From an uncultured Clostridia bacterium (lineage in GTDB: Bacteria > Bacillota > Clostridia > Oscillospirales > CAG-272): a stretch of DNA of 64,000 nucleotides. Of the stretch, positions 1 to 64,000 are shown one piece after another. A program made the position numbers and the translations under genes. A model generated the notes under the pieces. That model did no database searches. It worked only from the letters and a program-made list of their open reading frames with translations, and was not told the origin of the DNA. The stretch lies in contig CANPFW010000002.1 in NCBI GenBank assembly GCA_947573405.1, forward strand, positions 1,695 to 65,694, written 5' to 3'. The stretch's first letter is position 1. Every line of letters starts with the position of its first letter.

Positions 1-272
1 ACTTCTCCTGGAACAGCCAATTCCCCCGATGTAAATGTGTGCTGCAAATAACCGTTTTCTACCGTGCACATACTATACGACACAGTTCCATCCGGCTTCT
101 CCGCATATAAAGTAACGGTACAGTCAGTCGGCACCTGATATGTAGCACCCCGCTCTACTAAATGAATGCATACAGTTCTGGACAAGCTGTCGCCTGTACG
201 GAATCCCATAAGCGTCTGTTGTATTCCGCCCTGCTGCACATCCAAATTCATTCTATATGTTATTTCCCTCAT
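1..272 (-). CDS. N-terminal part of a BppU-N-like (phage baseplate upper protein-like) protein; C-terminus lies beyond the window start
   Basis: Not in the ORF track (no stop inside window). Hand translation of the reverse strand from ATG 272-270 is open to position 1: MREITYRMNLDVQQGGIQQTLMGFRTGDSLSRTVCIHLVERGATYQVPTDCTVTLYAEKPDGTVSYSM... GGGAGG lies directly upstream (282-277). The GD..SR....L...G......V.LYA.KPDGT pattern is what I recall for BppU_N domains of Firmicute prophages. Confidence 0.4.
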   Translation of the reverse strand, partial: MREITYRMNLDVQQGGIQQTLMGFRTGDSLSRTVCIHLVERGATYQVPTDCTVTLYAEKPDGTVSYSMCTVENGYLQHTFTSGELAVPGE

Positions 273-499
273 GCTTCCTCCCTGCTGCTTTTGCAGCAAT
301 ATTTATTAGCAGGAATAATGTAAACAACCGCGCCGGTTCGCGGCATATCTAAAATTGTCCGCTTAAAATTTAAAATCCTGCCGCCGTTATTGTAACGATT
401 TTCCGAAGGATTTTCTCCCATGACGGCTTCAAATAAAAAATTCTCCCATGTGGAAATCCGCTGCGCGGCTCCATAGGGAGGCAACATGCCGTCAGGCAT
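269..499 (-). CDS. small hypothetical protein (76 aa), apparently translationally coupled to the BppU-like ORF
   Basis: Track ORF. Its TGA (271-269) overlaps the ATG (272-270) of the next ORF in an ATGA junction. No recognisable domain. Confidence 0.3.
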   Translation of the reverse strand: MPDGMLPPYGAAQRISTWENFLFEAVMGENPSENRYNNGGRILNFKRTILDMPRTGAVVYIIPANKYCCKSSREEA

Positions 500-552
500 G
501 GCTGGAAGGACTGTCTAAACAGTCCGGTTGATATATAAATACTGTAACGAAC

Positions 553-1278
553 CTATAGCCTGCGGATTCGTTTTTTTATCTTTCGAATATCTCCAAGCAT
601 GTGCACAGCATCCCGCACAATGCTAATCTTAGAATCCCGATGATTGATGATACGCACCGGAATTTCTGCAAGCGGGATCCCCAGCTTTTGTGCAATTTTG
701 ATTGCTTCCAGATCAAACGCAAACCCGTCAATTGTACAAAGGGAAAATATTTTCCGTGCTGTGTTTCCGTCAAAACATTTGAACCCGCACTGGGAGTCGG
801 TCAGGCGAAATCCCGCGCAAACAGCAATAACTTTGATGTACAGCTTAGACGCCATCCGACGCAGCATAGTATATCCTGCATATCCGTTGGGATCCAGATT
901 GCGGGATCCCAAAACAAACGGATTTCCCTCAAGAACCTTTTCGGCTCCGAGCTCAATGATATCGGTACCGTACGCCAGATCACAGTCTGTATACAAAACC
1001 ACATCCCCGCCGGAAGCAAGTATCGCGGTACGCACCGCCGCGCCTTTTCCACGGTTTTGTTTATATCCGATACACCGTACTCTGTTCATACCTTCATTCT
1101 GTACTGCATTTTGTAAAAGCTCCAAGCTTCCGTCCGTGGATCCGTCGTCACAAAAAATAATTTCCCAGTCGTATCCCTGACGCATGCAGTAAACCGTCAT
1201 GGCGCGGCAAAGGGTGCGCGCGGTAGCAGCGCAAATTGCATGTTCATTATACATCGGAATACAAACGGAAATTTTCAT
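553..1278 (-). CDS. family 2 glycosyltransferase (DPM1/GtrB-like catalytic domain, no C-terminal TM)
   Basis: 241 aa. VCIPMYNE at the N-terminus and CDDGSTDGS (DxD region) are typical of GT2 enzymes. Confidence 0.8.
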   Translation of the reverse strand: MKISVCIPMYNEHAICAATARTLCRAMTVYCMRQGYDWEIIFCDDGSTDGSLELLQNAVQNEGMNRVRCIGYKQNRGKGAAVRTAILASGGDVVLYTDCDLAYGTDIIELGAEKVLEGNPFVLGSRNLDPNGYAGYTMLRRMASKLYIKVIAVCAGFRLTDSQCGFKCFDGNTARKIFSLCTIDGFAFDLEAIKIAQKLGIPLAEIPVRIINHRDSKISIVRDAVHMLGDIRKIKKRIRRL

Positions 1279-1332
1279 AGAAATACCATGCCTTTGATTT
1301 ATAGTTTGAAATCGGAACGGATATGCTGTTTT

Positions 1333-2196
1333 TTAAACGTTATCCACAACCAATACAGCAAAATCCACTTCAACCTTTACCGTGAGCTTGTCCAGTGCCA
1401 GCAGTCTATCCCGCCCCTCACGGGGACAGCGGTAATAAAAAGGCGTCATTGTAAACAGTGCAGCAATCGTTTCCTGATCCGGCAGATCTATTTCGTAAGA
1501 CAGCGTTTCCCGCTCTGCCACTGTAAAGCCGGCAGGCATCTGAACCCCCTCGCTGACGCGGGGTTGTCCATACAATGCACAGCGCATCTCCCAAAGATGC
1601 TCCCGCCCCGCAGATACAACAACCAGCGCACCGTCTTTCTTCAAAATCCGCGCTGCCTGTTCCCCGGGTATCGGTGCAAAAATGCTGTAAACCAGATCGG
1701 CGCTCTCATCTGCCAGCGGCAGGGCAAATATATTGCCGGCAGCAAACTGCACCGTGTCCAGTTCTTTTGCCCGTGCAAGCTTCGCACCCGCCTGCGCGCC
1801 GCTTTTCGCCGCGTCAATCCCTACACCGGAGCAGGATACACCCTGCTTTTCAAACCATTGCGCAATCCGGCAGGTATGATATCCCTCGCCGCTGCCCGCA
1901 TCCACAAAAGTGACTGCGTCTCTGTTTCCAATAGCCTTATATCCCAGCCGTGCGGCTGTGTCGGACACAGCGTTGTACCATCCTCCGGACAGGAACCGAC
2001 TGCGGCTGCGGAGCATGTCCTTATCGTCTCCCGCCCGGGCAGTATTCTTTTTCCCGGGCGGTAGCAGGTTTACATAACCGGACGCAGCAATATCATAGCA
2101 GTGTCTGCGCACTCCGGTGCAAAAGAAACTGCCTTCCTGCCGGTCAAGCTGTGCACCGCACAGGGGACATATCAAAATTTCATGTATATCCGTCAT
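1333..2196 (-). CDS. rlmA: RlmA/RrmA-type 23S rRNA guanine-N1 methyltransferase
   Basis: 287 aa. N-terminal zinc ribbon (CPLC...C..RHC), then GYVNLLP and the SAM-binding VDAGSGEGY, collinear with E. coli RlmA as I recall it. Its start overlaps the sortase stop (TGATG at 2194-2198). Confidence 0.75.
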   Translation of the reverse strand: MTDIHEILICPLCGAQLDRQEGSFFCTGVRRHCYDIAASGYVNLLPPGKKNTARAGDDKDMLRSRSRFLSGGWYNAVSDTAARLGYKAIGNRDAVTFVDAGSGEGYHTCRIAQWFEKQGVSCSGVGIDAAKSGAQAGAKLARAKELDTVQFAAGNIFALPLADESADLVYSIFAPIPGEQAARILKKDGALVVVSAGREHLWEMRCALYGQPRVSEGVQMPAGFTVAERETLSYEIDLPDQETIAALFTMTPFYYRCPREGRDRLLALDKLTVKVEVDFAVLVVDNV

Positions 2197-3353
2197 CAGC
2201 TTATCGTCTCCACCAACTTTGCATGGAGTGCGTATCTGCCGTTAGCAGCCCCATTGGTACAGGTAGAAAGGGTAATCATCGTATCCCCCGCCGACAGAAC
2301 GGCATCTGATGCAAATTTGGAATTGGACACCACTTCATTTGCAAATTCAAGGAAGGAAGCTTCCGAACCAAACTCTGTGCGGAAATACTGATATTCGGCC
2401 GTTGTTTGGTAAACGGACACAGGCTGATATATATATACCCCTTCCATGGTGTAAATATAAATTTTTGCACTGCGGAAGAAATCCTCATTCAAGAATTTCG
2501 TCATATCGTGGAACATCATATTGCCTGCCGCCACGTTGTGCCCGTAGATAACTGTGTTGTAATTTTCTGTGATCGGATTTTTTGTGGTATAATCCAGGAA
2601 AATAGACCCTATAGGCAGGTAGTTATTATTGTAGGAATGATCCAAATAATAATCGTTGTCTGTTCCCAGAAGAATGGGGTAATTGATCTTTGTGCCCTCC
2701 ACATAAATCCAGCCGTACACATCGCTGTTGATTTCCCGCAGGGAGGTCAGACTAGCGCGCATCTGTTCCAACTGCTGATCGTATGCAGAAGTGCCGCCTA
2801 TGTTCCCGTCCCCCCTGCCGGAATTGATCCTGTCAAAAAGGGATTGGAGCGCAGCGTCACCGGAAAAACAGGTCAGCGTATTGTTCCAGGGATATGCCCC
2901 GGCGGCGTTTGTCTGTCCGGGAACGAAAAGATTAAAATGATCCGAGGCGTCGTTATAAATCTGACCGCCTTCTATTTTACCCCATATATTTTGCCCCAGC
3001 ATAACAAGACTGACCACAAGAACAGAGCCGAATATAAACAGCAGGGCAAGCTGTAAAATATTTGATGTTTTACTTCTCTTTCCCGGAGCGGCTTTTTTTT
3101 CGCCGTCCTGTACGGTATCTTTTTTCGCCATAAGCTCCTCCGCAGTGAGCGTGTCTACCGATTGGGTGAAATCTTCAAATGTAAAGTTTTTATCATAGGG
3201 AATTGCCACGTCTGGCGCCGGCATCATTCCGGGATTTTCCGTCGGATTTTCCGCTGCGGAAGCGCTCACCTCTTCCTGCTCCGATTTCATGGGAGCAGCG
3301 TCAGGGATCGCTGTTTCTTCTTTTTTCTTTGCAGACTTTTTCTTCTTAGACAT
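2196..3353 (-). CDS. srtB: class B sortase
   Basis: Start chosen at MSKKKK (ATG 3353-3351); the track ORF extends to 3446. Lys-rich N-terminus, one TM (ILQLALLFIFGSVLVVSLVML), GWIYVEGTKINYPIL, VIYGHN and the catalytic TLSTC motif. Confidence 0.8.
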   Translation of the reverse strand: MSKKKKSAKKKEETAIPDAAPMKSEQEEVSASAAENPTENPGMMPAPDVAIPYDKNFTFEDFTQSVDTLTAEELMAKKDTVQDGEKKAAPGKRSKTSNILQLALLFIFGSVLVVSLVMLGQNIWGKIEGGQIYNDASDHFNLFVPGQTNAAGAYPWNNTLTCFSGDAALQSLFDRINSGRGDGNIGGTSAYDQQLEQMRASLTSLREINSDVYGWIYVEGTKINYPILLGTDNDYYLDHSYNNNYLPIGSIFLDYTTKNPITENYNTVIYGHNVAAGNMMFHDMTKFLNEDFFRSAKIYIYTMEGVYIYQPVSVYQTTAEYQYFRTEFGSEASFLEFANEVVSNSKFASDAVLSAGDTMITLSTCTNGAANGRYALHAKLVETIS

Positions 3354-3475
3354 AACTGCTCCTTTCATTACATGAATGTATAATACGACACTTTGATTAT
3401 AGCCTCTGCAAGAGAGAATTACAACAAGAAATATGTAAACAATCACGAAATTTCATACTTTCTTTCAATTTTTCA

Positions 3476-3504
3476 TTGCAAAAGTGTGCATATTCATGTA
3501 CAAT
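3476..3504 (+). promoter_or_regulatory. putative sigma-A promoter of pth-mfd
   Basis: TTGCAA (3476-3481), 17-nt spacer, TACAAT (3499-3504), about 110 nt upstream of the pth ATG. Confidence 0.4.
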
Positions 3505-3612
3505 ATTACAATGATGATAAAAAGTGGGAGTTATCCTGCTGAAAATTACCCGCCGCAGCTTTGCGATGCGGGCTTGTTTTGCGTGCGCTGAAACTGAAAG
3601 GATTTTGTAATC

Positions 3613-4278
3613 ATGGCTGATATATCTGAACTTTTCAAACAGATTTCCAAAGACAAAAACGAAACGGCGGGACCGCCGACACACCTGATCGTAGGACTGG
3701 GAAATCCCGGCGCGGAATATGCGCTCACCCGGCACAATGCCGGATTTATCGCGGCGGATTTTATTGCACAGCGCCTTGGCACAGAGTGCAGCAGAGTCCG
3801 TTTTCATGCGATGACTGCACCTGCACAGTTAGCGGAACATCGGATTCTGATCATGAAACCGCAAACGTTTATGAATCGTTCCGGTGAATCAGTGCGGGAT
3901 GCAGCTTCCTTCTATAAAATACCGGCACAGAATATTATTGTTCTGGTGGATGATATTTACCTCCCCCCCGGACGGATGCGGATCCGTGCCGGCGGGACAG
4001 ACGGCGGTCACAACGGATTAAAAGATATTATTTATCAACTGGGAGACGACCGTTTTCCAAGAATCCGTATCGGCGTTGGAGAAAAAAAGCACGGAGATCT
4101 GGCAGATTGGGTGCTGGGTAAATTTTCAAAAGAAGACTTGGATTTGATGACCCCTTGCTTTACTGCATGCCATGATGCTGCCGCCTTGATTATGAAAGGA
4201 AAGACAGAAGAAGCTATGGGGCGTTTCAACGGAATGAAACCAGGGACTGTAAATGATAAAAAGGATATATTGGAATAG
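3613..4278 (+). CDS. pth: peptidyl-tRNA hydrolase
   Basis: LIVGLGNPGAEYALTRHNAGF signature. Conserved pth-mfd synteny. Confidence 0.96.
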   Translation: MADISELFKQISKDKNETAGPPTHLIVGLGNPGAEYALTRHNAGFIAADFIAQRLGTECSRVRFHAMTAPAQLAEHRILIMKPQTFMNRSGESVRDAASFYKIPAQNIIVLVDDIYLPPGRMRIRAGGTDGGHNGLKDIIYQLGDDRFPRIRIGVGEKKHGDLADWVLGKFSKEDLDLMTPCFTACHDAAALIMKGKTEEAMGRFNGMKPGTVNDKKDILE

Positions 4279-4289
4279 ATCTGATAGCA

Positions 4290-4330
4290 GAGAGATCATG
4301 CAAATATCTGCTTTTGACAATCCCTCAGCC
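4290..4330 (+). repeat. truncated copy of the mosaic intergenic repeat (spacer remnant plus right arm only)
   Basis: AGATCATGCAAATATCTGCTTTTG followed by ACAATCCCTCAG (4317-4328), compared with the family consensus AGATCCTGCAAAATGATAG....ACAATCCCTCAG. There is no left arm; it starts 12 nt after the pth stop. Confidence 0.45.
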
Positions 4331-4414
4331 AATTTGCAATCACTCCACGTCTGTTTTTAAACTGAAATTACACCTTTCATCTATAATGAACCAAAGAAAG
4401 GCATTATCATAACC

Positions 4415-7400
4415 ATGAACAATCAAACCTTACTGCTTTCGGCAATCCGCTCCTGCCGGGAATATACAGCGCTGTCGGATGCACTTGCCGTCTCCCGCCG
4501 CAGAGCGGTACGCCGCCCTGTCTGTGTCAACGGACTGTGCGAAGGAGCCCAGCCCCTGTTTCTTTCCGCACTGACCGGAGACGAAACTGCCGCCTGCCGC
4601 AGAGTGCTGCTGCTGTATTCCAGTGACCGTGCCGCCGCTGATGAAGCGATGCGCCTGTCAGAACAGGGAATCCCGGCATATCACTTCCCAGTGCGGGACT
4701 ATCAGTTTCACAATACGACAGCCTCCCGCGACTACGAGCGCGGGCGGCTTCTTGTGCTGTCTGCATTGCTTTTTTCTGAAACGCCTTTTGCTGTCTGCGC
4801 GACTGTGGAAGCAATCCTCCAAACCACAGTCCCGCCGGAAGATCTGATTCATCTCACCTATACAGTGGATCCCGAACGCCCGCTGGATACAGAACGGCTG
4901 GCAGAAATACTGGTGAACGGTGGTTATACCCGGGTGGAGCTGGTGGAAGGTCCCGGGCAATTCGCCATGCGCGGCGGTATTATCGACGTATATCCCCCTG
5001 CAGAAGCCCCTGTGCGTATCGAACTGTTCGGAGATGAAATTGACCGCATGGGCAATTTCGACCCTGCTACCCAACGGTTTACAGAAACGATCCGGGAACC
5101 GCTGCGCATTCCTCCTGCAGGCGAAATTCTGCCCAGCGCACAGAGCCGGGATCTGATCCGAGCTGCCTGTGAAAAGCAGTTGAAAAAGATACAAGGCACA
5201 GAAAACGCCCGGGCAGCGGATATTCTGCGGGCAGAGCTTGCAGCGCTGGACAACGGCGAAAATATCGGATTTGCGGACAAATACCTGCCCCTGATTTATC
5301 CTGAGGCGTCCTGCTTTTTAGACTATTATGACGGACTTGCAGTCCTGTGTGAGGCGTCCGCAGTACAACAGCAGGCACAGGCAGCAGAAATGCTCACTAT
5401 GCAGACCCTGGAAGAACTGATCGGTGCGGGAGAGCTGCACAAAGCGGTGCGGGGAACATACATACATTCTTGGGCACGTATGGAAAAAGCGCTGGAAGTG
5501 CTGCCAAGTGTGCTGGTCGATCCTTTTGCGCGCAGCCATGCCGGACTGTCCCCTGCCGCAGAATTTCATTTTGAAACCAGACATATTCCTGCTTATGCCG
5601 GAAATACGTCCTTGCTTTTAGAAGATCTGGAACAGTTTGCCCATGGGAAATATCGGACGGCGATTCTCTGCGCCAACGAGACGGAAGCCGGAAACATTGC
5701 TGATATGCTATCCGATGCAGGCTATACAGCCGCCGTCTGCAATGAAAATTTGGATTTCTACGGTGCGGACAGCGCCCGTCAGCCTGTAGCCCTTCTGTAC
5801 GGGGACGGGGGTGCAGGCTTTGAGCTTACAGGAGAATCGTTTGCTTTTCTGAATTATTCCGGGATACCGGGATCTGCCGCAGGCAGGCGCAAGCGGAAAA
5901 AGGCTGCGGCAAAGAAGAACCGGGAAGCCATCCTCTCTTACAGCGATCTTACCGAAGGAGATTATGTAGTCCATGAGGCATACGGCATCGGGCTGTTTGA
6001 AGGAATTGAAAATCTTACCGTAGACGGCATGTCCCGGGACTATGTAAAAATCAAATATGCCGGAACAGATCAATTGTTTCTGCCGGTAGATCAGTTGGAT
6101 TTGCTTTCCAAATATATCGGTGCCGCTGCCGAAGGAGGCGGGGTACGCCTGTCCAAAATGGGCGGATCCGACTGGAGCCGTGCGAAAAGCCGCGCCAGCG
6201 CCTCCGCCAAGGAAATGGCAAAGGAACTGATCGAACTGTATGCACGCCGTCGGCGTGCAAAAGGCATCGCCTTCCCGCCGGAGGACGATATGGGCAGGCA
6301 GTTTGCCGCTGCATTCCCCTATGAAGAAACGGACAGCCAGCTTACAGCCATTGCAGACGTAAACCGGGACATGGAAGCGGACTATCCTATGGATCGCATT
6401 GTATGTGGAGACGTTGGATATGGAAAAACCGAGGTTGCGCTGCGCGCCGCTTTTAAGGCTGTATCCGGAGGGTGTCAGGTAGCAATCCTCGTACCTACTA
6501 CAATATTAGCATATCAGCATTATCAGACAGCACTCAGCCGATTCCGCGGGTTCCCTGTTTCCATAGATATGCTGTCCCGGTTTCGGAGCAAAGCCCAGCA
6601 GACTGCGTCCCTACGCCGTCTGCGCCGGGGAGAAACCGATATTGTAATCGGAACCCACCGGCTGATTTCTGAGGACATCACATTCAAAAAACTAGGACTG
6701 GTTATCGTGGACGAGGAACAGCGCTTCGGCGTTGCCCAGAAAGAAAAGCTGAAAGAAGCTGCAATCGGCGCGGATATGCTGACGCTTACCGCTACACCGA
6801 TCCCCCGGACGCTGAACATGGCAATGGGCGGCATTCTGGATATGAGTGTGCTGGACGATGTGCCGGGGATGCGTTCCCCCGTGCAAACCTATGTAATGGA
6901 GCACGAGGACGGGATTTTATACGAGGCAATCCGGCGGGAGCTGCGCCGGGGCGGACAGGTATTTTATCTGAACAACAATGTGGAATATTTATACACCATT
7001 GCAGGCAAACTGGGGCGGGCTGTTCCGGAGGCACGCTGCGCCGTGGCCCACGGACGTATGGATCGGGACGAGCTGGAAGAAGTTTGGGAAGGACTTGTTG
7101 AAGGAGAAATTGACGTGCTGATCTGCACAACGATTATTGAAACAGGTGTAGATATTCCCAATGCAAACACGCTGATTATAGAAAACGCAGACCGGTTCGG
7201 GCTGTCCCAGCTTCATCAGATCCGCGGACGTGTCGGACGTTCCAACCGCCGGGCATACGCATATTTTACCTATCCGAAAATGAAGCAGCTTTCGGAAATC
7301 GCAGATAAGCGGCTTCAGGCGATCCGGGAATATGCAGCGTTCGGCGCAGGCTTCAAGATTGCGCTGCGGGATTTGGAAATCCGCGGCGCGGGGAATCTGT

Positions 7401-7960
7401 TGGGAGAGCAGCAGCACGGGCACATGGAAGCCGTAGGCTACGACATGTACATCAAGCTGCTGGAGGAAGCGGTTCTGGAGGAAAAGGGCGAAGAAAAGAA
7501 AGTGCGCGCGGAATGTGCAGTCAGTGTGCGGGCAGACGCATACCTGCCGAAAAGTTACATCCGGGATCAGGCACAGCGTATGGAAATGTACCGTAAGATT
7601 GCAAAAATCCAGTGTGAGGAAGATTTCTCCGATATGATTGACGAGCTGTGCGACCGGTTTGGCGATCCGCCGCGCAGTGCTATGATGCTATGCCGCATTG
7701 CCCTTTTGCGCGGGCTGGGCGTGCAGGCAGGAATGGAAAAAATTGAGGAACGGGACAGAGAACTGATGCTGTGTTCCAAAACGCCGGATCTCACAGCAGT
7801 GCAGCAGCTTTCCGGCAAATATCCGGGTGCGGTCCGGATGACCATCGGCGCTGTACCGGTAATCACTGTCAAGAAGCCCCGCGGGGTACAGACGGTAGAC
7901 TTCCTCTGCGATTTGTTAACGGAATATATACAGTTTCTTCCTACGCAGGCAAAGGAATGA
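4415..7960 (+). CDS. mfd: transcription-repair coupling factor
   Basis: 1181 aa. SF2 helicase motifs GDVGYGKTEVA and DEEQRFGV, RNAP-interaction region and TRCF C-terminal region. Confidence 0.97.
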   Translation: MNNQTLLLSAIRSCREYTALSDALAVSRRRAVRRPVCVNGLCEGAQPLFLSALTGDETAACRRVLLLYSSDRAAADEAMRLSEQGIPAYHFPVRDYQFHNTTASRDYERGRLLVLSALLFSETPFAVCATVEAILQTTVPPEDLIHLTYTVDPERPLDTERLAEILVNGGYTRVELVEGPGQFAMRGGIIDVYPPAEAPVRIELFGDEIDRMGNFDPATQRFTETIREPLRIPPAGEILPSAQSRDLIRAACEKQLKKIQGTENARAADILRAELAALDNGENIGFADKYLPLIYPEASCFLDYYDGLAVLCEASAVQQQAQAAEMLTMQTLEELIGAGELHKAVRGTYIHSWARMEKALEVLPSVLVDPFARSHAGLSPAAEFHFETRHIPAYAGNTSLLLEDLEQFAHGKYRTAILCANETEAGNIADMLSDAGYTAAVCNENLDFYGADSARQPVALLYGDGGAGFELTGESFAFLNYSGIPGSAAGRRKRKKAAAKKNREAILSYSDLTEGDYVVHEAYGIGLFEGIENLTVDGMSRDYVKIKYAGTDQLFLPVDQLDLLSKYIGAAAEGGGVRLSKMGGSDWSRAKSRASASAKEMAKELIELYARRRRAKGIAFPPEDDMGRQFAAAFPYEETDSQLTAIADVNRDMEADYPMDRIVCGDVGYGKTEVALRAAFKAVSGGCQVAILVPTTILAYQHYQTALSRFRGFPVSIDMLSRFRSKAQQTASLRRLRRGETDIVIGTHRLISEDITFKKLGLVIVDEEQRFGVAQKEKLKEAAIGADMLTLTATPIPRTLNMAMGGILDMSVLDDVPGMRSPVQTYVMEHEDGILYEAIRRELRRGGQVFYLNNNVEYLYTIAGKLGRAVPEARCAVAHGRMDRDELEEVWEGLVEGEIDVLICTTIIETGVDIPNANTLIIENADRFGLSQLHQIRGRVGRSNRRAYAYFTYPKMKQLSEIADKRLQAIREYAAFGAGFKIALRDLEIRGAGNLLGEQQHGHMEAVGYDMYIKLLEEAVLEEKGEEKKVRAECAVSVRADAYLPKSYIRDQAQRMEMYRKIAKIQCEEDFSDMIDELCDRFGDPPRSAMMLCRIALLRGLGVQAGMEKIEERDRELMLCSKTPDLTAVQQLSGKYPGAVRMTIGAVPVITVKKPRGVQTVDFLCDLLTEYIQFLPTQAKE

Positions 7961-8019
7961 GCCTGCCGGCATGGTAAAATACAGGATAGGGCAAACTTGT
8001 CCGCAGAAAGGATTTTGAA

Positions 8020-9132
8020 ATGAAGATAAAATACAGATCTGCCGCCGCACTGCTGGGACTGCTTCTTTTGCTGTCCGTCTGTCTGCAGGGCTGCGGGGGA
8101 GATTCCAGTGCAGCTGTACTGACGCTGGGGGATGTGACAATCAGTGAAAACGTGTATCATTTCTGGGCAAGCAGCTACAAGGGAGATTTTCTTTACAGAT
8201 ACGAGGATGTGAAAAACACCGAAGAATTCTGGAAAAGCGAACTGATTGACGGGATCAGCGCGGCAGAATATTTTGATACGGTGATACTGGAAAACATTCA
8301 GTACACGATGGTATGTATGCACTTGTTTGAGGAATACGGGCTGGTGATTTCCGCATCGGAGAAGCAGAGCATACAGGATCGGATTTCCGATTATCTCAAA
8401 GAATATGCCCAGGGGAACCGGAATCTGTTCAATCAAGTGCTGGGTGAATATGGCGTAAATGCGAAGCTGCTTGAAAAAATTTATATTGACGATGCAAAGG
8501 TCTCCAAGGTATATGAATATCTGTACGGAGAAGATGGACAAACGCCTTTGACTGCGGAACAGCTGGAAGCATATTATCAGGAAAATTACGTGCACTTTCA
8601 AATGATATTTATCAACAATAAGTATCGGAATAAAACGGACAGCAACGGAAAATATATCACCGATGACAGCGGGCTGGTTCTCACAGAAGAACTGGACGAG
8701 GATACGAAAGCTCAGCGGGATGCGGCAATACAAAAGGTGCAGGAAGGTCTTGCCGCCGGAGAAACGTTTGCAGACTTGTACGAAACGTATTCTGAACTCA
8801 AGGCATACGAAAACGGGTACTATTTCAGCACAGGAACTACCTACAATGACAAAATCTATTACGATCTGATTCAGAAGGCAAGGACCATGGAGCCGGAGGA
8901 AACAGCCACCGTCGAGGGCGACTACGGAACTTGTATTATACAAAAGCTGGAACTGAATGAGGGCGCCTGGGAGGATAAAGAAAACAGCGATTTCTTTGAC
9001 AGTTACAAGGATACGGTGGGAGATACCGTTTTCCGGGAATTTCTCCGGGAATATTTTGACGATATAACGGTGGATACAGAAGCAATTGCGGCATATTCCA
9101 TTGCGGAAGTTACGCCAAACTACACGTTTTGA
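8020..9132 (+). CDS. lipoprotein, PrsA/SurA-like foldase with a degenerate parvulin-like C-terminal half
   Basis: Lipobox LSVCLQGC. The position after mfd is typical for prsA-like genes in Firmicutes. The C-terminal half follows the parvulin layout (YVHFQMIFI ... GLAAGETFADLYETYSE ... GDYGTCIIQKLEL), but catalytic residues are not obvious. Confidence 0.5.
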   Translation: MKIKYRSAAALLGLLLLLSVCLQGCGGDSSAAVLTLGDVTISENVYHFWASSYKGDFLYRYEDVKNTEEFWKSELIDGISAAEYFDTVILENIQYTMVCMHLFEEYGLVISASEKQSIQDRISDYLKEYAQGNRNLFNQVLGEYGVNAKLLEKIYIDDAKVSKVYEYLYGEDGQTPLTAEQLEAYYQENYVHFQMIFINNKYRNKTDSNGKYITDDSGLVLTEELDEDTKAQRDAAIQKVQEGLAAGETFADLYETYSELKAYENGYYFSTGTTYNDKIYYDLIQKARTMEPEETATVEGDYGTCIIQKLELNEGAWEDKENSDFFDSYKDTVGDTVFREFLREYFDDITVDTEAIAAYSIAEVTPNYTF

Positions 9133-9170
9133 TAAAAACGGAAAGCTTCATTATACATGCAGCATAAATC

Positions 9171-9446
9171 CCCCCAGCAAAGGAAGGTGACTCGCCGCAG
9201 TTCCCACCAAACTTCATATGCCTCCCCCCCGCAAAGGGAGGTGGCGCGGCGCAAGCCGCGTCGGAGGGATTGTCCACGTATTACTTCCAATTTTGTTGAT
9301 CCTGCAAAATGACAGCAAAACAATCCCTCAGTCACAGCAGAGCTGTGACAGCTCCCTTTACACAAGGGAGCCTTTTTGTGTTTTATACTCCGCGACAGTT
9401 CCCCATGGAACCACGTAGTGGATCCTCGCATGGAAGCCTTTTTGTA
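9171..9446 (+). repeat. mosaic intergenic repeat, locus R1 (modules A-A-B-C-D-E-G)
   Basis: Arms GGAGGGATTGT 9263-9273 and ACAATCCCTC 9320-9329 (46-nt spacer). B hairpin CGCGGC-GCAA-GCCGCG. D hairpin GTCACAGC-AGA-GCTGTGAC. E module GCTCCCTTTACACAAGGGAGC+T5. G box CCACGTAGTGGATCCTCGCATGG. Confidence 0.9.
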
Positions 9447-9510
9447 TTTGTGCTCCTCTGATCTCTCCCCTTACGAAACCAAACAAAAAGAGGGGCATAT
9501 GCCCCTCTTT

Positions 9511-10455
9511 TTAATAAAACGTAGCCACTGCGGGATCCGGTTCTGCTGCCGGTTCAACCTTCTGGGCCAGCAGTACCGGCCCTTCCCCGGCATAAACCTT
9601 ATGATTCTTCACCTGAATCTCACCCGTCACCGTTACCCAATCGTAGCTTTTGCAGTCATCGCTTCTGCCCCATTTGCAGATCATCGCGCTGAACTGAATG
9701 TCCTCCGCACAGCAGGTCATCACATGCCGTCCGGCAAACATCCAGCCTGTTCCCAAGCTTTTTTCTTTTGCCACCATTGCTTTGAACTGTACTGTTTTAC
9801 CATGATACGCGGGCAGGTTCTCGCATAAATCCCGATAAAACAATGCATAATCCCTGTCCTCGATTACGATAACCGGTGCTTCCATATCATACGGCAGCGG
9901 ATCCTCGATATCATCACAGATTGTTTCCCCGTTGACATTTTCATATATAATCGCCGCCATACGGGAAAGCCCCCGCACCGCCTTGTGCAAGTCCATGTAG
10001 TCCGCGCCAACTGCCATACGGTTGAAAATAATCATATCCGCGCTTTGAATTTTATCAACCACCAAGCTGCGCATATTCTGATTGTACATAGAAAATGTAG
10101 TGGAATCAAAGAACAAAATCTGCTGACCAATAATCCAATGCTCCGGTGCAGCATTATATAGCGCAGACAACTGCCACATGCCGTTGTATTCTACAAGAAT
10201 TTTAGTTGCGTCGTGCTTTTTCTGCAATTTAATCAGTGATTCCGGTGAAAGCTGTTCCGCATCGGAGATTTCCTCTAAATATACATCCTGTGAAGCAAAC
10301 TCTGTAGGATCCAGTTCCACCTCCCCGGATTCGCAGAGCAGTACCAGAATCCGCTCTCCCTCGCAAAAACGCTTGTCCATAAGGGTTTCCTGTATAAATG
10401 TTGTTTTTCCCGATTCCAAAAACCCTGTCACCAGGTAAACAGGTGTATCTTGCAT
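9511..10455 (-). CDS. divergent G3E-family (CobW/HypB/UreG-like) P-loop GTPase fused to a C-terminal CC-x-x-D domain (DUF1980/TIGR03943-like)
   Basis: Walker A GFLESGKTTF. No CxCC motif. The C-terminal ~110 aa contain GRHVMTCCAEDIQF, which I recall as the R..(I/M)TCCA.D signature of DUF1980-type proteins. The domain call is from memory. Confidence 0.6.
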   Translation of the reverse strand: MQDTPVYLVTGFLESGKTTFIQETLMDKRFCEGERILVLLCESGEVELDPTEFASQDVYLEEISDAEQLSPESLIKLQKKHDATKILVEYNGMWQLSALYNAAPEHWIIGQQILFFDSTTFSMYNQNMRSLVVDKIQSADMIIFNRMAVGADYMDLHKAVRGLSRMAAIIYENVNGETICDDIEDPLPYDMEAPVIVIEDRDYALFYRDLCENLPAYHGKTVQFKAMVAKEKSLGTGWMFAGRHVMTCCAEDIQFSAMICKWGRSDDCKSYDWVTVTGEIQVKNHKVYAGEGPVLLAQKVEPAAEPDPAVATFY

Positions 10456-10483
10456 AATTTTGTGCCTTTCCTTTAGTTATATA

Positions 10484-11516
10484 TCAATCAAACAGGGCGT
10501 CCAGCGCATCTTCCTGCAATCCGGAGCCAATCACGCAAAGCCGTCCGGTAACAGCAGCCGTACCAATTCGGACATCCGCTTCTCCGGGGGTATAATCAAA
10601 GTGGAACCAGCCCTCATCCCCCGGCACAATCCCTTTCGCACGCAGTACCATACCGAACCGGCTTTCATTGGAAAGTTCATGCAAAATTTCTGTAAGTTTT
10701 TCACGGGTATAGTGCGCCGCCGTTTCTTTGCCCCAGCTTACATCCACAGGTACATTCTTCCCCATGATCGTAATGGTGGTGATGTTCATGTGCATCATGA
10801 TCGTGCCCGCAGCAGCATTCTTCACCGTGGTGATGATGTTCGTGCCCATTATGATCATGGTGGTGATGCTCGTGAGACGCTCCACAAACGGGACATGCCT
10901 CTTCTGCATCCAACAAAGACGCCTGGGGCTTTTCCACTGCCTCCAGAATTTGTTTGCCGGTAAGCTGTGTCCATGGAGTGGTAACAATCAGTGCATCCTG
11001 ATTTTTCTCTTTTAGGAGAGCAAGGCAGTCTCTGACTTTTCCCTCTGCCATATCATCCGTGTGACTGAGTACAATCGTTTTTGCATGGATGATCTGATCG
11101 TTGAAAAACTCACCGAAATTTTTCATATACATTTTGCACTTCTTCGCGTCTACAACAGTCGTACATCCGCTGAGCACCAGCCCTTGGTCGGAAACACCCT
11201 CCACGGCACGAATCACATCGGACAGCTTGCCCACCCCGGAGGGTTCAATCAGAATCCGATCCGGCGCATAATCCTTATATACCTGCATCAAAGCAGTGCT
11301 GAAATCTCCAACCAATGAACAACAGATACAGCCGGCATTCATTTCACGCACCTGTACCCCAGCTTCCTGCAAAAATCCGCCGTCGATACTGATATCGCCA
11401 AACTCGTTTTCTATGATCACCAGTTTTTCACCGGCATACGCTTCAGCAATCAATTTTTTAATAAGCGTAGTTTTGCCTGCGCCGAGGAATCCGGAAAAAA
11501 GATCAATTTTCGTCAT
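10484..11516 (-). pseudogene. COG0523/CobW-family metallochaperone GTPase, interrupted by a +1 frameshift after the His-rich tract
   Basis: Walker A GFLGAGKTTL, GCICCS and the His/Cys-rich tract HEHHHHDHNGHEHHHHGEECCCGHDHDAHEHHHHYDHGEE are in the frame of track ORF 10701..11588. The CobW_C-like end (VDVSWGKETAAHYTREKL...GRLCVIGSGL) is in the frame of track ORF 10484..10987. Removing one G of the GGGG run (C4 on + strand, 10760-10763) joins them: CAT GGG AAG AAT GTA CCT GTG GAT = HGKNVPVD. The length is 1033 nt = 3n+1. ATG at 11516 with GGAGG 7 nt upstream. Confidence 0.75.
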
Positions 11517-11730
11517 TATAAAGCCTCCTAACCTGCCACCGCCTGTTTGGGCACACAGGATCATCTTCAATATCTGTACAGCTTTCACTGCACTATAATA
11601 AATATTGTATCACTTTCTATCGGACAATGCAAGATGCCCGGTAATTTTAATGATACCATTGTAATAAGAGTAATAAGCTTTCACCCCGATAAAAAGAGAT
11701 AGCTTTTCGTTAGATCCCATAAAGCTTTAT

Positions 11731-12020
11731 AAGCCCCCCTAGCAAAGGGGGGTGATCCGCCGTAGATCTACCAATTTTCACAAGCCTCCCTTGTGCTGGA
11801 GCCGCATAGCGGATCCTAGGGTGGTGACTCGCCGTAGGCGAGGCGGAGGGATTGTTAAGCAATGCTGCCGATTTATTGATCCTGTAAAATGATAGCATCA
11901 CAATCCCCCAGCCTCCGCTTCGCAGAGGCAGCCCCCTTTGCACAAGGGGGCCTTTTCATGTGCACGCTTACTTCGCGACAGCTCCCTATAGAATCACACA
12001 GTGGATCCTCACATGGGATT
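11731..12020 (+). repeat. mosaic intergenic repeat, locus R2 (A-A/G-B-C-D-E-G)
   Basis: Arms GGAGGGATTGT 11845-11855 and ACAATCCCC 11900-11908. B hairpin CTCGCC-GTA-GGCGAG. E variant GCCCCCTTTGCACAAGGGGGC. G boxes CCGCATAGCGGATCC (left) and CACACAGTGGATCCTCACATGG (right). Confidence 0.9.
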
Positions 12021-12050
12021 GTCCACGCACTGCAGCACGCACAAATCACA

Positions 12051-12080
12051 AAAAACCTACAGGTTACCCTGTAGGTTTTT
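12051..12080 (-). terminator. Rho-independent terminator downstream of ispH-S1 (symmetrical, could act both ways)
   Basis: AAAAACCTACAGG-TTAC-CCTGTAGGTTTTT, a perfect 13-bp stem including the A/T runs, 8 nt past the stop at 12088. Confidence 0.75.
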
Positions 12081-12087
12081 GACTTAC

Positions 12088-14157
12088 TTACTCAGCATCT
12101 TCAGCTGCATCAGCATAGCTTTGCGGATTGTCTGTAGAATACACAACTGCGCTTTCTTCCAGATCTGCTGCATCACCCTGCTCCTCAGCTTCCTTCTTGT
12201 CCTCAATCAGAGCACGCATGGAAAGACTGATCTTCCGGTTCTCATCGTCAATCGCAATGATCTTTGCATCCACGATATCGCCAACCTTCAACACTTCTGC
12301 AGGTGTTTCAATCTTGTGGTCGGCAATCTGGCTGATGTGAATCAGTCCGTCTGCACCGGGAACTACTTCTGCAAATGCACCGAAAGGCATCAAAGAAACG
12401 ATCTTCACGCTTGCAGTGTCGCCAACGCTGTATTTCTGATTGAAGATAAACCAAGGATCGGTATCTTCTGTCTTGTATCCAAGAGAAATTCTTCCCTTTT
12501 CACGATCCAGTCCCTTTACATATACCTTGATCATCTCACCCTGTGAAACCACCTCGGAAGGATGACGGATCCGTCTCCAGGACAACTCGCTGGTATGTAC
12601 CATACCGTCTACACCGCCCAAATCTACGAATGCACCATAGCTGGTCAAGCTCTTTACAGGACCCTCGTAAATCTGACCGACTTCAACTTGATTCCAGAAA
12701 GCTTCTTCGCGAGCGCGTCTTTCTTCTGCAAGTACTGCACGAATGGACGCAAACGCACGCTTTCTGTCTTCTTTGATTTCAATAATTTTCACCTTCTGCA
12801 TGGTTCCAACCAGAGCCTGCAGTGCATCCGGACCCGCATTCTTGGGAACGCCGGACAGAGATGCAGGGATGAATACCCGAACAGAATTGATAGAAATGAT
12901 CAGACCGCCCTTTACGCAGTCAACAATCTTTCCTTCTACAACTTCGCCGGATTCATATTTTGCAACGATTTCGTGCCAGTTCTGCTCGGAATCTACCTTT
13001 AATTTGTCAAGGGTTGCAATGCCCTCAATATCACTGATCTTAATAACCTTTGCCCGAACTTCGTCACCAATCTTGAACATTTCATCCAATTTAGCGGACG
13101 GGTCATCGGTCAGCTTGTCATGTACAATCACGCCGGTCGTTTTTGTGCCGAGATCCAAAGTGATCTCATTCTGGGACACGGATGTAACGACACCGACGAC
13201 AATATCTCCTGGATTCAATGTTTTCATGGTCTGCTCGAGCAGTTCAGCAAAGTTTTCCATTTGCTCACTCATTGTTTGTTTAACCTCCTGTATTACACTG
13301 AACGGCGTGGATGCGCCGGCAGTAATAGATATGGTGTTACAGCAGCGGGGGATGACCAAATCCCCGATTGAATCTGCATTTTCACAAAGATATGTTTCGT
13401 GGCAGCGCTTTTTGCAGATCTCATAAAGCTTGGCCGTATTGGAACTGCCCCGGCTTCCAATGACAATAATTGCATCAGAGGAATCGGCAAGCTGTTCAGC
13501 TTCCGTTTGCCTTTCTTCCGTAACATTACATATTGTATCAAAAATCAGAGCATTTGTATATACTTTTTTGATAATTTTCAAACATTTTTTCCACTCTGAC
13601 AATTTTTGCGTGGTTTGCGCCGCCACACTGACCTGATATTTTTCATATTTTACCGCTTCCGCGGAGATCCAACGGGACAGCGCCGCTGCACTGTCAAACA
13701 CGCGCCCCGCTCCCCGGCAGCAGCTCATAATACCCTGCACTTCGGGATGATCTGCCGCACCGATCAGAATAAAAAGCTGATTTTCACCGGAATGCGCCGC
13801 TGCAATTTCCCGCACTTTCGTCACATATGGGCAGGTGCAGTCCAAAACTGTCAGATTTTCATGATTCTGTGCACATGTAAGCAGCCGGGACAAATTTTCC
13901 CGCACCTCTCCATGGGCGCGGATGATCACAGTAATCCGCTCCCCACTCTCAGCACGGCGGCAAATGTCATCCAAATCTCGGGGAGAGATTTCTCCCATCC
14001 CCCTGTGCTGTAAATCTGTAACGTAACCGTCATTATGGATCAGCCGTCCCAGCGTGTATATAGCGCCTTCGCCCCGCTCCAATGCATCCTCTGCTGCTTT
14101 CGTAGCACGGCGCACACCAAAGCAGAAACCTGCGTGCTTTGCAACCTGTATGTTCAT
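12088..14157 (-). CDS. ispH: bifunctional 4-hydroxy-3-methylbut-2-enyl diphosphate reductase / ribosomal protein S1-domain protein
   Basis: Start at MNIQVAKHAGFCFGV (14157). N-terminal LytB/IspH half, then four S1 repeats (e.g. GQIYEGPVKSLTSYGAFVDLGGVDGMVHTSELS, GDTASVKIVSLMPFGAFAEV). This fusion is common in Clostridia. cmk-plsC-ispH/S1 synteny. Confidence 0.93.
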   Translation of the reverse strand: MNIQVAKHAGFCFGVRRATKAAEDALERGEGAIYTLGRLIHNDGYVTDLQHRGMGEISPRDLDDICRRAESGERITVIIRAHGEVRENLSRLLTCAQNHENLTVLDCTCPYVTKVREIAAAHSGENQLFILIGAADHPEVQGIMSCCRGAGRVFDSAAALSRWISAEAVKYEKYQVSVAAQTTQKLSEWKKCLKIIKKVYTNALIFDTICNVTEERQTEAEQLADSSDAIIVIGSRGSSNTAKLYEICKKRCHETYLCENADSIGDLVIPRCCNTISITAGASTPFSVIQEVKQTMSEQMENFAELLEQTMKTLNPGDIVVGVVTSVSQNEITLDLGTKTTGVIVHDKLTDDPSAKLDEMFKIGDEVRAKVIKISDIEGIATLDKLKVDSEQNWHEIVAKYESGEVVEGKIVDCVKGGLIISINSVRVFIPASLSGVPKNAGPDALQALVGTMQKVKIIEIKEDRKRAFASIRAVLAEERRAREEAFWNQVEVGQIYEGPVKSLTSYGAFVDLGGVDGMVHTSELSWRRIRHPSEVVSQGEMIKVYVKGLDREKGRISLGYKTEDTDPWFIFNQKYSVGDTASVKIVSLMPFGAFAEVVPGADGLIHISQIADHKIETPAEVLKVGDIVDAKIIAIDDENRKISLSMRALIEDKKEAEEQGDAADLEESAVVYSTDNPQSYADAAEDAE

Positions 14158-14777
14158 GCCCGCTCCGTATCCTCCGTTGTTTTTCCGTCCAACGCACATA
14201 CTGCTGCAAAAATCTTCTCTGTTGCCGCCTTATACTCCTGTATGCCGCCCGTTTCAAAATTCAGGCTTTCATAAGGAAGCACATCGCCTACAATCAGTTC
14301 CGTTTTCCGGAAAAAGCGCGCCTTATTATTTTTTGTCTTAATGTATACCGGCACCACATCGCATTTCGTGTGATATGCCAGCATACCGGCGCCATGCTTC
14401 ACCTGCGTTTTTCTGGGATCCACACCCGGGCAGCGGGTTCCCTGCGGGAAAATCCCCACAAGCTGCCCCTCTTCCACCAAACGGATTGTTTTTCGGATCG
14501 ACGTAACATCTGCTCCGCCCCGATTGATAGGATATGCACCCAGCGCAGTAATCAGGGGACCAAGCAATGGAACTTTGAAAAGCTCCTTTTTCGCCATGTA
14601 CCGCACCTGCCGGTTCAATCCGGCAGAAATAATCAATACATCCAGCAAACTCGTATGATTGGCGCACAAAATGCATCCCCGCTCCTGGGGAAGCTTTTCA
14701 CCGCCCACAACCTGCACACGGAATACAGCGCGCAGCGGGTGGGCAAATAATTTATAAATATTTTGATAAAAGGACAT
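14154..14777 (-). CDS. plsC: 1-acyl-sn-glycerol-3-phosphate acyltransferase
   Basis: HX4D motif (ANHTSLLD) and GIFPQGTR block. 4-nt overlap with ispH. Confidence 0.9.
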   Translation of the reverse strand: MSFYQNIYKLFAHPLRAVFRVQVVGGEKLPQERGCILCANHTSLLDVLIISAGLNRQVRYMAKKELFKVPLLGPLITALGAYPINRGGADVTSIRKTIRLVEEGQLVGIFPQGTRCPGVDPRKTQVKHGAGMLAYHTKCDVVPVYIKTKNNKARFFRKTELIVGDVLPYESLNFETGGIQEYKAATEKIFAAVCALDGKTTEDTERA

Positions 14778-14803
14778 AACGCCTCCTGAAAACGGATGTA
14801 TGT

Positions 14804-15487
14804 TTACCGTGTTCTCCGCAGCTTTTCCCCGATAATCTCCATTGCCTTTACAAGAGTCTGATCTGCGTCCAGACCGGAATTGTCCACGAAAATCGCATCG
14901 TCTGCCGGAACCGCAGGAGCGATCTCCCTGCTGCTGTCCGCCTTATCCCGCTGGATTACGGCAGCCAGCACCTCTTCTTCTGTAACATTCTCTCCCTTTT
15001 CCACCATCTCCAGATATCTGCGATGCGCACGCTTTGCAGGGGACGCTTCCAGGAAGAGTTTTACATCCGCATCCGGCATAATCACTGTGCCGATGTCCCG
15101 CCCGTCCATGATTACGTTTCCTTCGCCTGCCATTTTCTTCTGGATCTCCAAAAGGAATTTACGCACGGAGGGATTCGCAGAAACAGTAGAAGCGTATACG
15201 GTAACCTCCGGTGTGCGGATCAACTCCGACACATCCTCCCCATTCAGGATCACCCGCTGTCCTCCATCAGTATACCGCAGCTGCAGCTGAATCCGGGGCA
15301 GGAGCGCCGTAACCTGCAGTCCTGCCGAGGGATCCACCCCCACACGCTTTACGTACAGTCCCACCGCACGGTACAATGCGCCTGTATCCACATATACAAG
15401 CCCCATTTCCCGGGCAATTTTTTTCGCCAGCGTACTTTTTCCGCTTCCGCTGGGTCCGTCAATTGCGATTCTGATTTTCTGATTCAT
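14804..15487 (-). CDS. cmk: cytidylate kinase
   Basis: IAIDGPSGSGKST P-loop and DTGALYRA motif. Confidence 0.95.
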   Translation of the reverse strand: MNQKIRIAIDGPSGSGKSTLAKKIAREMGLVYVDTGALYRAVGLYVKRVGVDPSAGLQVTALLPRIQLQLRYTDGGQRVILNGEDVSELIRTPEVTVYASTVSANPSVRKFLLEIQKKMAGEGNVIMDGRDIGTVIMPDADVKLFLEASPAKRAHRRYLEMVEKGENVTEEEVLAAVIQRDKADSSREIAPAVPADDAIFVDNSGLDADQTLVKAMEIIGEKLRRTR

Positions 15488-15527
15488 ATATTACCTCTCT
15501 GATTTTCTTTTAGCTTCTGCAAACTTG

Positions 15528-16784
15528 TTATTCCCCATCCAATATATACTGTGCCGCTCCCAGTCCTGCAAGCCTGCCGGTTGACCATGCAATCTGCAGA
15601 TTATACCCGCCGGTATATGCGTCCAGATCCAGCACTTCCCCGGCAAAAAACAACCCCGGAACGGCTTTTGCCATCATGGTTTTGGGATCAATCTCTTTTA
15701 TATCCACACCGCCGCAGGTGACAATCGCTTCCTCAACAGGACGGAATCCTGTAGGCGTCAGTGTAAAATCCTTCAGCACATCTGCCAGCCGTCCCCGCAT
15801 TTCCTTCGTTATGGCTCCTGTTTTCATCCGGGGCGGGATACCGCTGCGCTTTACCACCTCGGGAATCAGTACCCGGGGAAGCAAATCCCCCAAAGAATTG
15901 ATAAAATCCTTGGCAGCATACTTTTGTATATCTCCCAGCAGACGGGTGTCCAGCTCTGATTCAGACAGCGCCGGCTTCCAGTTAATGGACATGCGGTATT
16001 CACAGATATCCCCCGCCTGCATATGGGCAGAAGCGGAAAGCACCAGCGGTCCGCTGACACCGAAATGTGTAAACAGCATCTCGCCTTGCTCCGCAAACAC
16101 GGCTTTATCATTTCTATATACTGTCAGCCGCACATTTTTGGGAGACAACCCCATCCATTCCCGGGTATCCTCCCGGCACACGACCGGCACAAGGGATCCG
16201 GTCAAAGGCGTTACATGAAGTCCCGCATCCTTCGCCATGCGGTGTCCGTCTCCTCTGGATCCGGTGGCGGGGTAGGAAATGCCCCCTGTACAAACGATTA
16301 CCGCACGGTGGGAATACACATTCCCGATGCGTGTGCGAATGCCCTGTACAGTCCCTGCATCATACAGTATGCTGCTTACCTGCTCCCGTATGACGGGACA
16401 GTGCAGTTGCTTCAGCTTACGTTCCAATGCAGTGCAAACATCCGCTGCCCGGTCAGATACCGGAAACACACGTCTGCCCCGTTCCGTTTTCAAAGGAACG
16501 CCGCTGTCCTCAAAAAATTCTATTACGTCGGAAGGAGAAAACCGATACAACGCACTGTATAAAAACTTCCGGTTTCGGGTCACGTTCTCCATCACCTGCG
16601 CCGGCGTGCAGTCATTTGTGACATTACACCGCCCTTTACCGGTGATCCGCAGCTTTTTGCCGCAGGCGGCGTTTTGTTCATACAAAACTGCCTGTCCGCC
16701 AGCCTCTGCAACCGCGCATGCAGCCATCATCCCTGCCGGACCTGCACCGATAACAGCAACCGTGCTTTCCGTTCGGGCGCTCAC
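15528..16784 (-). CDS. HI0933/BaiN-family NAD(P)/FAD-dependent oxidoreductase
   Basis: VIGAGPAGMMAA dinucleotide fold. C-terminal GLFFAGEVLDLDAYTGGYNLQIAWSTG, typical of this family. Confidence 0.85.
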   Translation of the reverse strand: MSARTESTVAVIGAGPAGMMAACAVAEAGGQAVLYEQNAACGKKLRITGKGRCNVTNDCTPAQVMENVTRNRKFLYSALYRFSPSDVIEFFEDSGVPLKTERGRRVFPVSDRAADVCTALERKLKQLHCPVIREQVSSILYDAGTVQGIRTRIGNVYSHRAVIVCTGGISYPATGSRGDGHRMAKDAGLHVTPLTGSLVPVVCREDTREWMGLSPKNVRLTVYRNDKAVFAEQGEMLFTHFGVSGPLVLSASAHMQAGDICEYRMSINWKPALSESELDTRLLGDIQKYAAKDFINSLGDLLPRVLIPEVVKRSGIPPRMKTGAITKEMRGRLADVLKDFTLTPTGFRPVEEAIVTCGGVDIKEIDPKTMMAKAVPGLFFAGEVLDLDAYTGGYNLQIAWSTGRLAGLGAAQYILDGE

Positions 16785-17665
16785 TGGGGTAAATCCTCTT
16801 TGGCGGAGCTGCGCTTTTCATATACATGGTATTCATCCCAAGCTGCTTCCAGATGCGCCAGGGTATCCGCCACCATTTCCTGCCGTTTCATGCCAATCGC
16901 TGCAAGGATAGCATTTACAATCGACAAAGGGGCAACAAGGGAATCTGCAAAGGACGCCATATCACTTTTTGCACACAAGGTTGCATATGCGTTTTTCGCA
17001 ATGGGTGCCTGCAGGCTGTCTGTTATTGCAATAACTCTTGCACCGCTCAGCTGTGCAAAATCTACTGCGTTGATAATCCGGCTGGAGTAACGGGGAAAGC
17101 TGAATGCAATCACCGTATCGCCTTCTTCTATCTTCATGAGCTGTTCAAACACCTCGCTGCTGCCTGTATTTCGCAGCAGATGTACATTGGGAAAAATAAG
17201 ACTCAGGTTATAATCCAGAAATTCTGCCAATGAGAAAGAAGAGCGCATTCCTATAATATAGATTTTCCCGGCGGATAGAATTGCCTCCACCGCATCGTCA
17301 AATGCATGGTGATCCACATTCTCCAATGTGGTACGGATTCGATCCGCATCAGCGGACAACACCGCCTCCAGCACACCTGCCTCTCGGAAACGGGCATTTG
17401 CCACTTCCATACGCTGTACGCTGGTCAGGCGCTTTCCCAGGGTATCCTGCATGGCACGGTGCAGCCCGGGATATCCGTCAAAACCAAGCTCAATGGCAAA
17501 GCGCACTACAGTAGATTCAGACACATCCGCATGCATTCCCAGTCGCGATGCAGTCATATATGCCGCTTTTTCACAATGCTCGATAATAAAAGCGGCAATC
17601 CGTTTCTGCCCTTTGGACATACCGGGCATTGCCCTTTCTATCGTCTCTATCAAATCTAATGACAT
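16781..17665 (-). CDS. MurR/RpiR-family transcriptional regulator (HTH + SIS domain)
   Basis: Start chosen at MSLDLIETIERAM (17665, AAAGGA upstream); the track ORF extends to 17707. HTH region KGQKRIAAFIIEH...ASRLGMHADVSESTVVRF, then a SIS domain (IYIIGMRSS). Confidence 0.85.
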   Translation of the reverse strand: MSLDLIETIERAMPGMSKGQKRIAAFIIEHCEKAAYMTASRLGMHADVSESTVVRFAIELGFDGYPGLHRAMQDTLGKRLTSVQRMEVANARFREAGVLEAVLSADADRIRTTLENVDHHAFDDAVEAILSAGKIYIIGMRSSFSLAEFLDYNLSLIFPNVHLLRNTGSSEVFEQLMKIEEGDTVIAFSFPRYSSRIINAVDFAQLSGARVIAITDSLQAPIAKNAYATLCAKSDMASFADSLVAPLSIVNAILAAIGMKRQEMVADTLAHLEAAWDEYHVYEKRSSAKEDLPQ

Positions 17666-17768
17666 AACCGGATCCTTTCGTACGCAGTATCTGCGTCTAC
17701 TGCCCATAGGCAGTTCTTTTCTAATGTATCATTATATCCTACCCATGCCGGATTGTCAAGTGCGGGAA

Positions 17769-18065
17769 GGTTTGCACAGCAAAACTCAGAGGGATTGTGT
17801 GAGCAGTACTGCCGATTGGCAGATCATTCAAAATGATCGTTTAACAATCCCCACCCGCTGCGCGGGAGTTCCCTTTACTGGGGGAAACCCAAACCAAACC
17901 CAAGCCTCCCTTGTGTAAAGGGAGGTGGGTTTTGCACAGCAAAACCCGGAGGGATTGTCCGAGTAGTACTGCCTATTTTGGGATCCTGCAAAATGATCGT
18001 ATAACAATCCCTCAGTCACAGCAAAGCTGTGACAGCTCCCTTTACACAAGGGAGCCTTTTTGTTG
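17769..18065 (+). repeat. mosaic intergenic repeat, locus R3: two tandem cores (B-C-D-F then A-B-C-D-E)
   Basis: Core a: AGAGGGATTGT 17788-17798 / ACAATCCCC 17844-17852, with D = CCCGC-TGC-GCGGG. Core b: GGAGGGATTGT 17948-17958 / ACAATCCCTC 18004-18013, with B = GGGTTTTGC-ACA-GCAAAACCC and D = GTCACAGC-AAA-GCTGTGAC. Confidence 0.9.
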
Positions 18066-18151
18066 TTTGCGCCGGGAGAGTTATTCGTATTCGCCGACAG
18101 TTTTTCTGATTGAAGCTTGATTTTAAAAAAACGCTGCAAAGTCGCTCCCAT

Positions 18152-18180
18152 TTGACAAGTTCCTCAAACTCCTGTATAAT
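18152..18180 (+). promoter_or_regulatory. consensus sigma-A promoter for the 859-aa surface protein gene
   Basis: TTGACA (18152-18157), 17 nt, TATAAT (18175-18180), both perfect hexamers, 135 nt upstream of ATG 18315. Confidence 0.6.
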
Positions 18181-18314
18181 ACTATGATTAGAGATATATC
18201 CATTCAGCGCCATGCTTTCTTTGGGTTTGATTTTTTGTGTTTTTCACGCTGTTTTCTGCTTTGCTGTTTACAAGCATCCGCTTGACGTAAATAACTTATG
18301 GAAAGGCATTATTT

Positions 18315-20894
18315 ATGAAAAAATCTGCAGTTCTCCTTGCATTTTTACTTATACTAACCAGCCTGATTCCTACCGCTTTTGCCGCGGCAGACCTGACGCA
18401 CTCACAAGAATATATTCCCGAGTCCTATACGCAGCTCGGGTGGATGGATTATGATCCCCTTACCATAGCGGCAGACGGCTCCTTTCTCCTGGAAGATACT
18501 GTAGTACAGTTCGGCTGCATCACCAAAATTGCACACATGAACCGTCCCGAGCCATACCCCGTCACCACGCATACATTTTCAGATGGAACACTGTATTACA
18601 ATCTGCATCTTTTCGTAAACGAACGGGATATGGACGATGTACCCTGTATGGTACTGTATGCCCGACTGACAGTGGAAAATCTGACCAGAGAAAGCGCCGC
18701 ATTCCCAGTTGTATCTGCACAGCTGACAACCTTGACGGACGTACCCGGAGAAGTCCCCGCAGGGGACAAAGCCGCCTGTGATTATGCGGTAATAATCCAT
18801 GTAAAAGACAATGACCTATCCGCAAGCGCAAGAGATAAAGAAGCATTTGGTTCCTTTGACGACAATATCACCGTAATGAAAGCATTCTGGGACAAGCAGC
18901 TTTCCGGCAGTTTCACGTTCACAGAAATGCCGGAGGAAGCCGAGTCCTATGCCATAGCTCTGCAGACAGAATATATAGATCTGCTTTGCGGCATTTCTAC
19001 CGATGATGCATATTCTCTTGCAGCGCCGCTGCAGAAGCTTCCCGCAGACACCTCCGCTCTATCCTGCTTTGACGCAGCACTCTATTATATGAAAACGGAA
19101 AATTCGGATTTTCTGGATTCCATCTGGGAAAATCTGCAAAAGCAATATACCCAGCTTTGTGATGACCTGGAAATATACATCTTCACCGCAGCAGAGCAGG
19201 AAGAAAAAGTGCAGTTACTTCCCGGAAGCAGCCCGGAAACTGCACTGGAGGAAAACCTGAATGCACTGATCGAACTGAAAGCATTCGCCTTTCTGTGCCG
19301 CGAAAAGGATCCTTCACTGGAGGACGTTGCTCTGACGGCTTACCAAAACCTGCTTTCCTCTGTTGAAACTGTCATGCGCAACACCGTTTCCTACTGCACC
19401 TCCCATTGGTCTGTCACAAATTTGTCCGGCAGTCTTAGTCAAGGCATCTTTTCTTTGTCTGCAAACAGCAGCGCTGCTGCTGCGGCAAACTGGTACAAAA
19501 GAGATTCCGTATTCAATGCTCCCGGCGGCGGGACCTATTTGAAACGCCTTGCAAGACAGCAGCTTCCCTATTTGGACGGAACTGAATTTGCCAATTCTTT
19601 TTCCTTTATAGATTCTATTGTATCTCAATCGGAGGACGGTACAATTATCCTCGGTCATGGTCTTCCCGGCGCTTGGCTGTATTCAGACTCCACCCTGTCT
19701 TTCGAAAACTATCCCCTATCCGGCGGCGGCACATTGAGTTGTACCATTACAGGAAAAGAAAATGAACTTCGCATTAAGCTTTCCCCCTCTGCACCGACGG
19801 CTGCCTCTCTGGAACTTCCTGTATTTTTAAACAACATCGAATATGCCTCCTGCGGATTTGATTCAGAAAACGGGATTGTCAGCGTCCCTGCCGGCGTTAC
19901 GGAAATTACCGTGCGCTTGAAAAACGATATTGAGACAATCACCCAGGCACATCAGAATGCGCACGAATTGGAAGCCGCAATTGCTGCTTTTGAGGAAATG
20001 CACCTTGCAGAATACACAAAATATTCTGTGTCGCTGTTCGCGCCTGCACTGGAAAACGCCAAAACAGCGCGAACAGGTCCTACATCCGAAATGCATAAAG
20101 CTGCAGCAGATCTGCAAAAAGCAGCCGCGAAGCTCTCACGGACGCAATCCGCTTACACACTGTCACTATATCAGGACGGCACTGTATCTGCAGGGAATTT
20201 GGAAGCAGATGAAATTTTGCAGACATTCACAAGTAAAAAAGCAGGCACTTTATCTGAAGTATTTATAAAAGGTGCCTATTCTGAAAGCGTAACTGCCGTC
20301 ATATACAGTCTGCAAAAGGATGGTATTTCCCCGGGAGATCTCTTGGGAGAGGCAAAGGGAGAAGTCACCGGCACAGGCATTCTATTTTCGTTTTCCGTCG
20401 AACTGGAAGCTGACACAGGGTATGTGCTGTCTGTATTTTCCGAAACAAGCTCTGTTACCTTACCGGTATATCCTATAACGCAGGACGCACCGGTTTTGTA
20501 TGCCAAAACAGGGAATGACACCGCAGCATATGATCTCACCTGTATCGGTGCAGCGCTGCAAATTACCCAGGCAAATATGGAAGATTTAGATGTCTTTTTA
20601 GAAAAATGCATGTCTGCTGATGTTTCTTCTTACACCAAGGAATCCCGCAACCGCCTTGAAAAAGAAATCAAAGCAGCAAAGGAGCTTTTGTGTACCCAAT
20701 CCGTTTCGGAGGATGAATACAAAACCGTATATACCAATTTGAAAGATGCATATGCAGCGCTTGCTACTTATCCGTCAGATGCCCCGGTAGAAAAAACGCC
20801 CGCTGCATTATATGTTGTGCTGGGTATTGCCGCCCTCTTGCTGATCGCAGGCGGTATCGGCGCTGTCGCATCCTACAAAAAGCGGGAATGGTAA
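18315..20894 (+). CDS. secreted, C-terminally membrane-anchored surface protein of unknown function with two FIVAR-like helical modules
   Basis: Signal peptide MKKSAVLLAFLLILTSLIPTAFA. C-terminal TM plus KKREW tail. Two segments of the form L..A......YT..S...L..A...A..L (around aa 560-610 and 760-815), as in FIVAR modules of surface glycan-active proteins. No sortase motif. Confidence 0.7.
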   Translation: MKKSAVLLAFLLILTSLIPTAFAAADLTHSQEYIPESYTQLGWMDYDPLTIAADGSFLLEDTVVQFGCITKIAHMNRPEPYPVTTHTFSDGTLYYNLHLFVNERDMDDVPCMVLYARLTVENLTRESAAFPVVSAQLTTLTDVPGEVPAGDKAACDYAVIIHVKDNDLSASARDKEAFGSFDDNITVMKAFWDKQLSGSFTFTEMPEEAESYAIALQTEYIDLLCGISTDDAYSLAAPLQKLPADTSALSCFDAALYYMKTENSDFLDSIWENLQKQYTQLCDDLEIYIFTAAEQEEKVQLLPGSSPETALEENLNALIELKAFAFLCREKDPSLEDVALTAYQNLLSSVETVMRNTVSYCTSHWSVTNLSGSLSQGIFSLSANSSAAAAANWYKRDSVFNAPGGGTYLKRLARQQLPYLDGTEFANSFSFIDSIVSQSEDGTIILGHGLPGAWLYSDSTLSFENYPLSGGGTLSCTITGKENELRIKLSPSAPTAASLELPVFLNNIEYASCGFDSENGIVSVPAGVTEITVRLKNDIETITQAHQNAHELEAAIAAFEEMHLAEYTKYSVSLFAPALENAKTARTGPTSEMHKAAADLQKAAAKLSRTQSAYTLSLYQDGTVSAGNLEADEILQTFTSKKAGTLSEVFIKGAYSESVTAVIYSLQKDGISPGDLLGEAKGEVTGTGILFSFSVELEADTGYVLSVFSETSSVTLPVYPITQDAPVLYAKTGNDTAAYDLTCIGAALQITQANMEDLDVFLEKCMSADVSSYTKESRNRLEKEIKAAKELLCTQSVSEDEYKTVYTNLKDAYAALATYPSDAPVEKTPAALYVVLGIAALLLIAGGIGAVASYKKREW

Positions 20895-20897
20895 TAT

Positions 20898-20927
20898 AAA
20901 AGACCTCTCCTTAAAGGAGAGGTCTTT
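20898..20927. terminator. bidirectional Rho-independent terminator
   Basis: Perfect 30-nt palindrome AAAAGACCTCTCCTT|AAGGAGAGGTCTTTT, 3 nt after the stop at 20892-20894. Confidence 0.8.
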
Positions 20928-20970
20928 TATTCAATTAGGAAAGCTACCAGCGAGATATAAAGCTTATAAA

Positions 20971-21101
20971 GGTCCTCCCAGCAAAGGGAGAATCACGAAG
21001 TATCCAGCTTAAGAAGGCCCCCTTGTGCGGTGGTTCGAAAACGAACCACTGGGGCATCCCGCGTTAGCGGGTGAGGGATTGTCTTGCTATCATTTTGCAG
21101 G
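20971..21101 (-). repeat. mosaic intergenic repeat, locus R4 (inverted orientation; one arm only)
   Basis: GAGGGATTGT at 21073-21082 followed by ..ATCATTTTGCAGG (reverse complement of CCTGCAAAATGAT). Carries the rare GTGGTTCG-AAAA-CGAACCAC insertion also present in R5. No second arm before the apbE stop. Confidence 0.85.
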
Positions 21102-21127
21102 AACTTCATATCGACTGCCCTTTCAGA

Positions 21128-22183
21128 TTATTCCTCTATCATAATAGAAGCAAAACCGTCCGTATAATATAAATTGCCCTCTGCGTCAATCCAGGCAGCC
21201 TCCACATCTGCAATGCTGTCAACCAACGCTTTACCGCCCTCATATGTCATATTAAACACCGCAGTGGAAAGCGCATCTGCCATGCCTGCATCCCTGCAGA
21301 CAATGGATACGGAAACAAAACGGTTTTCCGGATACAGTGTGTCCGGATGAATGATATGATGATACCGCTCTCCGTCTACCATATAATACCGCTGATAGGA
21401 ACCGCTGGTCACCAGCGCCAGATCTGTCAGTGCAACCCGGCAGATAGATGCATCCTGCGCGCTCAGATCCGGATTTTGAATGCCCGCAGTCCAGGGAGTT
21501 CCGTCTCCTTTTGTTCCGATAGTGCGCACATTTCCTCCAATACTGAATGCCAGATGATCCCAGCCCATCTCTTCTGCCGCCAAAGCGATTTTTTCCGTAG
21601 CATATCCTTTTGCAATGGAACCGACGTCCAACTGCATTTTCGAATCAGATAAATACACTGTATGCTCCGCCCGATCTATAATAATCCCAGATATGTCCAT
21701 ATGCTGTGCCGCATCCTCCAATTCCTCACGGCTTGGCAAAGCGGCACGCTCTGGGCTCTCCGCACCAGCTTCTCTGTACGTATGCCAGATAGAGAGCACA
21801 CTCCCCATTGCCGCGTTTGTGAATCCATCTGTGACCCGGTACATTTCTATGCAATATTCCAGCAAATCCAAAATCCGTTCGTCAACGGATACCGGGCGCA
21901 CACCGGCATTATCGTTGATTGTTTTCAGATTGTTTATCCCATCGTAATCATGGTAAATATCATAAAGCTGATGATATTCCTCCAAAAGCTGCAGCAGCTT
22001 GTCTGTTTTGGCGTCAAACGCCTCTTTGGATGTATCAAATCCGGTAATCACCGCCACCGTATCGAATAAATCGAAAGAGGAACGGGAATAACGGTTCAAG
22101 TGGGTATTACTATCGCTGCCGCAGCCCGGTAAAACAGACAGAATCATTATCAGAGAGATCAGGAAAAAAGGATATTTTTTCAT
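21128..22183 (-). CDS. apbE: FAD:protein FMN transferase (ApbE family), lipoprotein
   Basis: Start at MKKYPFF (22183); the track ORF extends to 22276. Lipobox LSVLPGC. ApbE blocks DVGSIAKGYA and YHHIIHPDT. Confidence 0.9.
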   Translation of the reverse strand: MKKYPFFLISLIMILSVLPGCGSDSNTHLNRYSRSSFDLFDTVAVITGFDTSKEAFDAKTDKLLQLLEEYHQLYDIYHDYDGINNLKTINDNAGVRPVSVDERILDLLEYCIEMYRVTDGFTNAAMGSVLSIWHTYREAGAESPERAALPSREELEDAAQHMDISGIIIDRAEHTVYLSDSKMQLDVGSIAKGYATEKIALAAEEMGWDHLAFSIGGNVRTIGTKGDGTPWTAGIQNPDLSAQDASICRVALTDLALVTSGSYQRYYMVDGERYHHIIHPDTLYPENRFVSVSIVCRDAGMADALSTAVFNMTYEGGKALVDSIADVEAAWIDAEGNLYYTDGFASIMIEE

Positions 22184-22263
22184 ATGTGCAGTATGCCTTT
22201 CCCGGCTTTTGATTTTCTTTTTTGTGTAGGCAGGTGGTGCGAAAGCACCGTTAAACTTTATAA

Positions 22264-22496
22264 ACCTCTCCAGCAAAAGGGAGGTGGGCTTTGCGCATCA
22301 AAGCTTGGAGGAATTGTCAAGCCAAACTGCCGATTTGCAGATCCTGCAAAATGATAGCATGTGCATACAATCCCTCACCCGCTTCGCGGGATGCCCCAGT
22401 GGTTCGTTTTCGAACCACCGCACAAGGGGGCCTTTTAATGTGGGTGCCGCGCGGAAATTTCCTATGGAGCCACGTAGTGGATCCTCACATGGAGGA
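22264..22496 (+). repeat. mosaic intergenic repeat, locus R5 (A-B-C-D-insertion-E-G)
   Basis: Arms GGAGGAATTGT 22307-22317 and ACAATCCCTC 22367-22376 (49-nt spacer). B = GCTTTG-CGCAT-CAAAGC. D = CCCGC-TTC-GCGGG. Extra hairpin GTGGTTCG-TTTT-CGAACCAC. G box CCACGTAGTGGATCCTCACATGG. Confidence 0.9.
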
Positions 22497-22565
22497 CGTT
22501 TGATCAGCGCACGCCTTTTCACAGATACAAATGCAGGGATCCTGCTTTGCAGGATCCCTTTTCTA

Positions 22566-23630
22566 TTATTTTTCCATCGCTTTTGCCGCCGCAGCGATCC
22601 ACTGGTCAATGCTGACTGTACATCCTGCATACAAATCCGCATCCTTTGCAACCATATGCCCGCTGTCGTTTTTCGTAGTTTCAATGCCAGCAACCTCTTT
22701 CGATGTTTTACCTACAACATAATCCGCAAAAGCTCTTGCCTGTTCATACAATTCCTTGCCAATACCGGATGCATCCTTCATCCCGTAATCTTCTTTCAAT
22801 TCCCGCTTGGATCCGTCAAACTTGACCTCGCCGATCTTACCATCCTTCGCAAAAGAAATCTTCGGTTCAATCACATCAATGCAGCAGGCAACTGCTTTGC
22901 CATCCTGCTCCACAACAGCAGCAATACTGGTGTACATTGCTGCCAGACCATCTGCATCTTCACCTGCATCCTTGGAGGATGCATCCTCGGTCACTGCACC
23001 AATGCGCACCTTCGGATTGTCTGCAGACCGGAAGCTATACGCCTGATCATCCTTGCAGGCTTTGGTAACCGCCTGCATCATATCGCTTATATCGATCGTG
23101 CAGCCCGCATACAAATCCTCATCCGCAGCAACCACGCTTCCGCCAGCATTCTTCTCAGTCTTGATAGCAGAAACCTCATCCGCTGTCATACCCTTTACAA
23201 AGCCTGCAAAAAATGCCGCCTGCTCATTCCATTCCTTGTCAATGCCGGACGCACCCTTCATCCCATAATCGGCGCCCTGCTCCTGCTTGGTTTTATACGT
23301 TTGCCCTTTTTCTGCCACGCCGTCCTTTACAGACATTTTATTCTGTGCCACATCAATATAGCAATCTACAATTTTACCCTTGCCGTCTGTAATAACAGCC
23401 GCAATGGTTGCGTCCACCTGAGCTGTGCCATCTTTGGAGCTGTCCGTATCCGTCAGCACGCCCAATCCCAGCTTGTATTCGCCGGCTTCTTCTTTTTTGG
23501 TATCTGACGCTGACCCTGTGTCCTTAGTGTCCGTATCCTTGCCGTCACCGGTTTTGTCGCTGCATCCAGCAAACAAAGTCACTGTCAGAAATAACGCCAA
23601 AAATATGGAAAGAATCTTTTTCATGCGCAA
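22566..23630 (-). CDS. lipoprotein with two tandem FMN_bind-like domains (candidate ApbE substrate, PplA-like)
   Basis: Lipobox LFAGC. Internal duplication (aa ~51-195 vs ~205-354). Each half ends in D.DLYAGCT(I/V) where FMN_bind domains carry D..(S/T)GA(S/T). EDYGMK and (W/Y).EQA..F blocks occur in both halves. The domain assignment is by eye. Confidence 0.55.
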   Translation of the reverse strand: MRMKKILSIFLALFLTVTLFAGCSDKTGDGKDTDTKDTGSASDTKKEEAGEYKLGLGVLTDTDSSKDGTAQVDATIAAVITDGKGKIVDCYIDVAQNKMSVKDGVAEKGQTYKTKQEQGADYGMKGASGIDKEWNEQAAFFAGFVKGMTADEVSAIKTEKNAGGSVVAADEDLYAGCTIDISDMMQAVTKACKDDQAYSFRSADNPKVRIGAVTEDASSKDAGEDADGLAAMYTSIAAVVEQDGKAVACCIDVIEPKISFAKDGKIGEVKFDGSKRELKEDYGMKDASGIGKELYEQARAFADYVVGKTSKEVAGIETTKNDSGHMVAKDADLYAGCTVSIDQWIAAAAKAMEK

Positions 23631-23712
23631 ATCCTCCTAAAATATAATGATAAATATATTTTATCCGAACCGGGAAAAATCATGCATCCTTTTCCCAGCG
23701 CAGGTGCGTGGA

Positions 23713-25938
23713 TTACGATTTCTTTTGTATGATTTCTATTTTCCAGTCCCCATTTTTCAGTTTATCCAAAATGGGCGCATCTTGTGCAACACACAAAGTA
23801 GTTGTTTTTTCAAAGGCATCCGGAGCAATATCTGTAATTTCTATAGGAAGCGTTAGCTTTGAAAGGCTGGTGCAGCCACTGAAAATCATACTGTCAACAG
23901 CAGCGAGAGAATGAGGCAGCTGCACCTGTGTAAGCGCACTGCAATTCTGAAAAGCGCCAAATCCCAGAGCTGTGAGTCCCTCTCCCAATACTGCTGACTG
24001 CAAGGATCCACAGTCGGCAAAAGCGTGCATCCCGATCAGTGCCGCATTGCCGGTATCCACTGTTTTCAGCTTCGCCCCGCGAAACGCGCCTGCATCAATC
24101 TTTTTTACCTTTGCCGGAACCCGATAGCTTTGCTGCTGCAATCCCGCCGGATAAAAAATCAGCGTTTCCCCGTTTGCAGAGAACAAAACGCCCCCGACAA
24201 CAGAATAATTAGAATCATAACCGGAAATCCGGATATCCGTAAGCGATGTGCATCCGTCAAAAATCCCTGCCGAAACCTGTACAGCAGTAAACAACCCCAG
24301 TGACTGCAGTTTTTCCATATTAGCAAAAGCACCGTCTCCAATTACGGTAACGCTTTTGGGAATATCCAAATACTGAACGGCAGTGCAGCCCGCGAAGGTC
24401 CGCTCCCCTATAGATTCCAAAGAAGTTGGCAGCGAAATTTTGCCCAGTTCTGTACATCCTTCAAAAGCATGATTTTCCACAGAAATGACCCCATAGGGAA
24501 TATTTGCAAGCGTCATACCGGTGCAGTCTGCAAAAGCACTCTCTCCGATTTGCTGCACGCTGTCAGGAATCACCGCTTCCCGCAGCGATATGCATCCGCT
24601 GAACATTCGGGCAGGAATTTTTGCAGTCCCTATGGGAAGAGCATATGCAGACAGTCCGGTGCAGCCGCTGAAAACGCCTTCCCCCAGAACATCTATATTA
24701 CTAGGAAGCTGTACCTCTGTAAGTCCGGTGCAGTTTGTATATGCCTCATCCTCCACGCGAAGAATCCGACCGGTCAGACCGGTTTCCGTAAGACCGGTGC
24801 AGTCTGCAAACAAACGGGCAGGAATTTCCACTGCATTTTCCGGAATCGGCGGAACTGTAAGAGAAGCACAACCTGCAAACGTACCTTCTCCCAATACAGT
24901 ACTTTGATTTTCATAAGTCACATTAGTTAGAGAAGCACATTCTGCAAACAACTCTTTTCCAAGAGTAAGTGTTTTTCCGCCAAAAGATGCGCTGGAAAGA
25001 GTAGTACAGTCGGCAAAAGCCCGCTCCCCCACATTCAGACAGTCTACTTGCACAGTCCGGACAGCGGTGCACCCCGCAAAGGCGCCCTCCCCGATAGAAT
25101 CCGCATCGGGAACGGTAATATTTAAAAGAGACGTACAATTTTCAAAAGCGCTCTGTCCGATTTTCGATACAGCGTCAGGCAGGATTAAATCTGACCCAAG
25201 CGCACCGCAATTTTGAAAAGCACAGGTACCGATAGAAGTGATTTTCTCCCCAAAAGGAAGGGATACAAGAGCAGTGCAGTTCTGAAACGCATATGCACCA
25301 ATATGGAGAAGATCATCTCCTGCAACGGATACAAGAGACGTGCATCCGGAAAAAGCGCCGTAAGAAAGTTCCTGCACACCGCCAAGGACTGCGTCTGACA
25401 GCTGCGTACATCCTTCAAAAGCACGCACACCGATCTGCTGCACATCAGCTCCCACTGTTACCGATGCAATCTGCGTCACATGAGAAAATCCCTCATCTGC
25501 AATGCCTGTCACTGCTTCTCCGTCAAAGGTATCAGGGATAATCAGATCAATAGATGCTTCTTTTGTATAATCGGGATTCCAAGACAGCATTCCATCTGCA
25601 AAGACAAGCCACGGCGCTTCTTTTCCGGTAAGAGCAGTTGTATTTTTCTGTACATGCTTTCCGGAAAATAGATTGCCGAACCGCAGAGAAAAGGCCGCTG
25701 CGCCAGCAATCACCACCAAAACGCACACCGCAATAATCCAAAGCTGCCGTTTTGCCCCGCGCCGGACTTGTTTATTTATCCCAATCGGATCAGCCACGCT
25801 TGGCATTGGCTGTTCCGGTTTATCCGTCTGTTCAAAAGGACTTTCCTGTGCCCAGTCCATCCGCGCCTGCAGTGCATCAGCATCTAAATTCCCCAATGTG
25901 CCGGACTGTTCCCTGTTTTCGCTCTGTTCGTCTTTCAC
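23713..25938 (-). CDS. BspA-type leucine-rich-repeat (LRR_5) surface protein with N-terminal membrane anchor
   Basis: Start proposed at GTG 25938 (GGAGGG 7 nt upstream); the track ORF extends to 26007. TM LWIIAVCVLVVIAGAAAF. More than 15 repeats of the ~23-aa unit I...AF..C..L..v.lP..v..Ig..AF..C. Confidence 0.8.
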   Translation of the reverse strand: MKDEQSENREQSGTLGNLDADALQARMDWAQESPFEQTDKPEQPMPSVADPIGINKQVRRGAKRQLWIIAVCVLVVIAGAAAFSLRFGNLFSGKHVQKNTTALTGKEAPWLVFADGMLSWNPDYTKEASIDLIIPDTFDGEAVTGIADEGFSHVTQIASVTVGADVQQIGVRAFEGCTQLSDAVLGGVQELSYGAFSGCTSLVSVAGDDLLHIGAYAFQNCTALVSLPFGEKITSIGTCAFQNCGALGSDLILPDAVSKIGQSAFENCTSLLNITVPDADSIGEGAFAGCTAVRTVQVDCLNVGERAFADCTTLSSASFGGKTLTLGKELFAECASLTNVTYENQSTVLGEGTFAGCASLTVPPIPENAVEIPARLFADCTGLTETGLTGRILRVEDEAYTNCTGLTEVQLPSNIDVLGEGVFSGCTGLSAYALPIGTAKIPARMFSGCISLREAVIPDSVQQIGESAFADCTGMTLANIPYGVISVENHAFEGCTELGKISLPTSLESIGERTFAGCTAVQYLDIPKSVTVIGDGAFANMEKLQSLGLFTAVQVSAGIFDGCTSLTDIRISGYDSNYSVVGGVLFSANGETLIFYPAGLQQQSYRVPAKVKKIDAGAFRGAKLKTVDTGNAALIGMHAFADCGSLQSAVLGEGLTALGFGAFQNCSALTQVQLPHSLAAVDSMIFSGCTSLSKLTLPIEITDIAPDAFEKTTTLCVAQDAPILDKLKNGDWKIEIIQKKS

Positions 25939-26103
25939 AAAAAGCCCTCCCTTCCAAGCATGCATTCCTCTTATACATATGATAGCATACCACAAATTAA
26001 AACTCAATACTGCATAAAATGATTTTTCTTCTATACAGGGAATTCGTGGGAACCTTGCCCTCCAATAAGGAGAAGTGGCACAACACAGCTTCTACCAATT
26101 CCA

Positions 26104-26340
26104 AAGCCTCCCCTGTGCGAGGGGAGAAATCGCTGCAGTTCCACTAAACTTAAGCCTCCTTTGTGCAAAAGGAGGTGGATTGCCGCAGGCGAGACGGAGG
26201 AATTGTATAAGCTACATTACCGATTTGAAGATCCTGCAAAATGATAGCCGGAACAATCCCTCCGTCACAGCAAAGCTGTGACAGCTCCCTTTACTGGGGG
26301 GAGCCTTTTTATATGGGTGCTCCACGAGAGCTCTATGCCA
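26104..26340 (+). repeat. mosaic intergenic repeat, locus R6 (A-A-B-C-D-E/F)
   Basis: Arms GGAGGAATTGT 26196-26206 and ACAATCCCTC 26253-26262. D = GTCACAGC-AAA-GCTGTGAC. Confidence 0.9.
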
Positions 26341-26410
26341 CCTAAATTCCATCCTGAAAACAAACGTTGGAACTTTTCTAAAAAAATGAAATGAAATTTC
26401 TCTATTCCTA

Positions 26411-26439
26411 TTGCAAAAGGGAAACCGAATCGCTATAAT
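26411..26439 (+). promoter_or_regulatory. putative sigma-A promoter of the Gfo/Idh/MocA gene
   Basis: TTGCAA (26411-26416), 17 nt, TATAAT (26434-26439), 68 nt upstream of ATG 26507. Confidence 0.5.
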
Positions 26440-26506
26440 GACTAAAAATAAGCGTGCGGATGCACGTATTTTACATCAAGTCCGCAGAATGCGGACAGGA
26501 GGGCTT

Positions 26507-27568
26507 ATGTCTACAATCAAAATTGCCATAATTGGATGCGGATGCATCGCAAGATCATCCCATATCCCTTGTTATATGGCAGCACAGGATGCTGAAATCA
26601 AATATTTCTGCGATATTATCCCGGAAAAAGCACAGGCATGTGTGGAAGAACAGGGCTGCGGAATCGCAATCACCGATTACCATGTGGCGCTGGAGGATCC
26701 GGAAATTGATGCAATCTCCGTTTGCACACCCAACCAGATGCACAGCGTAATTTCCATTGACGCGATGCGTGCCGGCAAGCACGTTCTTTGTGAAAAGCCT
26801 ACCGCGCGGGTTTACAGCGAAGCACTGGAAATGCAGAAGGTGCAAAAGGAAACGGGTAAAGTGCTGAACATCGGTGTTGTCTGCCGATTCCATGAAGCGG
26901 TTAATCAGGTTCGGCGGCGCATCCTTGACGGGGAGCTTGGCGAGGTATACCACGTATTCATTAACTTCCGCAGTCACAGAAGTATACCGGGCATCGGCGG
27001 CGCATTTACCACAAAAAGCATATCCGGCGGCGGCGTGCTCATTGACTGGGGCGTACACCGCTTGGATCAGGTGCTGTACTGTGTAGGAGATCCGGATCCG
27101 ATTTCCGTAACCGGTGCGGCATACTCCAAGCTTGGGAAAGATATCCCGAACTACGTTTACCGGAGCATGTGGAGTGAAAACACCCGGGATGTAAACGGCA
27201 CCTATGATGTTGAGGACTCTGTGTCCGCGTTTATCCGGACTACCGGTCCAGTCATCACGATGGAGGGTGCATGGGCACAGAATATCGAGGAAGAAGAACA
27301 GTATTTGGACTTTATCGGCACCAAGGCAGGGATCCGTCTGCAATACTGCGGAAATTATAAGGTATATGGTACACGGAATGGGGAACTGTTTACAGAAGAT
27401 GTAGAAATTCCGGAAATCAACATGTACCAGCGGGAAGTCGACGCTTTCCTCCACTGTATCCGCACCGGAGAGAAGGAACGCTCCCACATCGATTATGCGA
27501 TTAAAACGTCCAAAATTATGCAGGGAATTTACGACTCCTCAAGGGATGGCAAGGAAATCGTTTTTTAA
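26507..27568 (+). CDS. Gfo/Idh/MocA-family NAD(P)-dependent oxidoreductase
   Basis: Start at MSTIKIAIIGCGCIARSSH (GGACAGGAGGG upstream). Rossmann fold plus the LCEKP motif of the family. Confidence 0.9.
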   Translation: MSTIKIAIIGCGCIARSSHIPCYMAAQDAEIKYFCDIIPEKAQACVEEQGCGIAITDYHVALEDPEIDAISVCTPNQMHSVISIDAMRAGKHVLCEKPTARVYSEALEMQKVQKETGKVLNIGVVCRFHEAVNQVRRRILDGELGEVYHVFINFRSHRSIPGIGGAFTTKSISGGGVLIDWGVHRLDQVLYCVGDPDPISVTGAAYSKLGKDIPNYVYRSMWSENTRDVNGTYDVEDSVSAFIRTTGPVITMEGAWAQNIEEEEQYLDFIGTKAGIRLQYCGNYKVYGTRNGELFTEDVEIPEINMYQREVDAFLHCIRTGEKERSHIDYAIKTSKIMQGIYDSSRDGKEIVF

Positions 27569-27580
27569 TCTGCACAAACA

Positions 27581-28070
27581 AAAAAGGCTCCCACATAGGG
27601 AGCCAAATCCCCCCTTGTGCAAAGGGGGGATTTTTTAATTTAATGCTGTACAACAAGTTCTCTATGGAGACACGTAGTGGATCCTCACATGGGAGCCAGT
27701 ACGAACTAAAGCCTCCTTTGTGCAAAAAGAGGTGGCACAGCCTAATCATCCACCAATTCTAAGCCCCCCTTGTGCAAAGGGGGGTGTCACACCGCAGGCG
27801 TGACGGGGGGATTGTTTCGTTAGACAGCCGATTTGAAGATACTACAAAACGATAGTTTTACAATCCCTCAGTCACAGCAAAGCTGTGCCAGCCCCCTTTG
27901 CACAAGGGGGCCATTTTTAATATGAGTGCTACGCGGGAGTTCCCTTTGCTGGGGGGAGCCTTTTTAATATGGGTGCTACGTGGGAGCCCCCTTTGCTAGG
28001 GGGGAGCCTTTTATTGGTACAAGCTATGCCGTCTCCCTTTGGAGCCGCACAGCGGATCCTCCTCACATGT
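27581..28070 (+). repeat. mosaic intergenic repeat, locus R7: ~490-bp array (E-like, A, G, A, A, B, C, D, E, F, F, G)
   Basis: Arms GGGGGGATTGT 27805-27815 and ACAATCCCTC 27860-27869. G boxes at ~27660-27697 and ~28040-28070. Two tandem F units at 27921-28010. Fills essentially the whole 525-bp convergent intergenic region. Confidence 0.9.
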
Positions 28071-28093
28071 AGTCTTTTTGTTGTGCTTTTTCC

Positions 28094-29974
28094 TTACTCC
28101 TTCAAAGACAAATAAATCACCAGCACGGAAATATCCGCTGGACTGACGCCGGATATCCTGGACGCCTGTCCGAGAGATGCTGGCTTTGCCTCCTGCAATT
28201 TCTGCATTGCTTCCAACCGCAGTCCCTTGATTTTTGTATAATCCAAATCTGACGGCAGCGCTTTTTCTTCCATCTTCTTCTGCTTTTTCGCCTGTGCCTG
28301 CTGCCGGGTAATATATCCTGCGTATTTGATCTCCGTTTCCACTGTGCGGATCACATCCTCCGGCAAATCCGGCCGCTCCGGATCCGCCGGTGCCAAAGTG
28401 TCATAGGAAACCTGCGGGCGGCGGAGCAGATCCGCCAGCTTTGCACCGGTGGAAATCTCACTGCTTCCCACAGATACAAGGATCCCGTTGGCTGCTGACG
28501 GCGACACGTTTGTATGCTCCAGACGGGCAATTTCCGTATCCTCCCGACGGCACTTCTCCAGCACATCCGCATATCGTACATCATCAATCAGCCCTGCCGC
28601 TCTGCCATATTCCAGCAAACGTCGATCCGCATTATCCTGACGGAGCATCAGCCGGTATTCTGAGCGGGAGGTCATAATCCGATACGGCTCGTTCGTGCCT
28701 TTCGTCACCAGGTCATCAATCAGTGTACCGATATAAGAGGAATACCGGGGCAAGATGACCGGCGGGCGCCCTTCTAACATGGCAGCGGCATTGATTCCCG
28801 CAATCAGTCCCTGTACAGCGGCCTCCTCATACCCGGAAGATCCGTTAAACTGCCCCGCACCAAACAACCCTTCAATATCTTTAAATGCAAGCGTTGGATA
28901 CAGTTGGGTCGGATCAGCACAGTCGTATTCGATTGCATAAGCATATCGCATGATCTGCGCTTCTTCAAATCCGGGCAGACTGCGGAGCATTTCATACTGC
29001 ACCTCTGCAGGGAGAGAAGAGGAAAATCCCTGAAGATAAATTTCCTCCGTATCGACTCCCATAGGTTCAACAAAAAGCTGATGCCGTTCTTTATCGGCGA
29101 ACCGCACCACCTTATCTTCAATAGAAGGACAGTATCGGGGACCCGTTCCATGAATCTGTCCGGAATACAGGGGAGAGCGATACAGATTGTCCCGGATGAT
29201 CTGGTGGGTACGCCCGCTTGTGTATACGATATAGCAAGGAAGTTGTTTGATTGCATTCAGACGCGCACAATCCGTCCGATAGGAAAAGGGGGTAATATGT
29301 TCTTCCCCGTCCTGCCGTTCGAGCCTGGAAAAATCAATAGAAGCCCGGTGCACTCTGGGAGGGGTTCCCGTTTTAAACCGTGCAAGGCGAACTCCATTTT
29401 CTCGCAGAGATGTGCTCAGCTCTCCTGCCGGAAGAATTCCGTCCGGACCTGCGTTGCGCCGCACTTCTCCCACATGGGTTGTACCGCCAAGATATGTACC
29501 GCTGGATAAAATAATGGCCCTTGCCCGGTATTCCCCTCCGGGAGCCGCAATGACACCCCGCACACGTTTTTTCCCGGACGCAGTTTCCGTAAGAATACTG
29601 CACACTTCCCCCTGGATCAGGGAAAGATGAGGCGTATTTTCCAAAACCCGCTTCATCCGTTTGCTGTAGGCAATTCTGTCCGCCTGCACCCGCTTGGACT
29701 GCACCGCTGCGCCTTTTCCCGTATTCAGTGTACGGGACTGAATGGTGCTGCAGTCTGCACAGTACCCCATTTCGCCGCCAAGTGCATCCAATTCAAACAC
29801 CAGATGCCCTTTCCCCGTTCCACCTACAGAAGGGTTGCAGGGCATATTTGCCACCGCATCCAGACTGATTGTAAACACTGCCGTATCCAAACCGCGGCGG
29901 GCACAGGCAAGTGCAGCTTCCACACCGGCGTGACCCGCACCCACTACGATCACATCAAAATCATGCAATGCCAT
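28094..29974 (-). CDS. mnmG: tRNA uridine-5-carboxymethylaminomethyl synthesis enzyme MnmG (GidA)
   Basis: 626 aa. FDVIVVGAGHAGVEAA FAD fold and conserved GidA blocks throughout. Confidence 0.97.
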   Translation of the reverse strand: MALHDFDVIVVGAGHAGVEAALACARRGLDTAVFTISLDAVANMPCNPSVGGTGKGHLVFELDALGGEMGYCADCSTIQSRTLNTGKGAAVQSKRVQADRIAYSKRMKRVLENTPHLSLIQGEVCSILTETASGKKRVRGVIAAPGGEYRARAIILSSGTYLGGTTHVGEVRRNAGPDGILPAGELSTSLRENGVRLARFKTGTPPRVHRASIDFSRLERQDGEEHITPFSYRTDCARLNAIKQLPCYIVYTSGRTHQIIRDNLYRSPLYSGQIHGTGPRYCPSIEDKVVRFADKERHQLFVEPMGVDTEEIYLQGFSSSLPAEVQYEMLRSLPGFEEAQIMRYAYAIEYDCADPTQLYPTLAFKDIEGLFGAGQFNGSSGYEEAAVQGLIAGINAAAMLEGRPPVILPRYSSYIGTLIDDLVTKGTNEPYRIMTSRSEYRLMLRQDNADRRLLEYGRAAGLIDDVRYADVLEKCRREDTEIARLEHTNVSPSAANGILVSVGSSEISTGAKLADLLRRPQVSYDTLAPADPERPDLPEDVIRTVETEIKYAGYITRQQAQAKKQKKMEEKALPSDLDYTKIKGLRLEAMQKLQEAKPASLGQASRISGVSPADISVLVIYLSLKE

Positions 29975-30000
29975 GCTGTAAAATTTCCTTTCCGGAACAC

Positions 30001-31740
30001 TTATGACGCCGCCGGCGTCATTTTCTGATAGATTTCCCAGCCGTCCTGTTCGCTGTATGCAACCACCGTACCGCTGGAAACATTGGAAATATAATTATAT
30101 TTGCAGGGAAGCACATATTCCCCTGCCGTATTGATTGCACCGTATTTTCCATCCTGCTGCACCACTGCAACGCCTTCCAGAAAAGGCTTTGCATCTGTCA
30201 CTTCTGGTTGGAGAATCCACGCGCCTGTATTGGTTAAATATCCGTACAAACCATCCTTTTCCAACAGGAGAATGCCATCGGAATAAGACACCAGCCGGTA
30301 TCCCACCGGGATGCTAAACTGTTCACCGTTCGGATATACCAACACATCTTCATCGGAAACAATACGGATCATATTCAGGTCGGTAAAATGATACCGGTCA
30401 TACGCTTGAATGCGCAGGCGCATAAGCCCATGATCGAAATAGTAGCTGCCAAGGGCGTCAATCCCCCGGGAAAGCGGCTCTACAAACCGTTCGTTTGCAG
30501 ACCAGCCCTCGCTGCTGACGTAGTTCTTACGGGAAGAAAACATCTCCCGCCCTGCTTCATCGACAACCCGCATCTCGTTGCTGACAACTTCAAAATACCG
30601 ATTCTCCGTCACGCCGTTTTCCTTCACGTTATTATAATAATCCCAATGGATATCCTGCATCACTGCGGCATATCCGCCCCGCATGGCATAGGCCCGGGTA
30701 TAGGGGAATACCGTTTCTTCATTCTCCAAGTCCGGTTCCTCTGTGGCAAACAGCCACTGGGAAAGTTTTTGCAAAGAGGTATTCCATTTCAGATCCGTTA
30801 CGACTTTGGTGATTTTCTTATAATACCGGTTGTACCTACTATCGGAATTTCCATAGTAAGCCGGGTAATCAAAATACAGTCCCCGTCCGTCTACAGAATC
30901 ATCATAATCCGATTCTACAAAGGTTCGCCCATCCGAACCAAGGTAATAATACTTTTTATCCTCCACACGGATGGTGCTCGTCTGAAGCCACTCCTGATTG
31001 CCTTCCTCATCCGGCTCGCCCAGCTCTGTGGGATAGGTCATCGTATAGGAATACGGCGAATAAAACAGGGGACGACCTTCCACATCTCTGGTGTACGCAG
31101 GAATATACTGCTCGTCATTATACTGCCGAAGCGGCACGCCGTCCGGTCCCAGAATATACAAGGTTCCCCGGTCGTCATACAAAATGTATCCCATATACAT
31201 TTCCAGCGCGGGGCGTCGGTCCACAGCGCGCACCACTTGACGCTGGGATTCCGTACCGTCTTCAAAATAAATCAGTTCTTCCTTGTCATAGGTTTTCTGG
31301 GAGTATGAAAACGCCCGGGGCATCGCGTAAAATGTGTCCAACAGTGCAAATTGACAATTATCCGAATATACCGCGTCCGTCAGCACCCATCCCTGTTCCC
31401 GCAGGGCGGACACAGTGGAAAATTCCATGTCTGTTACCGGTCTGCGGGGCGGTCTTGGTTTGGAACTGCTGCTGCCTGAGTTGCCGGAAGGTTTTTTGTT
31501 CGGTTTTTCCGGTTCTGCCGGCTCGGTTGTCACAGCATCGCCGGGTTCCTGTTTCTCCTTTCCGAATAGGACTTCATACAGCTTATCAATATGATTTTCC
31601 CATTCGGCAGGTCGTTTCAAAAAGGAAACGTCATACACACCCAGATAGTACAGACCAAAAAGAAGCACCACAAAAACGGCGCATAAAATCGCCGGCAGTT
31701 TCCTTTTCAGTTGCAGTTTCAAACGCTCGGTAGTTTTCAA
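30001..31740 (-). CDS. membrane-anchored WG-repeat (KWG) protein, function unknown
   Basis: N-terminal TM (LPAILCAVFVVLLFGLYYLGV). C-terminal WG repeats (DGLYGYLTNTGAWIL..., DGKYGAINTAGEYVLPCKY). Confidence 0.7.
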   Translation of the reverse strand: MKTTERLKLQLKRKLPAILCAVFVVLLFGLYYLGVYDVSFLKRPAEWENHIDKLYEVLFGKEKQEPGDAVTTEPAEPEKPNKKPSGNSGSSSSKPRPPRRPVTDMEFSTVSALREQGWVLTDAVYSDNCQFALLDTFYAMPRAFSYSQKTYDKEELIYFEDGTESQRQVVRAVDRRPALEMYMGYILYDDRGTLYILGPDGVPLRQYNDEQYIPAYTRDVEGRPLFYSPYSYTMTYPTELGEPDEEGNQEWLQTSTIRVEDKKYYYLGSDGRTFVESDYDDSVDGRGLYFDYPAYYGNSDSRYNRYYKKITKVVTDLKWNTSLQKLSQWLFATEEPDLENEETVFPYTRAYAMRGGYAAVMQDIHWDYYNNVKENGVTENRYFEVVSNEMRVVDEAGREMFSSRKNYVSSEGWSANERFVEPLSRGIDALGSYYFDHGLMRLRIQAYDRYHFTDLNMIRIVSDEDVLVYPNGEQFSIPVGYRLVSYSDGILLLEKDGLYGYLTNTGAWILQPEVTDAKPFLEGVAVVQQDGKYGAINTAGEYVLPCKYNYISNVSSGTVVAYSEQDGWEIYQKMTPAAS

Positions 31741-31772
31741 CGCTTTGTACCTTTTCCTCGCTTGCAGGATAA

Positions 31773-32255
31773 TTACTTATGATAAGGGGATCCCCGCCGG
31801 ATTTCTGTACATCGGTAGATACATTCGTACAGCATAACCCGCGCCAATTGGTGCGGGAATGTAAGCGCCGACATAGAAAACCGAAGATTTGCGGCTTTCT
31901 TCACCCGCTCCGACAATCCATGAGATGATCCGATAATAAAGCAAAGCTCGCTGGCGCCGGCAGTGATTTTTTCATCAATCAGTGCGGACAGCGCCGGTGA
32001 AGTATATTGCTTCCCTTCCACGCACAGCGCCACTGTAAACGCCCGGGGTGGAATCTGAGCTAGAATCTGATCCGCCTCCCGTTCCAGTGCAGCCGCAATT
32101 TCTCCCTGCGCCGGATCCCTGCACATGCGCACTTCTTTCAATTCTATTTCCTGCACATTACAGGAATGAGAAAGCCGTTTTTTATATTCATCACAGGCAG
32201 CGCGCCAATGGGGTTCCGTAAGCTGCCCTAAAACAATCAGTTTTAATTTCATCAT
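31773..32255 (-). CDS. rlmH: 23S rRNA pseudouridine1915-N3 methyltransferase
   Basis: Start at MMKLKLIVLG (32255), ATGA overlap with the upstream MBL gene stop. SPOUT-family C-terminus (FIIGSSHGLS...SMSALTFPHQL). Confidence 0.92.
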   Translation of the reverse strand: MMKLKLIVLGQLTEPHWRAACDEYKKRLSHSCNVQEIELKEVRMCRDPAQGEIAAALEREADQILAQIPPRAFTVALCVEGKQYTSPALSALIDEKITAGASELCFIIGSSHGLSERVKKAANLRFSMSALTFPHQLARVMLYECIYRCTEIRRGSPYHK

Positions 32256-33085
32256 AACGCCGCAGAAGCCTCCCGGCAAATCCACTCCTGCCGATTTTGC
32301 CCGCCAAAGTCCTCCACACATCCCGGAAGATCCCGTTTTGCCACAGAAAGCGCGGTATTCTGATGCCCGTTTTGATCCAATGCAACGCGTACAGTTTCAA
32401 ACGCCGCACGGGGCGTATTATTCTCATGGCTAAGGTGCGCCAAAATGATGCGCTCCGTTTCATTATCCGCAAGTCCGCAGCAAAGTCCTGCGCAGTCCAC
32501 ATTGGAAAGATGCCCAAACCGGGAAAGAATCCGCTGCTTCAATGGAAAGGGATAGGGACCCAGGCGAAGCATATCCAGATCGTGGTTTGCTTCCAGCACC
32601 ACTGTCCGGCAGCGGCGCAGATTATTATATGCATCCATAGTTGCATATCCCATATCGGTAGCAACGCCGGCTGTATCGCCGTCCGCAGACACAAACACAT
32701 ATCCCACGTGTCCTGCACTGTCATGAGGCAAGGGGAAGGAACGGACTGTCAGGTCGCCGACCTGCTCCTCATACAGCAAACCCGGATGCACCTGCGCAGC
32801 AGCCGCGGCACTCTGTCCCCGGCACAGCTCCGGCGCGGACAGGAATGTCACATGAATCGGTATAAAATGCCGGCGCATCATCACATCCAGCGCGCTGATG
32901 TGATCTCTATGCTCATGGGTTACAAAGACAGCGGAAAGATCAGAAAGAGACATGCCTAGCGCTTCCAAAGATGTGCAAACCGCTTTGCAGTTTTTTCCGG
33001 CATCCACCAGCACAGCGGTTTTTTCCGTCCGAATCAGCGTACAGTTTCCGGAAGAGCCGGAAAACAGGGTTTCTACTGTGATCAT
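32252..33085 (-). CDS. MBL-fold metallo-hydrolase (YycJ/WalJ-like)
   Basis: HEHRDH metal motif and an N-terminal SGSSGNC block. Confidence 0.88.
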   Translation of the reverse strand: MITVETLFSGSSGNCTLIRTEKTAVLVDAGKNCKAVCTSLEALGMSLSDLSAVFVTHEHRDHISALDVMMRRHFIPIHVTFLSAPELCRGQSAAAAAQVHPGLLYEEQVGDLTVRSFPLPHDSAGHVGYVFVSADGDTAGVATDMGYATMDAYNNLRRCRTVVLEANHDLDMLRLGPYPFPLKQRILSRFGHLSNVDCAGLCCGLADNETERIILAHLSHENNTPRAAFETVRVALDQNGHQNTALSVAKRDLPGCVEDFGGQNRQEWICREASAAL

Positions 33086-34479
33086 ACCTCTGCTTCTCCA
33101 ACCAGGTCATAGTCCATTGCCTCTGTAATGTGCACGGAAACAAATTCTCCTTCCTGCACCTGACGGGGTGCGGAGAACCAGATTTTTCCGTCAATTTCCG
33201 GGGCTTCTCTATAACTTCTTCCATAATAAGACTCAGACACCGGATCAAATCCCTCGCAGAGAACCTGCACAGTTTTCCCGATCAGAGATTGCTGAAACGC
33301 TTCGCTGACGGTCAGCTGATGCCGCATGAGAATGTCGTACCGCTCCTGCTTTACATCCTCATCAATCTGATCTTCCATAGAATATGCAGGCGTATCTTCT
33401 TCTCTGGAATAGGGGAAGGCGCCGAACCGTACGAAAGGTCCCTCGCTGACAAACTGGCACAGCTGCTCAAAATCTTCTTTGCTCTCGCCGGGGAATCCCA
33501 CAATTGCAGTAGAGCGGATGACGATATCCGGCATTGCTTCCTTCAGCCGGCGGACAGCATCCCGCACGCAGGCGCTGTCTCCGTGACGGTTCATAGCAGT
33601 CAGCATTCTGTCGCTGATATGCTGCACCGGCAGATCAATATATTTTACGATGCGGTCATTATTCTGCATTTCTGCAATCAGTTCCTCTGTTATTTTATCC
33701 GGATAGCAATATAAAATCCGGATCCAGGGAATTTTTGTGTTTTCTGTAATAGCACGCAGAAGCTTTGGAAGGGCGTACTCGCCATAAAGATCCAGCCCGT
33801 ACACAGTCGTATCCTGTGCGATAACCACAAGCTCCTTTATGCCCATGTCGTCCAGTCCTTTGGCTTCCTGTACGATATCCTCAATGGGACGGCTGCACAA
33901 ATCCCCCCGGATAGACGGGATCGCACAGTAGGCACAGCGGTTATTGCAACCTTCTGAAATTTTTATGTAAGCATATGCTTCGCCGGTTGTAACAATCCGG
34001 TCACCACCGAGACTGCAAGCATCCTTGGCAGGCAGGCAGCAATATTTTTCTTTTCCCCCAGCCAATGCCTGCGCTACAGCTTCTTCAATTTTGTCGATAC
34101 TTCCAACGCCGATGACGGCGTCGATTTCCGGCATTTCCTCCAAAAGCTGTTCCCGGTACCGTTCCGGGAGACATCCTGCCACAACCAGCCCCTTCAGGGA
34201 TCCGTGTTCCTTCAGCCATGCAATATCCAAAATATTGTCAATGGCTTCCTTTTTTGCGCTTTCAATAAATGCGCAGGTATTGACGATTACTACATCCGCC
34301 TCTGTTTCCTCCGGGGTAATTTCATACCCTGCCTCCATAAGACGGTGGAGCATTACCTCTGTATCACAAAGATTTTTTGCGCATCCAAGGGAAACAAACC
34401 CTACTTTTCCTTTACTGTTCTGTGCCAAATTTTTGATCCGTTCCTTTCTATGGGACTTTTTTGTGCTGGATTTCTGCAA
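33082..34479 (-). CDS. rimO: ribosomal protein S12 methylthiotransferase
   Basis: UPF0004 N-domain (VGFVSLGCAKNLCDTE), radical-SAM CNNRCAYCAIP and a TRAM C-terminus. Confidence 0.93.
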   Translation of the reverse strand: MQKSSTKKSHRKERIKNLAQNSKGKVGFVSLGCAKNLCDTEVMLHRLMEAGYEITPEETEADVVIVNTCAFIESAKKEAIDNILDIAWLKEHGSLKGLVVAGCLPERYREQLLEEMPEIDAVIGVGSIDKIEEAVAQALAGGKEKYCCLPAKDACSLGGDRIVTTGEAYAYIKISEGCNNRCAYCAIPSIRGDLCSRPIEDIVQEAKGLDDMGIKELVVIAQDTTVYGLDLYGEYALPKLLRAITENTKIPWIRILYCYPDKITEELIAEMQNNDRIVKYIDLPVQHISDRMLTAMNRHGDSACVRDAVRRLKEAMPDIVIRSTAIVGFPGESKEDFEQLCQFVSEGPFVRFGAFPYSREEDTPAYSMEDQIDEDVKQERYDILMRHQLTVSEAFQQSLIGKTVQVLCEGFDPVSESYYGRSYREAPEIDGKIWFSAPRQVQEGEFVSVHITEAMDYDLVGEAEV

Positions 34480-34496
34480 GCTTTATCTGCCTTTAT

Positions 34497-34830
34497 GCCT
34501 CCCTTGTGCAAAGGGAGTGGCTTGCCCTTTCTCCTATGTAAGCCCCCCTTGTGCAAAGGGGGGTGTCGCGGCATAGCCGTGACGGGGGATTGTTTACATA
34601 GACTGCCGATTTGCAGATTGTCCAAAGTGATCGTTTTACAATCCCTCAGTCGCTACCGCGACAGCTCCCTTTGCACAAGGGAGCCTTTTTATATTTGTGC
34701 TGCGCGGCAGCCCCTTTGCCGGGGGCCTTTTATAGTTTGCGCTGTACGACAGTTCCTTTGCCGGGGGCCTTTTTATAGTTTGCGCTGTGCGGGAGTTCTC
34801 TATGGAGCCACGTAGTGGATCCTCACATGA
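34497..34830 (+). repeat. mosaic intergenic repeat, locus R8 (A-A-B-C-D-E-F-F-G)
   Basis: Arms GGGGGATTGT 34584-34593 and ACAATCCCTC 34638-34647. B = GTCGCGGC-ATA-GCCGTGAC. D = GTCGC-TACC-GCGAC. Two tandem F units. G box CCACGTAGTGGATCCTCACATG. Confidence 0.9.
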
Positions 34831-34841
34831 GACTTTTTCGT

Positions 34842-35495
34842 TTATACTATGCCAGCAGTTTCATCTTTAAGCTCCAGCTCCTCAAACGCCCGCTGGATCT
34901 CCCCAAAAGAAAATCCCAAACGGGACAGAGCCGCAATCCGCTTCTGCTTCTCTTTATCATCTGTACAGGGGGTGGAATATTTTTTCTCAACAAGCTGCAT
35001 CAAAGATGCAAAATATTCCTCATCACTCAGAGAATTCAGCGCGTTCATTACCGCATCATGGCAGTACCCCCTGCCCATCAGTTCCGCGGCAATGCGCTTT
35101 TTGCCCCAGTGCTTGCTTTTGCAGTAGAATCGGGCAATACGCAGCGTCTGATCCGTCTCCCGGATATATCCTTTTTCTATCATATAGTCTGCCGCCCTCT
35201 CACATACGGACCGGTCAAATCCAAACCGCATCAGCCGGTGAATTAACCGCATTCGACTGTAGTCGGAGTTTGCCAGCATTCCCTCCGCCCGGGCGATTGC
35301 CTGACAATACTGCGCCGTACTGCACAACTGCGCCATACGCTCCTCGTCCAGAATGTCTCCAGCCTGCAGCCTTTCTTCCAGCCACAGGGAAGGCTTGAAC
35401 AGCAGGGTTTTCTCCGTCCCGTCCCCATCATCGCAGGACAACACGGCGGAAATCCCCGCCCGGGTTTCATATACGTCCGTGATTTGATACTGCAT
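34842..35495 (-). CDS. recX: recombination regulator RecX
   Basis: 217 aa. Three-helix-repeat layout and RecX-like C-terminal repeats (KKRIAAELMGRGY..., KQKRIAALSRLGFSFGEI). Confidence 0.8.
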   Translation of the reverse strand: MQYQITDVYETRAGISAVLSCDDGDGTEKTLLFKPSLWLEERLQAGDILDEERMAQLCSTAQYCQAIARAEGMLANSDYSRMRLIHRLMRFGFDRSVCERAADYMIEKGYIRETDQTLRIARFYCKSKHWGKKRIAAELMGRGYCHDAVMNALNSLSDEEYFASLMQLVEKKYSTPCTDDKEKQKRIAALSRLGFSFGEIQRAFEELELKDETAGIV

Positions 35496-35538
35496 ATTTC
35501 CTCCCCCATTCTATCCACAGTGCAAAGCACCGTGCTAT

Positions 35539-36684
35539 TTATATGTACGTACGTCCGTTTTCCGGCGACAGGATTTTTCCGTCCTGCACATGCAGCATCC
35601 TGACTGCATCCGCCGTGCCTGTATCAAAATATGCCGGCTCACAGGAAGTTACAATAATCTGCCGTCCTGTAAGCGAACGGAGAATAAACTCCCTGCGCTG
35701 TGCGTCCAGTTCACTAAGTACATCGTCCAGCAAAAATACCGGATATTCGCCGCCGACCGTTTTTGCCATTTCCCCTTCCGCCAGCTTCATCGCCAACGCA
35801 AGACTGCGCTGCTGCCCCTGGGATGCATAACTGCGGGCTTCCCGTTCGTTCAGCCGAATACTGATATCATCTTTATGAATGCCGTACAAAGTAGCACCGT
35901 ACCGGATCTCCCGCTCAATAGAGCCGGTAAGCGCGGCGAACAGCCGCTCCTCGCCGGCACTGCGAATCTCTGCAGCGTCAGCCGCATCTTCCGACAGGGC
36001 GCCCGACTGGTATGTAAGACGGGGAACCTCCTGCCCTGCCGTCATTCCGGCAAAAATATCTGCCACATATTTTTCCAGGCTGCGCATATAAGTGAAGCGC
36101 CGCACAGCAATATCCGCCCCCAGCTGCGCCAGCTGCCGTGCATATACCTCCCAAACCGCCATATCTCCTATAGCGCCGGATTTAATCAGCGCATTGCGCT
36201 GTGCAAGAATCCGGTTGTATCGGGAAAGACTGTCCAAATATGCGGGATAAAGCTGGGACAGTGCAATATCTAAAAAGCTGCGCCGCAGCGCGGGTCCGCC
36301 GCCCACCAAAGAAAGGTGCAGAGGACAAAACAGCACCGCACGAAATGAACCGATCATCTCCCGAACGCCGGACAGCCGTGCTCCGCCCCGCCGGAGAACT
36401 TTCTTTCCCGTATGGGGCAAATCTGCTTCCAGCGTTACAGGATGCTGGGCACCGTCCATCTGAAAGGTCAGGGACATCTGCGCCTGCTTTTCCCCGAACC
36501 GGATCATTTCGCGTTCCCGCGCTCCCCTAAAAGACCGTCCTCTGGCAAAAAAGTAGATTCCTTCCAGAATATTGGACTTTCCCTGGGCATTATCGCCGAA
36601 CAGCACATTGACGCCATCGGAAAAAGAAACTGTCTCCAACGAAATATTCCGGTAATTGCAGAACGAAATGCTGCTGCAAATCAA
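35539..36684 (-). CDS. recF: DNA replication and repair protein RecF
   Basis: TTG start with GAGAGGGA upstream. NVLFGDNAQGKSNILEGI Walker A, SQGQQRSLALAMKLAE signature and FLLDDVLSELD Walker B. Collinear with B. subtilis RecF as I recall it. Confidence 0.9.
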   Translation of the reverse strand: MICSSISFCNYRNISLETVSFSDGVNVLFGDNAQGKSNILEGIYFFARGRSFRGAREREMIRFGEKQAQMSLTFQMDGAQHPVTLEADLPHTGKKVLRRGGARLSGVREMIGSFRAVLFCPLHLSLVGGGPALRRSFLDIALSQLYPAYLDSLSRYNRILAQRNALIKSGAIGDMAVWEVYARQLAQLGADIAVRRFTYMRSLEKYVADIFAGMTAGQEVPRLTYQSGALSEDAADAAEIRSAGEERLFAALTGSIEREIRYGATLYGIHKDDISIRLNEREARSYASQGQQRSLALAMKLAEGEMAKTVGGEYPVFLLDDVLSELDAQRREFILRSLTGRQIIVTSCEPAYFDTGTADAVRMLHVQDGKILSPENGRTYI

Positions 36685-36711
36685 AATTTTCCCTCTCTAT
36701 GTATCTTTCTT

Positions 36712-37821
36712 TTATTCATCCAAGGTCATATCCAAAAGGCGGATGTCCAGATCTTCCTCATCCTCCAGACCGGCAGCAGGCAGTTCTTCCTCCTGCTCTG
36801 TACCCAGCGCCTTGATTTTCTCTTCAATCTCAGCGAGAATTTCCGGATTTGTTTCCAAAAACTTGCGTGCGTTATCTCTTCCCTGTCCCACACGCTCGCC
36901 GTTGTAGTAATACCAGGAACCGCTTTTGTCCATCACGCCTGTTTCCACACCCCGGTCTACAACCTCTCCTGTTTTGGATATGCCGTGACCGTACAGAATA
37001 TCAAATTCCGCAATCTTAAACGGCGGCGCAACTTTATTTTTTACCACCTTACATTTTACCCGGTTACCGTAAGGCTCCGTACCGTTTTTCAGCACCTCCG
37101 CCTTGCGGACCTCCAACCGTACGGACGCATAGAACTTCAGTGCCCGTCCACCTGTGGTGGTTTCCGGGTTTCCGTATACTACGCCTACTTTCTCACGCAG
37201 CTGGTTGATAAATATAACGATACAGTTCGTTTTGGCAACAGTTCCCGATAGCTTCCGCAGCGCCTGAGACATCAGCCGCGCCTGCAAACCCACGTGGGAC
37301 GCGCCCATGTCCCCTTCAATTTCCTGCTGAGGCACCAGCGCCGCTACGGAGTCAATAATCACAATATCAATGGCACCGGAACGCACCAGCGCCTCGCACA
37401 CCTCCAGCGCCTGTTCTCCGGAATCCGGCTGGGACACCAGAAGATCGTCGATATTGACGCCCAGCGCCTTTGCATACAAAGGATCCAGCGCGTGCTCTGC
37501 ATCGATAAACGCAGCTTCGCCGCCCAGCTTCTGCACCTCTGCCACAGCGTGCAGCGCCACTGTGGTTTTACCGGAGGACTCCGGTCCGTAGATTTCAATA
37601 ATTCTGCCTCTGGGAAATCCGCCTACGCCGAGGGCAATATCCAGCCCAAGAGATCCGCTGGAAACAGCGGACACATTCATTTTCGGATTTTCCCCCATTT
37701 TAATAATTGTACCCTGTCCAAAGCTTTTCTCAATTTGAGAAATTGCAGTTTCCAACGCTTTCTTTTTGTTATCCGCAGTGGATTCCGCTGCGGGTGCGGC
37801 TGTTTTTTTCTTCTGCGCCAT
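36712..37821 (-). CDS. recA: recombinase RecA
   Basis: Start at MAQKKK (37821). [12 protein letters not shown] Walker A and L1/L2 regions, followed by an acidic C-terminal tail. Confidence 0.97.
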
Positions 37822-38030
37822 TTTTCTACCGTACCTTTCAAAAATAGTCCTGAAAAGCCATATTGGGATACTGCGCAAACGCCGCAGGGCAGCAAATGGC
37901 AATAATATGGCAATTTAATCATTCTTACTTTTTATTATATAACAAAACAGGGGGAGAGTCAAGGAAAAGGGGGTTATTTTTCGCGCTATAGCAGAAAATC
38001 TATTTTTAGTGTTCTGCATAAACGAAAAAA

Positions 38031-38277
38031 GGCTTCCCCAGCAAAGGGAACTGCCACAAACGCTCGCCAAACTTCATTAGCCTCCCCCCAGCAAAGGGAG
38101 GTGGGCTTTGCGCAGCAAAGCTCGGAGGGATTGTCTAAACAATACTGTCGATTTGAAAATTATCCAAAATGATAGAAGGACAATCCCTCAGTCGCTTCGC
38201 GACAGCTCCCTTTGCACAAGGGAGCCTTTTTATTGGTGCGGACTGCGCGGATGCCCCCTCTGCTGGGGGGAGCCTTT
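38031..38277 (+). repeat. mosaic intergenic repeat, locus R9 (A-A-B-C-D-E-F)
   Basis: Arms GGAGGGATTGT 38124-38134 and ACAATCCCTC 38180-38189 (45-nt spacer). B = GCTTTGC-GCA-GCAAAGC. D = GTCGC-TTC-GCGAC. E = GCTCCCTTTGCACAAGGGAGC+T5. Confidence 0.9.
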
Positions 38278-38322
38278 CACCCAAACCTTCTGTGCAGCCT
38301 CAAAAAATGCTGAAAATCCTAC

Positions 38323-38351
38323 TTGACAGCAGGAAAAATCTGTGCTACAAT
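38323..38351 (+). promoter_or_regulatory. sigma-A promoter of the lysine-riboswitch/dapA operon
   Basis: TTGACA (38323-38328), 17 nt, TACAAT (38346-38351), immediately upstream of the L-box P1 strand. Confidence 0.7.
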
Positions 38352-38353
38352 AT

Positions 38354-38511
38354 CCGCAACACGGTAGAGGTGCATTGTGTCAAAAGTACTGCGGATGCAA
38401 AAGGGTTGACCGCCCGTTGTCAGCAGGAAAGGGGCAAATGCCGAAGGAAGACTGGAGTCGCGTCTGTCCTGGTTTGGATGAATAAGATCATCCCGACTGT
38501 CGCTTTTGCGG
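38354..38511 (+). promoter_or_regulatory. lysine riboswitch (L-box) aptamer
   Basis: P1 strands CCGCAA (38354-38359) / TTGCGG (38506-38511). Conserved L-box blocks GGTAGAGGTGC, AGTA, GAAAGGGG, GCCGAAGG, CTGG and ACTGTC in the canonical order. Located upstream of dapA-dapB-lysA. Confidence 0.85.
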
Positions 38512-38552
38512 AGAGCTATCTGAATTCTACAGGAATATCAGTTTGTTTGCAG

Positions 38553-38583
38553 AGTCGACCCGTGTGTCGGCTTTTTTGTTTTT
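38553..38583 (+). terminator. riboswitch expression-platform terminator
   Basis: AGTCGAC-CCGTGT-GTCGGCT followed by TTTTTTGTTTTT, 67 nt before the dapA ATG. Confidence 0.75.
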
Positions 38584-38649
38584 CCGGGAAATGCAAAAAT
38601 GCGCCGGACTTTGGAAAAAATATTTTATGTTCAGGAAAGCGAGAACAAC

Positions 38650-39537
38650 ATGAAAAAAACAATTTTTAAGGGAATCGCCACCGCGCTGATCACGCCCTTC
38701 AGTGCAGAAGGGATCGACTACGAGCAGTTCGGGCGTATCATTGACTGGCAGATTGAATCCGGCATCAACGCGCTGGTCGTCTGCGGCACCACCGGCGAAG
38801 CTTCCACCCTCACCGATGACGAGCACCGGGATGCCATTGCCTTTGCCGTCAAGCGTGCCGCAGGCAAGGTGCCCATTATTGCAGGCACCGGCTCCAACGA
38901 TACCGGATATGCGCGGGATCTGACCCGCTGCGCCTGTGAGGCAGGGGCGGACGCGGTACTGGTGGTAACGCCTTATTACAACAAGGCAACCCAAAAGGGA
39001 CTTGTAAAAATGTTCACCGACATTGCAGATATGAGCGACGCACCTGTGATTCTATATAACGTTCCATCCCGCACCGGCGTAAATATTGAACCGGATACCT
39101 ACCGTATTTTAGCAGATCACGAAAACATCTGCGGCATTAAAGAAGCAAACGGCAATCTTTCCAAAATCGTGGAAACCATGTCCTATGTTTACGGCAAGCT
39201 GGATCTGTATTCCGGAAACGATGATCAAATTGTACCGCTCATGTCCGTAGGCGGAATCGGCGCAATCTCCGTTCTTTCCAACGTGCTCCCGAAAGAAACC
39301 TGCCAGATTGCAGAAAAATTCTTTGCAGGGGATATCCACGGCGCGGCACAGCTTCAGTATCAGTACCATGCGCTCATCAGCGCCCTTTTCTCTGAAGTAA
39401 ATCCCATTCCCGTAAAAGCTGCAATGGCTGCAATGGGATTCTGTGAAAACACGCTGCGTCTGCCGCTGACTCCCATGGATGAAGCCAAAGAAGCAGCTAT
39501 GCTGCAAATTATGCGTACACACGGACTGATTTCATAA
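38650..39537 (+). CDS. dapA: 4-hydroxy-tetrahydrodipicolinate synthase
   Basis: Start at MKKTIFKGIATALITPF. GTTGE motif and an active-site Lys region (GIKEANG). Confidence 0.95.
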   Translation: MKKTIFKGIATALITPFSAEGIDYEQFGRIIDWQIESGINALVVCGTTGEASTLTDDEHRDAIAFAVKRAAGKVPIIAGTGSNDTGYARDLTRCACEAGADAVLVVTPYYNKATQKGLVKMFTDIADMSDAPVILYNVPSRTGVNIEPDTYRILADHENICGIKEANGNLSKIVETMSYVYGKLDLYSGNDDQIVPLMSVGGIGAISVLSNVLPKETCQIAEKFFAGDIHGAAQLQYQYHALISALFSEVNPIPVKAAMAAMGFCENTLRLPLTPMDEAKEAAMLQIMRTHGLIS

Positions 39538-39553
39538 AGCAAAGGAATACGAT

Positions 39554-40297
39554 ATGACAAAAATGATTCTAAACGGCGCAGGCGGACGGATGGGTGCCGC
39601 AGTGCGCGAGCAAGTTGCAGCAAGCGCGGACGATACAATCCTCTCTGCGGAAATCGACAAGTTTTCAGAAGCGTTCACCCTGCACAATATTGCAGATTAT
39701 AAAGGAGAAGCCGACGTCATCATCGACTTCTCCCACCACAGCGCCGTCCGCGAGTTGATTTCTTATGCGCTTGGGCGCTCCCTCCCCATTGTGCTTTCGA
39801 CTACCGGTCACACAGAGGACGAAAAAGCGCTGATTTATGAAGCGGCAAAATCCGTTCCGGTATTCTATTCTGCCAACATGTCCCTCGGCATCGCCGTATT
39901 GGCAGATTTCGCCCGCCGGGCTGCAGCACTGCTTCCCGATGCAGATATTGAAATTGTAGAAATTCATCACAATCGGAAGCTGGACGCCCCCAGCGGCACC
40001 GCGCAAATGATCGCCGACGAGATGAAAACAGTGCGCCAGAATGCAGAATTTGTATACGGCAGGCACGGAATGGGCAAGCGTGCCCCCGAAGAAATCGGTA
40101 TTCACGCCCTGCGCATGGGCAATGAAGCCGGCACCCACCAGGTAATTCTCTCCACAGACTATCAAACCATCCGGCTGGAGCACAAAGCGGAATCCCGCGC
40201 CGTTTTTGCGGAAGGCGCCATCTCCGCCGCAAAATTCCTTATCGGCAAACCGGCAGGACTGTACGATATGAAAAGCATGGTCAGCCTCTCCGTTTGA
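39554..40297 (+). CDS. dapB: 4-hydroxy-tetrahydrodipicolinate reductase
   Basis: EIVEIHHNRKLDAPSGTA signature block. Confidence 0.95.
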   Translation: MTKMILNGAGGRMGAAVREQVAASADDTILSAEIDKFSEAFTLHNIADYKGEADVIIDFSHHSAVRELISYALGRSLPIVLSTTGHTEDEKALIYEAAKSVPVFYSANMSLGIAVLADFARRAAALLPDADIEIVEIHHNRKLDAPSGTAQMIADEMKTVRQNAEFVYGRHGMGKRAPEEIGIHALRMGNEAGTHQVILSTDYQTIRLEHKAESRAVFAEGAISAAKFLIGKPAGLYDMKSMVSLSV

Positions 40298-40336
40298 CCG
40301 CCCTGCTACACATTCCAAATAGAAAAGAGAAAATAT

Positions 40337-41632
40337 ATGCTTCACAAAAATTTATCCGTTAATGAAGAAGGGCATCTGACCCTTGCAGGCGCAGATACCG
40401 TTGCCCTTGCAGAAAAATACGGCACGCCGCTGTATCTCATGGATGAAAACCGCATCCGGGAAAATTGCCGTGTATATATCGACGCAATGCGCAAATATAT
40501 GGGAGAAGGTTCCCGTCCGATTTTCGCCAGCAAATCCTGCTGTTTCAAACGGATTTACGCAATCGTTGCAGACATGGGCATGGGTACGGATATTGTGTCC
40601 CCCGGCGAGCTGTATACAGCAAATGCTGCAGGATTTCCTATGGAAAATGCATTTTTCCACGGCAACAACAAAACAGATGCGGATATTGAATATGCTATGG
40701 AAACAGGCATCGGCTGCTTTATCGTAGACAACCGGGAAGAATTGGACGCAGTCAACGCCTGCGCCGCACGGCGGGGAATCAAACAAAAGATTCTGCTGCG
40801 GCTTACTCCCGGAATTGATCCCCACACCCAGAAAAAAATCTCCACCGGAAAAGTGGATTCCAAATTCGGAACCGCCATTGAAACCGGACAGGCACTGGAA
40901 CTTTGTAAATACGCACTGGGGCTTCCCGCAGTAGAATTGGACGGATTCCATTGCCATATCGGATCCCAGATTTTCGACTACTATCCCTTCCGGGATGCAG
41001 CGGAAATTATGCTGCGTTTTATCCGCACGCTGTTGGACGAATGCGGTCACGAAATTCACACTCTGAATCTGGGCGGCGGATTTGGCGTGCGCTATGTAGA
41101 GGGCGATCCGGAAATTGATTATGAGGCAAACATCCGGGGGCTTGCAGGAGAAATCCAGCGCATCTGTGCAGAGCTTTCCATCCGGCAGCCGGATATTCTC
41201 ATGGAACCGGGACGAAGCATTGTCGCCGACAGCGGCATGACGCTGTATACGGTAGGCAGTGTAAAAACCATTACCGGATATAAAAGCTATGTATCCATTG
41301 ACGGCGGCATGACCGACAACATCCGGTATGCTTTGTACGAATCAGATTACACCGCGCTCCTTGCAAACCGTGCAAAAGATCCGGCAGATTTCTGTGCGAC
41401 GATCGCCGGGCGGTGTTGTGAGAGCGGCGACATTATTCAAGAGGATGTGATGCTGCCCCGCCCTGTTCGGGGGGACACGCTGGCCGTACTAGTTACCGGC
41501 GCATATAACTACGCCATGGCGTCCAACTACAACCGAATTCCCCGTCCTCCTGTAGTAATGCTGCGGGACGGAAAGGATTATGTTGCTGTGCGCAGAGAAT
41601 CCTACGAAGATTTGTGCCGCAACGATATGTGA
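40337..41632 (+). CDS. lysA: diaminopimelate decarboxylase
   Basis: Fold-III PLP decarboxylase blocks (FASKSC, HCHIGSQ, EPGRSIVA, CESGD). Confidence 0.95.
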   Translation: MLHKNLSVNEEGHLTLAGADTVALAEKYGTPLYLMDENRIRENCRVYIDAMRKYMGEGSRPIFASKSCCFKRIYAIVADMGMGTDIVSPGELYTANAAGFPMENAFFHGNNKTDADIEYAMETGIGCFIVDNREELDAVNACAARRGIKQKILLRLTPGIDPHTQKKISTGKVDSKFGTAIETGQALELCKYALGLPAVELDGFHCHIGSQIFDYYPFRDAAEIMLRFIRTLLDECGHEIHTLNLGGGFGVRYVEGDPEIDYEANIRGLAGEIQRICAELSIRQPDILMEPGRSIVADSGMTLYTVGSVKTITGYKSYVSIDGGMTDNIRYALYESDYTALLANRAKDPADFCATIAGRCCESGDIIQEDVMLPRPVRGDTLAVLVTGAYNYAMASNYNRIPRPPVVMLRDGKDYVAVRRESYEDLCRNDM

Positions 41633-41647
41633 GAAACTGAGCCAAAC

Positions 41648-41804
41648 AAAAAAGGCTCCCTTGTGCAAAGGGAGCTGTCGCGGTAGCGACTGAGGGATTG
41701 TCTATCTATCATTTTATATAATCTTCAAATTGATAGTCTGACTTAACAATCCCTCCGTCATGCCTATGGCATGCCACCTCCCTTTACACAAGGGAGGCTT
41801 TTTG
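41648..41804 (-). repeat. mosaic intergenic repeat, locus R10 (only complete core in inverted orientation)
   Basis: On the + strand: AAAAAAGGCTCCCTTGTGCAAAGGGAGC (E reversed), GAGGGATTGT 41692-41701, ACAATCCCTCC 41746-41756, then CCACCTCCCTTTACACAAGGGAGGCTTTTTG (A reversed). As placed, both ends present hairpin+T-run terminators toward the convergent lysA and prmA genes. Confidence 0.9.
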
Positions 41805-41821
41805 TTTGTGCTATTCTTTCC

Positions 41822-42751
41822 TTATCCATTCCTTTTCAGAGCGCCGGCAAACCAGCCGTTTTCTCTGCGCTCATCTATTAAGTGCCATCCGGCAGCCTTT
41901 AGTGCAGACACCGTCTCCTCTGCCCGCTCCGTGATGATTCCGGACACGATCAGCACACCGTCCGGCTCCATAAACCCGCCAATATCCGGTGACAGGCGGA
42001 TGATTACATCCGCTACAATGTTTGCACAACATACGTGATAGCCGCCCGGCGCCTTCTTCGCCTGTGCCAGCAAATCGGATACCCCGGTTTCCACCTGGGC
42101 AGTCTGATTCAGCGCGGCATTTTCTCCGGCGATCCGTACCGCCACCGGGTCGATATCACAGGCAAAACAACTGCCCGCACCAAGCTTTGCAGCGCAAATT
42201 GCCAATATACCGCTTCCGCAGCCCACATCCAGCATCCGGTCGCCTGGGCGGACATATTTCTCCAAAAGCATTGCGCAAAGCCGGGTCGTCTCATGGGTGC
42301 CTGTGCCAAACGCCATTCCCGGATCCATCAACACTACAATCTCACCATCTGCCGGATCATATGTTTCCCATTCAGGTACGATCACCAGTTTCTCACCCGT
42401 TTTAATCGGCTTGTAATACTGCTTCCAGGAGTTTGCCCAATCCTCTTCATGGACGCCGATACATTCGATTTCAGCGGGAATATCCAGAACGGAAAGCCGC
42501 TCCCGTATAAAGCCCTCCGACTCGGCGGGGCTTTTTTCCATAGGAATAAACACGGAAACTGCCGCTATAGTCCGATCTCGCTCCAAAAGCTCCTGATCAA
42601 TCAGATCACCGTATACCCCATCCAGCTCCTGCTGCACGTCGGAATAATCCTCCACCATGAGAGAATTGTCCACCATGCTCATTACCGCACACAAATCGTT
42701 TAAGTATTCCTGCTTTACTGTTACCTTTATCTGAATCCAGCCATCCATCAC
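41822..42751 (-). CDS. prmA: ribosomal protein L11 methyltransferase
   Basis: GTGTHETT and [11 protein letters not shown] motifs. Follows dnaJ with a 4-nt overlap. Confidence 0.93.
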
Positions 42752-43878
42752 GAATCCTTTCTGAAAAACTTCTTCATGAATTTTTCCCGTTTGGAATGAT
42801 TGTTGCTTCCACAGGATTCATGGAATTGGCGCAGCAAATCCTTCTGTTTTCCGTTCAGCCCTTTGGGGACTTCCACAACCACAGTGATATACATATTTCC
42901 CCGGTTTTTGGAATTGACCACCTGCACGCCTTTGTTTTTCAGCGTAAAGGTAGTGCCGGTCTGGGTTCCCTCAGGAATATGCAGGGTTTCGCTTCCATCA
43001 ATAGTAGGTACCTGCAAATCCGCGCCAAGGGCAGCATCTGCAAATGTGACTGGAACGTCACAGTATATGTCATATCCGTCCCGCTCGAAAAAGGCATGGG
43101 GACGCACATTCACGGAAATGGTGAGATCCCCTGCGGGACCGCCGTTTCTGCCGTCGCTTCCTTCTCCCCGCAGTGCGATGCCCTGTCCATCGTCAATACC
43201 TGCCGGAATGGATACCTCCAGCTTTTTCGTTGCACGGACATATCCTCCGCCCCGACAGTTTTTACAGGGCGTATCAATGATTTTACCACTGCCGCGGCAC
43301 CGGTCACAGGTTTTGGAAGTCTGCATCACTCCGAAAGGTGTGCGCTGCTGTACATTCACCTGTCCGCGTCCACCGCAATCGGGACACTGTTTTGCACTGG
43401 TTCCCTTTGCAGCGCCGCTGCCGTTACAATCCGGACACTTTTGAATTCTCTGATACTGCACTTCTTTTTTGCAGCCGAACACAGCTTCTTCAAAGCTGAG
43501 GGTCACCCGCAGACGCACATCGTCCCCGCGAACGGGACCGTTCGGTCTGCGGGAAGATCCTCCGCCAAAAAAGCTGGAGAAAATATCCGATATATCAAAC
43601 CCGTCAAACCCACCAAAGCCGCCTGCCCCACCGCCGAAGCCGGAGGCAGGATCAAATGCCGCGTGGCCGTACTGGTCGTATTTTCCTTTTTTATCCGGGT
43701 CAGAAAGCACATCGTATGCTTCATTGACCTCTTTAAACTTTCCTTCTGCTACCTTGTCGCCGGGATTCATATCCGGATGATACTGTTTTGCCAGCTTTCG
43801 ATACGCTTTCTTGATCTCGTCCTCGGATGCTCCCTTTGAAAGGCCCAGCACTTCATAATAATCACGTTTATCTGCCAT
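42748..43878 (-). CDS. dnaJ: chaperone DnaJ
   Basis: J domain (YYEVLG...HPD), G/F region and four CxxCxGxG zinc motifs. Confidence 0.97.
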
Positions 43879-43982
43879 GTACTGTTTTACCCTTCCTGCA
43901 ATATTGGGTGCACAGACTGATTAGCGGGAAACAGCCGGGGCAAAAATTTCGCCCCGGCGCCTGCCCGTCAGCCTATGCAATT

Positions 43983-45839
43983 TTACTGGTTGTCGCTCTT
44001 GTCTTCATAGTCTGCGCTGTAGAAAGTACCGTCGCCGCCCTGTGCGCCTGCACCGGGATCCCCTGTAAAGCCTGCTCCGGCAGCACCTGCGTCTGCCCCT
44101 GCACCACTCTGCTGATACAGCTTTTCACTGATCTTATAGAAGGATTTCTCCAAAGCTTCCATATCTGCTTTGATTGCTTCTGTGTCGCCGCCGGCAAGTG
44201 TTGCACGCAGCTTTTCCACTGCAGCCTGCACTTCTGCCTTTTCAGCCTCGTCAATTTTATCACCCAATTCGCCCAGTGTTTTCTCGCACTGGAATGCAAG
44301 GGACTCAGCGCGGTTTTTGATTTCGATGGTTTCTTTCTGCTTTTTATCTTCTTCAGCAAACTTCTCCGCATCCTTCACTGCCTTGTCGATTTCATCCTGA
44401 GACATGTTGGTAGAAGAAGTAATTGTGATATGCTGTTCCTTACCTGTTCCTTTATCCTTTGCAGATACGTTTACAATACCGTTTGCGTCGATATCAAAGG
44501 TAACCTCAATCTGGGGCACGCCTCTGGGAGCAGGTGCAATGCCGTCCAGAGAGAACCGACCCAATGTGGTATTGCCCGCAGCCATTTCACGTTCACCCTG
44601 GAGCACGTGAATTTCAACAGAGGTCTGACCGTCTGCCGCTGTGGAATATACTTGGCTCTTCTTTACAGGAATGGTGGTATTCCGGTCAATGATCCGGTTG
44701 AACACGCCGCCCAGTGTTTCGATACCGAGGGACAGAGGCGTTACGTCCAGCAGGAGCAGATCCTTTACATCGCCGCCGAGAACGCCGCCCTGGATTGCTG
44801 CGCCGATTGCAACGCATTCGTCCGGGTTGATACCTTTGAAGGGTTCTTTGCCTGTATAATTCTTAATCGCTTCCTGTACGGCAGGAATACGGGTGGAACC
44901 GCCTACCAAAAGCACCTTATCAATCTGAGAAGCAGTCAGCCCTGCATCGGACAGCGCCTGCTTTGTGGGATCAATGGTTTTCTGCACCAGATCCGCAGTC
45001 AGCTCGTTGAATTTTGCACGGGTAAGGGTTGCGTCAAAGTGCTTGGGACCGGTAGCGTCCGCAGTGATAAAGGGCAGGTTGATATTGGAGCTTGCCACGC
45101 CGGACAGCTCGATTTTTGCCTTTTCTGCCGCTTCCTTCAATCTCTGGAGCGCCATTTTATCTTCCCGCAGGTCAATGCCGTTTTCCTGCTTGAAGGTATC
45201 TGCAATCCAGTCAATGATCCGCTGGTCGAAATCATCGCCGCCCAGTTTGTTGTTGCCGGCGGTCGCCAACACTTCAAACACGCCGTCGTCACTGATTTCC
45301 AGTATGGATACGTCAAAGGTACCGCCGCCAAGGTCATAGATCATAACCTTCTGATCTTTGTCCTGATCCGCGCCGTATGCAAGTGCAGCAGCAGTCGGCT
45401 CGTTGATAATACGAAGCACTTCCAGTCCGGCGATTTTACCTGCGTCCTTGGTTGCCTGACGCTGTGCGTCGGAGAAGTATGCAGGCACAGTGATTACTGC
45501 CTGATTGACAGGCTGACCCAAATATGCCTCTGCATCCGCTTTCAGCTTCTGCAGAATCATTGCAGAAATCTCCTGGGGAGTATAGCTCTTATCGTCAATG
45601 GTAACCTTCTTGCTGGTACCCATGTCACGCTTGATACTCATAACGGTTCTGTCCGGGTTGGTGATACCCTGGCGCTTTGCTACCTGACCGACCATTCTTT
45701 CACCTGTTTTGGAGAATGCCACTACGGACGGTGTGGTCCGTGCGCCCTCCGGATTGGGGATTACAGCAGGTTCCCCGCCTTCAAACACTGCTACGCAAGA
45801 GTTTGTTGTTCCTAAATCTATTCCGATAATTTTTGCCAT
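43983..45839 (-). CDS. dnaK: chaperone DnaK (Hsp70)
   Basis: [10 protein letters not shown] and DLGGGTFD signatures; full-length Hsp70. Confidence 0.98.
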
Positions 45840-45887
45840 TGTTGTTTCCTCCGTTTACTCTGTTTCTGTTGATTTATATATAAATTT

Positions 45888-46475
45888 TTAGTTGGCGACT
45901 TTTACCATAGCGTAGCGGACAATCCGCTCGCCGATGCTGTATCCCTGCTGGAACACTTCCACGATTTCACCTTCTCCGTGTTCCTCATCCTCCACATGCA
46001 TGACTGCGTTGTGGATGTTTGGATCGAACGTATCCCCTGCTTTGCCGAAAGCAGTGATATTCATTTTTTCAAATACTGCCGGCAGAGATCCCAAAATCAT
46101 GGAAAGCCCTTCCGCCACTTTATCCGGCGCGGTGAACTCGGTTGCCCGCTGGAGATTATCAATCACCGGAAGCAATTCCTTGATACTGTCCGCAGCCGCA
46201 TCGCTGTAGATGCCTTCCCGTTCCTTCTGGCTTCTCTTGCGGAAGTTATCATACTCCGCTGCAAGACGCAGATATTTATCTTCCGCAGCGGCAGTGGCAG
46301 CCTTTTCTTCTTCCAGCTGCTTCTCCAGCTTTTCAACCTGTGCCCGCAGTTTTTTTGCTTCTTTATCTCCAGCCTTTTTTTCTTTTTTATCCGGCGCTTT
46401 TTCCGCCGCTTCAGAGGGCTCCTCTGTCGGCTGATCCTGCACAATTTCTTCTGCCAATTCTGTTTTCTGTTCCAT
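45888..46475 (-). CDS. grpE: nucleotide exchange factor GrpE
   Basis: Coiled-coil N-terminus, AEYDNFRKR block and a C-terminal beta domain. Confidence 0.95.
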   Translation of the reverse strand: MEQKTELAEEIVQDQPTEEPSEAAEKAPDKKEKKAGDKEAKKLRAQVEKLEKQLEEEKAATAAAEDKYLRLAAEYDNFRKRSQKEREGIYSDAAADSIKELLPVIDNLQRATEFTAPDKVAEGLSMILGSLPAVFEKMNITAFGKAGDTFDPNIHNAVMHVEDEEHGEGEIVEVFQQGYSIGERIVRYAMVKVAN

Positions 46476-46503
46476 TATATACCCCTATTCTTTATCATAT
46501 AAT

Positions 46504-47595
46504 CTATGTTTTATCAGAATCCGGCGGCGCATCACTGTCGATCACCTCACGGATTCCGTCTGTAATCCCATCGATCATGGAAATAACCCGTCGGTAGTTC
46601 ATACGTTTGGGACCGATTACTCCCAGCGCACCAACTGTTTTTCCGTTTTTCAGCACCGGCTTAAAAACCAATGTGGAATTATCCATTGTGACCACTGGGT
46701 TTTCGCTGCCGATATATACCTGTACGCCGCTTTCCTGCTGTCCTGCCAGCATCATAGGAGCGTTTTCGCCGGATACCAGTTGAAGCAAATCCTCTTTGCG
46801 CTCCAGCACCTCCAGCATCTCCCGCAGCTTGCCGATATCATAAAATTCCGGATAGGACAAAAGCCGGTTAACGCCTTCCACCTTGACCTCACCGCCGGAC
46901 GCCGAGCTGATAGTCTGACACACACATTTTACTACCGGCGCTACAAGGAATGCATATTCACCCATTGCTGATTCAATTTCCATAAGGAGTGGGAGCGTCA
47001 TCTGATCGCCTGTGATTCCAGTAAGCCGGATATTCATAAGATTCGTCAGCTTCTTCACCACATCCTCCGGAACCGGCTGCTGACTGACAATATTCTGCGT
47101 GCGCACCGCACCGCCTGCCGTGACCATAACCAGCACCATACTCCGCCCGTCTATTGAAACAAGCTCATATTTCTGTACCGTCATAGAGGACATTCGGGGG
47201 CGGACAGCAAGAGCGGTATAATTGGTCATGCTTGCCGCAAGACGCATTGCCGCATCCAGAATTCCGTCCAGCTGTGCCTGCTTTGCACGGAGCGTTGCCT
47301 GGAGACTTTCAATCTCCTCAGCGGTCATCCGGTACCGTTCTACCAGCGAATCCACATAGAACCGATAGCCCAATTCGCTGGGTACCCGTCCTGCGGACGT
47401 ATGGGGCTGCTCCAAATATCCCATAGTTTCCAGTTCCGCCATTTCGTTGCGGATAGTGGCGGATGAATAAGAAAATCTGCCGCCCTGGGTCAGATATTTA
47501 CTGCCCACCGGTTCGCCGTTTTCAATATGTGCATCTACAATCGCCTTCAGGATCAGTTTTTTCCGTTCACTGAGAAACGCATCTTCCGGTTTCAC
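46504..47595 (-). CDS. hrcA: heat-inducible transcription repressor HrcA
   Basis: GTG start with AAAGGAGAG upstream. LSERKKLILKAIVD...EPVGSK winged-helix N-terminus. Confidence 0.95.
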   Translation of the reverse strand: MKPEDAFLSERKKLILKAIVDAHIENGEPVGSKYLTQGGRFSYSSATIRNEMAELETMGYLEQPHTSAGRVPSELGYRFYVDSLVERYRMTAEEIESLQATLRAKQAQLDGILDAAMRLAASMTNYTALAVRPRMSSMTVQKYELVSIDGRSMVLVMVTAGGAVRTQNIVSQQPVPEDVVKKLTNLMNIRLTGITGDQMTLPLLMEIESAMGEYAFLVAPVVKCVCQTISSASGGEVKVEGVNRLLSYPEFYDIGKLREMLEVLERKEDLLQLVSGENAPMMLAGQQESGVQVYIGSENPVVTMDNSTLVFKPVLKNGKTVGALGVIGPKRMNYRRVISMIDGITDGIREVIDSDAPPDSDKT

Positions 47596-47613
47596 GCCAG
47601 ACTCTCCTTTCTT

Positions 47614-47640
47614 TTAGCACTTTCATGTGGCGAGTGCTAA
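47614..47640 (-). promoter_or_regulatory. CIRCE operator (HrcA binding site)
   Basis: TTAGCACTT-N9-GAGTGCTAA (consensus TTAGCACTC-N9-GAGTGCTAA), between the promoter and the hrcA start. Confidence 0.92.
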
Positions 47641-47651
47641 ATCATGTTTTA

Positions 47652-47680
47652 AATTTACCATGATATGGCGGGAAAGTCAA
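47652..47680 (-). promoter_or_regulatory. sigma-A promoter of the hrcA-grpE-dnaK-dnaJ operon
   Basis: On the minus strand: TTGACT (47680-47675), 17 nt, TAAATT (47657-47652), directly upstream of CIRCE. Confidence 0.6.
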
Positions 47681-47750
47681 TAAGAATATGGATATATAAT
47701 GTGAACTTTTTGTTAAATCCACAATTGAGTGCCAAAATCGCGCTGTGTTC

Positions 47751-47779
47751 TTGACAAAAGAAAAGCACAACTTTATAAT
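47751..47779 (+). promoter_or_regulatory. consensus sigma-A promoter of the glucokinase gene
   Basis: TTGACA (47751-47756), 17 nt, TATAAT (47774-47779). Confidence 0.6.
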
Positions 47780-47821
47780 ATGGGTATCTGCTCATCCAAG
47801 GAAAGGAATATATTTTTAATT

Positions 47822-48787
47822 ATGTATACTATCGGCATCGATCTGGGCGGTACCAATATCGCCGCAGGGATTGTAGATGAAAACTACAATATTGTAAAAA
47901 AAGCGTCCACCCCCACCAATGCAAGCCGTAGCGCAGATGAAATCACAGCAGATATTGCAGCACTGTGCAAAAAGCTCACAGAGGATATGGAACTGACGCT
48001 GAAGGATATACAAAGCATCGGTATCGCAACACCGGGAACTGCCAACAGCGAAACCGGTGAAATTCTTTATGCAAACAATCTTCCGTTTAACAATTATCCT
48101 ATGGAACAAAAGCTTTCTGACTTTTTAGGATATACGGGGCGGGTGCATATTGCAAATGACGCAAACGCTGCAGCAAAGGCGGAAGCCGTTGCTGGCGCGG
48201 CAAAAGGCTCCAAATATTCTGTAATGATCACATTGGGAACCGGCGTTGGCGGCGGTATTATTTTGGACGGTCAGGTATATTCCGGCTTCAACCATGCCGG
48301 CGCAGAGCTTGGACATATCGTCATTGTAAAAGATGGCAGACAGTGCACCTGCGGGCGCCGGGGATGCTGGGAGACATATTCCTCCGCAACAGGATTGATC
48401 CGCACTACCCGGGAAAGGCTGGAGGAAGCCAGAAAAGCAGGACGGAAAACGGTCATCGAGGAGATGATCGGCGGCGATTTGGATCGTATTTCCGGCAGAA
48501 CGGCATTCCGCGCTATGCAGTCTGGAGATGAACTGGGCGCAGAGGTTGTTGACGAATACATATCCTATCTGGCAACCGGGCTTGTTAATATTATCAATAT
48601 ATTCCAGCCGAACGTACTGTCTATCGGCGGCGGCATTTCCAACGAGGGAGATTCTCTCATCGATCTGCTGCACGATAAAATATTTGCTGAAACCTACACC
48701 CGTGGAGACACACCCCAGTGTACACTGAAAATCGCAACGCTGAAAAATGATGCAGGCATCATCGGCGCGGCAAGTCTGGGACAGTGA
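47822..48787 (+). CDS. glcK: ROK-family glucokinase
   Basis: Start at MYTIGIDLGGTNI. ROK zinc motif CTCGRRGCWETYSS. Confidence 0.85.
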   Translation: MYTIGIDLGGTNIAAGIVDENYNIVKKASTPTNASRSADEITADIAALCKKLTEDMELTLKDIQSIGIATPGTANSETGEILYANNLPFNNYPMEQKLSDFLGYTGRVHIANDANAAAKAEAVAGAAKGSKYSVMITLGTGVGGGIILDGQVYSGFNHAGAELGHIVIVKDGRQCTCGRRGCWETYSSATGLIRTTRERLEEARKAGRKTVIEEMIGGDLDRISGRTAFRAMQSGDELGAEVVDEYISYLATGLVNIINIFQPNVLSIGGGISNEGDSLIDLLHDKIFAETYTRGDTPQCTLKIATLKNDAGIIGAASLGQ

Positions 48788-48805
48788 TGCGTTATCCATT
48801 CAAAC

Positions 48806-48996
48806 AAAAAGGCTCCCCATTAAAGGAAGCCTTTTTATAATCCAAGTCTCCCCCAGTAAAGGGAGGTGGGCTTTGCGCAGCAAAGCTCGGAGGGATTGTT
48901 TGCATAGACTGCCAATTTGAAGAATATCCGAAATGATCGAAGGACAATCCCTCAGTCGCTTCGCGACAGCTCCCTTTGCACAAGGGAGCCTTTTTC
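48806..48996 (+). repeat. mosaic intergenic repeat, locus R11 (E-like, A-B-C-D-E)
   Basis: Arms GGAGGGATTGT 48889-48899 and ACAATCCCTC 48944-48953. The B and D hairpins are identical to R9 (GCTTTGC-GCA-GCAAAGC; GTCGC-TTC-GCGAC). Confidence 0.9.
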
Positions 48997-49022
48997 TTTT
49001 TCGTCTGTACTATTTTTAACCT

Positions 49023-50321
49023 TTACTTACCGGAAACGGTGATTCCTCCAAACGCTCCATATGGCAGTACGGAATACCCGTCCGCCACAGTTTCACGGGA
49101 AATTGCAACTACGTTTTTCAGCATATCGGCAAGGTTTCCGGAAATCATTGTTTCGCTCACTGCGTCGGTGATTTTACCGTTCTCAATGAGAAAGCTGTTT
49201 TTGGCAACACCGGAAAAATCTCCATTGGTGCTGGGCTGCCCGCCGGAGAATCGACCCACAAGAATTCCCTTGTCAATAGATGCAATGATATCCTCCACGG
49301 ACTGCTCGCCCGGACATACAATCATGCTGCCGCCGGAGTTTTTCGCCCGAGGTACGCCTGTTTTATTGGATACATACAAACTGGTAAGAAAGCTCTCCAG
49401 TTTACCGTCCCGGATAAAATCAAAATCCTCTGCAAGAAAGCCCTCCGACGTAAAGGACTGCCCGCAAACCATTTCTTTTGCATGGGGCGCAAAGGAAATG
49501 GTGATCCGCTCATCCGCCACCTGCTGCCCCAGCTTATCCTTCCAGATGCTGGTGCCTTCCAGCACGGGACCGTCAGATGCAAAATTATCCGCTATATCCC
49601 CGAGAAAAGATCCGAGACATCCGGGCGTCAGCAGCATAACCCCGGTAAACTTATCATTTACACTTTTCGTATGAATCTGCTTTTCCACGTCTGCCAGATC
49701 CTTTTCAATGGAACCCAGTTCCATAAACGGACAATCCAGATTATCCGTAATAGCGCCGGTACCAAAGAAAGAGGATGCAGCTTCCCCCTCATGACCGGAA
49801 AACATTAGTTCTACATTATAATACCCGGCGTCTTTTGTATAAAGGGCGCCGTTTGTATTACGGTATACACTGTGGCTGCGCACATGGGACACAATGAGCT
49901 GTTCCACCATAATCTTAGGGAACTTTGCACCAATCTGCTCCATCAGCTCTGCTGTCCGGTCAAACAGCCGGTCTACATCCGCTTCCAGCACGCCTTGGGT
50001 AAATGTGTGCGCCTGTCCGTCCGGCGCAAATTGCCAAGCCGCATCCGGCTCCGCGGAACCAGCAGAAGCCATGCAGTCAGCCACTGCCTGCTCCACTGCG
50101 GCATCATCAAATCGGTTTATTCCTACCGATCCTTTTTTCCCTTCGATCATCCCGGTAAGGGACAACGAATTATCAAACAGGGTTCGCATCAGACTGAACT
50201 TTCCGCCGTCCACATTAAATTCCCGCGTTGCGCTTGCAGCAGCAGTGCAGCATGCCTGATCCGCACCGGCAGCCTGCAGCTTTCCGATCACTTCTTCAGT
50301 AAGCTTTTCAAAGTTTATCAT
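49023..50321 (-). CDS. pmbA: TldD/PmbA-family metalloprotease, PmbA (TldE)-like subunit
   Basis: Start at MINFEKL (50321, AAGGAG 7 nt upstream); an alternative ATG at 50339 overlaps the tldD stop. PmbA_TldD family C-terminal blocks. Paired with tldD. Confidence 0.85.
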   Translation of the reverse strand: MINFEKLTEEVIGKLQAAGADQACCTAAASATREFNVDGGKFSLMRTLFDNSLSLTGMIEGKKGSVGINRFDDAAVEQAVADCMASAGSAEPDAAWQFAPDGQAHTFTQGVLEADVDRLFDRTAELMEQIGAKFPKIMVEQLIVSHVRSHSVYRNTNGALYTKDAGYYNVELMFSGHEGEAASSFFGTGAITDNLDCPFMELGSIEKDLADVEKQIHTKSVNDKFTGVMLLTPGCLGSFLGDIADNFASDGPVLEGTSIWKDKLGQQVADERITISFAPHAKEMVCGQSFTSEGFLAEDFDFIRDGKLESFLTSLYVSNKTGVPRAKNSGGSMIVCPGEQSVEDIIASIDKGILVGRFSGGQPSTNGDFSGVAKNSFLIENGKITDAVSETMISGNLADMLKNVVAISRETVADGYSVLPYGAFGGITVSGK

Positions 50322-50335
50322 GTGTTGCTCCTTTC

Positions 50336-51721
50336 TCATCTGCCGCCAACCGTAATTTTGCAGCGAATTGCTGGACCGCCCAATCCCACAGGCATGGGCT
50401 GTTTTTTTCCGCAGAACCCGGAGGAGGACCAGCTGATAGTGTCCCCAACCATATCTACCGTTTTCAGCATTTCAAATGCAACGCCGGAAATAGTTGTGTC
50501 AAGCAGCGCCCTGCCAAGCTTTCCGTTTTTGATTTCATAGCCCATACAAACGCCGAACATAAATTCGCCGGTGGTGTCCGCCTGTCCGTTATTGGTATCA
50601 ATAAAATAATATCCGTCCTCAACGGAAGCAATCATATCCTCCAATTTAGATGTGCCGGGAACAATCGCTGTATTGCGCATACGGATCAGCGGCTCATCCG
50701 AGAAAAGATATGCCCGGGCATTGCCCGTAGGTTCCATGCCAAACTGCTGCGCAGTTTGGCGGCTGTTCATATATCCGGTCAGAATTCCATCCTGAATCAG
50801 CACTGCATCCTTGGCGGGAGTGCCCTCATCATCTACGTAAATTGGAAGCGGCGTCGGTGCACCCAGGCATGTATGGGCATAATCCACCATAGTCACCAAC
50901 GGGCTTGCCACTGCTTTTCCAAGATTGTGCGCCGCTACGCTGCCGCCCAGCACCAGATCTGCTTCCACCGTATGTCCCACTGCCTCATGTGCCAGCATTC
51001 CGGTAAGCTCGCCGCTGATAATACAGGTTTTCTCTCCTGCGTCAGGGTATACGCCCTCCCGCTTCTGCATAAGTTTCTCATACAGTTCATCTACTTTGGG
51101 GAACAAGAGAGCAGGATCGGAAAATACCGTATCAAAGGTACCCAGTCCGCCCACCGGCACAAACAATTCCACCGGATTGCCGGAAGGGGAATCTGCGGTA
51201 AGCCGCAGATATACATAACAGCGGGGCATAATCACGTGCCCGTCATAACCCTCAGATACGCAAAGCAGCTTCTCCATGGAATCCGCCCGAACGCTCACGC
51301 CTCTGCCGGAGAGACCGGGACATTTCTGCACAATATATGCATCCAGTGCCTTTGCAAAATCAATATAGGCTTTCTGTTCGGGATCGCTGTTTGTAATCTC
51401 CCGCATAATCTGCCCAGTGCCAACAGGCGGCAAAGCCGGTGCACCCTTTGCGACACGCTTATCCATAAACATAGCGTTTTCCGTTGCCGCAGCCAGAACT
51501 GCCGCAACAGCATCATCGTCATACTCTGCCGTTGAAGAAAATCCGTACACACCGTTTTTATAAACCCGGGCAGACACTCCTGAAACTTCACTGCGCACAT
51601 TGGTCGTAAGACTTCCGGAAAGCAGACTCACACCTCTGGTTTTATTTACCTGTGCCCGCAGCTCCGTCTGCACACCCGCAGCAAAATCCTTTTTTCGTTT
51701 TGATATGATATCGTGTAGCAT
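50336..51721 (-). CDS. tldD: TldD-family metalloprotease
   Basis: Start at MLHDIISKRK (51721). HEAVGH metal-binding motif. Confidence 0.88.
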   Translation of the reverse strand: MLHDIISKRKKDFAAGVQTELRAQVNKTRGVSLLSGSLTTNVRSEVSGVSARVYKNGVYGFSSTAEYDDDAVAAVLAAATENAMFMDKRVAKGAPALPPVGTGQIMREITNSDPEQKAYIDFAKALDAYIVQKCPGLSGRGVSVRADSMEKLLCVSEGYDGHVIMPRCYVYLRLTADSPSGNPVELFVPVGGLGTFDTVFSDPALLFPKVDELYEKLMQKREGVYPDAGEKTCIISGELTGMLAHEAVGHTVEADLVLGGSVAAHNLGKAVASPLVTMVDYAHTCLGAPTPLPIYVDDEGTPAKDAVLIQDGILTGYMNSRQTAQQFGMEPTGNARAYLFSDEPLIRMRNTAIVPGTSKLEDMIASVEDGYYFIDTNNGQADTTGEFMFGVCMGYEIKNGKLGRALLDTTISGVAFEMLKTVDMVGDTISWSSSGFCGKKQPMPVGLGGPAIRCKITVGGR

Positions 51722-51910
51722 TTCATTTCCGCCTTTCCTGTTTGATCCGTACCGTAGTATTTGTCCGAAACAAATATGAATATGCAATGTTTTTATCAAG
51801 CTGATACCATTATACAACAGCCACCAATTTATGGCAAGAGCAAATCCGGTAGGATATAGTAGATTTTTCGAGTTAGCCCAACAGTAAAGCGCCTCTAAAC
51901 TAAACGTTCT

Positions 51911-51964
51911 CTCGGCAAAGGGAGGTGAATCGCCGCATAGCGGATCCTCACATGGGAGCCTTTT
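51911..51964 (+). repeat. mosaic intergenic repeat, locus R12 (fragment: half A plus G box)
   Basis: CAAAGGGAGGTG followed by CCGCATAGCGGATCCTCACATGGGAGCC. No C core. Confidence 0.75.
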
Positions 51965-52004
51965 GAATGGATGTTGCGTCGGCAGTTCCCTTACTCAATA
52001 TAGT

Positions 52005-52033
52005 AAAAGGAGAGGAAAAATCCCTCTCCTTTC
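52005..52033 (-). terminator. Rho-independent terminator of the 2-oxoacid dehydrogenase operon
   Basis: AAAGGAGAGG-AAAAAT(C)-CCTCTCCTTT, 9 nt past the stop at 52042; the minus-strand reading ends in a T-rich tract. Confidence 0.65.
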
Positions 52034-52041
52034 CTTATATT

Positions 52042-54528
52042 TTACAGTCCCTGTTTACTTCTTTCCATGTGCTCGATTTCCGATTCATTCACCGTACTCA
52101 CATGACCAGGAATGGGCAAAATCTTCTGACTGATTACGTCAATAATGCCGTCTGCCTGAGGGAAGAAATACTTCTCAAACTCATATGCAGGGGTGATCCA
52201 GTTGCGGGAACCGAATACAACCGGCGGCGCATCCAGATAATCAAACGCCATTTCCGCAATGTTGGACGCCATATCACGCATTACGGAGTTTCTGTCGCAG
52301 GCATCTCCCACAATGATAATACGTCCGGTTTTCTTCACACTTTCCAGCACCTTATCATAGTTGAACGGCACGATAGAGCGCGCATCAATCACTTCTGCAC
52401 TGATACCGTACTGCTCCTCCAGCTTCTTCGCTGCAGCAAGACCCCGATACAATACTGCGCCGATGGTGAGGATCGTCACATCCGTACCTTCCCGCTTCAC
52501 GTCCGGTTCACCAAATGGAACTTCGTAGCTTTCCGCAGGAACGCCGCCCTCATGGAACTGCTCGCCGATATCGTAGATCCGCTGACTTTCAAAGAAAATA
52601 ACCGGATCGGTTCCGTTCAGCGCTGCACACATCAGACCCTTTGCATCGTAAGGCGTTGCAGGGAAGCAGACCTTCAGTCCCGGAATATGCGCGGTGAGCG
52701 CCGTCCAGTCCTGACTGTGCTGTGCACCGTATTTGGAACCAACAGAAACACGCACCACTACAGGCATTTTCAGAATGCCGGCGGACATGGACTGCCATTT
52801 GGACAGCTGGTTGAAAATTTCATCGCCTGCACAGCCGATAAAGTCCGCATACATCAACTCTACAATGGCACGGCCGCCCGCCATAGCGTATCCTACGGCA
52901 GAACCGACAATCGCGGCTTCAGAAATGGGAGAATTGAAGAAACGGTGATAGGGAATCGCCTCGGTGAGACCGCGGTATACGGCAAACGCGCCGCCCCAGT
53001 CACGGTTATCCTCACCGTATGCAATCAGCGTGGGATCTTCATAGAATTTATCAATAATTGCTTCAAAAATACCGTCCCGCAGACCAAACTGCTTAATTTT
53101 AGGAATCAGTTCGCCTTTTTCATCATAAGCATAACGCGCTTTGCCGGCGATCTGCTTCAGACGGGGGTTCTCTTCTTTGGAAATCAGCACCTCCGGCTCA
53201 CGCTGGGGATCCATAGAAGGCACAGACTGATTGGAGAACATAATAGAAGAAATAATATCCGGCTGACTGTCCAGATCCATTCTGGGGGAGATTTCCTCAT
53301 CAATGGACATGCGGCAGATCTTGGTGATCCGTTTGATAATATCTTCTTCAATTGCGTCAAACTCTTCTTCTGTTGCAATGCCGCCTGCTACCATTTTGTT
53401 CCGGTATGCCGCGATAGGACAAGCAGCTTTCCACTCCTCAATTTCCTCCTGACTTCTGTAGGTGGAAGAATCGGATGGAGAATGTCCGCTGACGCGGTAT
53501 GTGGCAACCTCCAGCATTGCCGGACCTTCTCCCTTGATGAGAAGCTCCTTCTTGCGCTGGGTAGCGTCAATCACTGCAAGAGGATCATAGCCGTTTACTT
53601 TTTCCGCATGGAGCATATCCGGATTGAAGCCTGCGCCGAGACGTGCAGCGATGTCAAAGCCCATGGTTTCGCCGCGAGTCTGACCGCCCATACCGTAGAA
53701 GTTGTTGAATACGTTAAACAAAATCGGCATGCCGCCGTCATCGTATTTGCCGTCCATGCCCCACAGCTTGCGTATCTGATCCATAGACGCCATGTTGAGG
53801 GCTTCCAGAACAGGTCCCCGTCCCAGCGCACCGTCGCCGGAGTTGGCAATAACAATTCCCTTTTTATGATTGCTCCGTTTATACAGGGCAGCGCCAAGGG
53901 CAACGGGAGCCGCACCGCCCACGATTGCGTTATTGGGAAAAATTCCGAAAGGAATAAAGAATGCGTGCATGGATCCGCCAAGACCCTTGTTAAAGCCTGT
54001 AGTCCGGGCAAAGATTTCTGCAAGTGCGCCGTACAGAAGGAAGTCGATTGCAAGCTCCTTTACATCGCCCTGCTTTTCCTGCTTACCTTCTACCACCTTC
54101 AAAATATTACCGCCCAGGAATTCCTTCATAATGTCATACAGTTCTGTTTCTGTAAGCTTCTCAATAGAGGAAAGTCCTTTTGCAAGAATCTCACCGTGGC
54201 TGCGGTGGGATCCGAAGGTGAAATCGTTGATGTCCAGGCAGTATGCCTGACCCACTGCGGAGGCTTCCTGCCCGATAGACAGGTGCGCCGGACCGGGGTT
54301 GGTATACTCTACGCCGTTGTACACACTTTTGGTTTTGATTTCGTTGAGCATGGTTTCAAATTCCCGGATGATCCGCATATCCCGGTAAATCCGCAGAAAA
54401 TCTTCCTTGGTGTACAGCTTCTTTTCCTGTGCCAATGTCTTTTTGTACTGGCACAGGGGAATTTTATCAAAAGAAAGGAATCCGGATGCAAATGCATCGC
54501 TGGGACTGATATATTGATTCTTTGGCAT
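52042..54528 (-). CDS. 2-oxoacid (pyruvate/acetoin-type) dehydrogenase E1 component, fused alpha and beta subunits
   Basis: 828 aa. N-terminal half carries the TPP-binding SGDGALGRG...N motif. C-terminal half carries the transketolase-like pyrimidine-binding region (FNSPISEAAIVGSAVGYAMAGG). Confidence 0.88.
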   Translation of the reverse strand: MPKNQYISPSDAFASGFLSFDKIPLCQYKKTLAQEKKLYTKEDFLRIYRDMRIIREFETMLNEIKTKSVYNGVEYTNPGPAHLSIGQEASAVGQAYCLDINDFTFGSHRSHGEILAKGLSSIEKLTETELYDIMKEFLGGNILKVVEGKQEKQGDVKELAIDFLLYGALAEIFARTTGFNKGLGGSMHAFFIPFGIFPNNAIVGGAAPVALGAALYKRSNHKKGIVIANSGDGALGRGPVLEALNMASMDQIRKLWGMDGKYDDGGMPILFNVFNNFYGMGGQTRGETMGFDIAARLGAGFNPDMLHAEKVNGYDPLAVIDATQRKKELLIKGEGPAMLEVATYRVSGHSPSDSSTYRSQEEIEEWKAACPIAAYRNKMVAGGIATEEEFDAIEEDIIKRITKICRMSIDEEISPRMDLDSQPDIISSIMFSNQSVPSMDPQREPEVLISKEENPRLKQIAGKARYAYDEKGELIPKIKQFGLRDGIFEAIIDKFYEDPTLIAYGEDNRDWGGAFAVYRGLTEAIPYHRFFNSPISEAAIVGSAVGYAMAGGRAIVELMYADFIGCAGDEIFNQLSKWQSMSAGILKMPVVVRVSVGSKYGAQHSQDWTALTAHIPGLKVCFPATPYDAKGLMCAALNGTDPVIFFESQRIYDIGEQFHEGGVPAESYEVPFGEPDVKREGTDVTILTIGAVLYRGLAAAKKLEEQYGISAEVIDARSIVPFNYDKVLESVKKTGRIIIVGDACDRNSVMRDMASNIAEMAFDYLDAPPVVFGSRNWITPAYEFEKYFFPQADGIIDVISQKILPIPGHVSTVNESEIEHMERSKQGL

Positions 54529-54552
54529 AACGGTTCTATCTCCTTTTTTATT

Positions 54553-55926
54553 TTAATCAATCATAAACATGCCTTCCCGTATGACTTCGCATACGGTAGG
54601 ATGAGGGAATACCAGTTTCTGTACATCGCTAACCCGCTGCCGGGCTGCAACCATTGCCGCCGCTCCGTAAATAATTTCGGAAGCGTAGGAGCCGATCATA
54701 TGGACGCCGATAATGGTTTTATGAGCGTCATCCACAACGATTTTTACAATACCGTCTCCGCCCTCCACTTCGGCTACATACCGTCCGCTGTAACGAAGGC
54801 TGACTGTATGTTCTGTTGCCTGCACCCCGCGTTTTGCGGCGCTTTCCACCGTGTCGCCCACAGTGCCCACTTCCGGTTTTGTGTAGATCACGGCAGGAAT
54901 GGCTAAATAATCGACCCGGTCTGTGGCACCCAGCATATCGGACACGGCAACCTCGCCCTCCCGGTATGCGGTATGCGCCAGCATACTGCGTCCGTTTACA
55001 TCACCTGCTGCCCAGATTCCCGGAACGGAGGTTCTGCCCCGGTCATCACAGACAACTGCGCCCCGATCCAGCAGAACACCGGCTTTTTCCAGTCCGATAG
55101 CTGCGGTGCGCGCCCGTCTGCCGGTACTTACTAAAACTGCATCGCAGTCAATGGAAACAGACTTTCCATCCGCTTCACAGGTTACTGTTTTCTTCTCACT
55201 GCTCACGGACGTGACCTTTGCGCCAAGAAGGAAACGGATGCCCTTCTTCTCCAAGTTTTTCTGCAAAACGGCAGATATATCTTTATCTGTAGGACCGGCG
55301 ATCTTATCCAGCATTTCCACTACAGTGACTTGTGTGCCCACAGTGCTGAAATAAGACGCCATTTCCAGCCCGATCACGCCACCGCCGATAACGCACAACT
55401 GCTTCGGCACGGTACGCATGTCAAGAATTTCCCGGTTGGTCATGGCAAAGCCTGCTGTCACTGCCTCCCGCAATCCTTCTACAGGAGGCACTGCCGCTTC
55501 GCTTCCGGTGCAGATGAGGAGCCGTTTTCCCTGATACACTGCTTCCCCGCACCGCACCTGAAATCCGTCCGGGTTTTTGCCGGTAATACAGCCGGTTCCG
55601 TTCACCACAGTAACCTTTGCCCCCCGCATTTTCGCACCGACACCGGACACCAGTGTTTTTACCACTTTATCCTTGCGATCCACCACCTTAGCGTGGTCAA
55701 TGGATGCGCTGGACACCGTCACGCCGTAATCCGCGCCATGAAGAACGCTTTCATAAATCTTTGCAGAGTTCAGCAATGTTTTTGTAGGAATGCAGCCTTC
55801 GTTGAGACACACGCCGCCAAGGGCACGTTCCTCTATCAGCAGTACCTGCATCCCGCTGTGTGCCGCACGCTCCGCCGCATTATAGCCCGCCGGACCGCCG
55901 CCCAATATCATCAAATCATATACCAT
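54553..55926 (-). CDS. lpdA: dihydrolipoyl dehydrogenase (E3)
   Basis: GGGPAGYNAA FAD fold, redox-active CLNEGCIPTK, second dinucleotide fold and a dimerisation domain. Confidence 0.93.
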   Translation of the reverse strand: MVYDLMILGGGPAGYNAAERAAHSGMQVLLIEERALGGVCLNEGCIPTKTLLNSAKIYESVLHGADYGVTVSSASIDHAKVVDRKDKVVKTLVSGVGAKMRGAKVTVVNGTGCITGKNPDGFQVRCGEAVYQGKRLLICTGSEAAVPPVEGLREAVTAGFAMTNREILDMRTVPKQLCVIGGGVIGLEMASYFSTVGTQVTVVEMLDKIAGPTDKDISAVLQKNLEKKGIRFLLGAKVTSVSSEKKTVTCEADGKSVSIDCDAVLVSTGRRARTAAIGLEKAGVLLDRGAVVCDDRGRTSVPGIWAAGDVNGRSMLAHTAYREGEVAVSDMLGATDRVDYLAIPAVIYTKPEVGTVGDTVESAAKRGVQATEHTVSLRYSGRYVAEVEGGDGIVKIVVDDAHKTIIGVHMIGSYASEIIYGAAAMVAARQRVSDVQKLVFPHPTVCEVIREGMFMID

Positions 55927-55938
55927 TGTGCTTCCCCC

Positions 55939-57258
55939 TTATTTTGCCAGCAGCAGCTGGAAATTCTCCAGCATGGAGCAAAGCTGCGCCAGGAATTTCG
56001 CTGCCGGTGCTCCGTCCACCGCACGGTGGTCAAAGGTAAGAGACAGTCCCATTGCAGGGTATACGGATCCGTCAGCCCGCATCCGGTTTGTGATGGTGCA
56101 AACACCCAGAATGGCTGTCTGCGGCGGATTGATTACAGGGGTAAAGCTTTCAATTCCAAGTGAACCCAAGTTGGTTACAGTAAAGCTGCCGCCGGACATT
56201 TCATCTGGAGTGAGCTGACCGCCGCGCGCACGCTCCGCCGCTTCCTTGGACGCTGCTGCGATCTGCGCAAGGGACATGGTATCCGCGCCGAATAGGGTGG
56301 GCACCAGAAGTCCCCGTTCCGTATCTACTGCCAAACCGATATTGGCATGGCGGAACAGACGGAAGGAATCCCCCACCAAATTTGCGTTAATATAGGGATG
56401 GGCCGGAAGCGTCCGAGACACCGCATACAGCACCATATCGTTGAGGGTAATTTTCGGCAAACCCAACGCTTCGGCATTTTGTTTGAGCTGCTTTCTGTAT
56501 TCCATGATGGAAGTGGCATCGAAAGAAGCGTTCAGCGTAAGCTGCGCCATCTCTGTGAGAGATGCGCACATAGAACGGGAAATTGCCTTGCGTACACCGG
56601 ACATTGGAGCTTCCTCGTACAGACCGAAATCTGCGCCGCCTGCAACAAATACGGCGTCTCCCTGTCCTGGCTGCACTGCTTCTACTGCTGTACTCTGAGC
56701 TACTTCCACTGCCGTGCTGTTCTGATACCCACCTGCCAGATATGCTTCCACATCTGCAACGGTTCCGTGATAGCCGTTGTCCAGCGCGGTGTCAATATCC
56801 CGCTGGATAATCCGTCCGTGGGGACCGGTGGGGGATACGCGGGTCATATCCACGCCGGTTTTCAGTGCCAGCGCCTTTGCACGGGGAGATATACGCAGGA
56901 TATCTCCTTCCCGCCGGGTAACGGGCGCTGCCTCCTTTTGCACTGCAGGGGCGGCGGCTGGGGCTTCTTCCTTCTTTTCTTCCGCAGGCGCACCGCCGGT
57001 AAACGCGGAAATATCCTCTCCTGCCTCACCGATTACACATACATTGTCCAGGCAGGGAACAACGTCCCCCTCTACCGCCAGAATTGCCAGCATAGTACCG
57101 GACACAGGACTTTTTTCATCGAATGCGGATTTATCCGTTTCATAGGAAAACAAAAGCTCCCCTTCACTGACCGCATCTCCTACTTTTTTATGCCACGCTG
57201 TAATGATGCAGGCTTCCACACTTTGACCCTGCCGCGGCATAATCACTGGATTTGCCAT
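55939..57258 (-). CDS. dihydrolipoamide acyltransferase (E2)
   Basis: Lipoyl domain with ETDKS lipoyl-lysine, Ala/Pro/Glu linker, subunit-binding domain (ISPRAKALA) and the catalytic DHRAVDG motif. Confidence 0.92.
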   Translation of the reverse strand: MANPVIMPRQGQSVEACIITAWHKKVGDAVSEGELLFSYETDKSAFDEKSPVSGTMLAILAVEGDVVPCLDNVCVIGEAGEDISAFTGGAPAEEKKEEAPAAAPAVQKEAAPVTRREGDILRISPRAKALALKTGVDMTRVSPTGPHGRIIQRDIDTALDNGYHGTVADVEAYLAGGYQNSTAVEVAQSTAVEAVQPGQGDAVFVAGGADFGLYEEAPMSGVRKAISRSMCASLTEMAQLTLNASFDATSIMEYRKQLKQNAEALGLPKITLNDMVLYAVSRTLPAHPYINANLVGDSFRLFRHANIGLAVDTERGLLVPTLFGADTMSLAQIAAASKEAAERARGGQLTPDEMSGGSFTVTNLGSLGIESFTPVINPPQTAILGVCTITNRMRADGSVYPAMGLSLTFDHRAVDGAPAAKFLAQLCSMLENFQLLLAK

Positions 57259-57330
57259 ATTGATCTTCCTTTCTGCTATTTTACTTTATTTATTTATATG
57301 ATTGATTTATAAGAGCTTAGCACCTACTCA

Positions 57331-57558
57331 AGCCCCCCCTTGTGTAAAGGGGGGTGGCATGCCGTAGGCATGTCGGAGGGATTGTTTCACTATGCTATCA
57401 ATTTGCAGATATTGACAAACGATAACTTTACAATCCCTCCGTCTCCGCTTCGCGGAGCCAGCTCCCTTTGCACAAGGGAGCCTTTTTATTTGTGCGAGGT
57501 TGCGCGTCACCTTCCCTTGCTGGGGCTTGAATCGGTGTAATGGATCCGCACATAGGGG
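57331..57558 (+). repeat. mosaic intergenic repeat, locus R13 (A-B-C-D-E-F-G)
   Basis: Arms GGAGGGATTGT 57375-57385 and ACAATCCCTC 57430-57439. B = GGCATGCC-GTA-GGCATGTC. D = CTCCGC-TTC-GCGGAG. Confidence 0.9.
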
Positions 57559-57578
57559 TTTCAGGCTGATAAAGCTTC

Positions 57579-58034
57579 TTATTCCACCCGCACCTTAACA
57601 ACAATCTTTTCAAATTCGATCCCTTCCCCGTCCACACCGCCGGCAGAATTGTGAGCATCCTGTGGGAACAGCATCGCAAAGGTTTCCGGGGTATTCACTG
57701 CATTCACCTGCGCCGGTCCTTCAAACAGATAAAAATCGTCCGCGTCCTGATAGGGATAGGTTTCCGTAAGACTGCCTATATCTGCGGTTTTCACAATTTC
57801 CCTCCCTGTCAGGGGAATAAATATATCTATATATTTCTTGTGCGCTTCAAAGGGTGCATCGGTAATATCCCTTGTTTCAACCGTTGCCTTGGTGAAGTAA
57901 AATGCTTCGCACACATCGGTTTTGCCTTCGCTGCTCTTCTGAAAATCTGTCCCGACAATAAAGTCAATTGCCGCGTCCAGATTCTTGCTGATTCCTTTAT
58001 AGTTTTCTAAATTTTTCAAAGTATCAAATATCAT
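57579..58034 (-). CDS. YhcH/YjgK/YiaL (DUF386, EbgC-like) family protein
   Basis: 151 aa. MIFDTLKNLENYKGIS start and FEAHKKYIDI block typical of the family. Confidence 0.8.
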   Translation of the reverse strand: MIFDTLKNLENYKGISKNLDAAIDFIVGTDFQKSSEGKTDVCEAFYFTKATVETRDITDAPFEAHKKYIDIFIPLTGREIVKTADIGSLTETYPYQDADDFYLFEGPAQVNAVNTPETFAMLFPQDAHNSAGGVDGEGIEFEKIVVKVRVE

Positions 58035-58821
58035 ATGCTTTTCTCATACCTTCCTTGGTAACATCTATAATTTGTACATCTTGTGCCATTGCCTGCTGCA
58101 TAAGCGGATCGGGTAATTTCCCGTCGCAAATCAGCACCTGCACCTGCTCCAACCGGCAGAAGGTATACGGCAGGCTTTTGTCCGCCTTGGACAGGTCCAT
58201 CAGCATAACTACCAGCCGCGCTTTGTCCGCTACTGCTTTTTTCAGCTGACACTCGTTGTAATTGCCTCCGGTGAAGCCACTTTGTACGGACAGCCCGGAC
58301 GGGGAAAGAAATGCGATATCAATATTCACATCGTCCAGATACCGTACCGCCTGCATACCAGACACCGCCTGATAATCCCGGTCCAGCCATCCGCCCACCA
58401 GATTGACCACCGGTTTGCCGATCCGCGAAAGTTCAATCGCGGCAGCAGGACTGGTTGTTGTAAAAACAAACCGCTCGTCCGGCACAAAAGGGATCATCTG
58501 CTGCAGAGTGGATCCGGAATCAAAGAAAATAGAACGTCCCACCTCTAAAAAGCGTGCAGCGACTGCAGCAATCTTTTTTTTGGAATCCACATTTTCCTGC
58601 ATTCTGCTAAAATAGGGATCGTCTACCGTGTCGGATAAAAACCGGGCGCTGCGGGCGCCGCCGCGCACTTTGATTGCCTGACCGGTTTTTTCCAAATAGT
58701 CGATATCCCGCCGCAGGGTCATCTGTGACACACCCGGAAACTGGGAAAAAAGCTCATCATAAGATATGAACGGTTTCTGCATCAGCTGCTGACGCACCCA
58801 TTCTCTGCGATCCTTGTACAT
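58024..58821 (-). CDS. DeoR/GlpR-family transcriptional regulator
   Basis: N-terminal HTH (VSQMTLRRDIDYLE). C-terminal sugar-phosphate-binding DeoR_C domain. Confidence 0.88.
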   Translation of the reverse strand: MYKDRREWVRQQLMQKPFISYDELFSQFPGVSQMTLRRDIDYLEKTGQAIKVRGGARSARFLSDTVDDPYFSRMQENVDSKKKIAAVAARFLEVGRSIFFDSGSTLQQMIPFVPDERFVFTTTSPAAAIELSRIGKPVVNLVGGWLDRDYQAVSGMQAVRYLDDVNIDIAFLSPSGLSVQSGFTGGNYNECQLKKAVADKARLVVMLMDLSKADKSLPYTFCRLEQVQVLICDGKLPDPLMQQAMAQDVQIIDVTKEGMRKAYDI

Positions 58822-58935
58822 GTGTCACCCTCCTCACATTGATTTTGTTTATTTTAACACAAATGTGCAAATCCGTCAATGGGAATGCACATATTTTTGT
58901 GAAAATTAACATGCTATGTGTGAATTCAAACCAAC

Positions 58936-59027
58936 AAAAAGCCTCCCTTGTGAGAAGCCGCTGCGTGGCTCCATATGGGACTTCCGCGTAGCAACAATAA
59001 AAAAGGCTCCCTTTACACAAGGGAGCC
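58936..59027 (-). repeat. mosaic intergenic repeat, locus R14 (fragment; E and G-like modules inverted)
   Basis: AAAAAGCCTCCCTTGTG (half A), GTGGCTCCATATGGGA (G-like, inverted) and AAAAAAGGCTCCCTTTACACAAGGGAGCC. The last, read on the minus strand, is a hairpin plus T6 terminator 68 nt after the DMT gene stop. Confidence 0.7.
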
Positions 59028-59094
59028 TGATGAAGTTAGGTAGGAACTTATGCCAAGCAAACACCCTGTGAAGCCTCAGCAGACACCGTTTTTA

Positions 59095-60009
59095 TCATGA
59101 TTCTTTTCGTACCTTTTCAGGAAGCTGTGCACATATAATTGCTGCAAACATAAGTACACAGCCAGCCCATTCCCTGCCAGTGGGAATCTGATGCAAAACT
59201 ACAATTCCACCCAGCACAGCAAACACAGATTCAAAGCTCATCAGCATGGACGCAATAGCAGGAGCCGTTCTCTGCTGTCCTAAGATTTGCAGTGTGTAGC
59301 CCACTCCGCTGGACAGAACGCCCACATATAGAATCGTCATCCAACCGTCCAGAATCTGCTGCCAACTGGGAGATTCAAACAAAAACATTCCAATCGCCGC
59401 CAGCACACCGGACACAAAAAATTGGATACAGGAAATCTGAACGCCATCAAGTCCCGGTGCAAGATGATCGATCACCAAAATATGCAAAGCCCAAAATACT
59501 GCGCCGCATAGTACAATTCCATCACTGGGCGAAAAAGAAAATCCCCCGGTAATACACAGAAGGTACAATCCGCAGAGCGCAGCAAGCACGCATATCCAAA
59601 TGCGCACCGGAAGCTTTTTCCCGCGAAAAAGACCGAACAGGGGAACCAGCAGAATATATGTAGCAGTGATAAATCCTGCTTTTCCGCCGGAAGTGCCGAG
59701 CGCAATGCCGTATTGCTGCAGCATCGCTGCAGCAAACATAACAACGCCGCAAATTGCTCCTGCAAAAATCACTTTCTTACGCACTGCCCGATCCTGCTGT
59801 CCGGAAGCGTGATATTTTTTCCGCGTTCTGCTGTTTACTAAAATCAACGGAATTAGTACTGCACCGCCCACAAAGCTGCGTGCCGCCTGAAAGGTAAGAG
59901 GCCCCATATAGTCCATGGCCTCGCTTTGCGCCACAAAGGAAAGCCCCCATATTATGGCAGTAACCAGCAGCATTATATTTCCGATTGCCTTTGTATGTCC
60001 CCGAATCAT
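59095..60009 (-). CDS. DMT-superfamily (EamA) transporter
   Basis: Start at MIRGHTK (60009), ATGA overlap with the upstream gene stop. About 10 predicted TM helices in two EamA halves. Confidence 0.85.
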   Translation of the reverse strand: MIRGHTKAIGNIMLLVTAIIWGLSFVAQSEAMDYMGPLTFQAARSFVGGAVLIPLILVNSRTRKKYHASGQQDRAVRKKVIFAGAICGVVMFAAAMLQQYGIALGTSGGKAGFITATYILLVPLFGLFRGKKLPVRIWICVLAALCGLYLLCITGGFSFSPSDGIVLCGAVFWALHILVIDHLAPGLDGVQISCIQFFVSGVLAAIGMFLFESPSWQQILDGWMTILYVGVLSSGVGYTLQILGQQRTAPAIASMLMSFESVFAVLGGIVVLHQIPTGREWAGCVLMFAAIICAQLPEKVRKES

Positions 60010-62057
60010 CCGCGCACTCTCTTCCGGGCAGGACGCCGTCTGGTACTGTCGCACTGCCGATAATCGAAAATGGGCGGAACAGGTGCAGTCTCCCGGTCAA
60101 AGGGTAAACCGTCCCGGGCAGCCTTCTTTTCTGCAATTTCCAGATACATATTTGTAATGCTCAGTTCTCCCTCACGTATATCGGGAAGAACCACACCGCC
60201 GCCGGCATACAATGCTGCTTCCGCCTGTTCAATATGACCGAGACGAATATGTGCCTGGGTGGTATAAAGCTGCACTCTTCCAACCGTCTGCATTTCCGGA
60301 GTCATTCCCTGGGCAAGCTCCAGTGCGTCTTCATACATTTCCGCACCCACAAGCAGTTCCATTGCTTCCTTGGCAAGAGAAATATCTGTAGGACGCATCC
60401 GATATGCGCGGGCGGCAAGTGCTGCCGCAGCCGCACGGTTTCCAAGCTGCTGTTTTACATACACCAGACCGTAAACTGCCCAGCAGGAAGGATTCAGCAT
60501 CATAGATTTTTCCAGAAGCTGCTCCGCATCAGACAAGCGGTTCATACACAAGTAGGTTACGCCAAGCTGCAAATGCGCATACCAGGAGAACAGATTCCCA
60601 CCGGATACAGCATTCTCCATCATACGCACCCATTCCTTTTGCAGCATCCAAGAAGGAGGCACCTGCGCCGGATCGTGCTCCGGGAAGAATCCCCGCTGCA
60701 GCAGGCATACCCAATCCGCCTGCTCTACACCTACCATTCCGAAATCCAAATGAGGCGCCATCGCGGGGCGGCCTTCCTTTTCCCGGCGCATATTTTCGAG
60801 AGCTCCCCAACCGCTTCCGGAAAGAATCAACTCCCCGTCTGCGGCAGCTTTCGCCATCGCTTTTGTTTCTTCCAGGATCCGGTCCATTTCATCATCAGTA
60901 ATAATATCGTTCAAGCGATTGCGGATTTCTGCTTTTGCACCTTCCCATTCACCGTGCACCGTATCACCGTCCGCATGCATTGCACCATACGCTTCCAGCC
61001 ACTCCCATGTTGTATTGGGCGGCATGGGAATGCACTCATACTGTGTATGCGCAAGTCCCGCCTGAAGTTCTATATACCGATCGTTGCTGCCGTCCTCGGT
61101 AAGATACTCCTGCCACCGGTCACCGCCGGGATTTTGTCCCCAGCAGAACAGCTTTCTGCCTTGGAGCCGCATAGTAGACGTATGGATCAGTCCATATCCG
61201 TCCGCATCCACAGCCGCTTCAAATTTTCTTTTCTTAGGCGGAATGTTATAGAAATAATCTCCCGCTGCGGGCACGTTGATAGGATAAGTCACATCATCCC
61301 CATTATATTCGGGAATGGGAGCAAGGCTGGTATTATTGTCCGCCACATATGCGCCGTCTGCATCGACTATAATCCGGGTGTCCGGTGTTTCCGGCACAGC
61401 GATATTACTCCACCAGTACATAGGAATCACATCAGGCAGGGGATTGATAATCCGGTTGCGGGCAAAAAGCACCTTGGATCCTGCAGGAAGGAAGAAATCC
61501 ATTTGCTGAACCACCTGACGAATCCGTTCAAACTCATACATACGCAGCACAGGTGTGCCATCTGCAAGCTTGGTCGTGGTGGTAAACATCGGCTCACAGG
61601 TATGCACATGGTGCCCAAACATTCCACAGTTCCATTCCACACCGCCGGAAGTCCAAGCATTGCGGAACGCCAAATTGCAGGGACGCATTACGGAATTTTT
61701 ATATAAAAGATCTCTGCCGCTCTCTTTATCAAACAGAGACATAAGCTTTCCGCCCCACTGGGGAAGAAAAGTGGCTTTCAAATATTCATTTTCCAAAACC
61801 ACCGCCATCATTTCCGTATCATGGAGAGGGCGGGTATACATATCCTGCATCCGATAGGGAAACGGGGACGGTACGTGACCATAGCCGATAAACAGTTCAT
61901 CGTCTTCGGAAAGACCGGAATCTCCATTTCTATGCCAAAAATTGAGTTTCGCCAGCGGCGGCAGGGAAGATTCCCCGTTCATATGCTGGCAGGGCATAGT
62001 GATGGTAGTAATCTGCAAATTGGTAGGCATATGTGCTTGCTCCTTTAACATGTACAA
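60006..62057 (-). CDS. large cytoplasmic protein: DUF5107-like N-terminal domain plus C-terminal TPR repeats
   Basis: 683 aa, no signal peptide. The C-terminal ~200 aa are TPR-like (YAHLQLGVTYLCMNRLSDAEQLLEKS..., AYRMRPTDISLAKEA...). The DUF5107 call for the N-terminal part is from memory and uncertain. Confidence 0.55.
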   Translation of the reverse strand: MYMLKEQAHMPTNLQITTITMPCQHMNGESSLPPLAKLNFWHRNGDSGLSEDDELFIGYGHVPSPFPYRMQDMYTRPLHDTEMMAVVLENEYLKATFLPQWGGKLMSLFDKESGRDLLYKNSVMRPCNLAFRNAWTSGGVEWNCGMFGHHVHTCEPMFTTTTKLADGTPVLRMYEFERIRQVVQQMDFFLPAGSKVLFARNRIINPLPDVIPMYWWSNIAVPETPDTRIIVDADGAYVADNNTSLAPIPEYNGDDVTYPINVPAAGDYFYNIPPKKRKFEAAVDADGYGLIHTSTMRLQGRKLFCWGQNPGGDRWQEYLTEDGSNDRYIELQAGLAHTQYECIPMPPNTTWEWLEAYGAMHADGDTVHGEWEGAKAEIRNRLNDIITDDEMDRILEETKAMAKAAADGELILSGSGWGALENMRREKEGRPAMAPHLDFGMVGVEQADWVCLLQRGFFPEHDPAQVPPSWMLQKEWVRMMENAVSGGNLFSWYAHLQLGVTYLCMNRLSDAEQLLEKSMMLNPSCWAVYGLVYVKQQLGNRAAAAALAARAYRMRPTDISLAKEAMELLVGAEMYEDALELAQGMTPEMQTVGRVQLYTTQAHIRLGHIEQAEAALYAGGGVVLPDIREGELSITNMYLEIAEKKAARDGLPFDRETAPVPPIFDYRQCDSTRRRPARKRVRG

Positions 62058-62145
62058 TATGTGGTCAGTTTACCACATTCCGCGGTATAAAGTCAAGATT
62101 TGTCCAATTCTTTGTTGGGGCGCACAGAAATTTGCAGGATATAAG

Positions 62146-62342
62146 AAGGCTCCCTTGTGTAAAAGGGGGGGTGGCGCGGCGCAGCCGCGACGGGGGGATT
62201 GTTGCGCTATACTGCCGATTTATAAAAATCTAAAATGATCGTATTACAATCCCTCACCCGCTCCGCGGGAGCTCCCTTTGCTGGGGGGAGCCTAATGAAG
62301 TTTATGCTTCTCGTGGGAGCCCCCTTTACCGGGAGAACTTTT
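62146..62342 (+). repeat. mosaic intergenic repeat, locus R15 (A-B-C-D-F-F)
   Basis: Arms GGGGGGATTGT 62192-62202 and ACAATCCCTC 62246-62255 (43-nt spacer). B = CGCGGC-GCA-GCCGCG. D = CCCGC-TCC-GCGGG. Confidence 0.9.
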
Positions 62343-62430
62343 ATGTCATGTAAAAGCTGAAAGTTTCCCACATAACAATACAGCGTCTTTCCGCAGAAAG
62401 ACGCTGTACAATCGTATTCTTTTTATTCAC

Positions 62431-62895
62431 TTACTCCACAGCATCAACCGTAGTTGCCGCATCAGTGGTAGTATCATCAACCGTTGTGGTATCGTCAGCG
62501 ACAGTAGTGTCGTCAGCCGCAGTGGTATCATCAGCAACAGTAGTATCCTCTGCTGCAGTGGTATCTTCCGCATGGTCATGATCGTGGAGATCCTCGTCCT
62601 CATTTTCGCCAAACACCATACCCCAGAAGCTATTGAAATCAGAAGCCTTGCCGGTATCCTGCATTACATATACGGAGCATACCAGCACCACGAAAATAAT
62701 AGCAACAACCGTGGTCAGAATGGAAAGTTTTTTATTGATCGTCTGCGCCTTAGATTTTCCAAAGAAAGTCTCTGCACCGCCGGCAATAGTACCGGAAAGA
62801 TTGTGCGCCTTGCCCTGCTGGAGCAATACTGCGATTACCAGAAAAACAGCAAATACGATCAGAATAATGCCGATTACAAGCTGTGCTGTTGTCAT
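62431..62895 (-). CDS. secG: preprotein translocase subunit SecG with an extended acidic Thr-rich C-terminal tail
   Basis: Start at MTTAQLVIG (62895). Two TM helices flanking LLQQGKAHNLSGTIAGG, as in SecG. About 75 extra C-terminal residues. Confidence 0.85.
   Translation of the reverse strand: MTTAQLVIGIILIVFAVFLVIAVLLQQGKAHNLSGTIAGGAETFFGKSKAQTINKKLSILTTVVAIIFVVLVCSVYVMQDTGKASDFNSFWGMVFGENEDEDLHDHDHAEDTTAAEDTTVADDTTAADDTTVADDTTTVDDTTTDAATTVDAVE
62446..62571 (-). repeat. seven tandem 18-nt (6-codon) repeats inside the secG 3' end
   Basis: Encodes AEDTTA AEDTTV ADDTTA ADDTTV ADDTTT VDDTTT DAATTV. Periodicity read directly from the codons. Confidence 0.8.
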
Positions 62896-63031
62896 TTTGC
62901 CTCTCCTCTTCTTTCTATATATAAACAAATAATAAGTTCAGTTCAGATAGAACGCCTATGTATTATAGCACGGTGCAAAGCAAAATGCAATAGAAATTTT
63001 CTTTTTTCAGAAAAATTCTGGAAAAGCTCCT

Positions 63032-64000
63032 TTAAAACCGATCTGCCAGTCCAGGAATTACCTGCCGCACCATTTCGCAAAGCTCCGCATCGCTCATTGT
63101 CGTGTTCCGTCCGGCAGCATACTGGGCGTCTACCATTTCTTTGATTTTTATAACCGCACTGCTGCGCTTGCCATAGGTTTTGTCAATTCCTTTTTCCGCA
63201 AGCTGCGCATTGAGCCAGTGGGCAATGCCCGCAAGCCCGCTGTGCGCGTCAATTGCTACAGATGCGGGACGGTTCAGAATCAGCTCCGTATTAAATATAT
63301 TGTAAATTTCCTCGTCCTTGAGGAGTCCATCCGCATGGATTCCCGCACGGGTAACATTGAAATCATGCCCCACAAAAGGCGTGCGGGGCGGGATTTCATA
63401 CCCAATCTGATTTTCAAAATACCGGGCAATTTCTGTAATAACAGTGGGATCCATGCCATCCAGCGTACCACGCAGGGATGCATATTCCATCACCATAGCT
63501 TCCAGAGGGCAGTTGCCGGTACGCTCACCGATTCCAAGCAAGGAGCAGTTTACACCGGATGCACCGTACAGCCATGCGGTCGCCGCGTTAGGCACTACCT
63601 TATAAAAATCATTGTGCCCGTGCCACTCCAGCATGGAGGAATCAATGCCGGCATAATGCATCAATCCGTAGATAATTCCGGAAACGCTTCGGGGCAATGC
63701 TGCACCGTGATAGGTTACGCCATAACCCATGGTATCGCAGGCACGGATTTTCACGGGAATGCCTGCTTGCTCGCCTAATCTGCGCAGTTCATTTGCAAAA
63801 GGCACTACAAAACCGTAGAAATCGGCTCTGGTTATATCCTCAAAGTGGCACCGGGGACGAATGCCCATATCCAGAATTTCCTGGACCACGCCCAAATACT
63901 TGTCCATCGCCTTTGCGCGGGTGAGTCCCATTTTATTATATATGTGATAATCACTGCAGGAAACCAGAACGCCTGTCTCTTTGATGCCCAGACTTTTCAC
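63032..64000 (-). CDS. HMGL-like family enzyme (homocitrate / 2-isopropylmalate / Re-citrate synthase-like), C-terminal 322 aa; N-terminus beyond the window end
   Basis: HFEDITRAD, ACDTMGYG, EWHGHNDF and GIGERTGNCPLE blocks of the DRE-TIM aldolase family. The specific substrate cannot be decided from the sequence alone. Confidence 0.75.
   Translation of the reverse strand: MKSLGIKETGVLVSCSDYHIYNKMGLTRAKAMDKYLGVVQEILDMGIRPRCHFEDITRADFYGFVVPFANELRRLGEQAGIPVKIRACDTMGYGVTYHGAALPRSVSGIIYGLMHYAGIDSSMLEWHGHNDFYKVVPNAATAWLYGASGVNCSLLGIGERTGNCPLEAMVMEYASLRGTLDGMDPTVITEIARYFENQIGYEIPPRTPFVGHDFNVTRAGIHADGLLKDEEIYNIFNTELILNRPASVAIDAHSGLAGIAHWLNAQLAEKGIDKTYGKRSSAVIKIKEMVDAQYAAGRNTTMSDAELCEMVRQVIPGLADRF

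Follow-up and report, generated by a model that had tools for sequence, protein, structure and literature searches.

The window analyzed here is a 64-kb stretch of DNA from an uncultured Clostridia bacterium, in which most of the longer intergenic gaps contain a hairpin-rich repeat (Table 1). The initial annotation had listed sixteen such loci, put their extent at about 3.5 kb or 5% of the window, and placed none of them inside a credible CDS. All sixteen carry the repeat family, they total 3,495 nt (5.5% of the window), and no listed locus overlaps a credible gene. A degenerate seventeenth locus was added at ~430-525. The repeat is indeed widespread, but its description as present at almost every operon boundary was too broad: 17 of the 23 intergenic gaps of at least 60 nt are occupied, including all five convergent gaps, three of the five divergent gaps, and nine tandem gaps. 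The locus at 41648 lies on the minus strand, which corrects the earlier listing. As first stated, the window yielded no transposase or integrase domain, either in a domain scan covering about two thirds of the mapped ORFs or among precomputed Pfam calls on orthologous contigs, through which most of the other ORFs were identified.

The repeat unit is a two-fold symmetric palindrome of ~145-205 nt with five hairpins. The seven modules originally proposed (A to G) capture its modular build but can be reduced to two hairpin types and one long stem. Module E, listed as a separate module, is the reverse complement of module A, and the element is therefore two-fold symmetric with terminal inverted repeats, a symmetry that reaches into the flanks (CACCAAAC.. 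/ ..GTTTGGTG). Nor is module F independent, as it consists of the T-N-C loop of hairpin D, the 3’ arm of that hairpin, and E with its tail, tandemly repeated. On the left side lie mirror-image satellites made of A and of the 5’ arm of B up to and including the triloop. Module G is an A/E-type hairpin whose loop contains a second hairpin, of the G-N-A type. Both F and G derive from the unit, F as tandem copies of its outer part and G as hairpins nested in hairpins.

Each unit contains two half-sites of ~62 nt, opposed across a spacer of 17-58 nt. Reading inward, a half-site is composed of an invariant 8-bp hairpin, a variable G-N-A hairpin, and the sequence C(G/T)GAGGGATTGT. The invariant sequence of the outer hairpin, with its 8-bp stem, is CCTCCCTT-GTGYA-AAGGGAGG, or AAAG-CCTCCCTT-GTGYA-AAGGGAGG-TGG with its edges. 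The C(G/T)GAGGGATTGT segment pairs with its partner in the opposite half-site to form the C stem, which is invariant and leaves one conserved G.A mismatch, kept in 130 of 144 cores. The spacer is conserved within a genus only; across genera it has no content in common and can be as short as 17 nt.

The second hairpin of each half-site has a short stem that is free to vary yet always paired, and its tip is a G-N-A triloop. Among 71 copies, 57 distinct sequences of hairpin B and 52 of hairpin D were found. At least five pairs are formed in 83% of B and 92% of D hairpins, compared to 34% and 15% in shuffled sequences. This is to be read with care because template-switch ‘correction’ can yield covariation without selection, and covariation is therefore no proof that the hairpins are used. 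The triloops of B are GCA, GTA, or GAA, with GTAG, GCAG, or GAAG located in the loop and not at the foot of the stem, and those of D are the complements TAC, TTC, and TGC. Each half-site thus presents one G-N-A hairpin on each strand. DNA mini-hairpins of the d(GCGNAGC) type, reportedly described by Hirao and colleagues, have a G-N-A triloop closed by a C:G pair. Hairpins B and opposite-strand D end likewise in C-GNA-G (GCGCAGC, GCGTAGC, CGAAG), although d(GCGNAGC) is a structural motif and not a genetic element. These hairpin ends suggest that the folded form of the DNA may matter.

With up to one mismatch allowed, GGAGGGATTGT is matched 27 times in the window against an expectation of 1.18, and 27 matches were reached in none of 100 shuffles. 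A covariance model trained on 13 window copies returned 12 full-length copies in the window, with scores of 116-183 bits (E 7e-30 to 4e-48), and also recovered truncated copies at 21003-21174, 58924-59040, 27572-27648, and 51888-51972. A thirteenth core, at 17788-17854, has the C stem without the A hairpin; with it, the 13 complete C cores once counted by hand are all accounted for. Matches to the patterns for the outer hairpin and for module G were confined to listed loci, apart from two weak matches inside genes. Eleven or twelve of the 13 window copies lie on the strand with negative GC skew. A replication-strand bias was nevertheless rejected: other loci had no consistent relation to skew, and skew over 2-8 kb mostly mirrors gene strand.

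Table 1. Repeat loci in the window, with coordinates from its first nucleotide and covariance-model scores.
Position	Strand	Composition	Score (bits)	Context and remarks
430-525		degenerate locus: reversed G-type nested hairpin, B-like hairpin, decayed C stem (GGAAGGACTGT..ACAGTCC)	15.8	weak model match at 424-583
4290-4330	+	fragment: part of spacer and C-stem 3’ arm (ACAATCCCTCAG)		pth-mfd gap
9171-9446	+	left satellite 9171-9206; full five-hairpin unit 9207-9385; G-type nested hairpin 9392-9435	157	between convergent genes; separate plain terminator adjoins at 9484-9513
11731-12020	+	left satellite; full unit 11767-11965 with G-N-A hairpin nested in hairpin A loop; G-type hairpin 11975-12018	151	L010 orthologue of this copy 91% identical
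17750-18069	+	two tandem units, 17750-17895 (without hairpin A) and 17887-18069	166.8	flanked by perfect divergent sigma-70-type promoter matches, 17759-17731 (-) and 18152-18180 (+)
20971-21174	-	truncated unit: outer hairpins, nested hairpin, one C-stem arm and part of spacer	53.5	model tail past ~21128 enters ApbE 3’ end; repeat sequence proper stops at ~21120
22251-22496	+	full unit 22251-22445 with hairpin nested in E loop; G-type hairpin 22451-22494	115.7	plain terminator nearby at 22535-22559, orthologous to one in element-free contig L201
26097-26340	+	left satellite; full unit 26137-26318	157.4	divergent genes on either side
27572-28070	+	largest cluster: outer hairpins and G-type hairpin 27581-27745; full unit 27746-27925; two right satellites 27928-28010; further nested hairpin	175.7	
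34490-34832	+	left satellite; full unit 34525-34698; three right satellites; G-type hairpin 34789-34832	178.1	one satellite fewer in strains L106 and L108
38031-38277	+	left satellite; full unit 38067-38239; one right satellite	167.9	between recA and the promoter of the lysine riboswitch/dapA operon
41641-41815	-	single full unit	183	occupies entire lysA-prmA convergent gap; outer-hairpin loop (41658-41672) flipped in half of strain contigs
48806-49003	+	outer hairpin; full unit 48829-49003	160.7	between convergent genes
51888-51972	+	core-less fragment: decayed A hairpin fused to nested G-N-A hairpin (G type)	13.2	
57316-57558	+	full unit 57316-57495; decayed right modules	165.4	
58924-59040		core-less outer-hairpin pair: reversed G type and E type	23.3	
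62135-62342	+	full unit 62135-62305; one right satellite	147.7	no T-run past E (CCTAATGAAG)

As DNA, the two strands have folds of similar strength (z = -6.0 and -5.2). A structured RNA, either a multi-copy small RNA or a 3’-UTR stabilizer or terminator module acting post-transcriptionally, would also fold strongly, and the covarying B and D stems and the enrichment of copies downstream of genes are consistent with one. A T-run follows the outer hairpin in ~40-48% of exits, which score as terminators, and folding with RNA parameters slightly favors the top strand (51 copies versus 19, mean -2.3 kcal/mol). However, the same features are present on both strands, with G.U pairs balanced at 188 versus 176. 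No conserved promoter is present, and orientation is independent of the neighboring genes (18 sense versus 11 antisense). T-runs are not more common where termination would help, ordinary terminators adjoin elements, and the repeat is absent from most relatives and matches no Rfam family. The equal folding of the two strands and the locus that lies between divergent promoter matches, and so outside any transcription unit, make an RNA gene unlikely; we consider a function as RNA quite improbable.

At least 48 other species-representative assemblies, from the Oscillospiraceae, Acutalibacteraceae, and Aristaeellaceae and with G+C contents of 36% to 63%, share the architecture of the unit, and their A, C, and E are nearly identical. 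This refutes a local segmental duplication as the origin of the window copies. In these other genomes, 26 gene contexts are convergent, 29 tandem, and 5 divergent. The distribution is patchy. Among distant LysA-homolog loci (58-68% identity, ~1 Mb), only one of 79 had even a weak match, and the element is present in L116, the sole near relative in that scan (98% identity). No element was found in a 15.8-kb syntenic contig of a related lineage (L201), where orthologous gaps measure 22-204 nt compared to 136-525 nt in the window. A species with ~90% identity carries an additional copy at a position that is a 40-nt gap in the window, and another species has two units at a site with one in the window. 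Copies are also found in phage late operons, and phage L214 carries ~540 nt of elements upstream of the major head gene, where phages L213 and L215 have 35-60 nt. The set of occupied sites varies between related species and between related phages. An apparent insertion in L110, with a run of N and duplicated flanks, was dismissed as a scaffolding artefact. A repeat that lies between genes, is common to so many species and some phages, and is absent from close relatives behaves like a small mobile element.

Ten strain contigs with 99.4% identity showed no unit gained or lost, which suggests that movement is slow or has stopped in the species of the window. Between strains and sister species, copies are remodeled by loop flips, changes in satellite copy number, a swapped D hairpin, and nested hairpins.

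The elements might instead be DNA sites used by the host, whether binding sites for nucleoid or recombination proteins or small invertible switches, which would multiply by recombination and gene conversion and not by transposition. The two-fold symmetry resembles that of a dimer-binding site and the half-site sequence is extremely conserved across families; the near-identity of A, C, and E could be due to a host function instead of recognition by a transposase. The spacer is inverted relative to its flanks in 14 of 51 scorable copies across species, but all ten strain contigs have it in the same orientation, and its lack of conserved content across genera also counts against a switch or binding site. 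Four block junctions relative to L201, three from aligned blocks and one (20971-21101) by inference, all fall at element loci, although this coincidence is weak because so many of the gaps are occupied anyway. Copies also land in phage late operons, and most related genomes lack the element, so hosts in general do not require it. Host-used sites are, in our judgment, very improbable.

We favor, with a probability of roughly 0.55, the reading that one interspersed, non-autonomous mobile DNA repeat of the REPIN, BIME, or BOX kind gave rise to the loci as its copies, fragments, and local outgrowths. The data show the family itself, its anatomy, conservation, and patchy distribution, the filled and empty sites, and the lack of a transposase nearby; we infer mobility that is current or recent, folded DNA as the recognized form, and the nature of the enzyme. 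An enzyme encoded elsewhere would recognize the half-sites, most likely in DNA folded as a single strand or cruciform, and the same enzyme would copy or move the unit into gene-free DNA. Selection would afterwards leave copies mainly downstream of genes. Once inserted, copies are passed down vertically over long periods. Template switching and slippage driven by the hairpins reshape them by flipping loops, swapping whole hairpins, placing hairpins inside loops, and duplicating the outer part in tandem. No protein family recurred beside the element when 592 ORFs from ~0.67 Mb of element-bearing loci were clustered. The empty and filled pairs examined (L010/window, L201/window, and phages) are too diverged or are truncated at contig ends, and neither a target-site duplication nor a precise point of insertion could be defined from them.

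A mobile repeat of this size might be a classical MITE, that is, an internally deleted insertion sequence with terminal inverted repeats of ~60 nt, moved by a DDE transposase whose gene would lie in a full-length copy, either on a phage or at another place in the genome. The long inverted termini and short non-conserved center agree with this origin. The combination of patchy distribution and ends that are near-identical across families is expected for a horizontally spread autonomous parent, and the phage genomes that carry copies might ferry it between hosts. However, 81 aligned flank pairs, in which the exact ends are not fixed, showed no direct repeats at the element ends, and ~0.7 Mb of element-bearing loci contained no full-length parent IS and no recurring neighboring gene family. 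A search of the element-bearing loci for core halves 0.1-6 kb apart yielded only chance matches within genes in L016; LysA loci free of the element contained three more pairs of C-stem halves. A DDE enzyme that acts on duplex DNA would also leave unexplained the strict pairing of the variable stems, the G-N-A loops on both strands, and the conserved mismatch. We consider a MITE of this kind improbable.

Another possible route to dispersal is a REPIN-type system, in which a RAYT-type Y1 (HUH) tyrosine transposase, encoded by a single-copy gene, would bind the single-stranded hairpins, cut near the G-N-A(G) loops, and disperse the doublet. The inverted doublet of hairpin half-sites with a spacer is found in REPINs, as is long vertical inheritance, and the satellite breakpoints coincide exactly with the B and D triloops. 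RAYT-like genes were identified in two element-bearing genomes (L018 at 7471-7974; L087 at 2968-3429 and 6616-6822), and none in ~1 Mb of element-free relatives. These genes match NCBIfam REP_Tyr_transpos with 69-76 bits (E 1e-19 to 1e-21), which falls short of the 80-bit family cut-off. They are packed tightly among housekeeping genes, and the element does not flank the RAYT-like genes of L018, L087, or L198-L200; at the homolog loci L199 and L200 the element is absent within 20 kb. No RAYT-like gene was found in the window. The RAYT-like family is very large (at least 7,966 hits) and far broader than the element. The RAYT-like genes identified here are accompanied by GTAG-tagged palindromes of their own; these are repeated at other sites in the same genomes, differ in sequence from the element, and look like the true substrate of these genes. 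Clostridia Group 1 RAYTs and Y1 subclasses 2.1 and 2.3 have been reported without REP partners (PMC5581495, PMC6006769). A RAYT driver was down-weighted, and we regard it as unlikely.

The preferred reading of a non-autonomous mobile repeat can be set beside known systems. The initial description of a modular, hairpin-rich intergenic repeat recalling BOX/RUP, REP/BIME, or Correia elements is supported. Like REPINs and BIMEs, the repeat forms high-copy, extragenic, clustered inverted hairpin doublets with a spacer, has lineage-specific sequence variants and long vertical persistence, and is enriched downstream of genes. However, its half-site is a two-hairpin structure of ~62 nt and not the single 20-40 nt palindrome of REP, it has G-N-A(G) in the loop with no 5’ GTAG/CGTC tag outside the stem, no flanking RAYT gene was found, and its hosts are Clostridia and not Proteobacteria. 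Its density is also higher, at ~5% of the DNA compared to roughly 1% or less for REPIN/BIME. The BOX element of Streptococcus pneumoniae is similarly modular, with a variable number of one module and complementary end modules, and is strongly folded and intergenic with no transposase known. In BOX the repeated module (boxB) is internal, whereas here it is outer and mirror-image, and BOX is limited to pneumococcus and close relatives, whereas the Clostridia repeat spans at least three families. We know of no sequence relation to BOX, and the architecture sets the repeat apart from boxA-boxB(n)-boxC. Correia elements (Neisseria), RUP, and other bacterial MITEs are likewise intergenic, 100-200 nt long with inverted termini, can provide terminator-like hairpins, and vary in presence between relatives. 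Their termini of 20-30 nt are tied to a known IS family and to TA or other target duplications, whereas no duplication or parent IS is seen here and the termini contain conserved hairpins.

Two further candidates were rejected. IS200/IS605-derived palindromic elements (PATEs) are asymmetric, with subterminal hairpins on the same strand, whereas the Clostridia repeat is two-fold symmetric. A PATE also has a fixed tetra- or pentanucleotide at its left junction, whereas here the left flanks are conserved within a genome only, and tblastn with approximate query sequences returned no IS200-type TnpA. An integron attC array does not fit either, as copies are separated by housekeeping genes that lie on both strands, no integrase was found in the window, and the R’’/R’ cores are absent.

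The initial annotation did not recognize the sequences as a described family, and the searches agree. Rfam 15 gave no match on the repeats at gathering scores or with E up to 1, and collections of plasmid and phage records gave no match to the element. Its 17-18-mers occur in no searchable paper, and the 10-11-mer matches listed belong to unrelated papers. Literature searched by topic contained nothing on such repeats in Clostridia, and 200 of the 408 supplementary files of a human-microbiome RNA-motif paper held no match. The palindromic repeat of gut Clostridia is apparently undescribed.

A bolder version of the mobile-repeat reading is possible, though we hold it only tentatively. The repeat may represent a new class of hairpin-recognized mobile DNA of gut Clostridia with composite half-sites, moving as folded single-stranded DNA through an enzyme without a known repeat family, and frequent enough to shape intergenic DNA, rearrangements, and the fragmentation of MAGs. 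The composite half-site of such a class would combine a hairpin of invariant sequence, a mini-hairpin with a G-N-A loop, and a long stem with a mismatch. If this is true, hundreds of copies per genome, by extrapolation, would be present across Oscillospirales and their phages.

Small interspersed repeats have received much study in Proteobacteria, pneumococci, and Neisseria, whereas hardly any has been devoted to those of the uncultured Oscillospirales, the dominant group in animal guts. One element-flanked gene was seen in contigs of at most 1.5 kb only, and many contigs terminate inside the element; a repeat making up ~5% of the DNA explains the break-up of short-read assemblies of these species. 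The repeat is a possible marker for strain typing and phage-host matching, and it offers a defined substrate for finding a new hairpin-recognizing recombinase or transposase. With its loop flips, nested hairpins, and mirror-image tandem growth, the family is also a natural experiment in palindrome evolution.

The hairpin-rich repeats of the window are one real family. Allowing no more than one mismatch, the window contains 27 occurrences of GGAGGGATTGT, where 1.18 would be expected, and a repeat finder placed the loci of the initial annotation in shared families. A covariance model built from the 13 copies of alignment A1 returned 12 full-length units in the window (116–183 bits) and some truncated ones; together with the unit at 17788-17854, which lacks hairpin A, these make up the 13 complete C cores previously counted by hand. 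The earlier estimate of about 3.5 kb, or about 5 percent of the window, also agrees with the summed loci (3,495 nt, 5.5%). All matches to the outer-hairpin and nested-hairpin patterns fell within the listed loci except two weak ones in genes, and a decayed 17th locus lies outside that list (Table).

Each unit comprises, in order, hairpin A (GCCTCCCTT-GTGYA-AAGGGAGG-TGG), hairpin B, the 5' arm of the C stem (CGGAGGGATTGT), a spacer, the 3' arm of the C stem (ACAATCCCTCAGTC), hairpin D and hairpin E (ACAGCTCCCTT-TRCAC-AAGGGAGCC). Since A and E are reverse complements of each other, the element consists of two inverted half-sites of ~62 nt. A, C and E are nearly invariant in sequence; B and D have variable stems, free in sequence yet still paired. 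Among 71 copies there are 57 distinct B and 52 distinct D sequences, and at least five pairs form in 83% (B) and 92% (D) of copies, compared with 34% and 15% of shuffles. In the window copies alone, double changes occur at 12 of the 36 predicted pairs. Most B hairpins have a GCA, GTA or GAA loop closed by a C:G pair, and D hairpins have the complementary loops TAC, TTC or TGC, so that one G-N-A mini-hairpin is present per half-site on each strand. The d(C-GNA-G) motif is an unusually stable DNA hairpin turn. The sole fixed asymmetry is a mismatch adjoining the C stem (CGGAGGG..CCCTCAG, G.A on one strand), which is retained in 130 of 144 cores; A and E are set apart by a matching pair of differences. 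The spacer measures 41–58 nt in most copies and only 17 nt in one lineage, and its conservation is confined to the window's genus. Folded as DNA, both strands score far better than shuffles (z = -6.0 and -5.2), and in copies whose A is the weaker variant, pairing between A and E produces a cloverleaf with three arms.

The remaining modules are built from the same parts. Module F consists of head-to-tail repeats of part of D (its T-N-C loop and 3' arm) followed by E and its tail. Left satellites are the mirror image: A and the 5' arm of B, up to and including the triloop, precede the element's left terminus (CACCAAAC..). In module G, a G-N-A hairpin is nested in the loop of an A/E-type hairpin; this 19-21 nt insert is also found in hairpin A (11790-11830) and in the copy of unit 41641-41815 from the sister species. 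Two outer-hairpin variants, TTGTGCAAA and the weaker CCCAGCAAA, occur as mirror forms on the two sides.

The window is ordinary chromosome (G+C 49.9%), with genes including pth, mfd, ispH-S1, mnmG, recX-recA, prmA, secG, dnaJ-dnaK-grpE-hrcA, tldD/pmbA and a 2-oxoacid dehydrogenase operon. Overlap of the repeats with credible genes was zero, and no transposase or integrase domain was found in the window, as the initial annotation had stated. The element occupies 17 of the 23 gaps of at least 60 nt (five of five convergent, three of five divergent and nine tandem). Several other features were observed in the window (Table). A lysine riboswitch (Rfam RF00168, 74.4 bits) controls dapA-dapB-lysA; a TTGACA/TACAAT promoter lies just 5' of it, with a repeat cluster immediately upstream of the promoter. 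Short in-frame ATGGTGGTGATG-like repeats in the 5' part of a minus-strand CobW-family gene, which probably code for a His-rich stretch that binds metal, have no relation to the hairpin family. An 859-aa ORF without a Pfam match contains a weak AdoCbl-II riboswitch-like match (27.3 bits, gathering score 36.5) that is probably due to chance.

Such structured repeats could act as RNA. Under RNA parameters the top strand has a slight advantage in stability, and some copies, such as 41641-41815, probably serve as the sole terminator for both neighbours. However, the features are the same on both strands, with balanced G.U pairs (188 vs 176). The double unit at 17750-18069 is flanked by two perfect divergent promoter matches and therefore lies outside both transcription units. 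Orientation in other genomes does not follow the neighbouring genes (18 sense, 11 antisense), T-runs follow the exit hairpin in 38-48% of cases regardless of context, and several elements have ordinary terminators alongside. Together, these observations argue against a primary role as an RNA gene or cis-acting RNA. Placement between convergent genes is enriched (26 of 60 copies in other genomes), which is the pattern that tolerated insertions of a selfish element would produce. A role as a host DNA site is a further alternative. In the window (9207-62305), 11-12 of 13 cores share one orientation (binomial p ~0.003), on a strand with a GC skew of -0.096, opposite most genes; in other genomes no consistent orientation rule was seen.

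An exact-pattern scan with one genome per species found at least 105 stretches in at least 48 different assemblies. The matches listed were all in gut or rumen MAGs, with assembly names including Oscillospiraceae, Acutalibacteraceae, Aristaeellaceae, Faecousia and Vescimonas, and the covariance model found the whole five-hairpin unit in matched assemblies of 36% to 63% G+C. The element is far from universal. Among 80 loci with LysA homologs (~1 Mb), full elements were present only in L116, from the one near relative (LysA identity 98%); of the 79 more distant loci (58-68% identity), L154 alone gave even a weak match. L201, a syntenic 15.8-kb contig of a related lineage (66-78% nucleotide identity), has no element, and its gaps of 22-204 nt contain plain terminators, compared with 136-525 nt for the orthologous gaps of the window. 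Gene blocks are transposed and inverted between the two, and all four inferred junctions lie in element-holding gaps (Table). This apparent coincidence with rearrangement is suggestive only, given that 17 of 23 gaps hold elements in any case. The P0121 gene (26504-27568) has elements on both flanks, and its 64 database sequences all come from contigs of 1,546 nt or less. Many MAG contigs also end within an element, and the repeat is therefore among the main causes of broken assemblies in these species.

No gain or loss of a unit was seen among ten strain contigs at ~99.4% identity, which differ in satellite number. The 5-nt outer-hairpin loop at 41658-41672 reads GTGCA in the window and four strain contigs and is flipped to its reverse complement, TGCAC, in five others. 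The flip does not follow the satellite-number marker, and a further five hairpins of this type are fixed in all strains covering them. Species ~90% identical share most element sites with the window, the orthologous units being 82-97% and the flanking genes about 91% identical. In one such species, an operon contains an additional unit at the position of a 40-nt gap in the window. A second species carries two units, with many more satellites, at a site where the window has one; at another site, its D hairpin is swapped and its spacer has lost 17 nt. We read these sequence comparisons as suggesting slow gain and loss of units with rapid local remodelling.

Collections of plasmid and phage records gave no match. 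The element is present on two IMG/VR contigs, one of them (L196) being a phage that encodes a major head protein. Its relatives have elements at differing places; in the lineage with major head protein phrog_1357 these are intergenic and include a site within the head-gene operon. Just upstream of the head gene, phage contig L214 has ~540 nt of elements, compared with only 35-60 nt in L213 and L215. L214 also carries a diverged subfamily that keeps the five-hairpin layout but has another central stem (GGGGGTGCCGT..CCACACCCCC).

Coordinates of the window features, phage copies and in-gene inverted repeats
Feature	Sequence	Position	Remark
17th locus	window	about 430-525	decayed
Lysine riboswitch	window	38357-38526 (+)	
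In-frame repeats	window	10755-10874 (+)	
AdoCbl-II-like match	window	19720-19797 (-)	
Block junction	window	299-553	read from aligned blocks
Block junction	window	9132-9511	read from aligned blocks
Block junction	window	20894-21128	inferred
Block junction	window	27568-28094	read from aligned blocks
Element or subfamily	L196/L206	233-422, 1030-1181	phage
Element or subfamily	L207	5004-5204	phage
Element or subfamily	L212	7782-8002	phage
Element or subfamily	L214	1912-3492, 7785-7966	phage
Inverted repeat arms	L198	10117-10144 / 10285-10312	RAYT-like gene
Inverted repeat arms	L199	10114-10141 / 10282-10309	RAYT-like gene
Inverted repeat arms	L200	10118-10144 / 10297-10323	RAYT-like gene
Inverted repeat arms	L018	about 7594 / 7787	RAYT-like gene
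Inverted repeat arms	L087	3051-3075 / 3216-3240	RAYT-like gene
RAYT-gene palindrome	L198	1305-1325	intergenic
RAYT-gene palindrome	L033	40-80	inside mutL-like ORF

Mobilization by a REP-associated tyrosine transposase (RAYT) was considered, and tblastn with approximate Y1 transposase sequences found RAYT-like genes in two element-bearing genomes. These score 69-76 bits against NCBIfam REP_Tyr_transpos (cut-off 80) and give weak matches to Pfam Y1_Tnp. This lead did not stand up, on four grounds: the family is very large (at least 7,966 matches), the genes are wedged among housekeeping genes without flanking elements, homolog loci may be entirely element-free, and the genes contain GTAG-tagged palindromes of their own that are found again at other places in those genomes. 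REP partners are reported to be lacking for Group 1 RAYTs of Clostridia and for Y1 subclasses 2.1 and 2.3 (PMC5581495, PMC6006769); RAYT-like genes with long flanking inverted repeats have been described, not for Clostridia (PMC3733652). As a separate observation, the palindromes form a perfect 25-28 nt inverted repeat inside the reading frame of Oscillospiraceae RAYT-like Y1 genes, with 140-152 nt between the arms, which in L018 lie on either side of the HUH motif of the protein sequence. L198, L199 and L200 have identical arms, and their proteins are 78% (L198) and about 60% (L199/L200) identical to that of L018. The arms might represent an internal REP pair, an RNA structure or a switch turned on and off by inversion.

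A classical MITE moved by a DDE transposase is another alternative; no full-length parent of the element was seen, and no recurring gene family was found next to it. REPINs and BIMEs are closest to the element in behavior and BOX in modularity, but the defining tests place it in none of these groups. The family is a small interspersed palindromic DNA repeat and, as the initial annotation had supposed, is undescribed as far as could be checked. With a probability that we put at roughly 0.55, the element would be non-autonomous mobile DNA, recognized in its hairpin-folded form by a putative enzyme encoded elsewhere.

Follow-up and report, generated by a model that had tools for sequence, protein, structure and literature searches.

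The 64-kb stretch of DNA analysed here (the window), from an uncultured Clostridia bacterium of the order Oscillospirales, contains an intergenic repeat whose copies nearly all face the same way. Thirteen complete cores have been identified, of which 12 read on the plus strand and one is inverted (two-sided binomial p = 0.0034); a regular-expression search gives the 13 and nhmmer the 12:1 split, counts which had also been given in a preliminary description of this DNA. The question raised by the locus is what accounts for the common orientation of copies that lie between genes of differing direction.

Anatomy, copies and distribution of the repeat

The repeat is an interspersed quasi-palindromic mosaic of ~155 nt comprising five hairpins, A-B-C-D-E, the core of each copy being its central inverted-repeat arms. 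In the alignment of the 13 window copies hairpin A is GCCTCCC-TTGTGYAAA-GGGAGG. Hairpin B has a variable stem and a loop of GCGYAGC type, hairpin C is made up of GGAGGGATTGT, a lineage-specific centre of 45-60 nt and ACAATCCCTC, the stem of D varies between copies, and hairpin E is GCTCCC-TTTRCACAA-GGGAGC, followed in the lineage of the window by a T-run. The half composed of the right arm of C, D and E is an inverted, ~75% similar copy of the half composed of A, B and the left arm of C, which is the doublet arrangement of a REPIN. As the right half is an inverted and slightly different left half, the element can be described as two inverted ~55-nt units flanking an asymmetric centre, and it is therefore regarded as a REPIN/BIME-like mosaic repeat.

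The five hairpins are recovered by RNAalifold from 18 copies, with compensatory changes at 9 pairs, and copies folded as single-stranded DNA have z-scores of -3 to -11. An outer stem between A and E forms in many copies folded in this way, as exemplified by R3b, in which it encloses hairpins B, C and D (-47.8 kcal/mol, z = -11). The gap in folding energy between the top and bottom strands is small (~1.3 kcal/mol), the top strand being the more stable in 11 of the 13 copies. The stems pair almost throughout by Watson-Crick rules on both strands, G.U pairs making up only 2-3%. CGTC or AGTC precedes B and D on the side of the centre, with the GTC paired inside the stem, and no GTAG is present at a hairpin foot in the window copies, in which GTAG/CTAC occurs only within the B and D loops. 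Nested small hairpin modules are seen in the loop of hairpin A of R2 and inside E of R5.

The regular expression, a left arm of approximately GGAGGGATTGT, 35-60 nt and the right arm ACAATCCCTC, retrieves exactly 13 complete cores, at positions 9263, 11845, 17788, 17948, 22307, 26196, 27805, 34583, 38124, 41691, 48889, 57375 and 62192; the arm motif alone has 27 matches in the window against 1.2 expected. The whole-element nhmmer profile, with which all the copies have been delimited, tells the orientations apart, giving 101-148 bits on the correct strand and 20-71 bits on the wrong one.

All the copies in the window are intergenic, and the gene contexts claimed for them have been reproduced with our own gene list and in part with a second set of gene calls. 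Five plus-strand copies are situated between two minus-strand genes, namely R2 (11782..11957), R5 (22263..22436), R8 (34540..34690, between a radical-SAM gene and recX), R13 (57333..57487) and R15 (62146..62296). Convergent gaps hold R1 (9218..9377, 129.5 bits, after the plus-strand gene at 8020-9132), R7 (27761..27917, with further small hairpin-plus-T modules after it at 27939-28004) and R11 (48844..48995), all on the plus strand. The plus-strand copies in divergent gaps are the tandem pair of R3a (17753..17890, a degenerate copy of 101 bits) and R3b (17902..18061, 138.8 bits), R6 (26152..26310) and R9 (38079..38231), the last between the divergent promoters of recA and of a lysine-riboswitch operon. 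The sole inverted complete copy, R10 (41649..41800 on the minus strand, 148 bits on that strand), is likewise in a convergent gap. Apart from the degenerate R3a, the copies named are complete elements. A truncated inverted copy (21011..21141, minus strand, 55.9 bits over model positions 42-153) retains E', D', a C arm and part of the centre, and a remnant of the right half of a core, ACAATCCCTCAGCC, is present on the plus strand at approximately 4290..4330, between pth and mfd.

The element is abundant in a clade of gut Oscillospirales, with at least 106 loci in many MAGs. Hairpin A, the arms of C and hairpin E are near-invariant across the Oscillospirales loci, and B, D and the centre vary. 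The density is about one copy per 3-5 kb in the species of the window and its sisters, and, counting 15 copies in ~82 kb of that species and 185 in 596 kb from the sisters, the element reaches the copy number of REP systems (>100 per genome). Viral contigs gave only 2 matches and plasmids none, and no description of the element was found in the literature searched.

Orientation with respect to terminators, genes and replication

The window had been proposed to represent a single replichore, and gene strands, GC skew and GC3 skew support this and mark the minus strand as the leading-strand sequence. The minus strand carries 36 of the 45 window genes, GC skew is negative in 28 of 32 two-kb bins, and the coding-strand GC3 skew is +0.152 for minus-strand and -0.142 for plus-strand genes. 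About 9 kb more on each side, from the same species, adds one copy on the plus and one on the minus strand (13:2 in ~82 kb), and six strains of 99.2-99.6% identity have all the copies that they cover, R6 to R10, in the same orientation.

Hairpin E with a T-run on the plus strand only, a predicted terminator, is found in R1, R3b, R6, R7, R8, R9, R11 and R13. The earlier statement that E is a hairpin plus T5 only when read on the plus strand holds for these eight copies; R2 and R5 have only T4, R3a and R15 have no T-run and R10 has T-runs on both sides. The argument that a simple terminator role does not explain the bias is borne out by the minus-strand genes beside R1, R2, R5 and R15, which have a hairpin of their own by the stop codon, clearly followed by a T-run at R1 and R2. 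Service as an intrinsic terminator of neighbouring genes has been rejected as the role of the element, since E reads on the wrong strand or precedes promoters in the five minus/minus gaps and in the four divergent-gap copies. Judged from the gene arrangement, E could serve an upstream plus-strand gene only at R1, R7 and R11 (and R10).

The element might also be a multi-copy structured RNA that is read from the top strand, as an sRNA gene or a 3'-UTR/terminator cassette, the orientation reflecting its own transcription unit. Five hairpins with compensatory changes, the resemblance of E to an intrinsic terminator on the top strand, arms conserved across families and G.U-compatible pairs that are slightly commoner on the top strand (38 vs 22 after trimming) are in keeping with such an RNA, as is the mostly sense placement behind genes in distant lineages. 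We consider it very unlikely, however, as Watson-Crick pairing on both strands with so little G.U is typical of DNA palindromes, a conserved promoter was not found in or upstream of the element, and halves that are inverted copies of each other are more simply explained by a DNA repeat doublet. At the Rfam gathering threshold the sole match in the window is the lysine riboswitch, with none for the element, and a permissive scan of R9 gave chance-level matches only (E above 1).

The sister sample consists of three MAGs (596 kb, 185 copies), in which the direction of replication has been read from GC3 skew only. In about two thirds of the sister copies the top strand lies on the C3-rich strand, the same polarity as in the window. 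The ratio is 123:56 by copy, 80/122 by intergenic region (90/133 with the window included) and 39/52 by segment, and its sign agrees across the three genomes; orthologous sites among these make the data not fully independent. Orientation had been described as locked to the chromosome strand; its correlation with the replication proxy stands and the lock does not, since relative to the proxy the bias is ~2:1 and not 12:1. Long sister contigs carry both orientations, one 48-kb contig of a sister species reading ++++++---+++--+++++. The GC3-skew proxy may be imperfect or may track something besides replication, as the G3-rich strand carries only ~48% of the genes in sister segments, compared with 80% of those in the window.

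In a logistic regression the replication proxy is the strongest term (coefficient -0.87, z = -4.9) and is independent of the flanking gene strands. The strand of the E-side gene also contributes (z = -3.0), and that of the A-side gene is not significant. Orientation, earlier held to be independent of neighbouring genes, thus follows the downstream gene strand in part, with the replication proxy remaining. This second, independent effect in the sisters is a tendency of the E end, the predicted terminator, to face the 3' end of a gene.

The E-side effect raises the alternative that replication has no part in the bias, the 12 plus-strand copies being due to common ancestry, to local duplication in tandem and to purifying selection, which would remove terminators directed into the gene downstream; elements antisense to genes would then look strand-locked because most window genes are on the minus strand. 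Tandem-gene contexts in the sisters do favour antisense copies (49 vs 30), orientation on contig CASTST1 tracks blocks of gene direction, and 23 of 26 multi-copy intergenic regions have all their copies in one orientation, which points to local duplication; the doubts about the proxy in the sisters work in the same direction. What makes this alternative unlikely is the behaviour of the symmetric gaps, convergent or divergent, where gene direction is neutral and the ratio is nevertheless 7:1 among the eight window copies and 38:10 in the sisters (convergent 28:9, divergent 10:1). Pure antisense selection also predicts that copies flanked by two lagging-strand genes mirror those flanked by two leading-strand genes, whereas 18:22 and 21:6 are observed, and the proxy remains the strongest term with gene strands in the model. 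Lineages at a greater distance have a weak bias relative to the proxy (38/62), and there the element is mostly sense behind genes; the orientation rule may be lineage-specific.

Inversion in place, empty sites and transposases

Comparison of orthologous sites has revealed copies inverted in place between species. The centre of R15, with 2-3 mismatches, is the reverse complement of the one that CATLAS144 and CASTST10 have at this site, and the left hairpin of R15 (GGCTCCC...GGGGGGT) is the chimera predicted for a crossover in the loops of the terminal hairpins A and E. The ortholog of R10 in the sister CASTST76 has the opposite orientation, and at the R13 site the element is inverted in CATLAS7 and CASTST10. 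Orthologs in the same orientation are found for R2 in CASTST118 and CATLAS94, and for R8 in the six strains and in CATLAS67. Because orthologs have been inverted in place, orientation is not a frozen record of insertion. A site-specific invertible element (inverton) has been considered and rejected, as the inversions are seen only between species, the six ~99.5%-identical strains share one orientation, the centre is without a conserved promoter and no recombinase gene adjoins the copies.

Nine pairs of filled and empty sites have inserts of 300-560 nt that share no target, and neither a consistent target-site duplication nor a conserved target oligonucleotide was found at the nine; a single pair has a TAAAAA direct repeat and the other eight have no terminal duplication. 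The sites of R5 and R6 are empty in the sister CANTEM3, and that of R3a and R3b holds three tandem copies in the sister CASTST62.

These sites bear on the model of the preliminary description, in which the copies are non-autonomous derivatives of single-stranded DNA transposition by an IS200/IS605 TnpA or a RAYT, whose excision and insertion both take place on the lagging-strand template, the direction of replication at the time of insertion setting the orientation. Elements of the IS200/IS605 group do target the lagging-strand template (PMC6006769), and the REP arrays of P. fluorescens are oppositely oriented on the two replichores (PMC3116915). The hairpin-rich build, the lack of terminal duplication at eight of nine sites and a proxy-linked bias that is independent of gene direction, also in symmetric gaps, are in accord with such a history; the polarity fits if the bottom strand is the active one, this being the lagging-strand template in the window. 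RAYT-like genes are, moreover, common in Oscillospirales. The search for an enzyme gave the link no support. No Y1 transposase is encoded in the window, in ~18 kb more of the same species or in the 596 kb of sister DNA, and a phmmer search of all ORFs in the window and in 273 loci with E. coli RayT as query gave one match, in a distant MAG, to a gene without flanking hairpins. A hairpin of A/E type lies within 3 kb at only 1 of 80 RAYT-like Oscillospirales loci. Inserts without a conserved target oligonucleotide beside them, changes of orientation after insertion, a bias of ~2:1 that is not near-absolute, and the variation of hairpins B and D between copies, which is difficult to square with a single sequence-specific hairpin recognised by a transposase, further make this model rather unlikely.

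Relation to known repeats and a proposed basis of the bias

The closest parallels are the REP/REPIN/BIME repeats of Proteobacteria, which are mobilised by RAYTs. Shared features are high-copy extragenic palindromic units, inverted doublets around a spacer, tandem arrays, mosaic clusters with other small hairpins, a position between genes and often at 3' ends, and a presence that varies between close species. Unlike these, the half-unit here is made of two hairpins and an 11-nt arm, the host is a Firmicute, GTAG is lacking at the hairpin foot, no element-flanked RAYT has been found, and the arms are conserved across Oscillospirales families, REP families being usually species- or genus-specific. 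Miniature elements derived from IS200/IS605 likewise have hairpin-based ends in place of classical, duplex-recognised terminal inverted repeats, no consistent target-site duplication and an orientation correlated with replication direction; for the present repeat, no TnpA was found in the window or the sister DNA and no conserved target tetra- or pentanucleotide beside the inserts, and the ~2:1 bias and the inversions in place also set it apart. Among the MITE-like repeats of Firmicutes and Neisseria, the pneumococcal BOX, RUP and SPRITE elements, bcr1 of B. cereus and the Correia elements are similar in being modular, intergenic, ~100-200 nt long, present in hundreds of copies and strongly structured by prediction, but they share no sequence similarity with the repeat, and their defined terminal repeats and target duplications are not seen here. 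The target duplications are TA for Correia elements in Neisseria and TTTAT for bcr1 in B. cereus.

A resemblance is also seen to the CGTC-tagged repeats (Di Nocera et al. 2013, PMC3733652), B and D being short GC-rich palindromes with C/A-GTC on the centre-facing side, arranged head to head and without a detectable dedicated transposase, as has been reported for CGTC REPs. CGTC REPs have been reported in Proteobacteria, Chlorobi, Bacteroidetes, Spirochaetes and Thermotogae, with no Firmicute phylum listed (PMC3733652). Their 8-9 bp stems, in which the first two positions are A/T, and their CCA tail (PMC3733652) are not seen here, where the GTC belongs to the stem and each hairpin is one part of a larger, conserved mosaic.

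Taken together, we favour, with moderate confidence, a REPIN/BIME-like repeat, the orientation of which would result from flipping in equilibrium with selection. The repeat fills the space between the terminator of one gene and the promoter of the next, and would change by duplicating in tandem and by acquiring or losing entire blocks of the mosaic. Its inversion in place would come about through recombination, or a switch of template, between the inverted hairpins at its two ends, so that orientation would not be set at insertion but by flipping balanced against two strand-asymmetric pressures. A copy may be disfavoured if its predicted one-way terminator, E with the T-run, points into the downstream gene, and selection of this kind would explain the gene-direction effect. 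A copy may be favoured with its top strand on the lagging-strand sequence, where E would stop transcripts that run head-on to the fork and the bottom strand would be the one exposed on the lagging-strand template. The replication-linked effect could arise from selection against head-on transcription, from orientation-dependent stability of the quasi-palindrome or from strand-specific generation of copies. The 12:1 ratio of the window would then be the upper tail of a ~70-80% preference within one replichore.

A more far-reaching reading, which we put forward tentatively and regard as rather unlikely, is that these repeats are a new chromosome-wide family of five-hairpin inverted doublets in gut Oscillospirales, whose orientation with respect to the fork is actively kept by a single-stranded DNA enzyme or by a one-way insulator. 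If this were true, such an enzyme would recognise the A/E and C arms, which are conserved, or the element acting as insulator would stop head-on transcription, and with either of them the copies could flip in place through their own terminal hairpins.

Organisation of the element and its copies in the window

An arm-pair search has identified exactly 13 complete cores in the window, and there are 27 matches to the arm motif where chance predicts 1.2. A profile was built from the 13 copies, aligned together with their flanks; for every copy it gives 101-148 bits in one orientation but only 20-71 bits in the opposite one, which places 12 copies on the + strand and one, R10 (41649-41800), on the - strand. 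The count of 13 cores, 12 of them on the + strand, is thus borne out, and the gene contexts assigned to the copies in the preliminary description are correct according to the gene list, obtained with a codon log-likelihood caller, and the Pfam labels for 24.8-45.5 kb. A truncated inverted copy (21011-21141) is recognised by profile and sequence, and a right-half remnant lies near 4317. About 9 kb of the same species added on each side contributes one + and one - copy more, giving 13:2.

Each core forms the middle of a mosaic of about 155 nt made up of five hairpins. Hairpin A (GCCTCCC-TTGTGYAAA-GGGAGG) and hairpin B, with a variable stem, are followed by C, which comprises GGAGGGATTGT, a centre of 45-60 nt and then ACAATCCCTC; hairpin D again has a variable stem, and hairpin E (GCTCCC-TTTRCACAA-GGGAGC) is followed by T5 in the lineage of the window. 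A is the reverse complement of E except for the closing pair, and the loops of B (GCGYAGC, GTAA, GAA) are the complements of those of D, so that the right half of the element repeats the left half in inverted and slightly altered form. The orientation is defined only by the centre and a few conserved differences between the halves.

RNAalifold applied to 18 copies recovers the five hairpins, with compensatory changes at 9 pairs. Single-stranded DNA folds of the copies have z-scores of -3 to -11, and many of them contain an A:E outer stem enclosing B, C and D. Such a stem has been rejected as a conserved long stem: copies compared by eye reveal no covariation of the A and E loops, and A and E are therefore regarded as two separate hairpins that belong to one family and point in opposite directions, the A:E stem being still available as a single-stranded DNA fold. 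The stems are near-perfect Watson-Crick on both strands, with a weak excess of G.U-compatible pairs on the top strand, which reads A to E (38 vs 22 after trimming); this is more in keeping with a DNA palindrome than with an RNA. A promoter search with inspection found no conserved -10/-35 in the centre on either strand, and no Rfam family matches the element. Readings as an IHF site, attC, dif or a KOPS/SRS-like motif were dropped since the element does not fit their consensus sequences. Unstranded metatranscriptome contigs break at the repeats, and collapse at copies gives depth spikes in run contigs; one raw-read RNA run contained no reads matching the element.

The minus-strand genes beside R1, R2, R5 and R15 have a stop-codon-adjacent hairpin of their own, at R1 and R2 clearly followed by a T-run, and the elements occupy the space from such gene-end terminators to the next promoter. 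R9 is situated between the divergent recA promoter and a lysine-riboswitch promoter. Genes bracketed by two copies are ordinary housekeeping genes and include no transposases. The lysine riboswitch itself (38357-38526, + strand; Rfam RF00168, 74 bits) has a near-consensus promoter at 38323-38351 and precedes a dapA-dapB-lysA operon (38599-41632). Just left of window position 1, a fetched locus (L267, 8670-11636) encodes a 988-aa protein with the phage tail-fibre-like domains BppU_N and XkdV_N, whose gene adjoins that of the glycosyltransferase at the window's left end.

A second repeat family, a compound hairpin containing CTATGGAGCCACGTAGTGGATCCTCACATGG, usually adjoins the five-hairpin element and is found at 9385-9445, 11975-12020, 22440-22500, 27655-27700, 28030-28075, 34790-34835, 51930-51965 and 58945-58985. 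Its small hairpin is also nested in A or E loops, as in R2 (11800-11830) and in sister copies. Short tandem arrays of E-like hairpin-plus-T modules at 27930-28010 and 34700-34790 vary in copy number between strains that are otherwise 99.5% identical, and a 45-nt indel at 34501-34545 is also visible in a run contig. Among six strains of 99.2-99.6% identity the covered copies (R6-R10) keep the same orientation, the sole variation being the copy number of the small flanking hairpins. Left of R6, two of the six strains (L107 and L110, from 19500 onwards) carry a DUF2089 gene in place of a 764-aa gene (23713-26007); the breakpoint (about 25996-26007) is the start of the latter gene, about 150 nt from R6.

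Occurrence in Oscillospirales and relation to transposases

The arm pattern has been identified at no fewer than 106 loci in numerous Oscillospirales MAGs, among them Faecousia, Vescimonas, Acutalibacteraceae and Ruminococcus. Across these loci A, E and the C arms hardly change, B and D vary with lineage, as does the centre, and a T-run behind E is largely confined to the lineage of the window. The window itself comes from a mouse-gut species. Copies occur about once every 3-5 kb. Viral contigs contain next to none (2 matches), and a database search found none in plasmids. Three sister MAGs (CASTST01, CATLAS01 and CANTEM01) share the same centre type at about 80-93% identity and provide a sample of 78 segments, 596 kb and 185 complete copies.

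The link to IS200/IS605-type or REP/RAYT systems offered in the preliminary description fails the tests run on the window and the fetched loci, and both are graded as possible readings of the element. A search with E. coli RayT against all ORFs of the window and the fetched loci gave a single match (E = 1.5e-6), a 167-aa RAYT-like Y1 transposase homologue with an HIH motif (L021, 7471-7974, + strand) encoded in a distant Oscillospiraceae MAG, where an mtnA-like gene immediately precedes it. No palindromes or hairpins flank this gene. It has at least 502 relatives across Clostridia and these are common in Oscillospirales, where an A/E-type hairpin lies no further than 3 kb away at just one of 80 RAYT-like loci.

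Orientation with respect to replication and neighbouring genes

The window looks like one replichore, as had been proposed: 36 of the 45 genes lie on the minus strand, 28 of the 32 two-kb bins show negative GC skew, and the third-codon-position (GC3) skew, taken on the coding strand, is +0.152 in minus-strand genes and -0.142 in plus-strand ones. Gene strands and skew together make the minus strand the leading-strand sequence, with the fork moving right to left and + transcripts head-on. The claim that orientation is locked to the chromosome strand does not hold in the sister genomes, whose long contigs contain both orientations; 1-48 kb of one of them (CASTST1) reads ++++++---+++--+++++.

Over 8-kb loci of many genera, orientation bears no relation to raw GC skew (59:64), which was set aside as a test because gene direction dominates skew at this scale. 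In its place, replication direction was approximated by the GC3 skew of the genes nearby, which is independent of gene orientation and was calibrated on the window. With this proxy, 123 of 179 sister copies have the top strand on the C3-rich strand, the polarity of the window, and those with |skew| above 0.1 favour it by 67:24. One vote per intergenic region gives 90/133 including the window (p = 6e-5) and 80/122 without it; one vote per segment gives 39/52 (p = 4e-4) with a Spearman coefficient of -0.46, the sign being the same in all three genomes. Of the 26 intergenic regions that contain two or more copies, 23 have all of them in one orientation.

When loci are oriented by the proxy, the top strand lies on the lagging-strand rather than the leading-strand sequence by 21:6 where both flanking genes are leading-strand, 28:9 where they are convergent and 10:1 where they are divergent; with both flanking genes lagging-strand the ratio is 18:22. 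A logistic model gives two independent effects on orientation, the replication proxy (coefficient -0.87, z = -4.9) and the strand of the E-side gene (-0.54, z = -3.0), the A-side gene being without effect. Under both effects about 10 of the 13 window copies are expected on the + strand, and the observed 12 thus represents the upper tail of the same preference. Some doubt attaches to the proxy, since the share of genes on the G3-rich strand is only about 48% in the sister segments vs 80% in the window; a weak gene-strand bias in these genomes would account for this, as would an atypical sample of regions rich in the element. Sister GC3 skew is regionally coherent, with 79% agreement with neighbouring genes.

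The proxy-relative bias is weak in the distant lineages (38/62). The element there (L001-L106) has no T-run after E and a different conserved centre, and is mostly placed sense just behind a gene, with its A side beside a co-oriented gene by 46:17, the opposite of the antisense preference in the lineage of the window.

Flipping of copies and significance of the orientation bias

At the R15 site, two sister segments (CATLAS144 and CASTST10) contain the same element with the same flanks and a centre that is the reverse complement of that in the window, with 2-3 mismatches and the D and B sides swapped. The left hairpin of R15 in the window is chimeric (GGCTCCC...GGGGGGT) and, judged by its sequence, is the exact product expected of a crossover in the loops of the terminal hairpins. 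R10, the exception in the window, has the + orientation in CASTST76, and R13 is inverted in CATLAS7 and CASTST10. On these comparisons of homologous sites the orientation of copies is labile. R5 and R6 are absent from CANTEM3, and nine filled/empty pairs have inserts of 300-560 nt, each comprising the element and neighbouring modules, with no common target sequence and no consistent duplication.

The observation in the preliminary description is therefore confirmed and its interpretation partly supported. Orientation would be a preference kept up against flipping. Its gene-direction component may most simply be explained by selection against a predicted one-way terminator, E with its T-run, facing a downstream gene. 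For the replication-linked component, selection for stopping head-on transcription is one candidate. Another is that an asymmetric quasi-palindrome differs in stability on the lagging-strand template according to its orientation; here the fold of the top strand is the more stable in 11 of the 13 copies, by a small margin of about 1.3 kcal/mol, and Trinh and Sinden reportedly found in 1991 that palindrome deletion depends on orientation. The third candidate is strand-specific generation through single-stranded DNA, which is documented for IS200/IS605 (PMC6006769); opposite orientations on the two replichores have been reported for REP arrays (PMC3116915).

The element is best classed with REPIN/BIME-like repeats, as an inverted doublet whose unit is a composite of hairpins, and is new in this Firmicute clade. 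REP doublets and the CGTC-tagged repeats without transposase (PMC3733652) are its closest described relatives in behaviour. Literature searches for the arm and hairpin strings returned nothing relevant, and no description of a comparable interspersed palindromic family in uncultured gut Clostridia was found in the literature. Interspersed palindromic repeats are well studied in Proteobacteria, and uncultured gut Clostridia dominate mammalian microbiomes. The family is dense and its sequence is conserved across several families, and it offers a natural system for understanding how the orientation of quasi-palindromes is shaped, in which three candidate forces, replication, transcription and self-recombination, are separable. 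Should complete genomes bear out the replication-linked bias, the element would serve well to mark the direction of replication in MAG contigs, and would be a lead either to a new mobilising enzyme or to a function as an insulator of head-on transcription.

Follow-up and report, generated by a model that had tools for sequence, protein, structure and literature searches.

The sequence at positions 38080-38231 of the window (the entire 64-kb stretch of DNA analyzed here) is R9, one of 14 copies of a modular palindromic repeat of ~160 bases whose variation suggests hairpin cassettes exchanged among copies at the level of DNA, and not one functional RNA. As the best explanation, to which we give about an even chance of being correct, the copies represent a new, resident, high-copy family of mosaic palindromic DNA repeats of the REP, BIME or BOX kind, in which pairing is kept by selection or by templated self-correction. 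If this is true, several per cent of the intergenic DNA in an uncultured lineage of gut Clostridia is taken up by a repeat system not described before; the analogous REP/BIME class has been studied mainly in Proteobacteria, and in the present case hairpin structure is kept without hairpin sequence.

The modules of R9 follow the order outer hairpin (A), variable hairpin (B), invariant GGAGGGATTGT, a core of ~45 nt, ACAATCCCTC, variable hairpin (D) and terminator-like hairpin (E), with two mirror-image arms flanking an asymmetric core of conserved sequence. Read inward, a single arm proceeds from the outer hairpin through a GC-rich variable hairpin to the invariant [G/T]GAGGGATTGT. The repeat sequences quoted in a first-pass annotation of this DNA were located as reported, at R9 and elsewhere, and all of the stem variants that it listed were recovered in the window. 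The features of R9 and its flanks are as follows:

38031-38079, + strand: additional left-hand outer unit, made up of a degenerate hairpin of A type (GGCTTCCCCAGCAAAGGGAAC) and a spacer; units of this kind stand in tandem in L122
38080-38102, + strand: module A, outer hairpin GCCTCCC-CCCAGCAAA-GGGAGGT ("type 2" allele)
38103-38123, + strand: module B, variable hairpin GGGCTTTGC-GCA-GCAAAGCTC, nine pairs with G.T at position 2
38124-38134, + strand: C-left, the sequence-invariant inverted-repeat arm GGAGGGATTGT
38135-38179, + strand: asymmetric core, which sets the orientation of the element; its conserved blocks are ACTGYCGATTT and AAAATGATAG
38180-38190, + strand: C-right, ACAATCCCTCA, reverse-complementary to C-left at all but the outermost base
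38191-38203, + strand: module D, variable hairpin GTCGC-TTC-GCGAC
38204-38231, + strand: module E, AGCTCCCTT-TGCAC-AAGGGAGC (hairpin 38205-38225), then C and TTTTT
38232-38275, + strand: outer "F" unit on the right, comprising a spacer, half a D hairpin and the type-2 E hairpin GCCCCCTCTGCTGGGGGGAGC

On the - strand, the left outer unit presents a terminator-like hairpin followed by a T-run. Module A also occurs as a "type 1" allele, CCTCCCTT-GTGCA-AAGGGAGG, and the switch between the two types is polymorphic within species; A approximates the reverse complement of E, the pair forming terminal inverted repeats, and the palindrome at times runs on into A/T runs. Module B bears a GCA triloop with a C-G closing pair, module D reads GTCGC-GAA-GCGAC on the - strand and includes GCGAAGC, and module E, intrinsic-terminator-like on the + strand, corresponds to an A-type hairpin read on the opposite strand. 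The outer F units differ in copy number among strains. The Chi-like word GAAGCGG lies within CCCGC-GAA-GCGGG, and words of FtsK/SpoIIIE type as well as Chi-like words, all too short to judge, occur in both orientations per element.

Searched with nhmmer, the window yielded 12 full copies in addition to R3a, which lacks module A, and the truncated R4; these 14 elements, and 21 palindromic units of A/E type, are intergenic without exception. The 11-mer GGAGGGATTGT occurs 27 times in the window at no more than one mismatch (1.18 expected) and the gapped core pattern nine times (0 expected), and the core elements alone account for ~3.4% of the window. Copies other than R9 are:

R1, 9217-9381, + strand: between convergent genes; orthologue in the sister species L031; variants within species
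R2, 11803-11960, + strand: nested hairpin inside A
R3a, 17768-17885, + strand: without module A
R3b, 17901-18064, + strand
R4, 21009-21137, - strand: shortened by an 89-bp deletion; complete in strains L135, L112 and L138
R5, 22260-22440, + strand: nested palindrome GGTTCGTTTTCGAACC inside E
R6, 26151-26313, + strand
R7, 27759-27920, + strand: tandem array of F units
R8, 34539-34693, + strand: with F units, fills the recX-miaB spacer
R10, 41647-41800, - strand: opposite orientation at the same site in strains L104 and L108
R11, 48844-48998, + strand: closest relative of R9, 89% identical
R13, 57331-57490, + strand
R15, 62146-62299, + strand

Copies within the genome are ~70% identical (mean pairwise 0.70-0.71), with a maximum of 0.89 apart from one local duplication. 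The recX-miaB spacer occupied here by R8 measures only ~14 bp in the more distant relative L123. A remnant of the element lies near 4290-4327.

The first-pass annotation held that the flanking hairpins keep pairing while their sequence changes, and this was borne out. Among 88 distinct arms, drawn from MAGs of about five related lineages, in an alignment that was built around the hairpins and is biased toward the structure, 96.2% of cells in the B/D helix were paired, with both sides varying at eight of nine pairs, and 91.2% in the A/E helix, including the paired T/A to C/G switch that had been noticed (UA 49, CG 27). The covariation score was 0.479, compared with 0.135 +/- 0.008 in shuffles (0 of 500 reached 0.479) and at most 0.119 when partners were slid by one to three columns. 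The variable hairpins are part of the element, and complementarity is kept over at least 44 unrelated stem sequences; B type is independent of D type (permutation p = 0.53), in agreement with the proposal that left and right hairpins combine freely. Within species, SNPs fall mostly in loops, where the G..A ends are preserved, and those in stems mostly yield G.T. Copies of one genome share on average only ~70% of their sequence, which means that pairing must be under active maintenance. A three-way-junction minimum-energy fold pairing A with E was rejected, since A and E alleles show no association (odds ratio 0.44, p = 0.44).

Left and right arms are reverse complements of each other, and this extends to the loops. 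In the inward direction, the loops are G..A in 64 of 88 arms and T..C in none (0/88), and follow a G/R-N-A form that upholds the purine-N-A loop first described; the closing pair is C-G in 79 of 88 arms. GCGN(N)AGC occurs in 48 of the 88 arms in the arm frame, as against two in reverse-complement form, and at the hairpin tip is exactly the motif d(GCGNAGC) / d(GCGNNAGC) of an extraordinarily stable DNA mini-hairpin (PMC13037366, PMC3201870); the mini-hairpin is a physico-chemical motif and not a genetic element, and what these papers establish is its stability and not a function in genomic repeats of the present type. The position-2 G.A/G.T mismatch is likewise mirrored between arms, and the left-arm insert CAAGCGTAGCGAT is the reverse complement of the right-arm insert ATCGCTACGCTTG. 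Triloops are commonest, and about half of the tallied 4-nt G..A tetraloops are not GNRA. Since inward G..A loops, C-G closure and GCGN(N)AGC characterize both arms, the arms are read on opposite strands; mirrored down to loop polarity and the position-2 mismatch, they are thus optimized on opposite strands, and a single folded transcript does not fit this.

The central stem formed by GGAGGGATTGT and ACAATCCCTC is conserved in sequence and shows no covariation, its sole variable pair being non-compensatory (A-T 25, G.T 14, A.C 9, G-C 0, i.e. 0/48). RNAalifold found no conserved secondary structure within the core, and the 10-mer and several core blocks do not vary, although identity elsewhere in the element falls to ~70%. 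The covariation had been taken at first as the mark of a functional RNA or a single-stranded DNA fold: the single-stranded DNA half of that reading fares better, and the RNA half is at odds with swapped blocks, mirrored arms and the non-covarying C stem.

A cis-acting RNA element of 3' UTRs, which would serve as a symmetric bidirectional terminator and a cluster of mRNA-stabilizing stem-loops, is an unlikely alternative; each convergent transcript would read its own arm inward and end at the far E-type hairpin with its U-run. All four gene contexts occur among 44 copies (20 convergent, 13 tandem antisense, 6 tandem sense, 5 divergent), which ties the element to no single transcript; in favor of this model, convergent gene ends are enriched (20/44 against 25% expected, p = 0.004) and divergent contexts depleted (5/44). 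Module E is canonically terminator-like: E only, not the whole element, was flagged as an intrinsic terminator at 26284, 27891, 34664, 38205 and 41675(-), and a T-run follows it in 36 of 51 copies. The perfect palindromes fold in transcripts of both strands, non-Watson-Crick pairs are mainly G.T in the inward frame, and the element folds far more stably than shuffles (z = -7.3 on one strand and -5.9 on the other). Inward transcripts from convergent genes also see both arms in the favorable frame, which leaves room for an RNA role. The model is countered, however, by R3a/b, R5, R6 and R9, whose hairpins are intact between divergent promoters (predicted promoters of recA and dapA for R9), and by 13 of the 19 tandem contexts, in which the side with the terminator points away from the gene upstream. 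Only 17 of 44 copies have an A-run ahead of A, so that the reverse direction mostly lacks a U-tract; the dominance of triloops and the many non-GNRA tetraloops are unfavorable as well, and the invariant 10-mers and asymmetric core have no role in the model. Even where genes give no cue, orientation follows GC skew: the top strand is the C-rich strand by 38:13 overall (p = 6e-4) and by 16:4 where flanking genes give no direction, in a small sample with skew taken on fragments of 3.5-8 kb. Selection against the E terminator inside operons could alternatively explain the bias in tandem contexts. In our best reading, as a family of DNA repeats, terminator activity is a side effect. The repeats place terminator-like hairpins between and within operons.

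Those apparently compensatory differences between stem types that comparison of strains caught in the act of changing moved as whole cassettes. At the R9 site, among conspecific strains with identical RecA, one block swaps half of the core, D and E together, module D changing from GTCGC-TTC-GCGAC to CCCGC-TAC-GCGGG in L104/L106/L108/L110; at the R10 site the whole element is inverted among conspecific strains. A loop flip, GTGCA/TGCAC, is the sole difference at that position between the outer-hairpin copies of two strains, the TTGTG/CCCAG switch is clustered and recurrent, with identical multi-base switches at separate sites, and a nested hairpin is gained or lost. Copy-number variation in units of 41-66 bp is common, and arms are swapped or duplicated relative to the core in L007 and L002 (discordant arms in 2 of 54 copies). 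The two halves of a palindrome of 13-21 nt are inherited together in every case, which makes the classical argument from covariation weaker here than in an RNA gene; taken alone, even strong covariation among short palindromic repeats of DNA is no evidence of functional RNA. The repeats also constitute hypervariable markers among otherwise nearly identical strains. The discordant L007 and L002 prompted the idea of an inverton (invertible promoter), which was rejected because the segment is short (~45 bp) and without a consistent promoter, discordance is rare and no invertase lies in the window.

These same rearrangements bear on the view, to our minds quite improbable, that the repeats are functionless selfish or neutral palindromes maintained by quasipalindrome correction and gene conversion, with covariation a mutational artefact. 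The solitary loop flip, the recurrence of multi-base switches at distinct sites, block replacement and inversion at fixed sites, the frequent slippage and the frequent decay by deletion (R4, R3a and the remnant noted above) are all as this view expects. The excess of G..A over T..C loops (64 versus 0) and the C-G closure are non-random, however, and strand-symmetric correction would not keep them; nor does the view accommodate the invariance of the 10-mer and core blocks, the occupation of the same sites in species ~90% identical, or the bias in both context and strand.

All of our data derive from a few MAG lineages that are related to one another. The family occurs in the CASTST01, CATLAS01, CANTEM01 and CAKVBG01 MAGs and in L122, and is absent from the more distant L123 and L124. 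One copy lies within a phage-tail gene cluster. More than 40 conspecific loci showed internal rearrangements and no clean presence/absence pair, and a target-site duplication was not obtained, the only empty site (L123, 78% identity) being too diverged to place junctions; mobility is accordingly deduced solely from the appearance of the element at new sites, one of them in prophage-like DNA. Neither cultured phage nor plasmid collections contained a match to the repeat, and a literature search with motif strings returned unrelated primer matches only. Pfam detected no transposase, recombinase, integrase, invertase or RAYT in the window, and a Y1-transposase probe, a weak query, had no match in 1.4 Mb of collected loci. 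An autonomous parent or partner gene was looked for beside solo arms, which adjoin ordinary genes. Contigs end at the repeats, which break metagenome assemblies and draw spurious ORF calls.

Rfam, applied to the whole window at the gathering threshold, identified a lysine riboswitch only, the repeat matching no family, and on R9 by E-value threshold gave chance-level matches only (E >= 1.4). The functional-RNA reading of the first-pass annotation, here cast as a family of stand-alone structured small RNA genes or a single-strand five-hairpin ncRNA with RNA-level covariation, has very little chance of being right: strong covariation in B, D, A and E, a stable predicted fold and an E that could be its own terminator speak for it, but no conserved promoter was found in or beside the element, orientation to genes is inconsistent, several copies lie between divergent promoters, right-arm loops are the reverse complement of the favored form on the terminator-bearing strand, the central stem lacks covariation, A-E pairing is unsupported (odds ratio 0.44, p = 0.44), arm types are swapped or duplicated relative to the core (L007, L002), and one copy per ~4.6 kb is a density far above that of any small RNA family known to us.

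Under the preferred explanation of a mosaic DNA repeat family, the invariant 10-mers and core would form a sequence-specific recognition site for a putative protein, and the variable hairpins would be modules in which only structure counts, folding in DNA that is single-stranded or extruded, probably on the top strand for the left arm and the bottom strand for the right, with loops corresponding to d(cGNAg)/d(cGNNAg) mini-hairpin motifs. Hairpins would be inherited and exchanged as whole cassettes, through recombination or gene conversion at the conserved motifs, in keeping with the block exchange observed; selection may eliminate stems that lose pairing, or template switching within the strand may restore them. 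Outer units expand and contract by slippage, as seen among strains. In transcripts the modules may form stem-loops and E may terminate, which probably limits the locations and orientations tolerated. A more specific version, which we regard as unlikely, is a protein-serviced, REPIN-like system of Clostridia. Its unit would be a mini-hairpin of any sequence, d(cGNAg)/d(cGNNAg), with a conserved basal mismatch and next to the invariant 10-mer, used on opposite strands by a putative structure-specific enzyme (HUH/Y1-type or other) at the replication fork. If true, it would account for the replication-strand bias, the arrival of copies in prophage-like DNA and the cassette exchange. Such a domesticated single-stranded-DNA repeat system would, as far as we know and as literature searches showed, be the first described for Clostridia.

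Among known systems, the repeat resembles the REP, BIME and REPIN sequences of Proteobacteria, for which RAYT Y1 transposases provide the enzyme, as short, GC-rich, imperfect palindromes numbering in the hundreds, extragenic only and in mosaics with other motifs, and resembles REP/BIME further in vertical persistence at fixed sites, preference for 3' ends and stem-loops able to act on transcripts. REPINs consist of inverted pairs forming a longer hairpin (PMC3116915), and here the two arms, around a ~45-nt core, are reverse complements of each other, although their composite make-up is atypical. There is no sequence similarity to REP/BIME, and an arm here comprises two hairpins and an invariant 10-mer; REP classes are sequence-conserved per genome, whereas these stems (at least 44 distinct) vary freely with structure alone kept. 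Unlike REP, the family has no near-identical "master" copies (mean identity 70%) and no RAYT gene was found in the sequence examined, and the REPIN/RAYT studies that we found concern Pseudomonas and enterobacteria, as opposed to a Clostridia lineage. MITEs (Correia of Neisseria, bcr1 of the Bacillus cereus group) are similarly non-coding intergenic elements of 100-200 bp with inverted-repeat ends that can carry terminators or promoters; the present repeat differs in that no target-site duplication was shown and no insertion sequence sharing its ends turned up as a parent, its copies are old and divergent, and its most conserved inverted repeat is internal rather than terminal.

Judging from the BOX consensus, the repeat is to our knowledge unrelated to BOX in sequence. 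BOX of Streptococcus pneumoniae (described with RUP and SPRITE; PMC3049150) is nonetheless a modular intergenic repeat of Firmicutes with one module in variable tandem number, complementary terminal modules that fold the whole element, and no transposase of its own; its variable-number units are inner, whereas here they are outer (A, E/F), and the present repeat combines an asymmetric core with an internal inverted repeat that does not vary. With integron attC sites and the ends of IS200/IS605, which are recognized as single strands of DNA in folded form, the repeat shares retention of structure while sequence varies, and strand-specific use tied to replication; no integrase, TnpA or cassette context accompanies it, the attC R/L boxes (GTTRRRY) are absent from its consensus, and IS200/IS605 hairpins share one strand whereas these arms are optimized on opposite strands. 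Both systems also have conserved stem mismatches or extrahelical positions, comparable to the position-2 G.A/G.T described here. The G.T wobbles of the stems are compatible with RNA and DNA alike.

The repeat copy under study, R9, lies at positions 38080-38231 of the window, and its core is flanked by inverted-repeat arms, variable hairpins (modules B and D) and outer hairpins (modules A and E):

from 38080, hairpin A, GCCTCCC...GGGAGGT
38103-38123, hairpin B, GGGCTTTGC-GCA-GCAAAGCTC
38124-38134, 11-mer left of the core, GGAGGGATTGT
between GGAGGGATTGT and ACAATCCCTCA, core of 45 nt
38180-38190, 11-mer right of the core, ACAATCCCTCA
38191-38203, hairpin D, GTCGC-TTC-GCGAC
38205-38225, hairpin E, GCTCCCTT-TGCAC-AAGGGAGC, followed by C and TTTTT

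Allowing at most one mismatch, we counted 27 occurrences of the 11-mer in the window against 1.2 expected. A gapped core pattern had nine occurrences, with none expected. A profile made from the copies delineated 14 elements: 12 full, R3a (lacking module A) and the truncated R4. All 14 are intergenic on a crude map of the window, our gene maps being longest-ORF heuristics. A solo remnant between pth and mfd (4290-4327) retains the right half of the core and ACAATCCCTCA without hairpins. A second family of small palindromes, GGAKCCRC-(GNA/ATA)-GYGGMTCC, sits nested in A/E hairpin loops in both orientations, and hairpin E of R5 and R4 has a different palindrome, GGTTCGTTTTCGAACC, nested within it. 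Sites of such nested palindromes include window positions 11803-11850, 9400-9431, 22385-22420 and 34800-34830 and the external loci L059, L014, L058 and L006; at the R10 site, one of the GGAKCCRC type is present in metagenomic locus L122 and absent from the window.

The first-pass annotation had proposed compensatory changes in the hairpins flanking the core, and every stem variant it listed was found in the window. Arms were extracted one by one, each being read inward along its own strand (first the outer hairpin, next the variable hairpin, last (G/T)GAGGGATTGT), giving 88 distinct arms that were aligned from the stem base. Pairing reaches 96.2% in the variable helix, where both sides change in eight of nine pairs, and 91.2% in the outer helix, which includes the T-A/C-G switch also described earlier; distinct stems number at least 44. 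On this alignment, which was fitted to the hairpins, the covariation score of 0.479 far exceeds that of shuffles (0.135 ± 0.008; none of 500 as high) and of controls with partners slid 1-3 columns (at most 0.119). Copies within one genome share a mean identity of only ~70% (maximum 89%), and the pairing is therefore not a residue of recent duplication; it is actively maintained by something. The suggested free combination of left and right hairpin types is likewise borne out, B and D types being independent within elements (p = 0.53).

The two arms are mirror images. Read inward, loops have the form G..A in 64 of 88 arms, of both types, and the reverse complement T..C in none; 79 arms close the loop with C-G. 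GCGNAGC or GCGNNAGC occurs in 48 arms versus two with its reverse complement, and the GCGNAGC-type motif has been described as a DNA mini-hairpin of extraordinary stability, for which closure by C-G is required (PMC13037366, PMC3201870). The second base pair is a conserved non-Watson-Crick G.A or G.T, mirrored between arms, and where left-arm loops have longer inserts, these are the reverse complements of the inserts in right-arm loops. Any single strand therefore carries one arm in unfavourable form. Many right arms have CCCGC-GNA-GCGGG hairpins (22378-22390, 62257-62269) containing, in the inward frame, AGCGG or GAAGCGG, which match the Chi sequences reported for Bacillus subtilis and Staphylococcus aureus; words of this length allow no judgement, and the match may be coincidence.

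The comparison of strains drew on those that share the same RecA and have nearly identical flanks. R9 exists as two haplotypes differing in one contiguous block, the right half of the core with D (GTCGC-TTC-GCGAC versus CCCGC-TAC-GCGGG) and E (T/A versus C/G), and also in the count of 41-bp outer units. The entire R10 element lies in opposite orientation between strains, and there, in two strains' copies of one outer hairpin, a loop flip from GTGCA to TGCAC is the sole difference at that position. The A/E hairpin shows a clustered TTGTG/CCCAG switch that has recurred at several sites. Such block replacement, inversion and recurrent switching indicate that unrelated stem types travel as cassettes, which are shuffled by recombination or gene conversion anchored in conserved motifs, and unit number is changed by slippage, outer units of 45-66 bp varying in copy number at R1, R7 and R8. 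The truncated R4 derives from an 89-bp deletion, and a 21-nt hairpin nested in an outer loop is variably present. Of elements in two external loci (L007, 2356-2510; L002, 7111-7254), one has its arm types exchanged relative to the core and the other left-type arms on both sides, which suggests recombination inside the invariant 10-mers. Point differences fall chiefly in loops, with G..A ends retained (GCAA to GTTA, GCA to GAA); most in stems yield G.T.

Our preferred reading, which we hold at about an even chance, is a mosaic palindromic repeat whose hairpins are used as folded DNA, with a protein-binding core and a terminator-like E. The hairpins would form either in DNA that is single-stranded at the fork or by cruciform formation, and the invariant 10-mers with the core form a candidate protein-binding site. 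E-type hairpins may terminate transcripts, which would account for a 3'-end preference and for antisense placement within operons such as recX-miaB. Gene context is biased: among 44 elements having two callable neighbours, 20 are convergent, 13 tandem antisense, six tandem sense and five divergent. A purely RNA-level, bidirectional 3'-end element is a rival reading that we consider unlikely. R9 has a strong recA promoter match (37962-37934, - strand) on one side and the predicted lysine-riboswitch promoter (38323-38351, + strand) on the other, and is therefore expected to be absent from both mRNAs. Element orientation follows the replication strand: with GC skew measured on short fragments, 38 of 51 elements have their top strand on the C-rich strand (p = 6e-4), and a ratio of 16:4 persists where neighbouring genes are convergent or divergent and so offer no directional cue. 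Under the folded-DNA reading, mispaired stems might be cleared by selection or by template-switch correction; that the palindromes are functionless and simply self-correcting strikes us as improbable.

The central stem is kept by sequence: GAGGGATTGT and ACAATCCCTC are invariant, and the only variable pair is A-T in 25, G.T in 14, A.C in nine and G-C in none. The inner core has conserved blocks, yet gave no consensus structure. In the minimum-energy fold A and E join in a long-range pairing, which is left unsupported by their alleles, these showing no association. Of the functional RNA or single-stranded DNA fold proposed at first, the maintained pairing stands; we do not favour one functional RNA, given the mirrored arms, a central stem held by sequence without covariation, the unsupported A-E pairing, mixed contexts and strand-linked orientation, and a stand-alone structured RNA is very improbable.

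The element resembles REP/BIME/REPIN and BOX repeats in its extragenic GC-rich palindromes and inverted pairs, its mosaic modules in variable number and its persistence at fixed sites. Unlike REP, it lacks both a sequence-conserved class and near-identical copies, and no RAYT gene was found in the sequence searched. Neither target-site duplication nor a parental insertion sequence, features of MITEs, was found for it, and it differs from integron attC and IS200-IS605 in having no attC boxes and no TnpA. By behaviour it is REP/BIME/BOX-like, but the features that would make it a member of one of these families are lacking or were not found in the sequence searched. No Rfam family matched the repeat, nor did the literature, searched by motif string, or cultured phage and plasmid collections.

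In a scan of GTDB species representatives, true copies occurred only in four uncultured Eubacteriales/Clostridia MAGs (CASTST01, CATLAS01, CANTEM01, CAKVBG01), remaining matches being chance; all genomes are MAGs of one narrow clade. Two CASTST01 loci, L012 and L031, are orthologous to window 9481-15530 and 7276-9352 (~90-93% identity) and have the element at the sites of R2 and R1, respectively. Searches for exact matches to four proteins (RecA, MnmG, Cmk and one of the DUF386 family) gave more than 40 conspecific-strain loci, and a RecX metagenome scan gave three: L122, from a close lineage, has elements at all three neighbouring sites; L123, a more distant relative, has a recX-miaB gap of ~14 bp versus ~360 bp of repeats in the window; and L124, still more distant, has no element. 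Metagenome contigs of the window species, many of them short, often end at or just inside repeats, so that the elements break short-read assemblies; two (L114, L115) end ~170 bp past mnmG. Two IMG/VR contigs have true copies (L154, L158). The complete element in L154 (UViG_3300006131_000123, 11940-12100) separates two tail-fibre-like genes in a cluster for a contractile phage tail (sheath, tube, tape measure, baseplate), which shows that the family has spread into prophage-like or tailocin-like DNA.

The window is an ordinary chromosomal stretch (pth, mfd, cmk, ispH-S1, mnmG, miaB, recX, recA, prmA, secG), with dapA-dapB-lysA behind a lysine riboswitch, dnaJ-dnaK-grpE-hrcA and a 2-oxoacid dehydrogenase operon; a Pfam and gene-content survey found no transposase or recombinase in it. 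Further features are:

38357-38526, + strand, lysine riboswitch (Rfam RF00168, 74 bits)
38169-38669 (+), 17828-18151 (-) and 9120-9431 (-), repeat-crossing ORFs of 103-166 aa
18315-20894, + strand, 859-aa protein without Pfam match
51967-54906, + strand, 979-aa protein without Pfam match
8020-9132, + strand, 370-aa putative lipoprotein without Pfam match

The riboswitch lies directly downstream of its near-consensus promoter and upstream of dapA-dapB-lysA, and its expression platform may be the terminator-like hairpin at 38551-38574. The longest ORF at 43827-45815 (+) matches Pfam NAD-GH (PF10712); its location, with dnaJ on one side and grpE-hrcA on the other, marks it as an antisense shadow of - strand dnaK and not a real gene. 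The 979-aa ORF may be a further shadow, since public calls on the opposite strand are 2-oxoacid dehydrogenase E1 and dihydrolipoamide dehydrogenase. ORFs crossing repeats probably arise spuriously from the GC-rich palindromes; public gene calls contain those at 38169-38669 (166 aa, no Pfam match; L102 and L103) and 17828-18151 (107 aa; L135).
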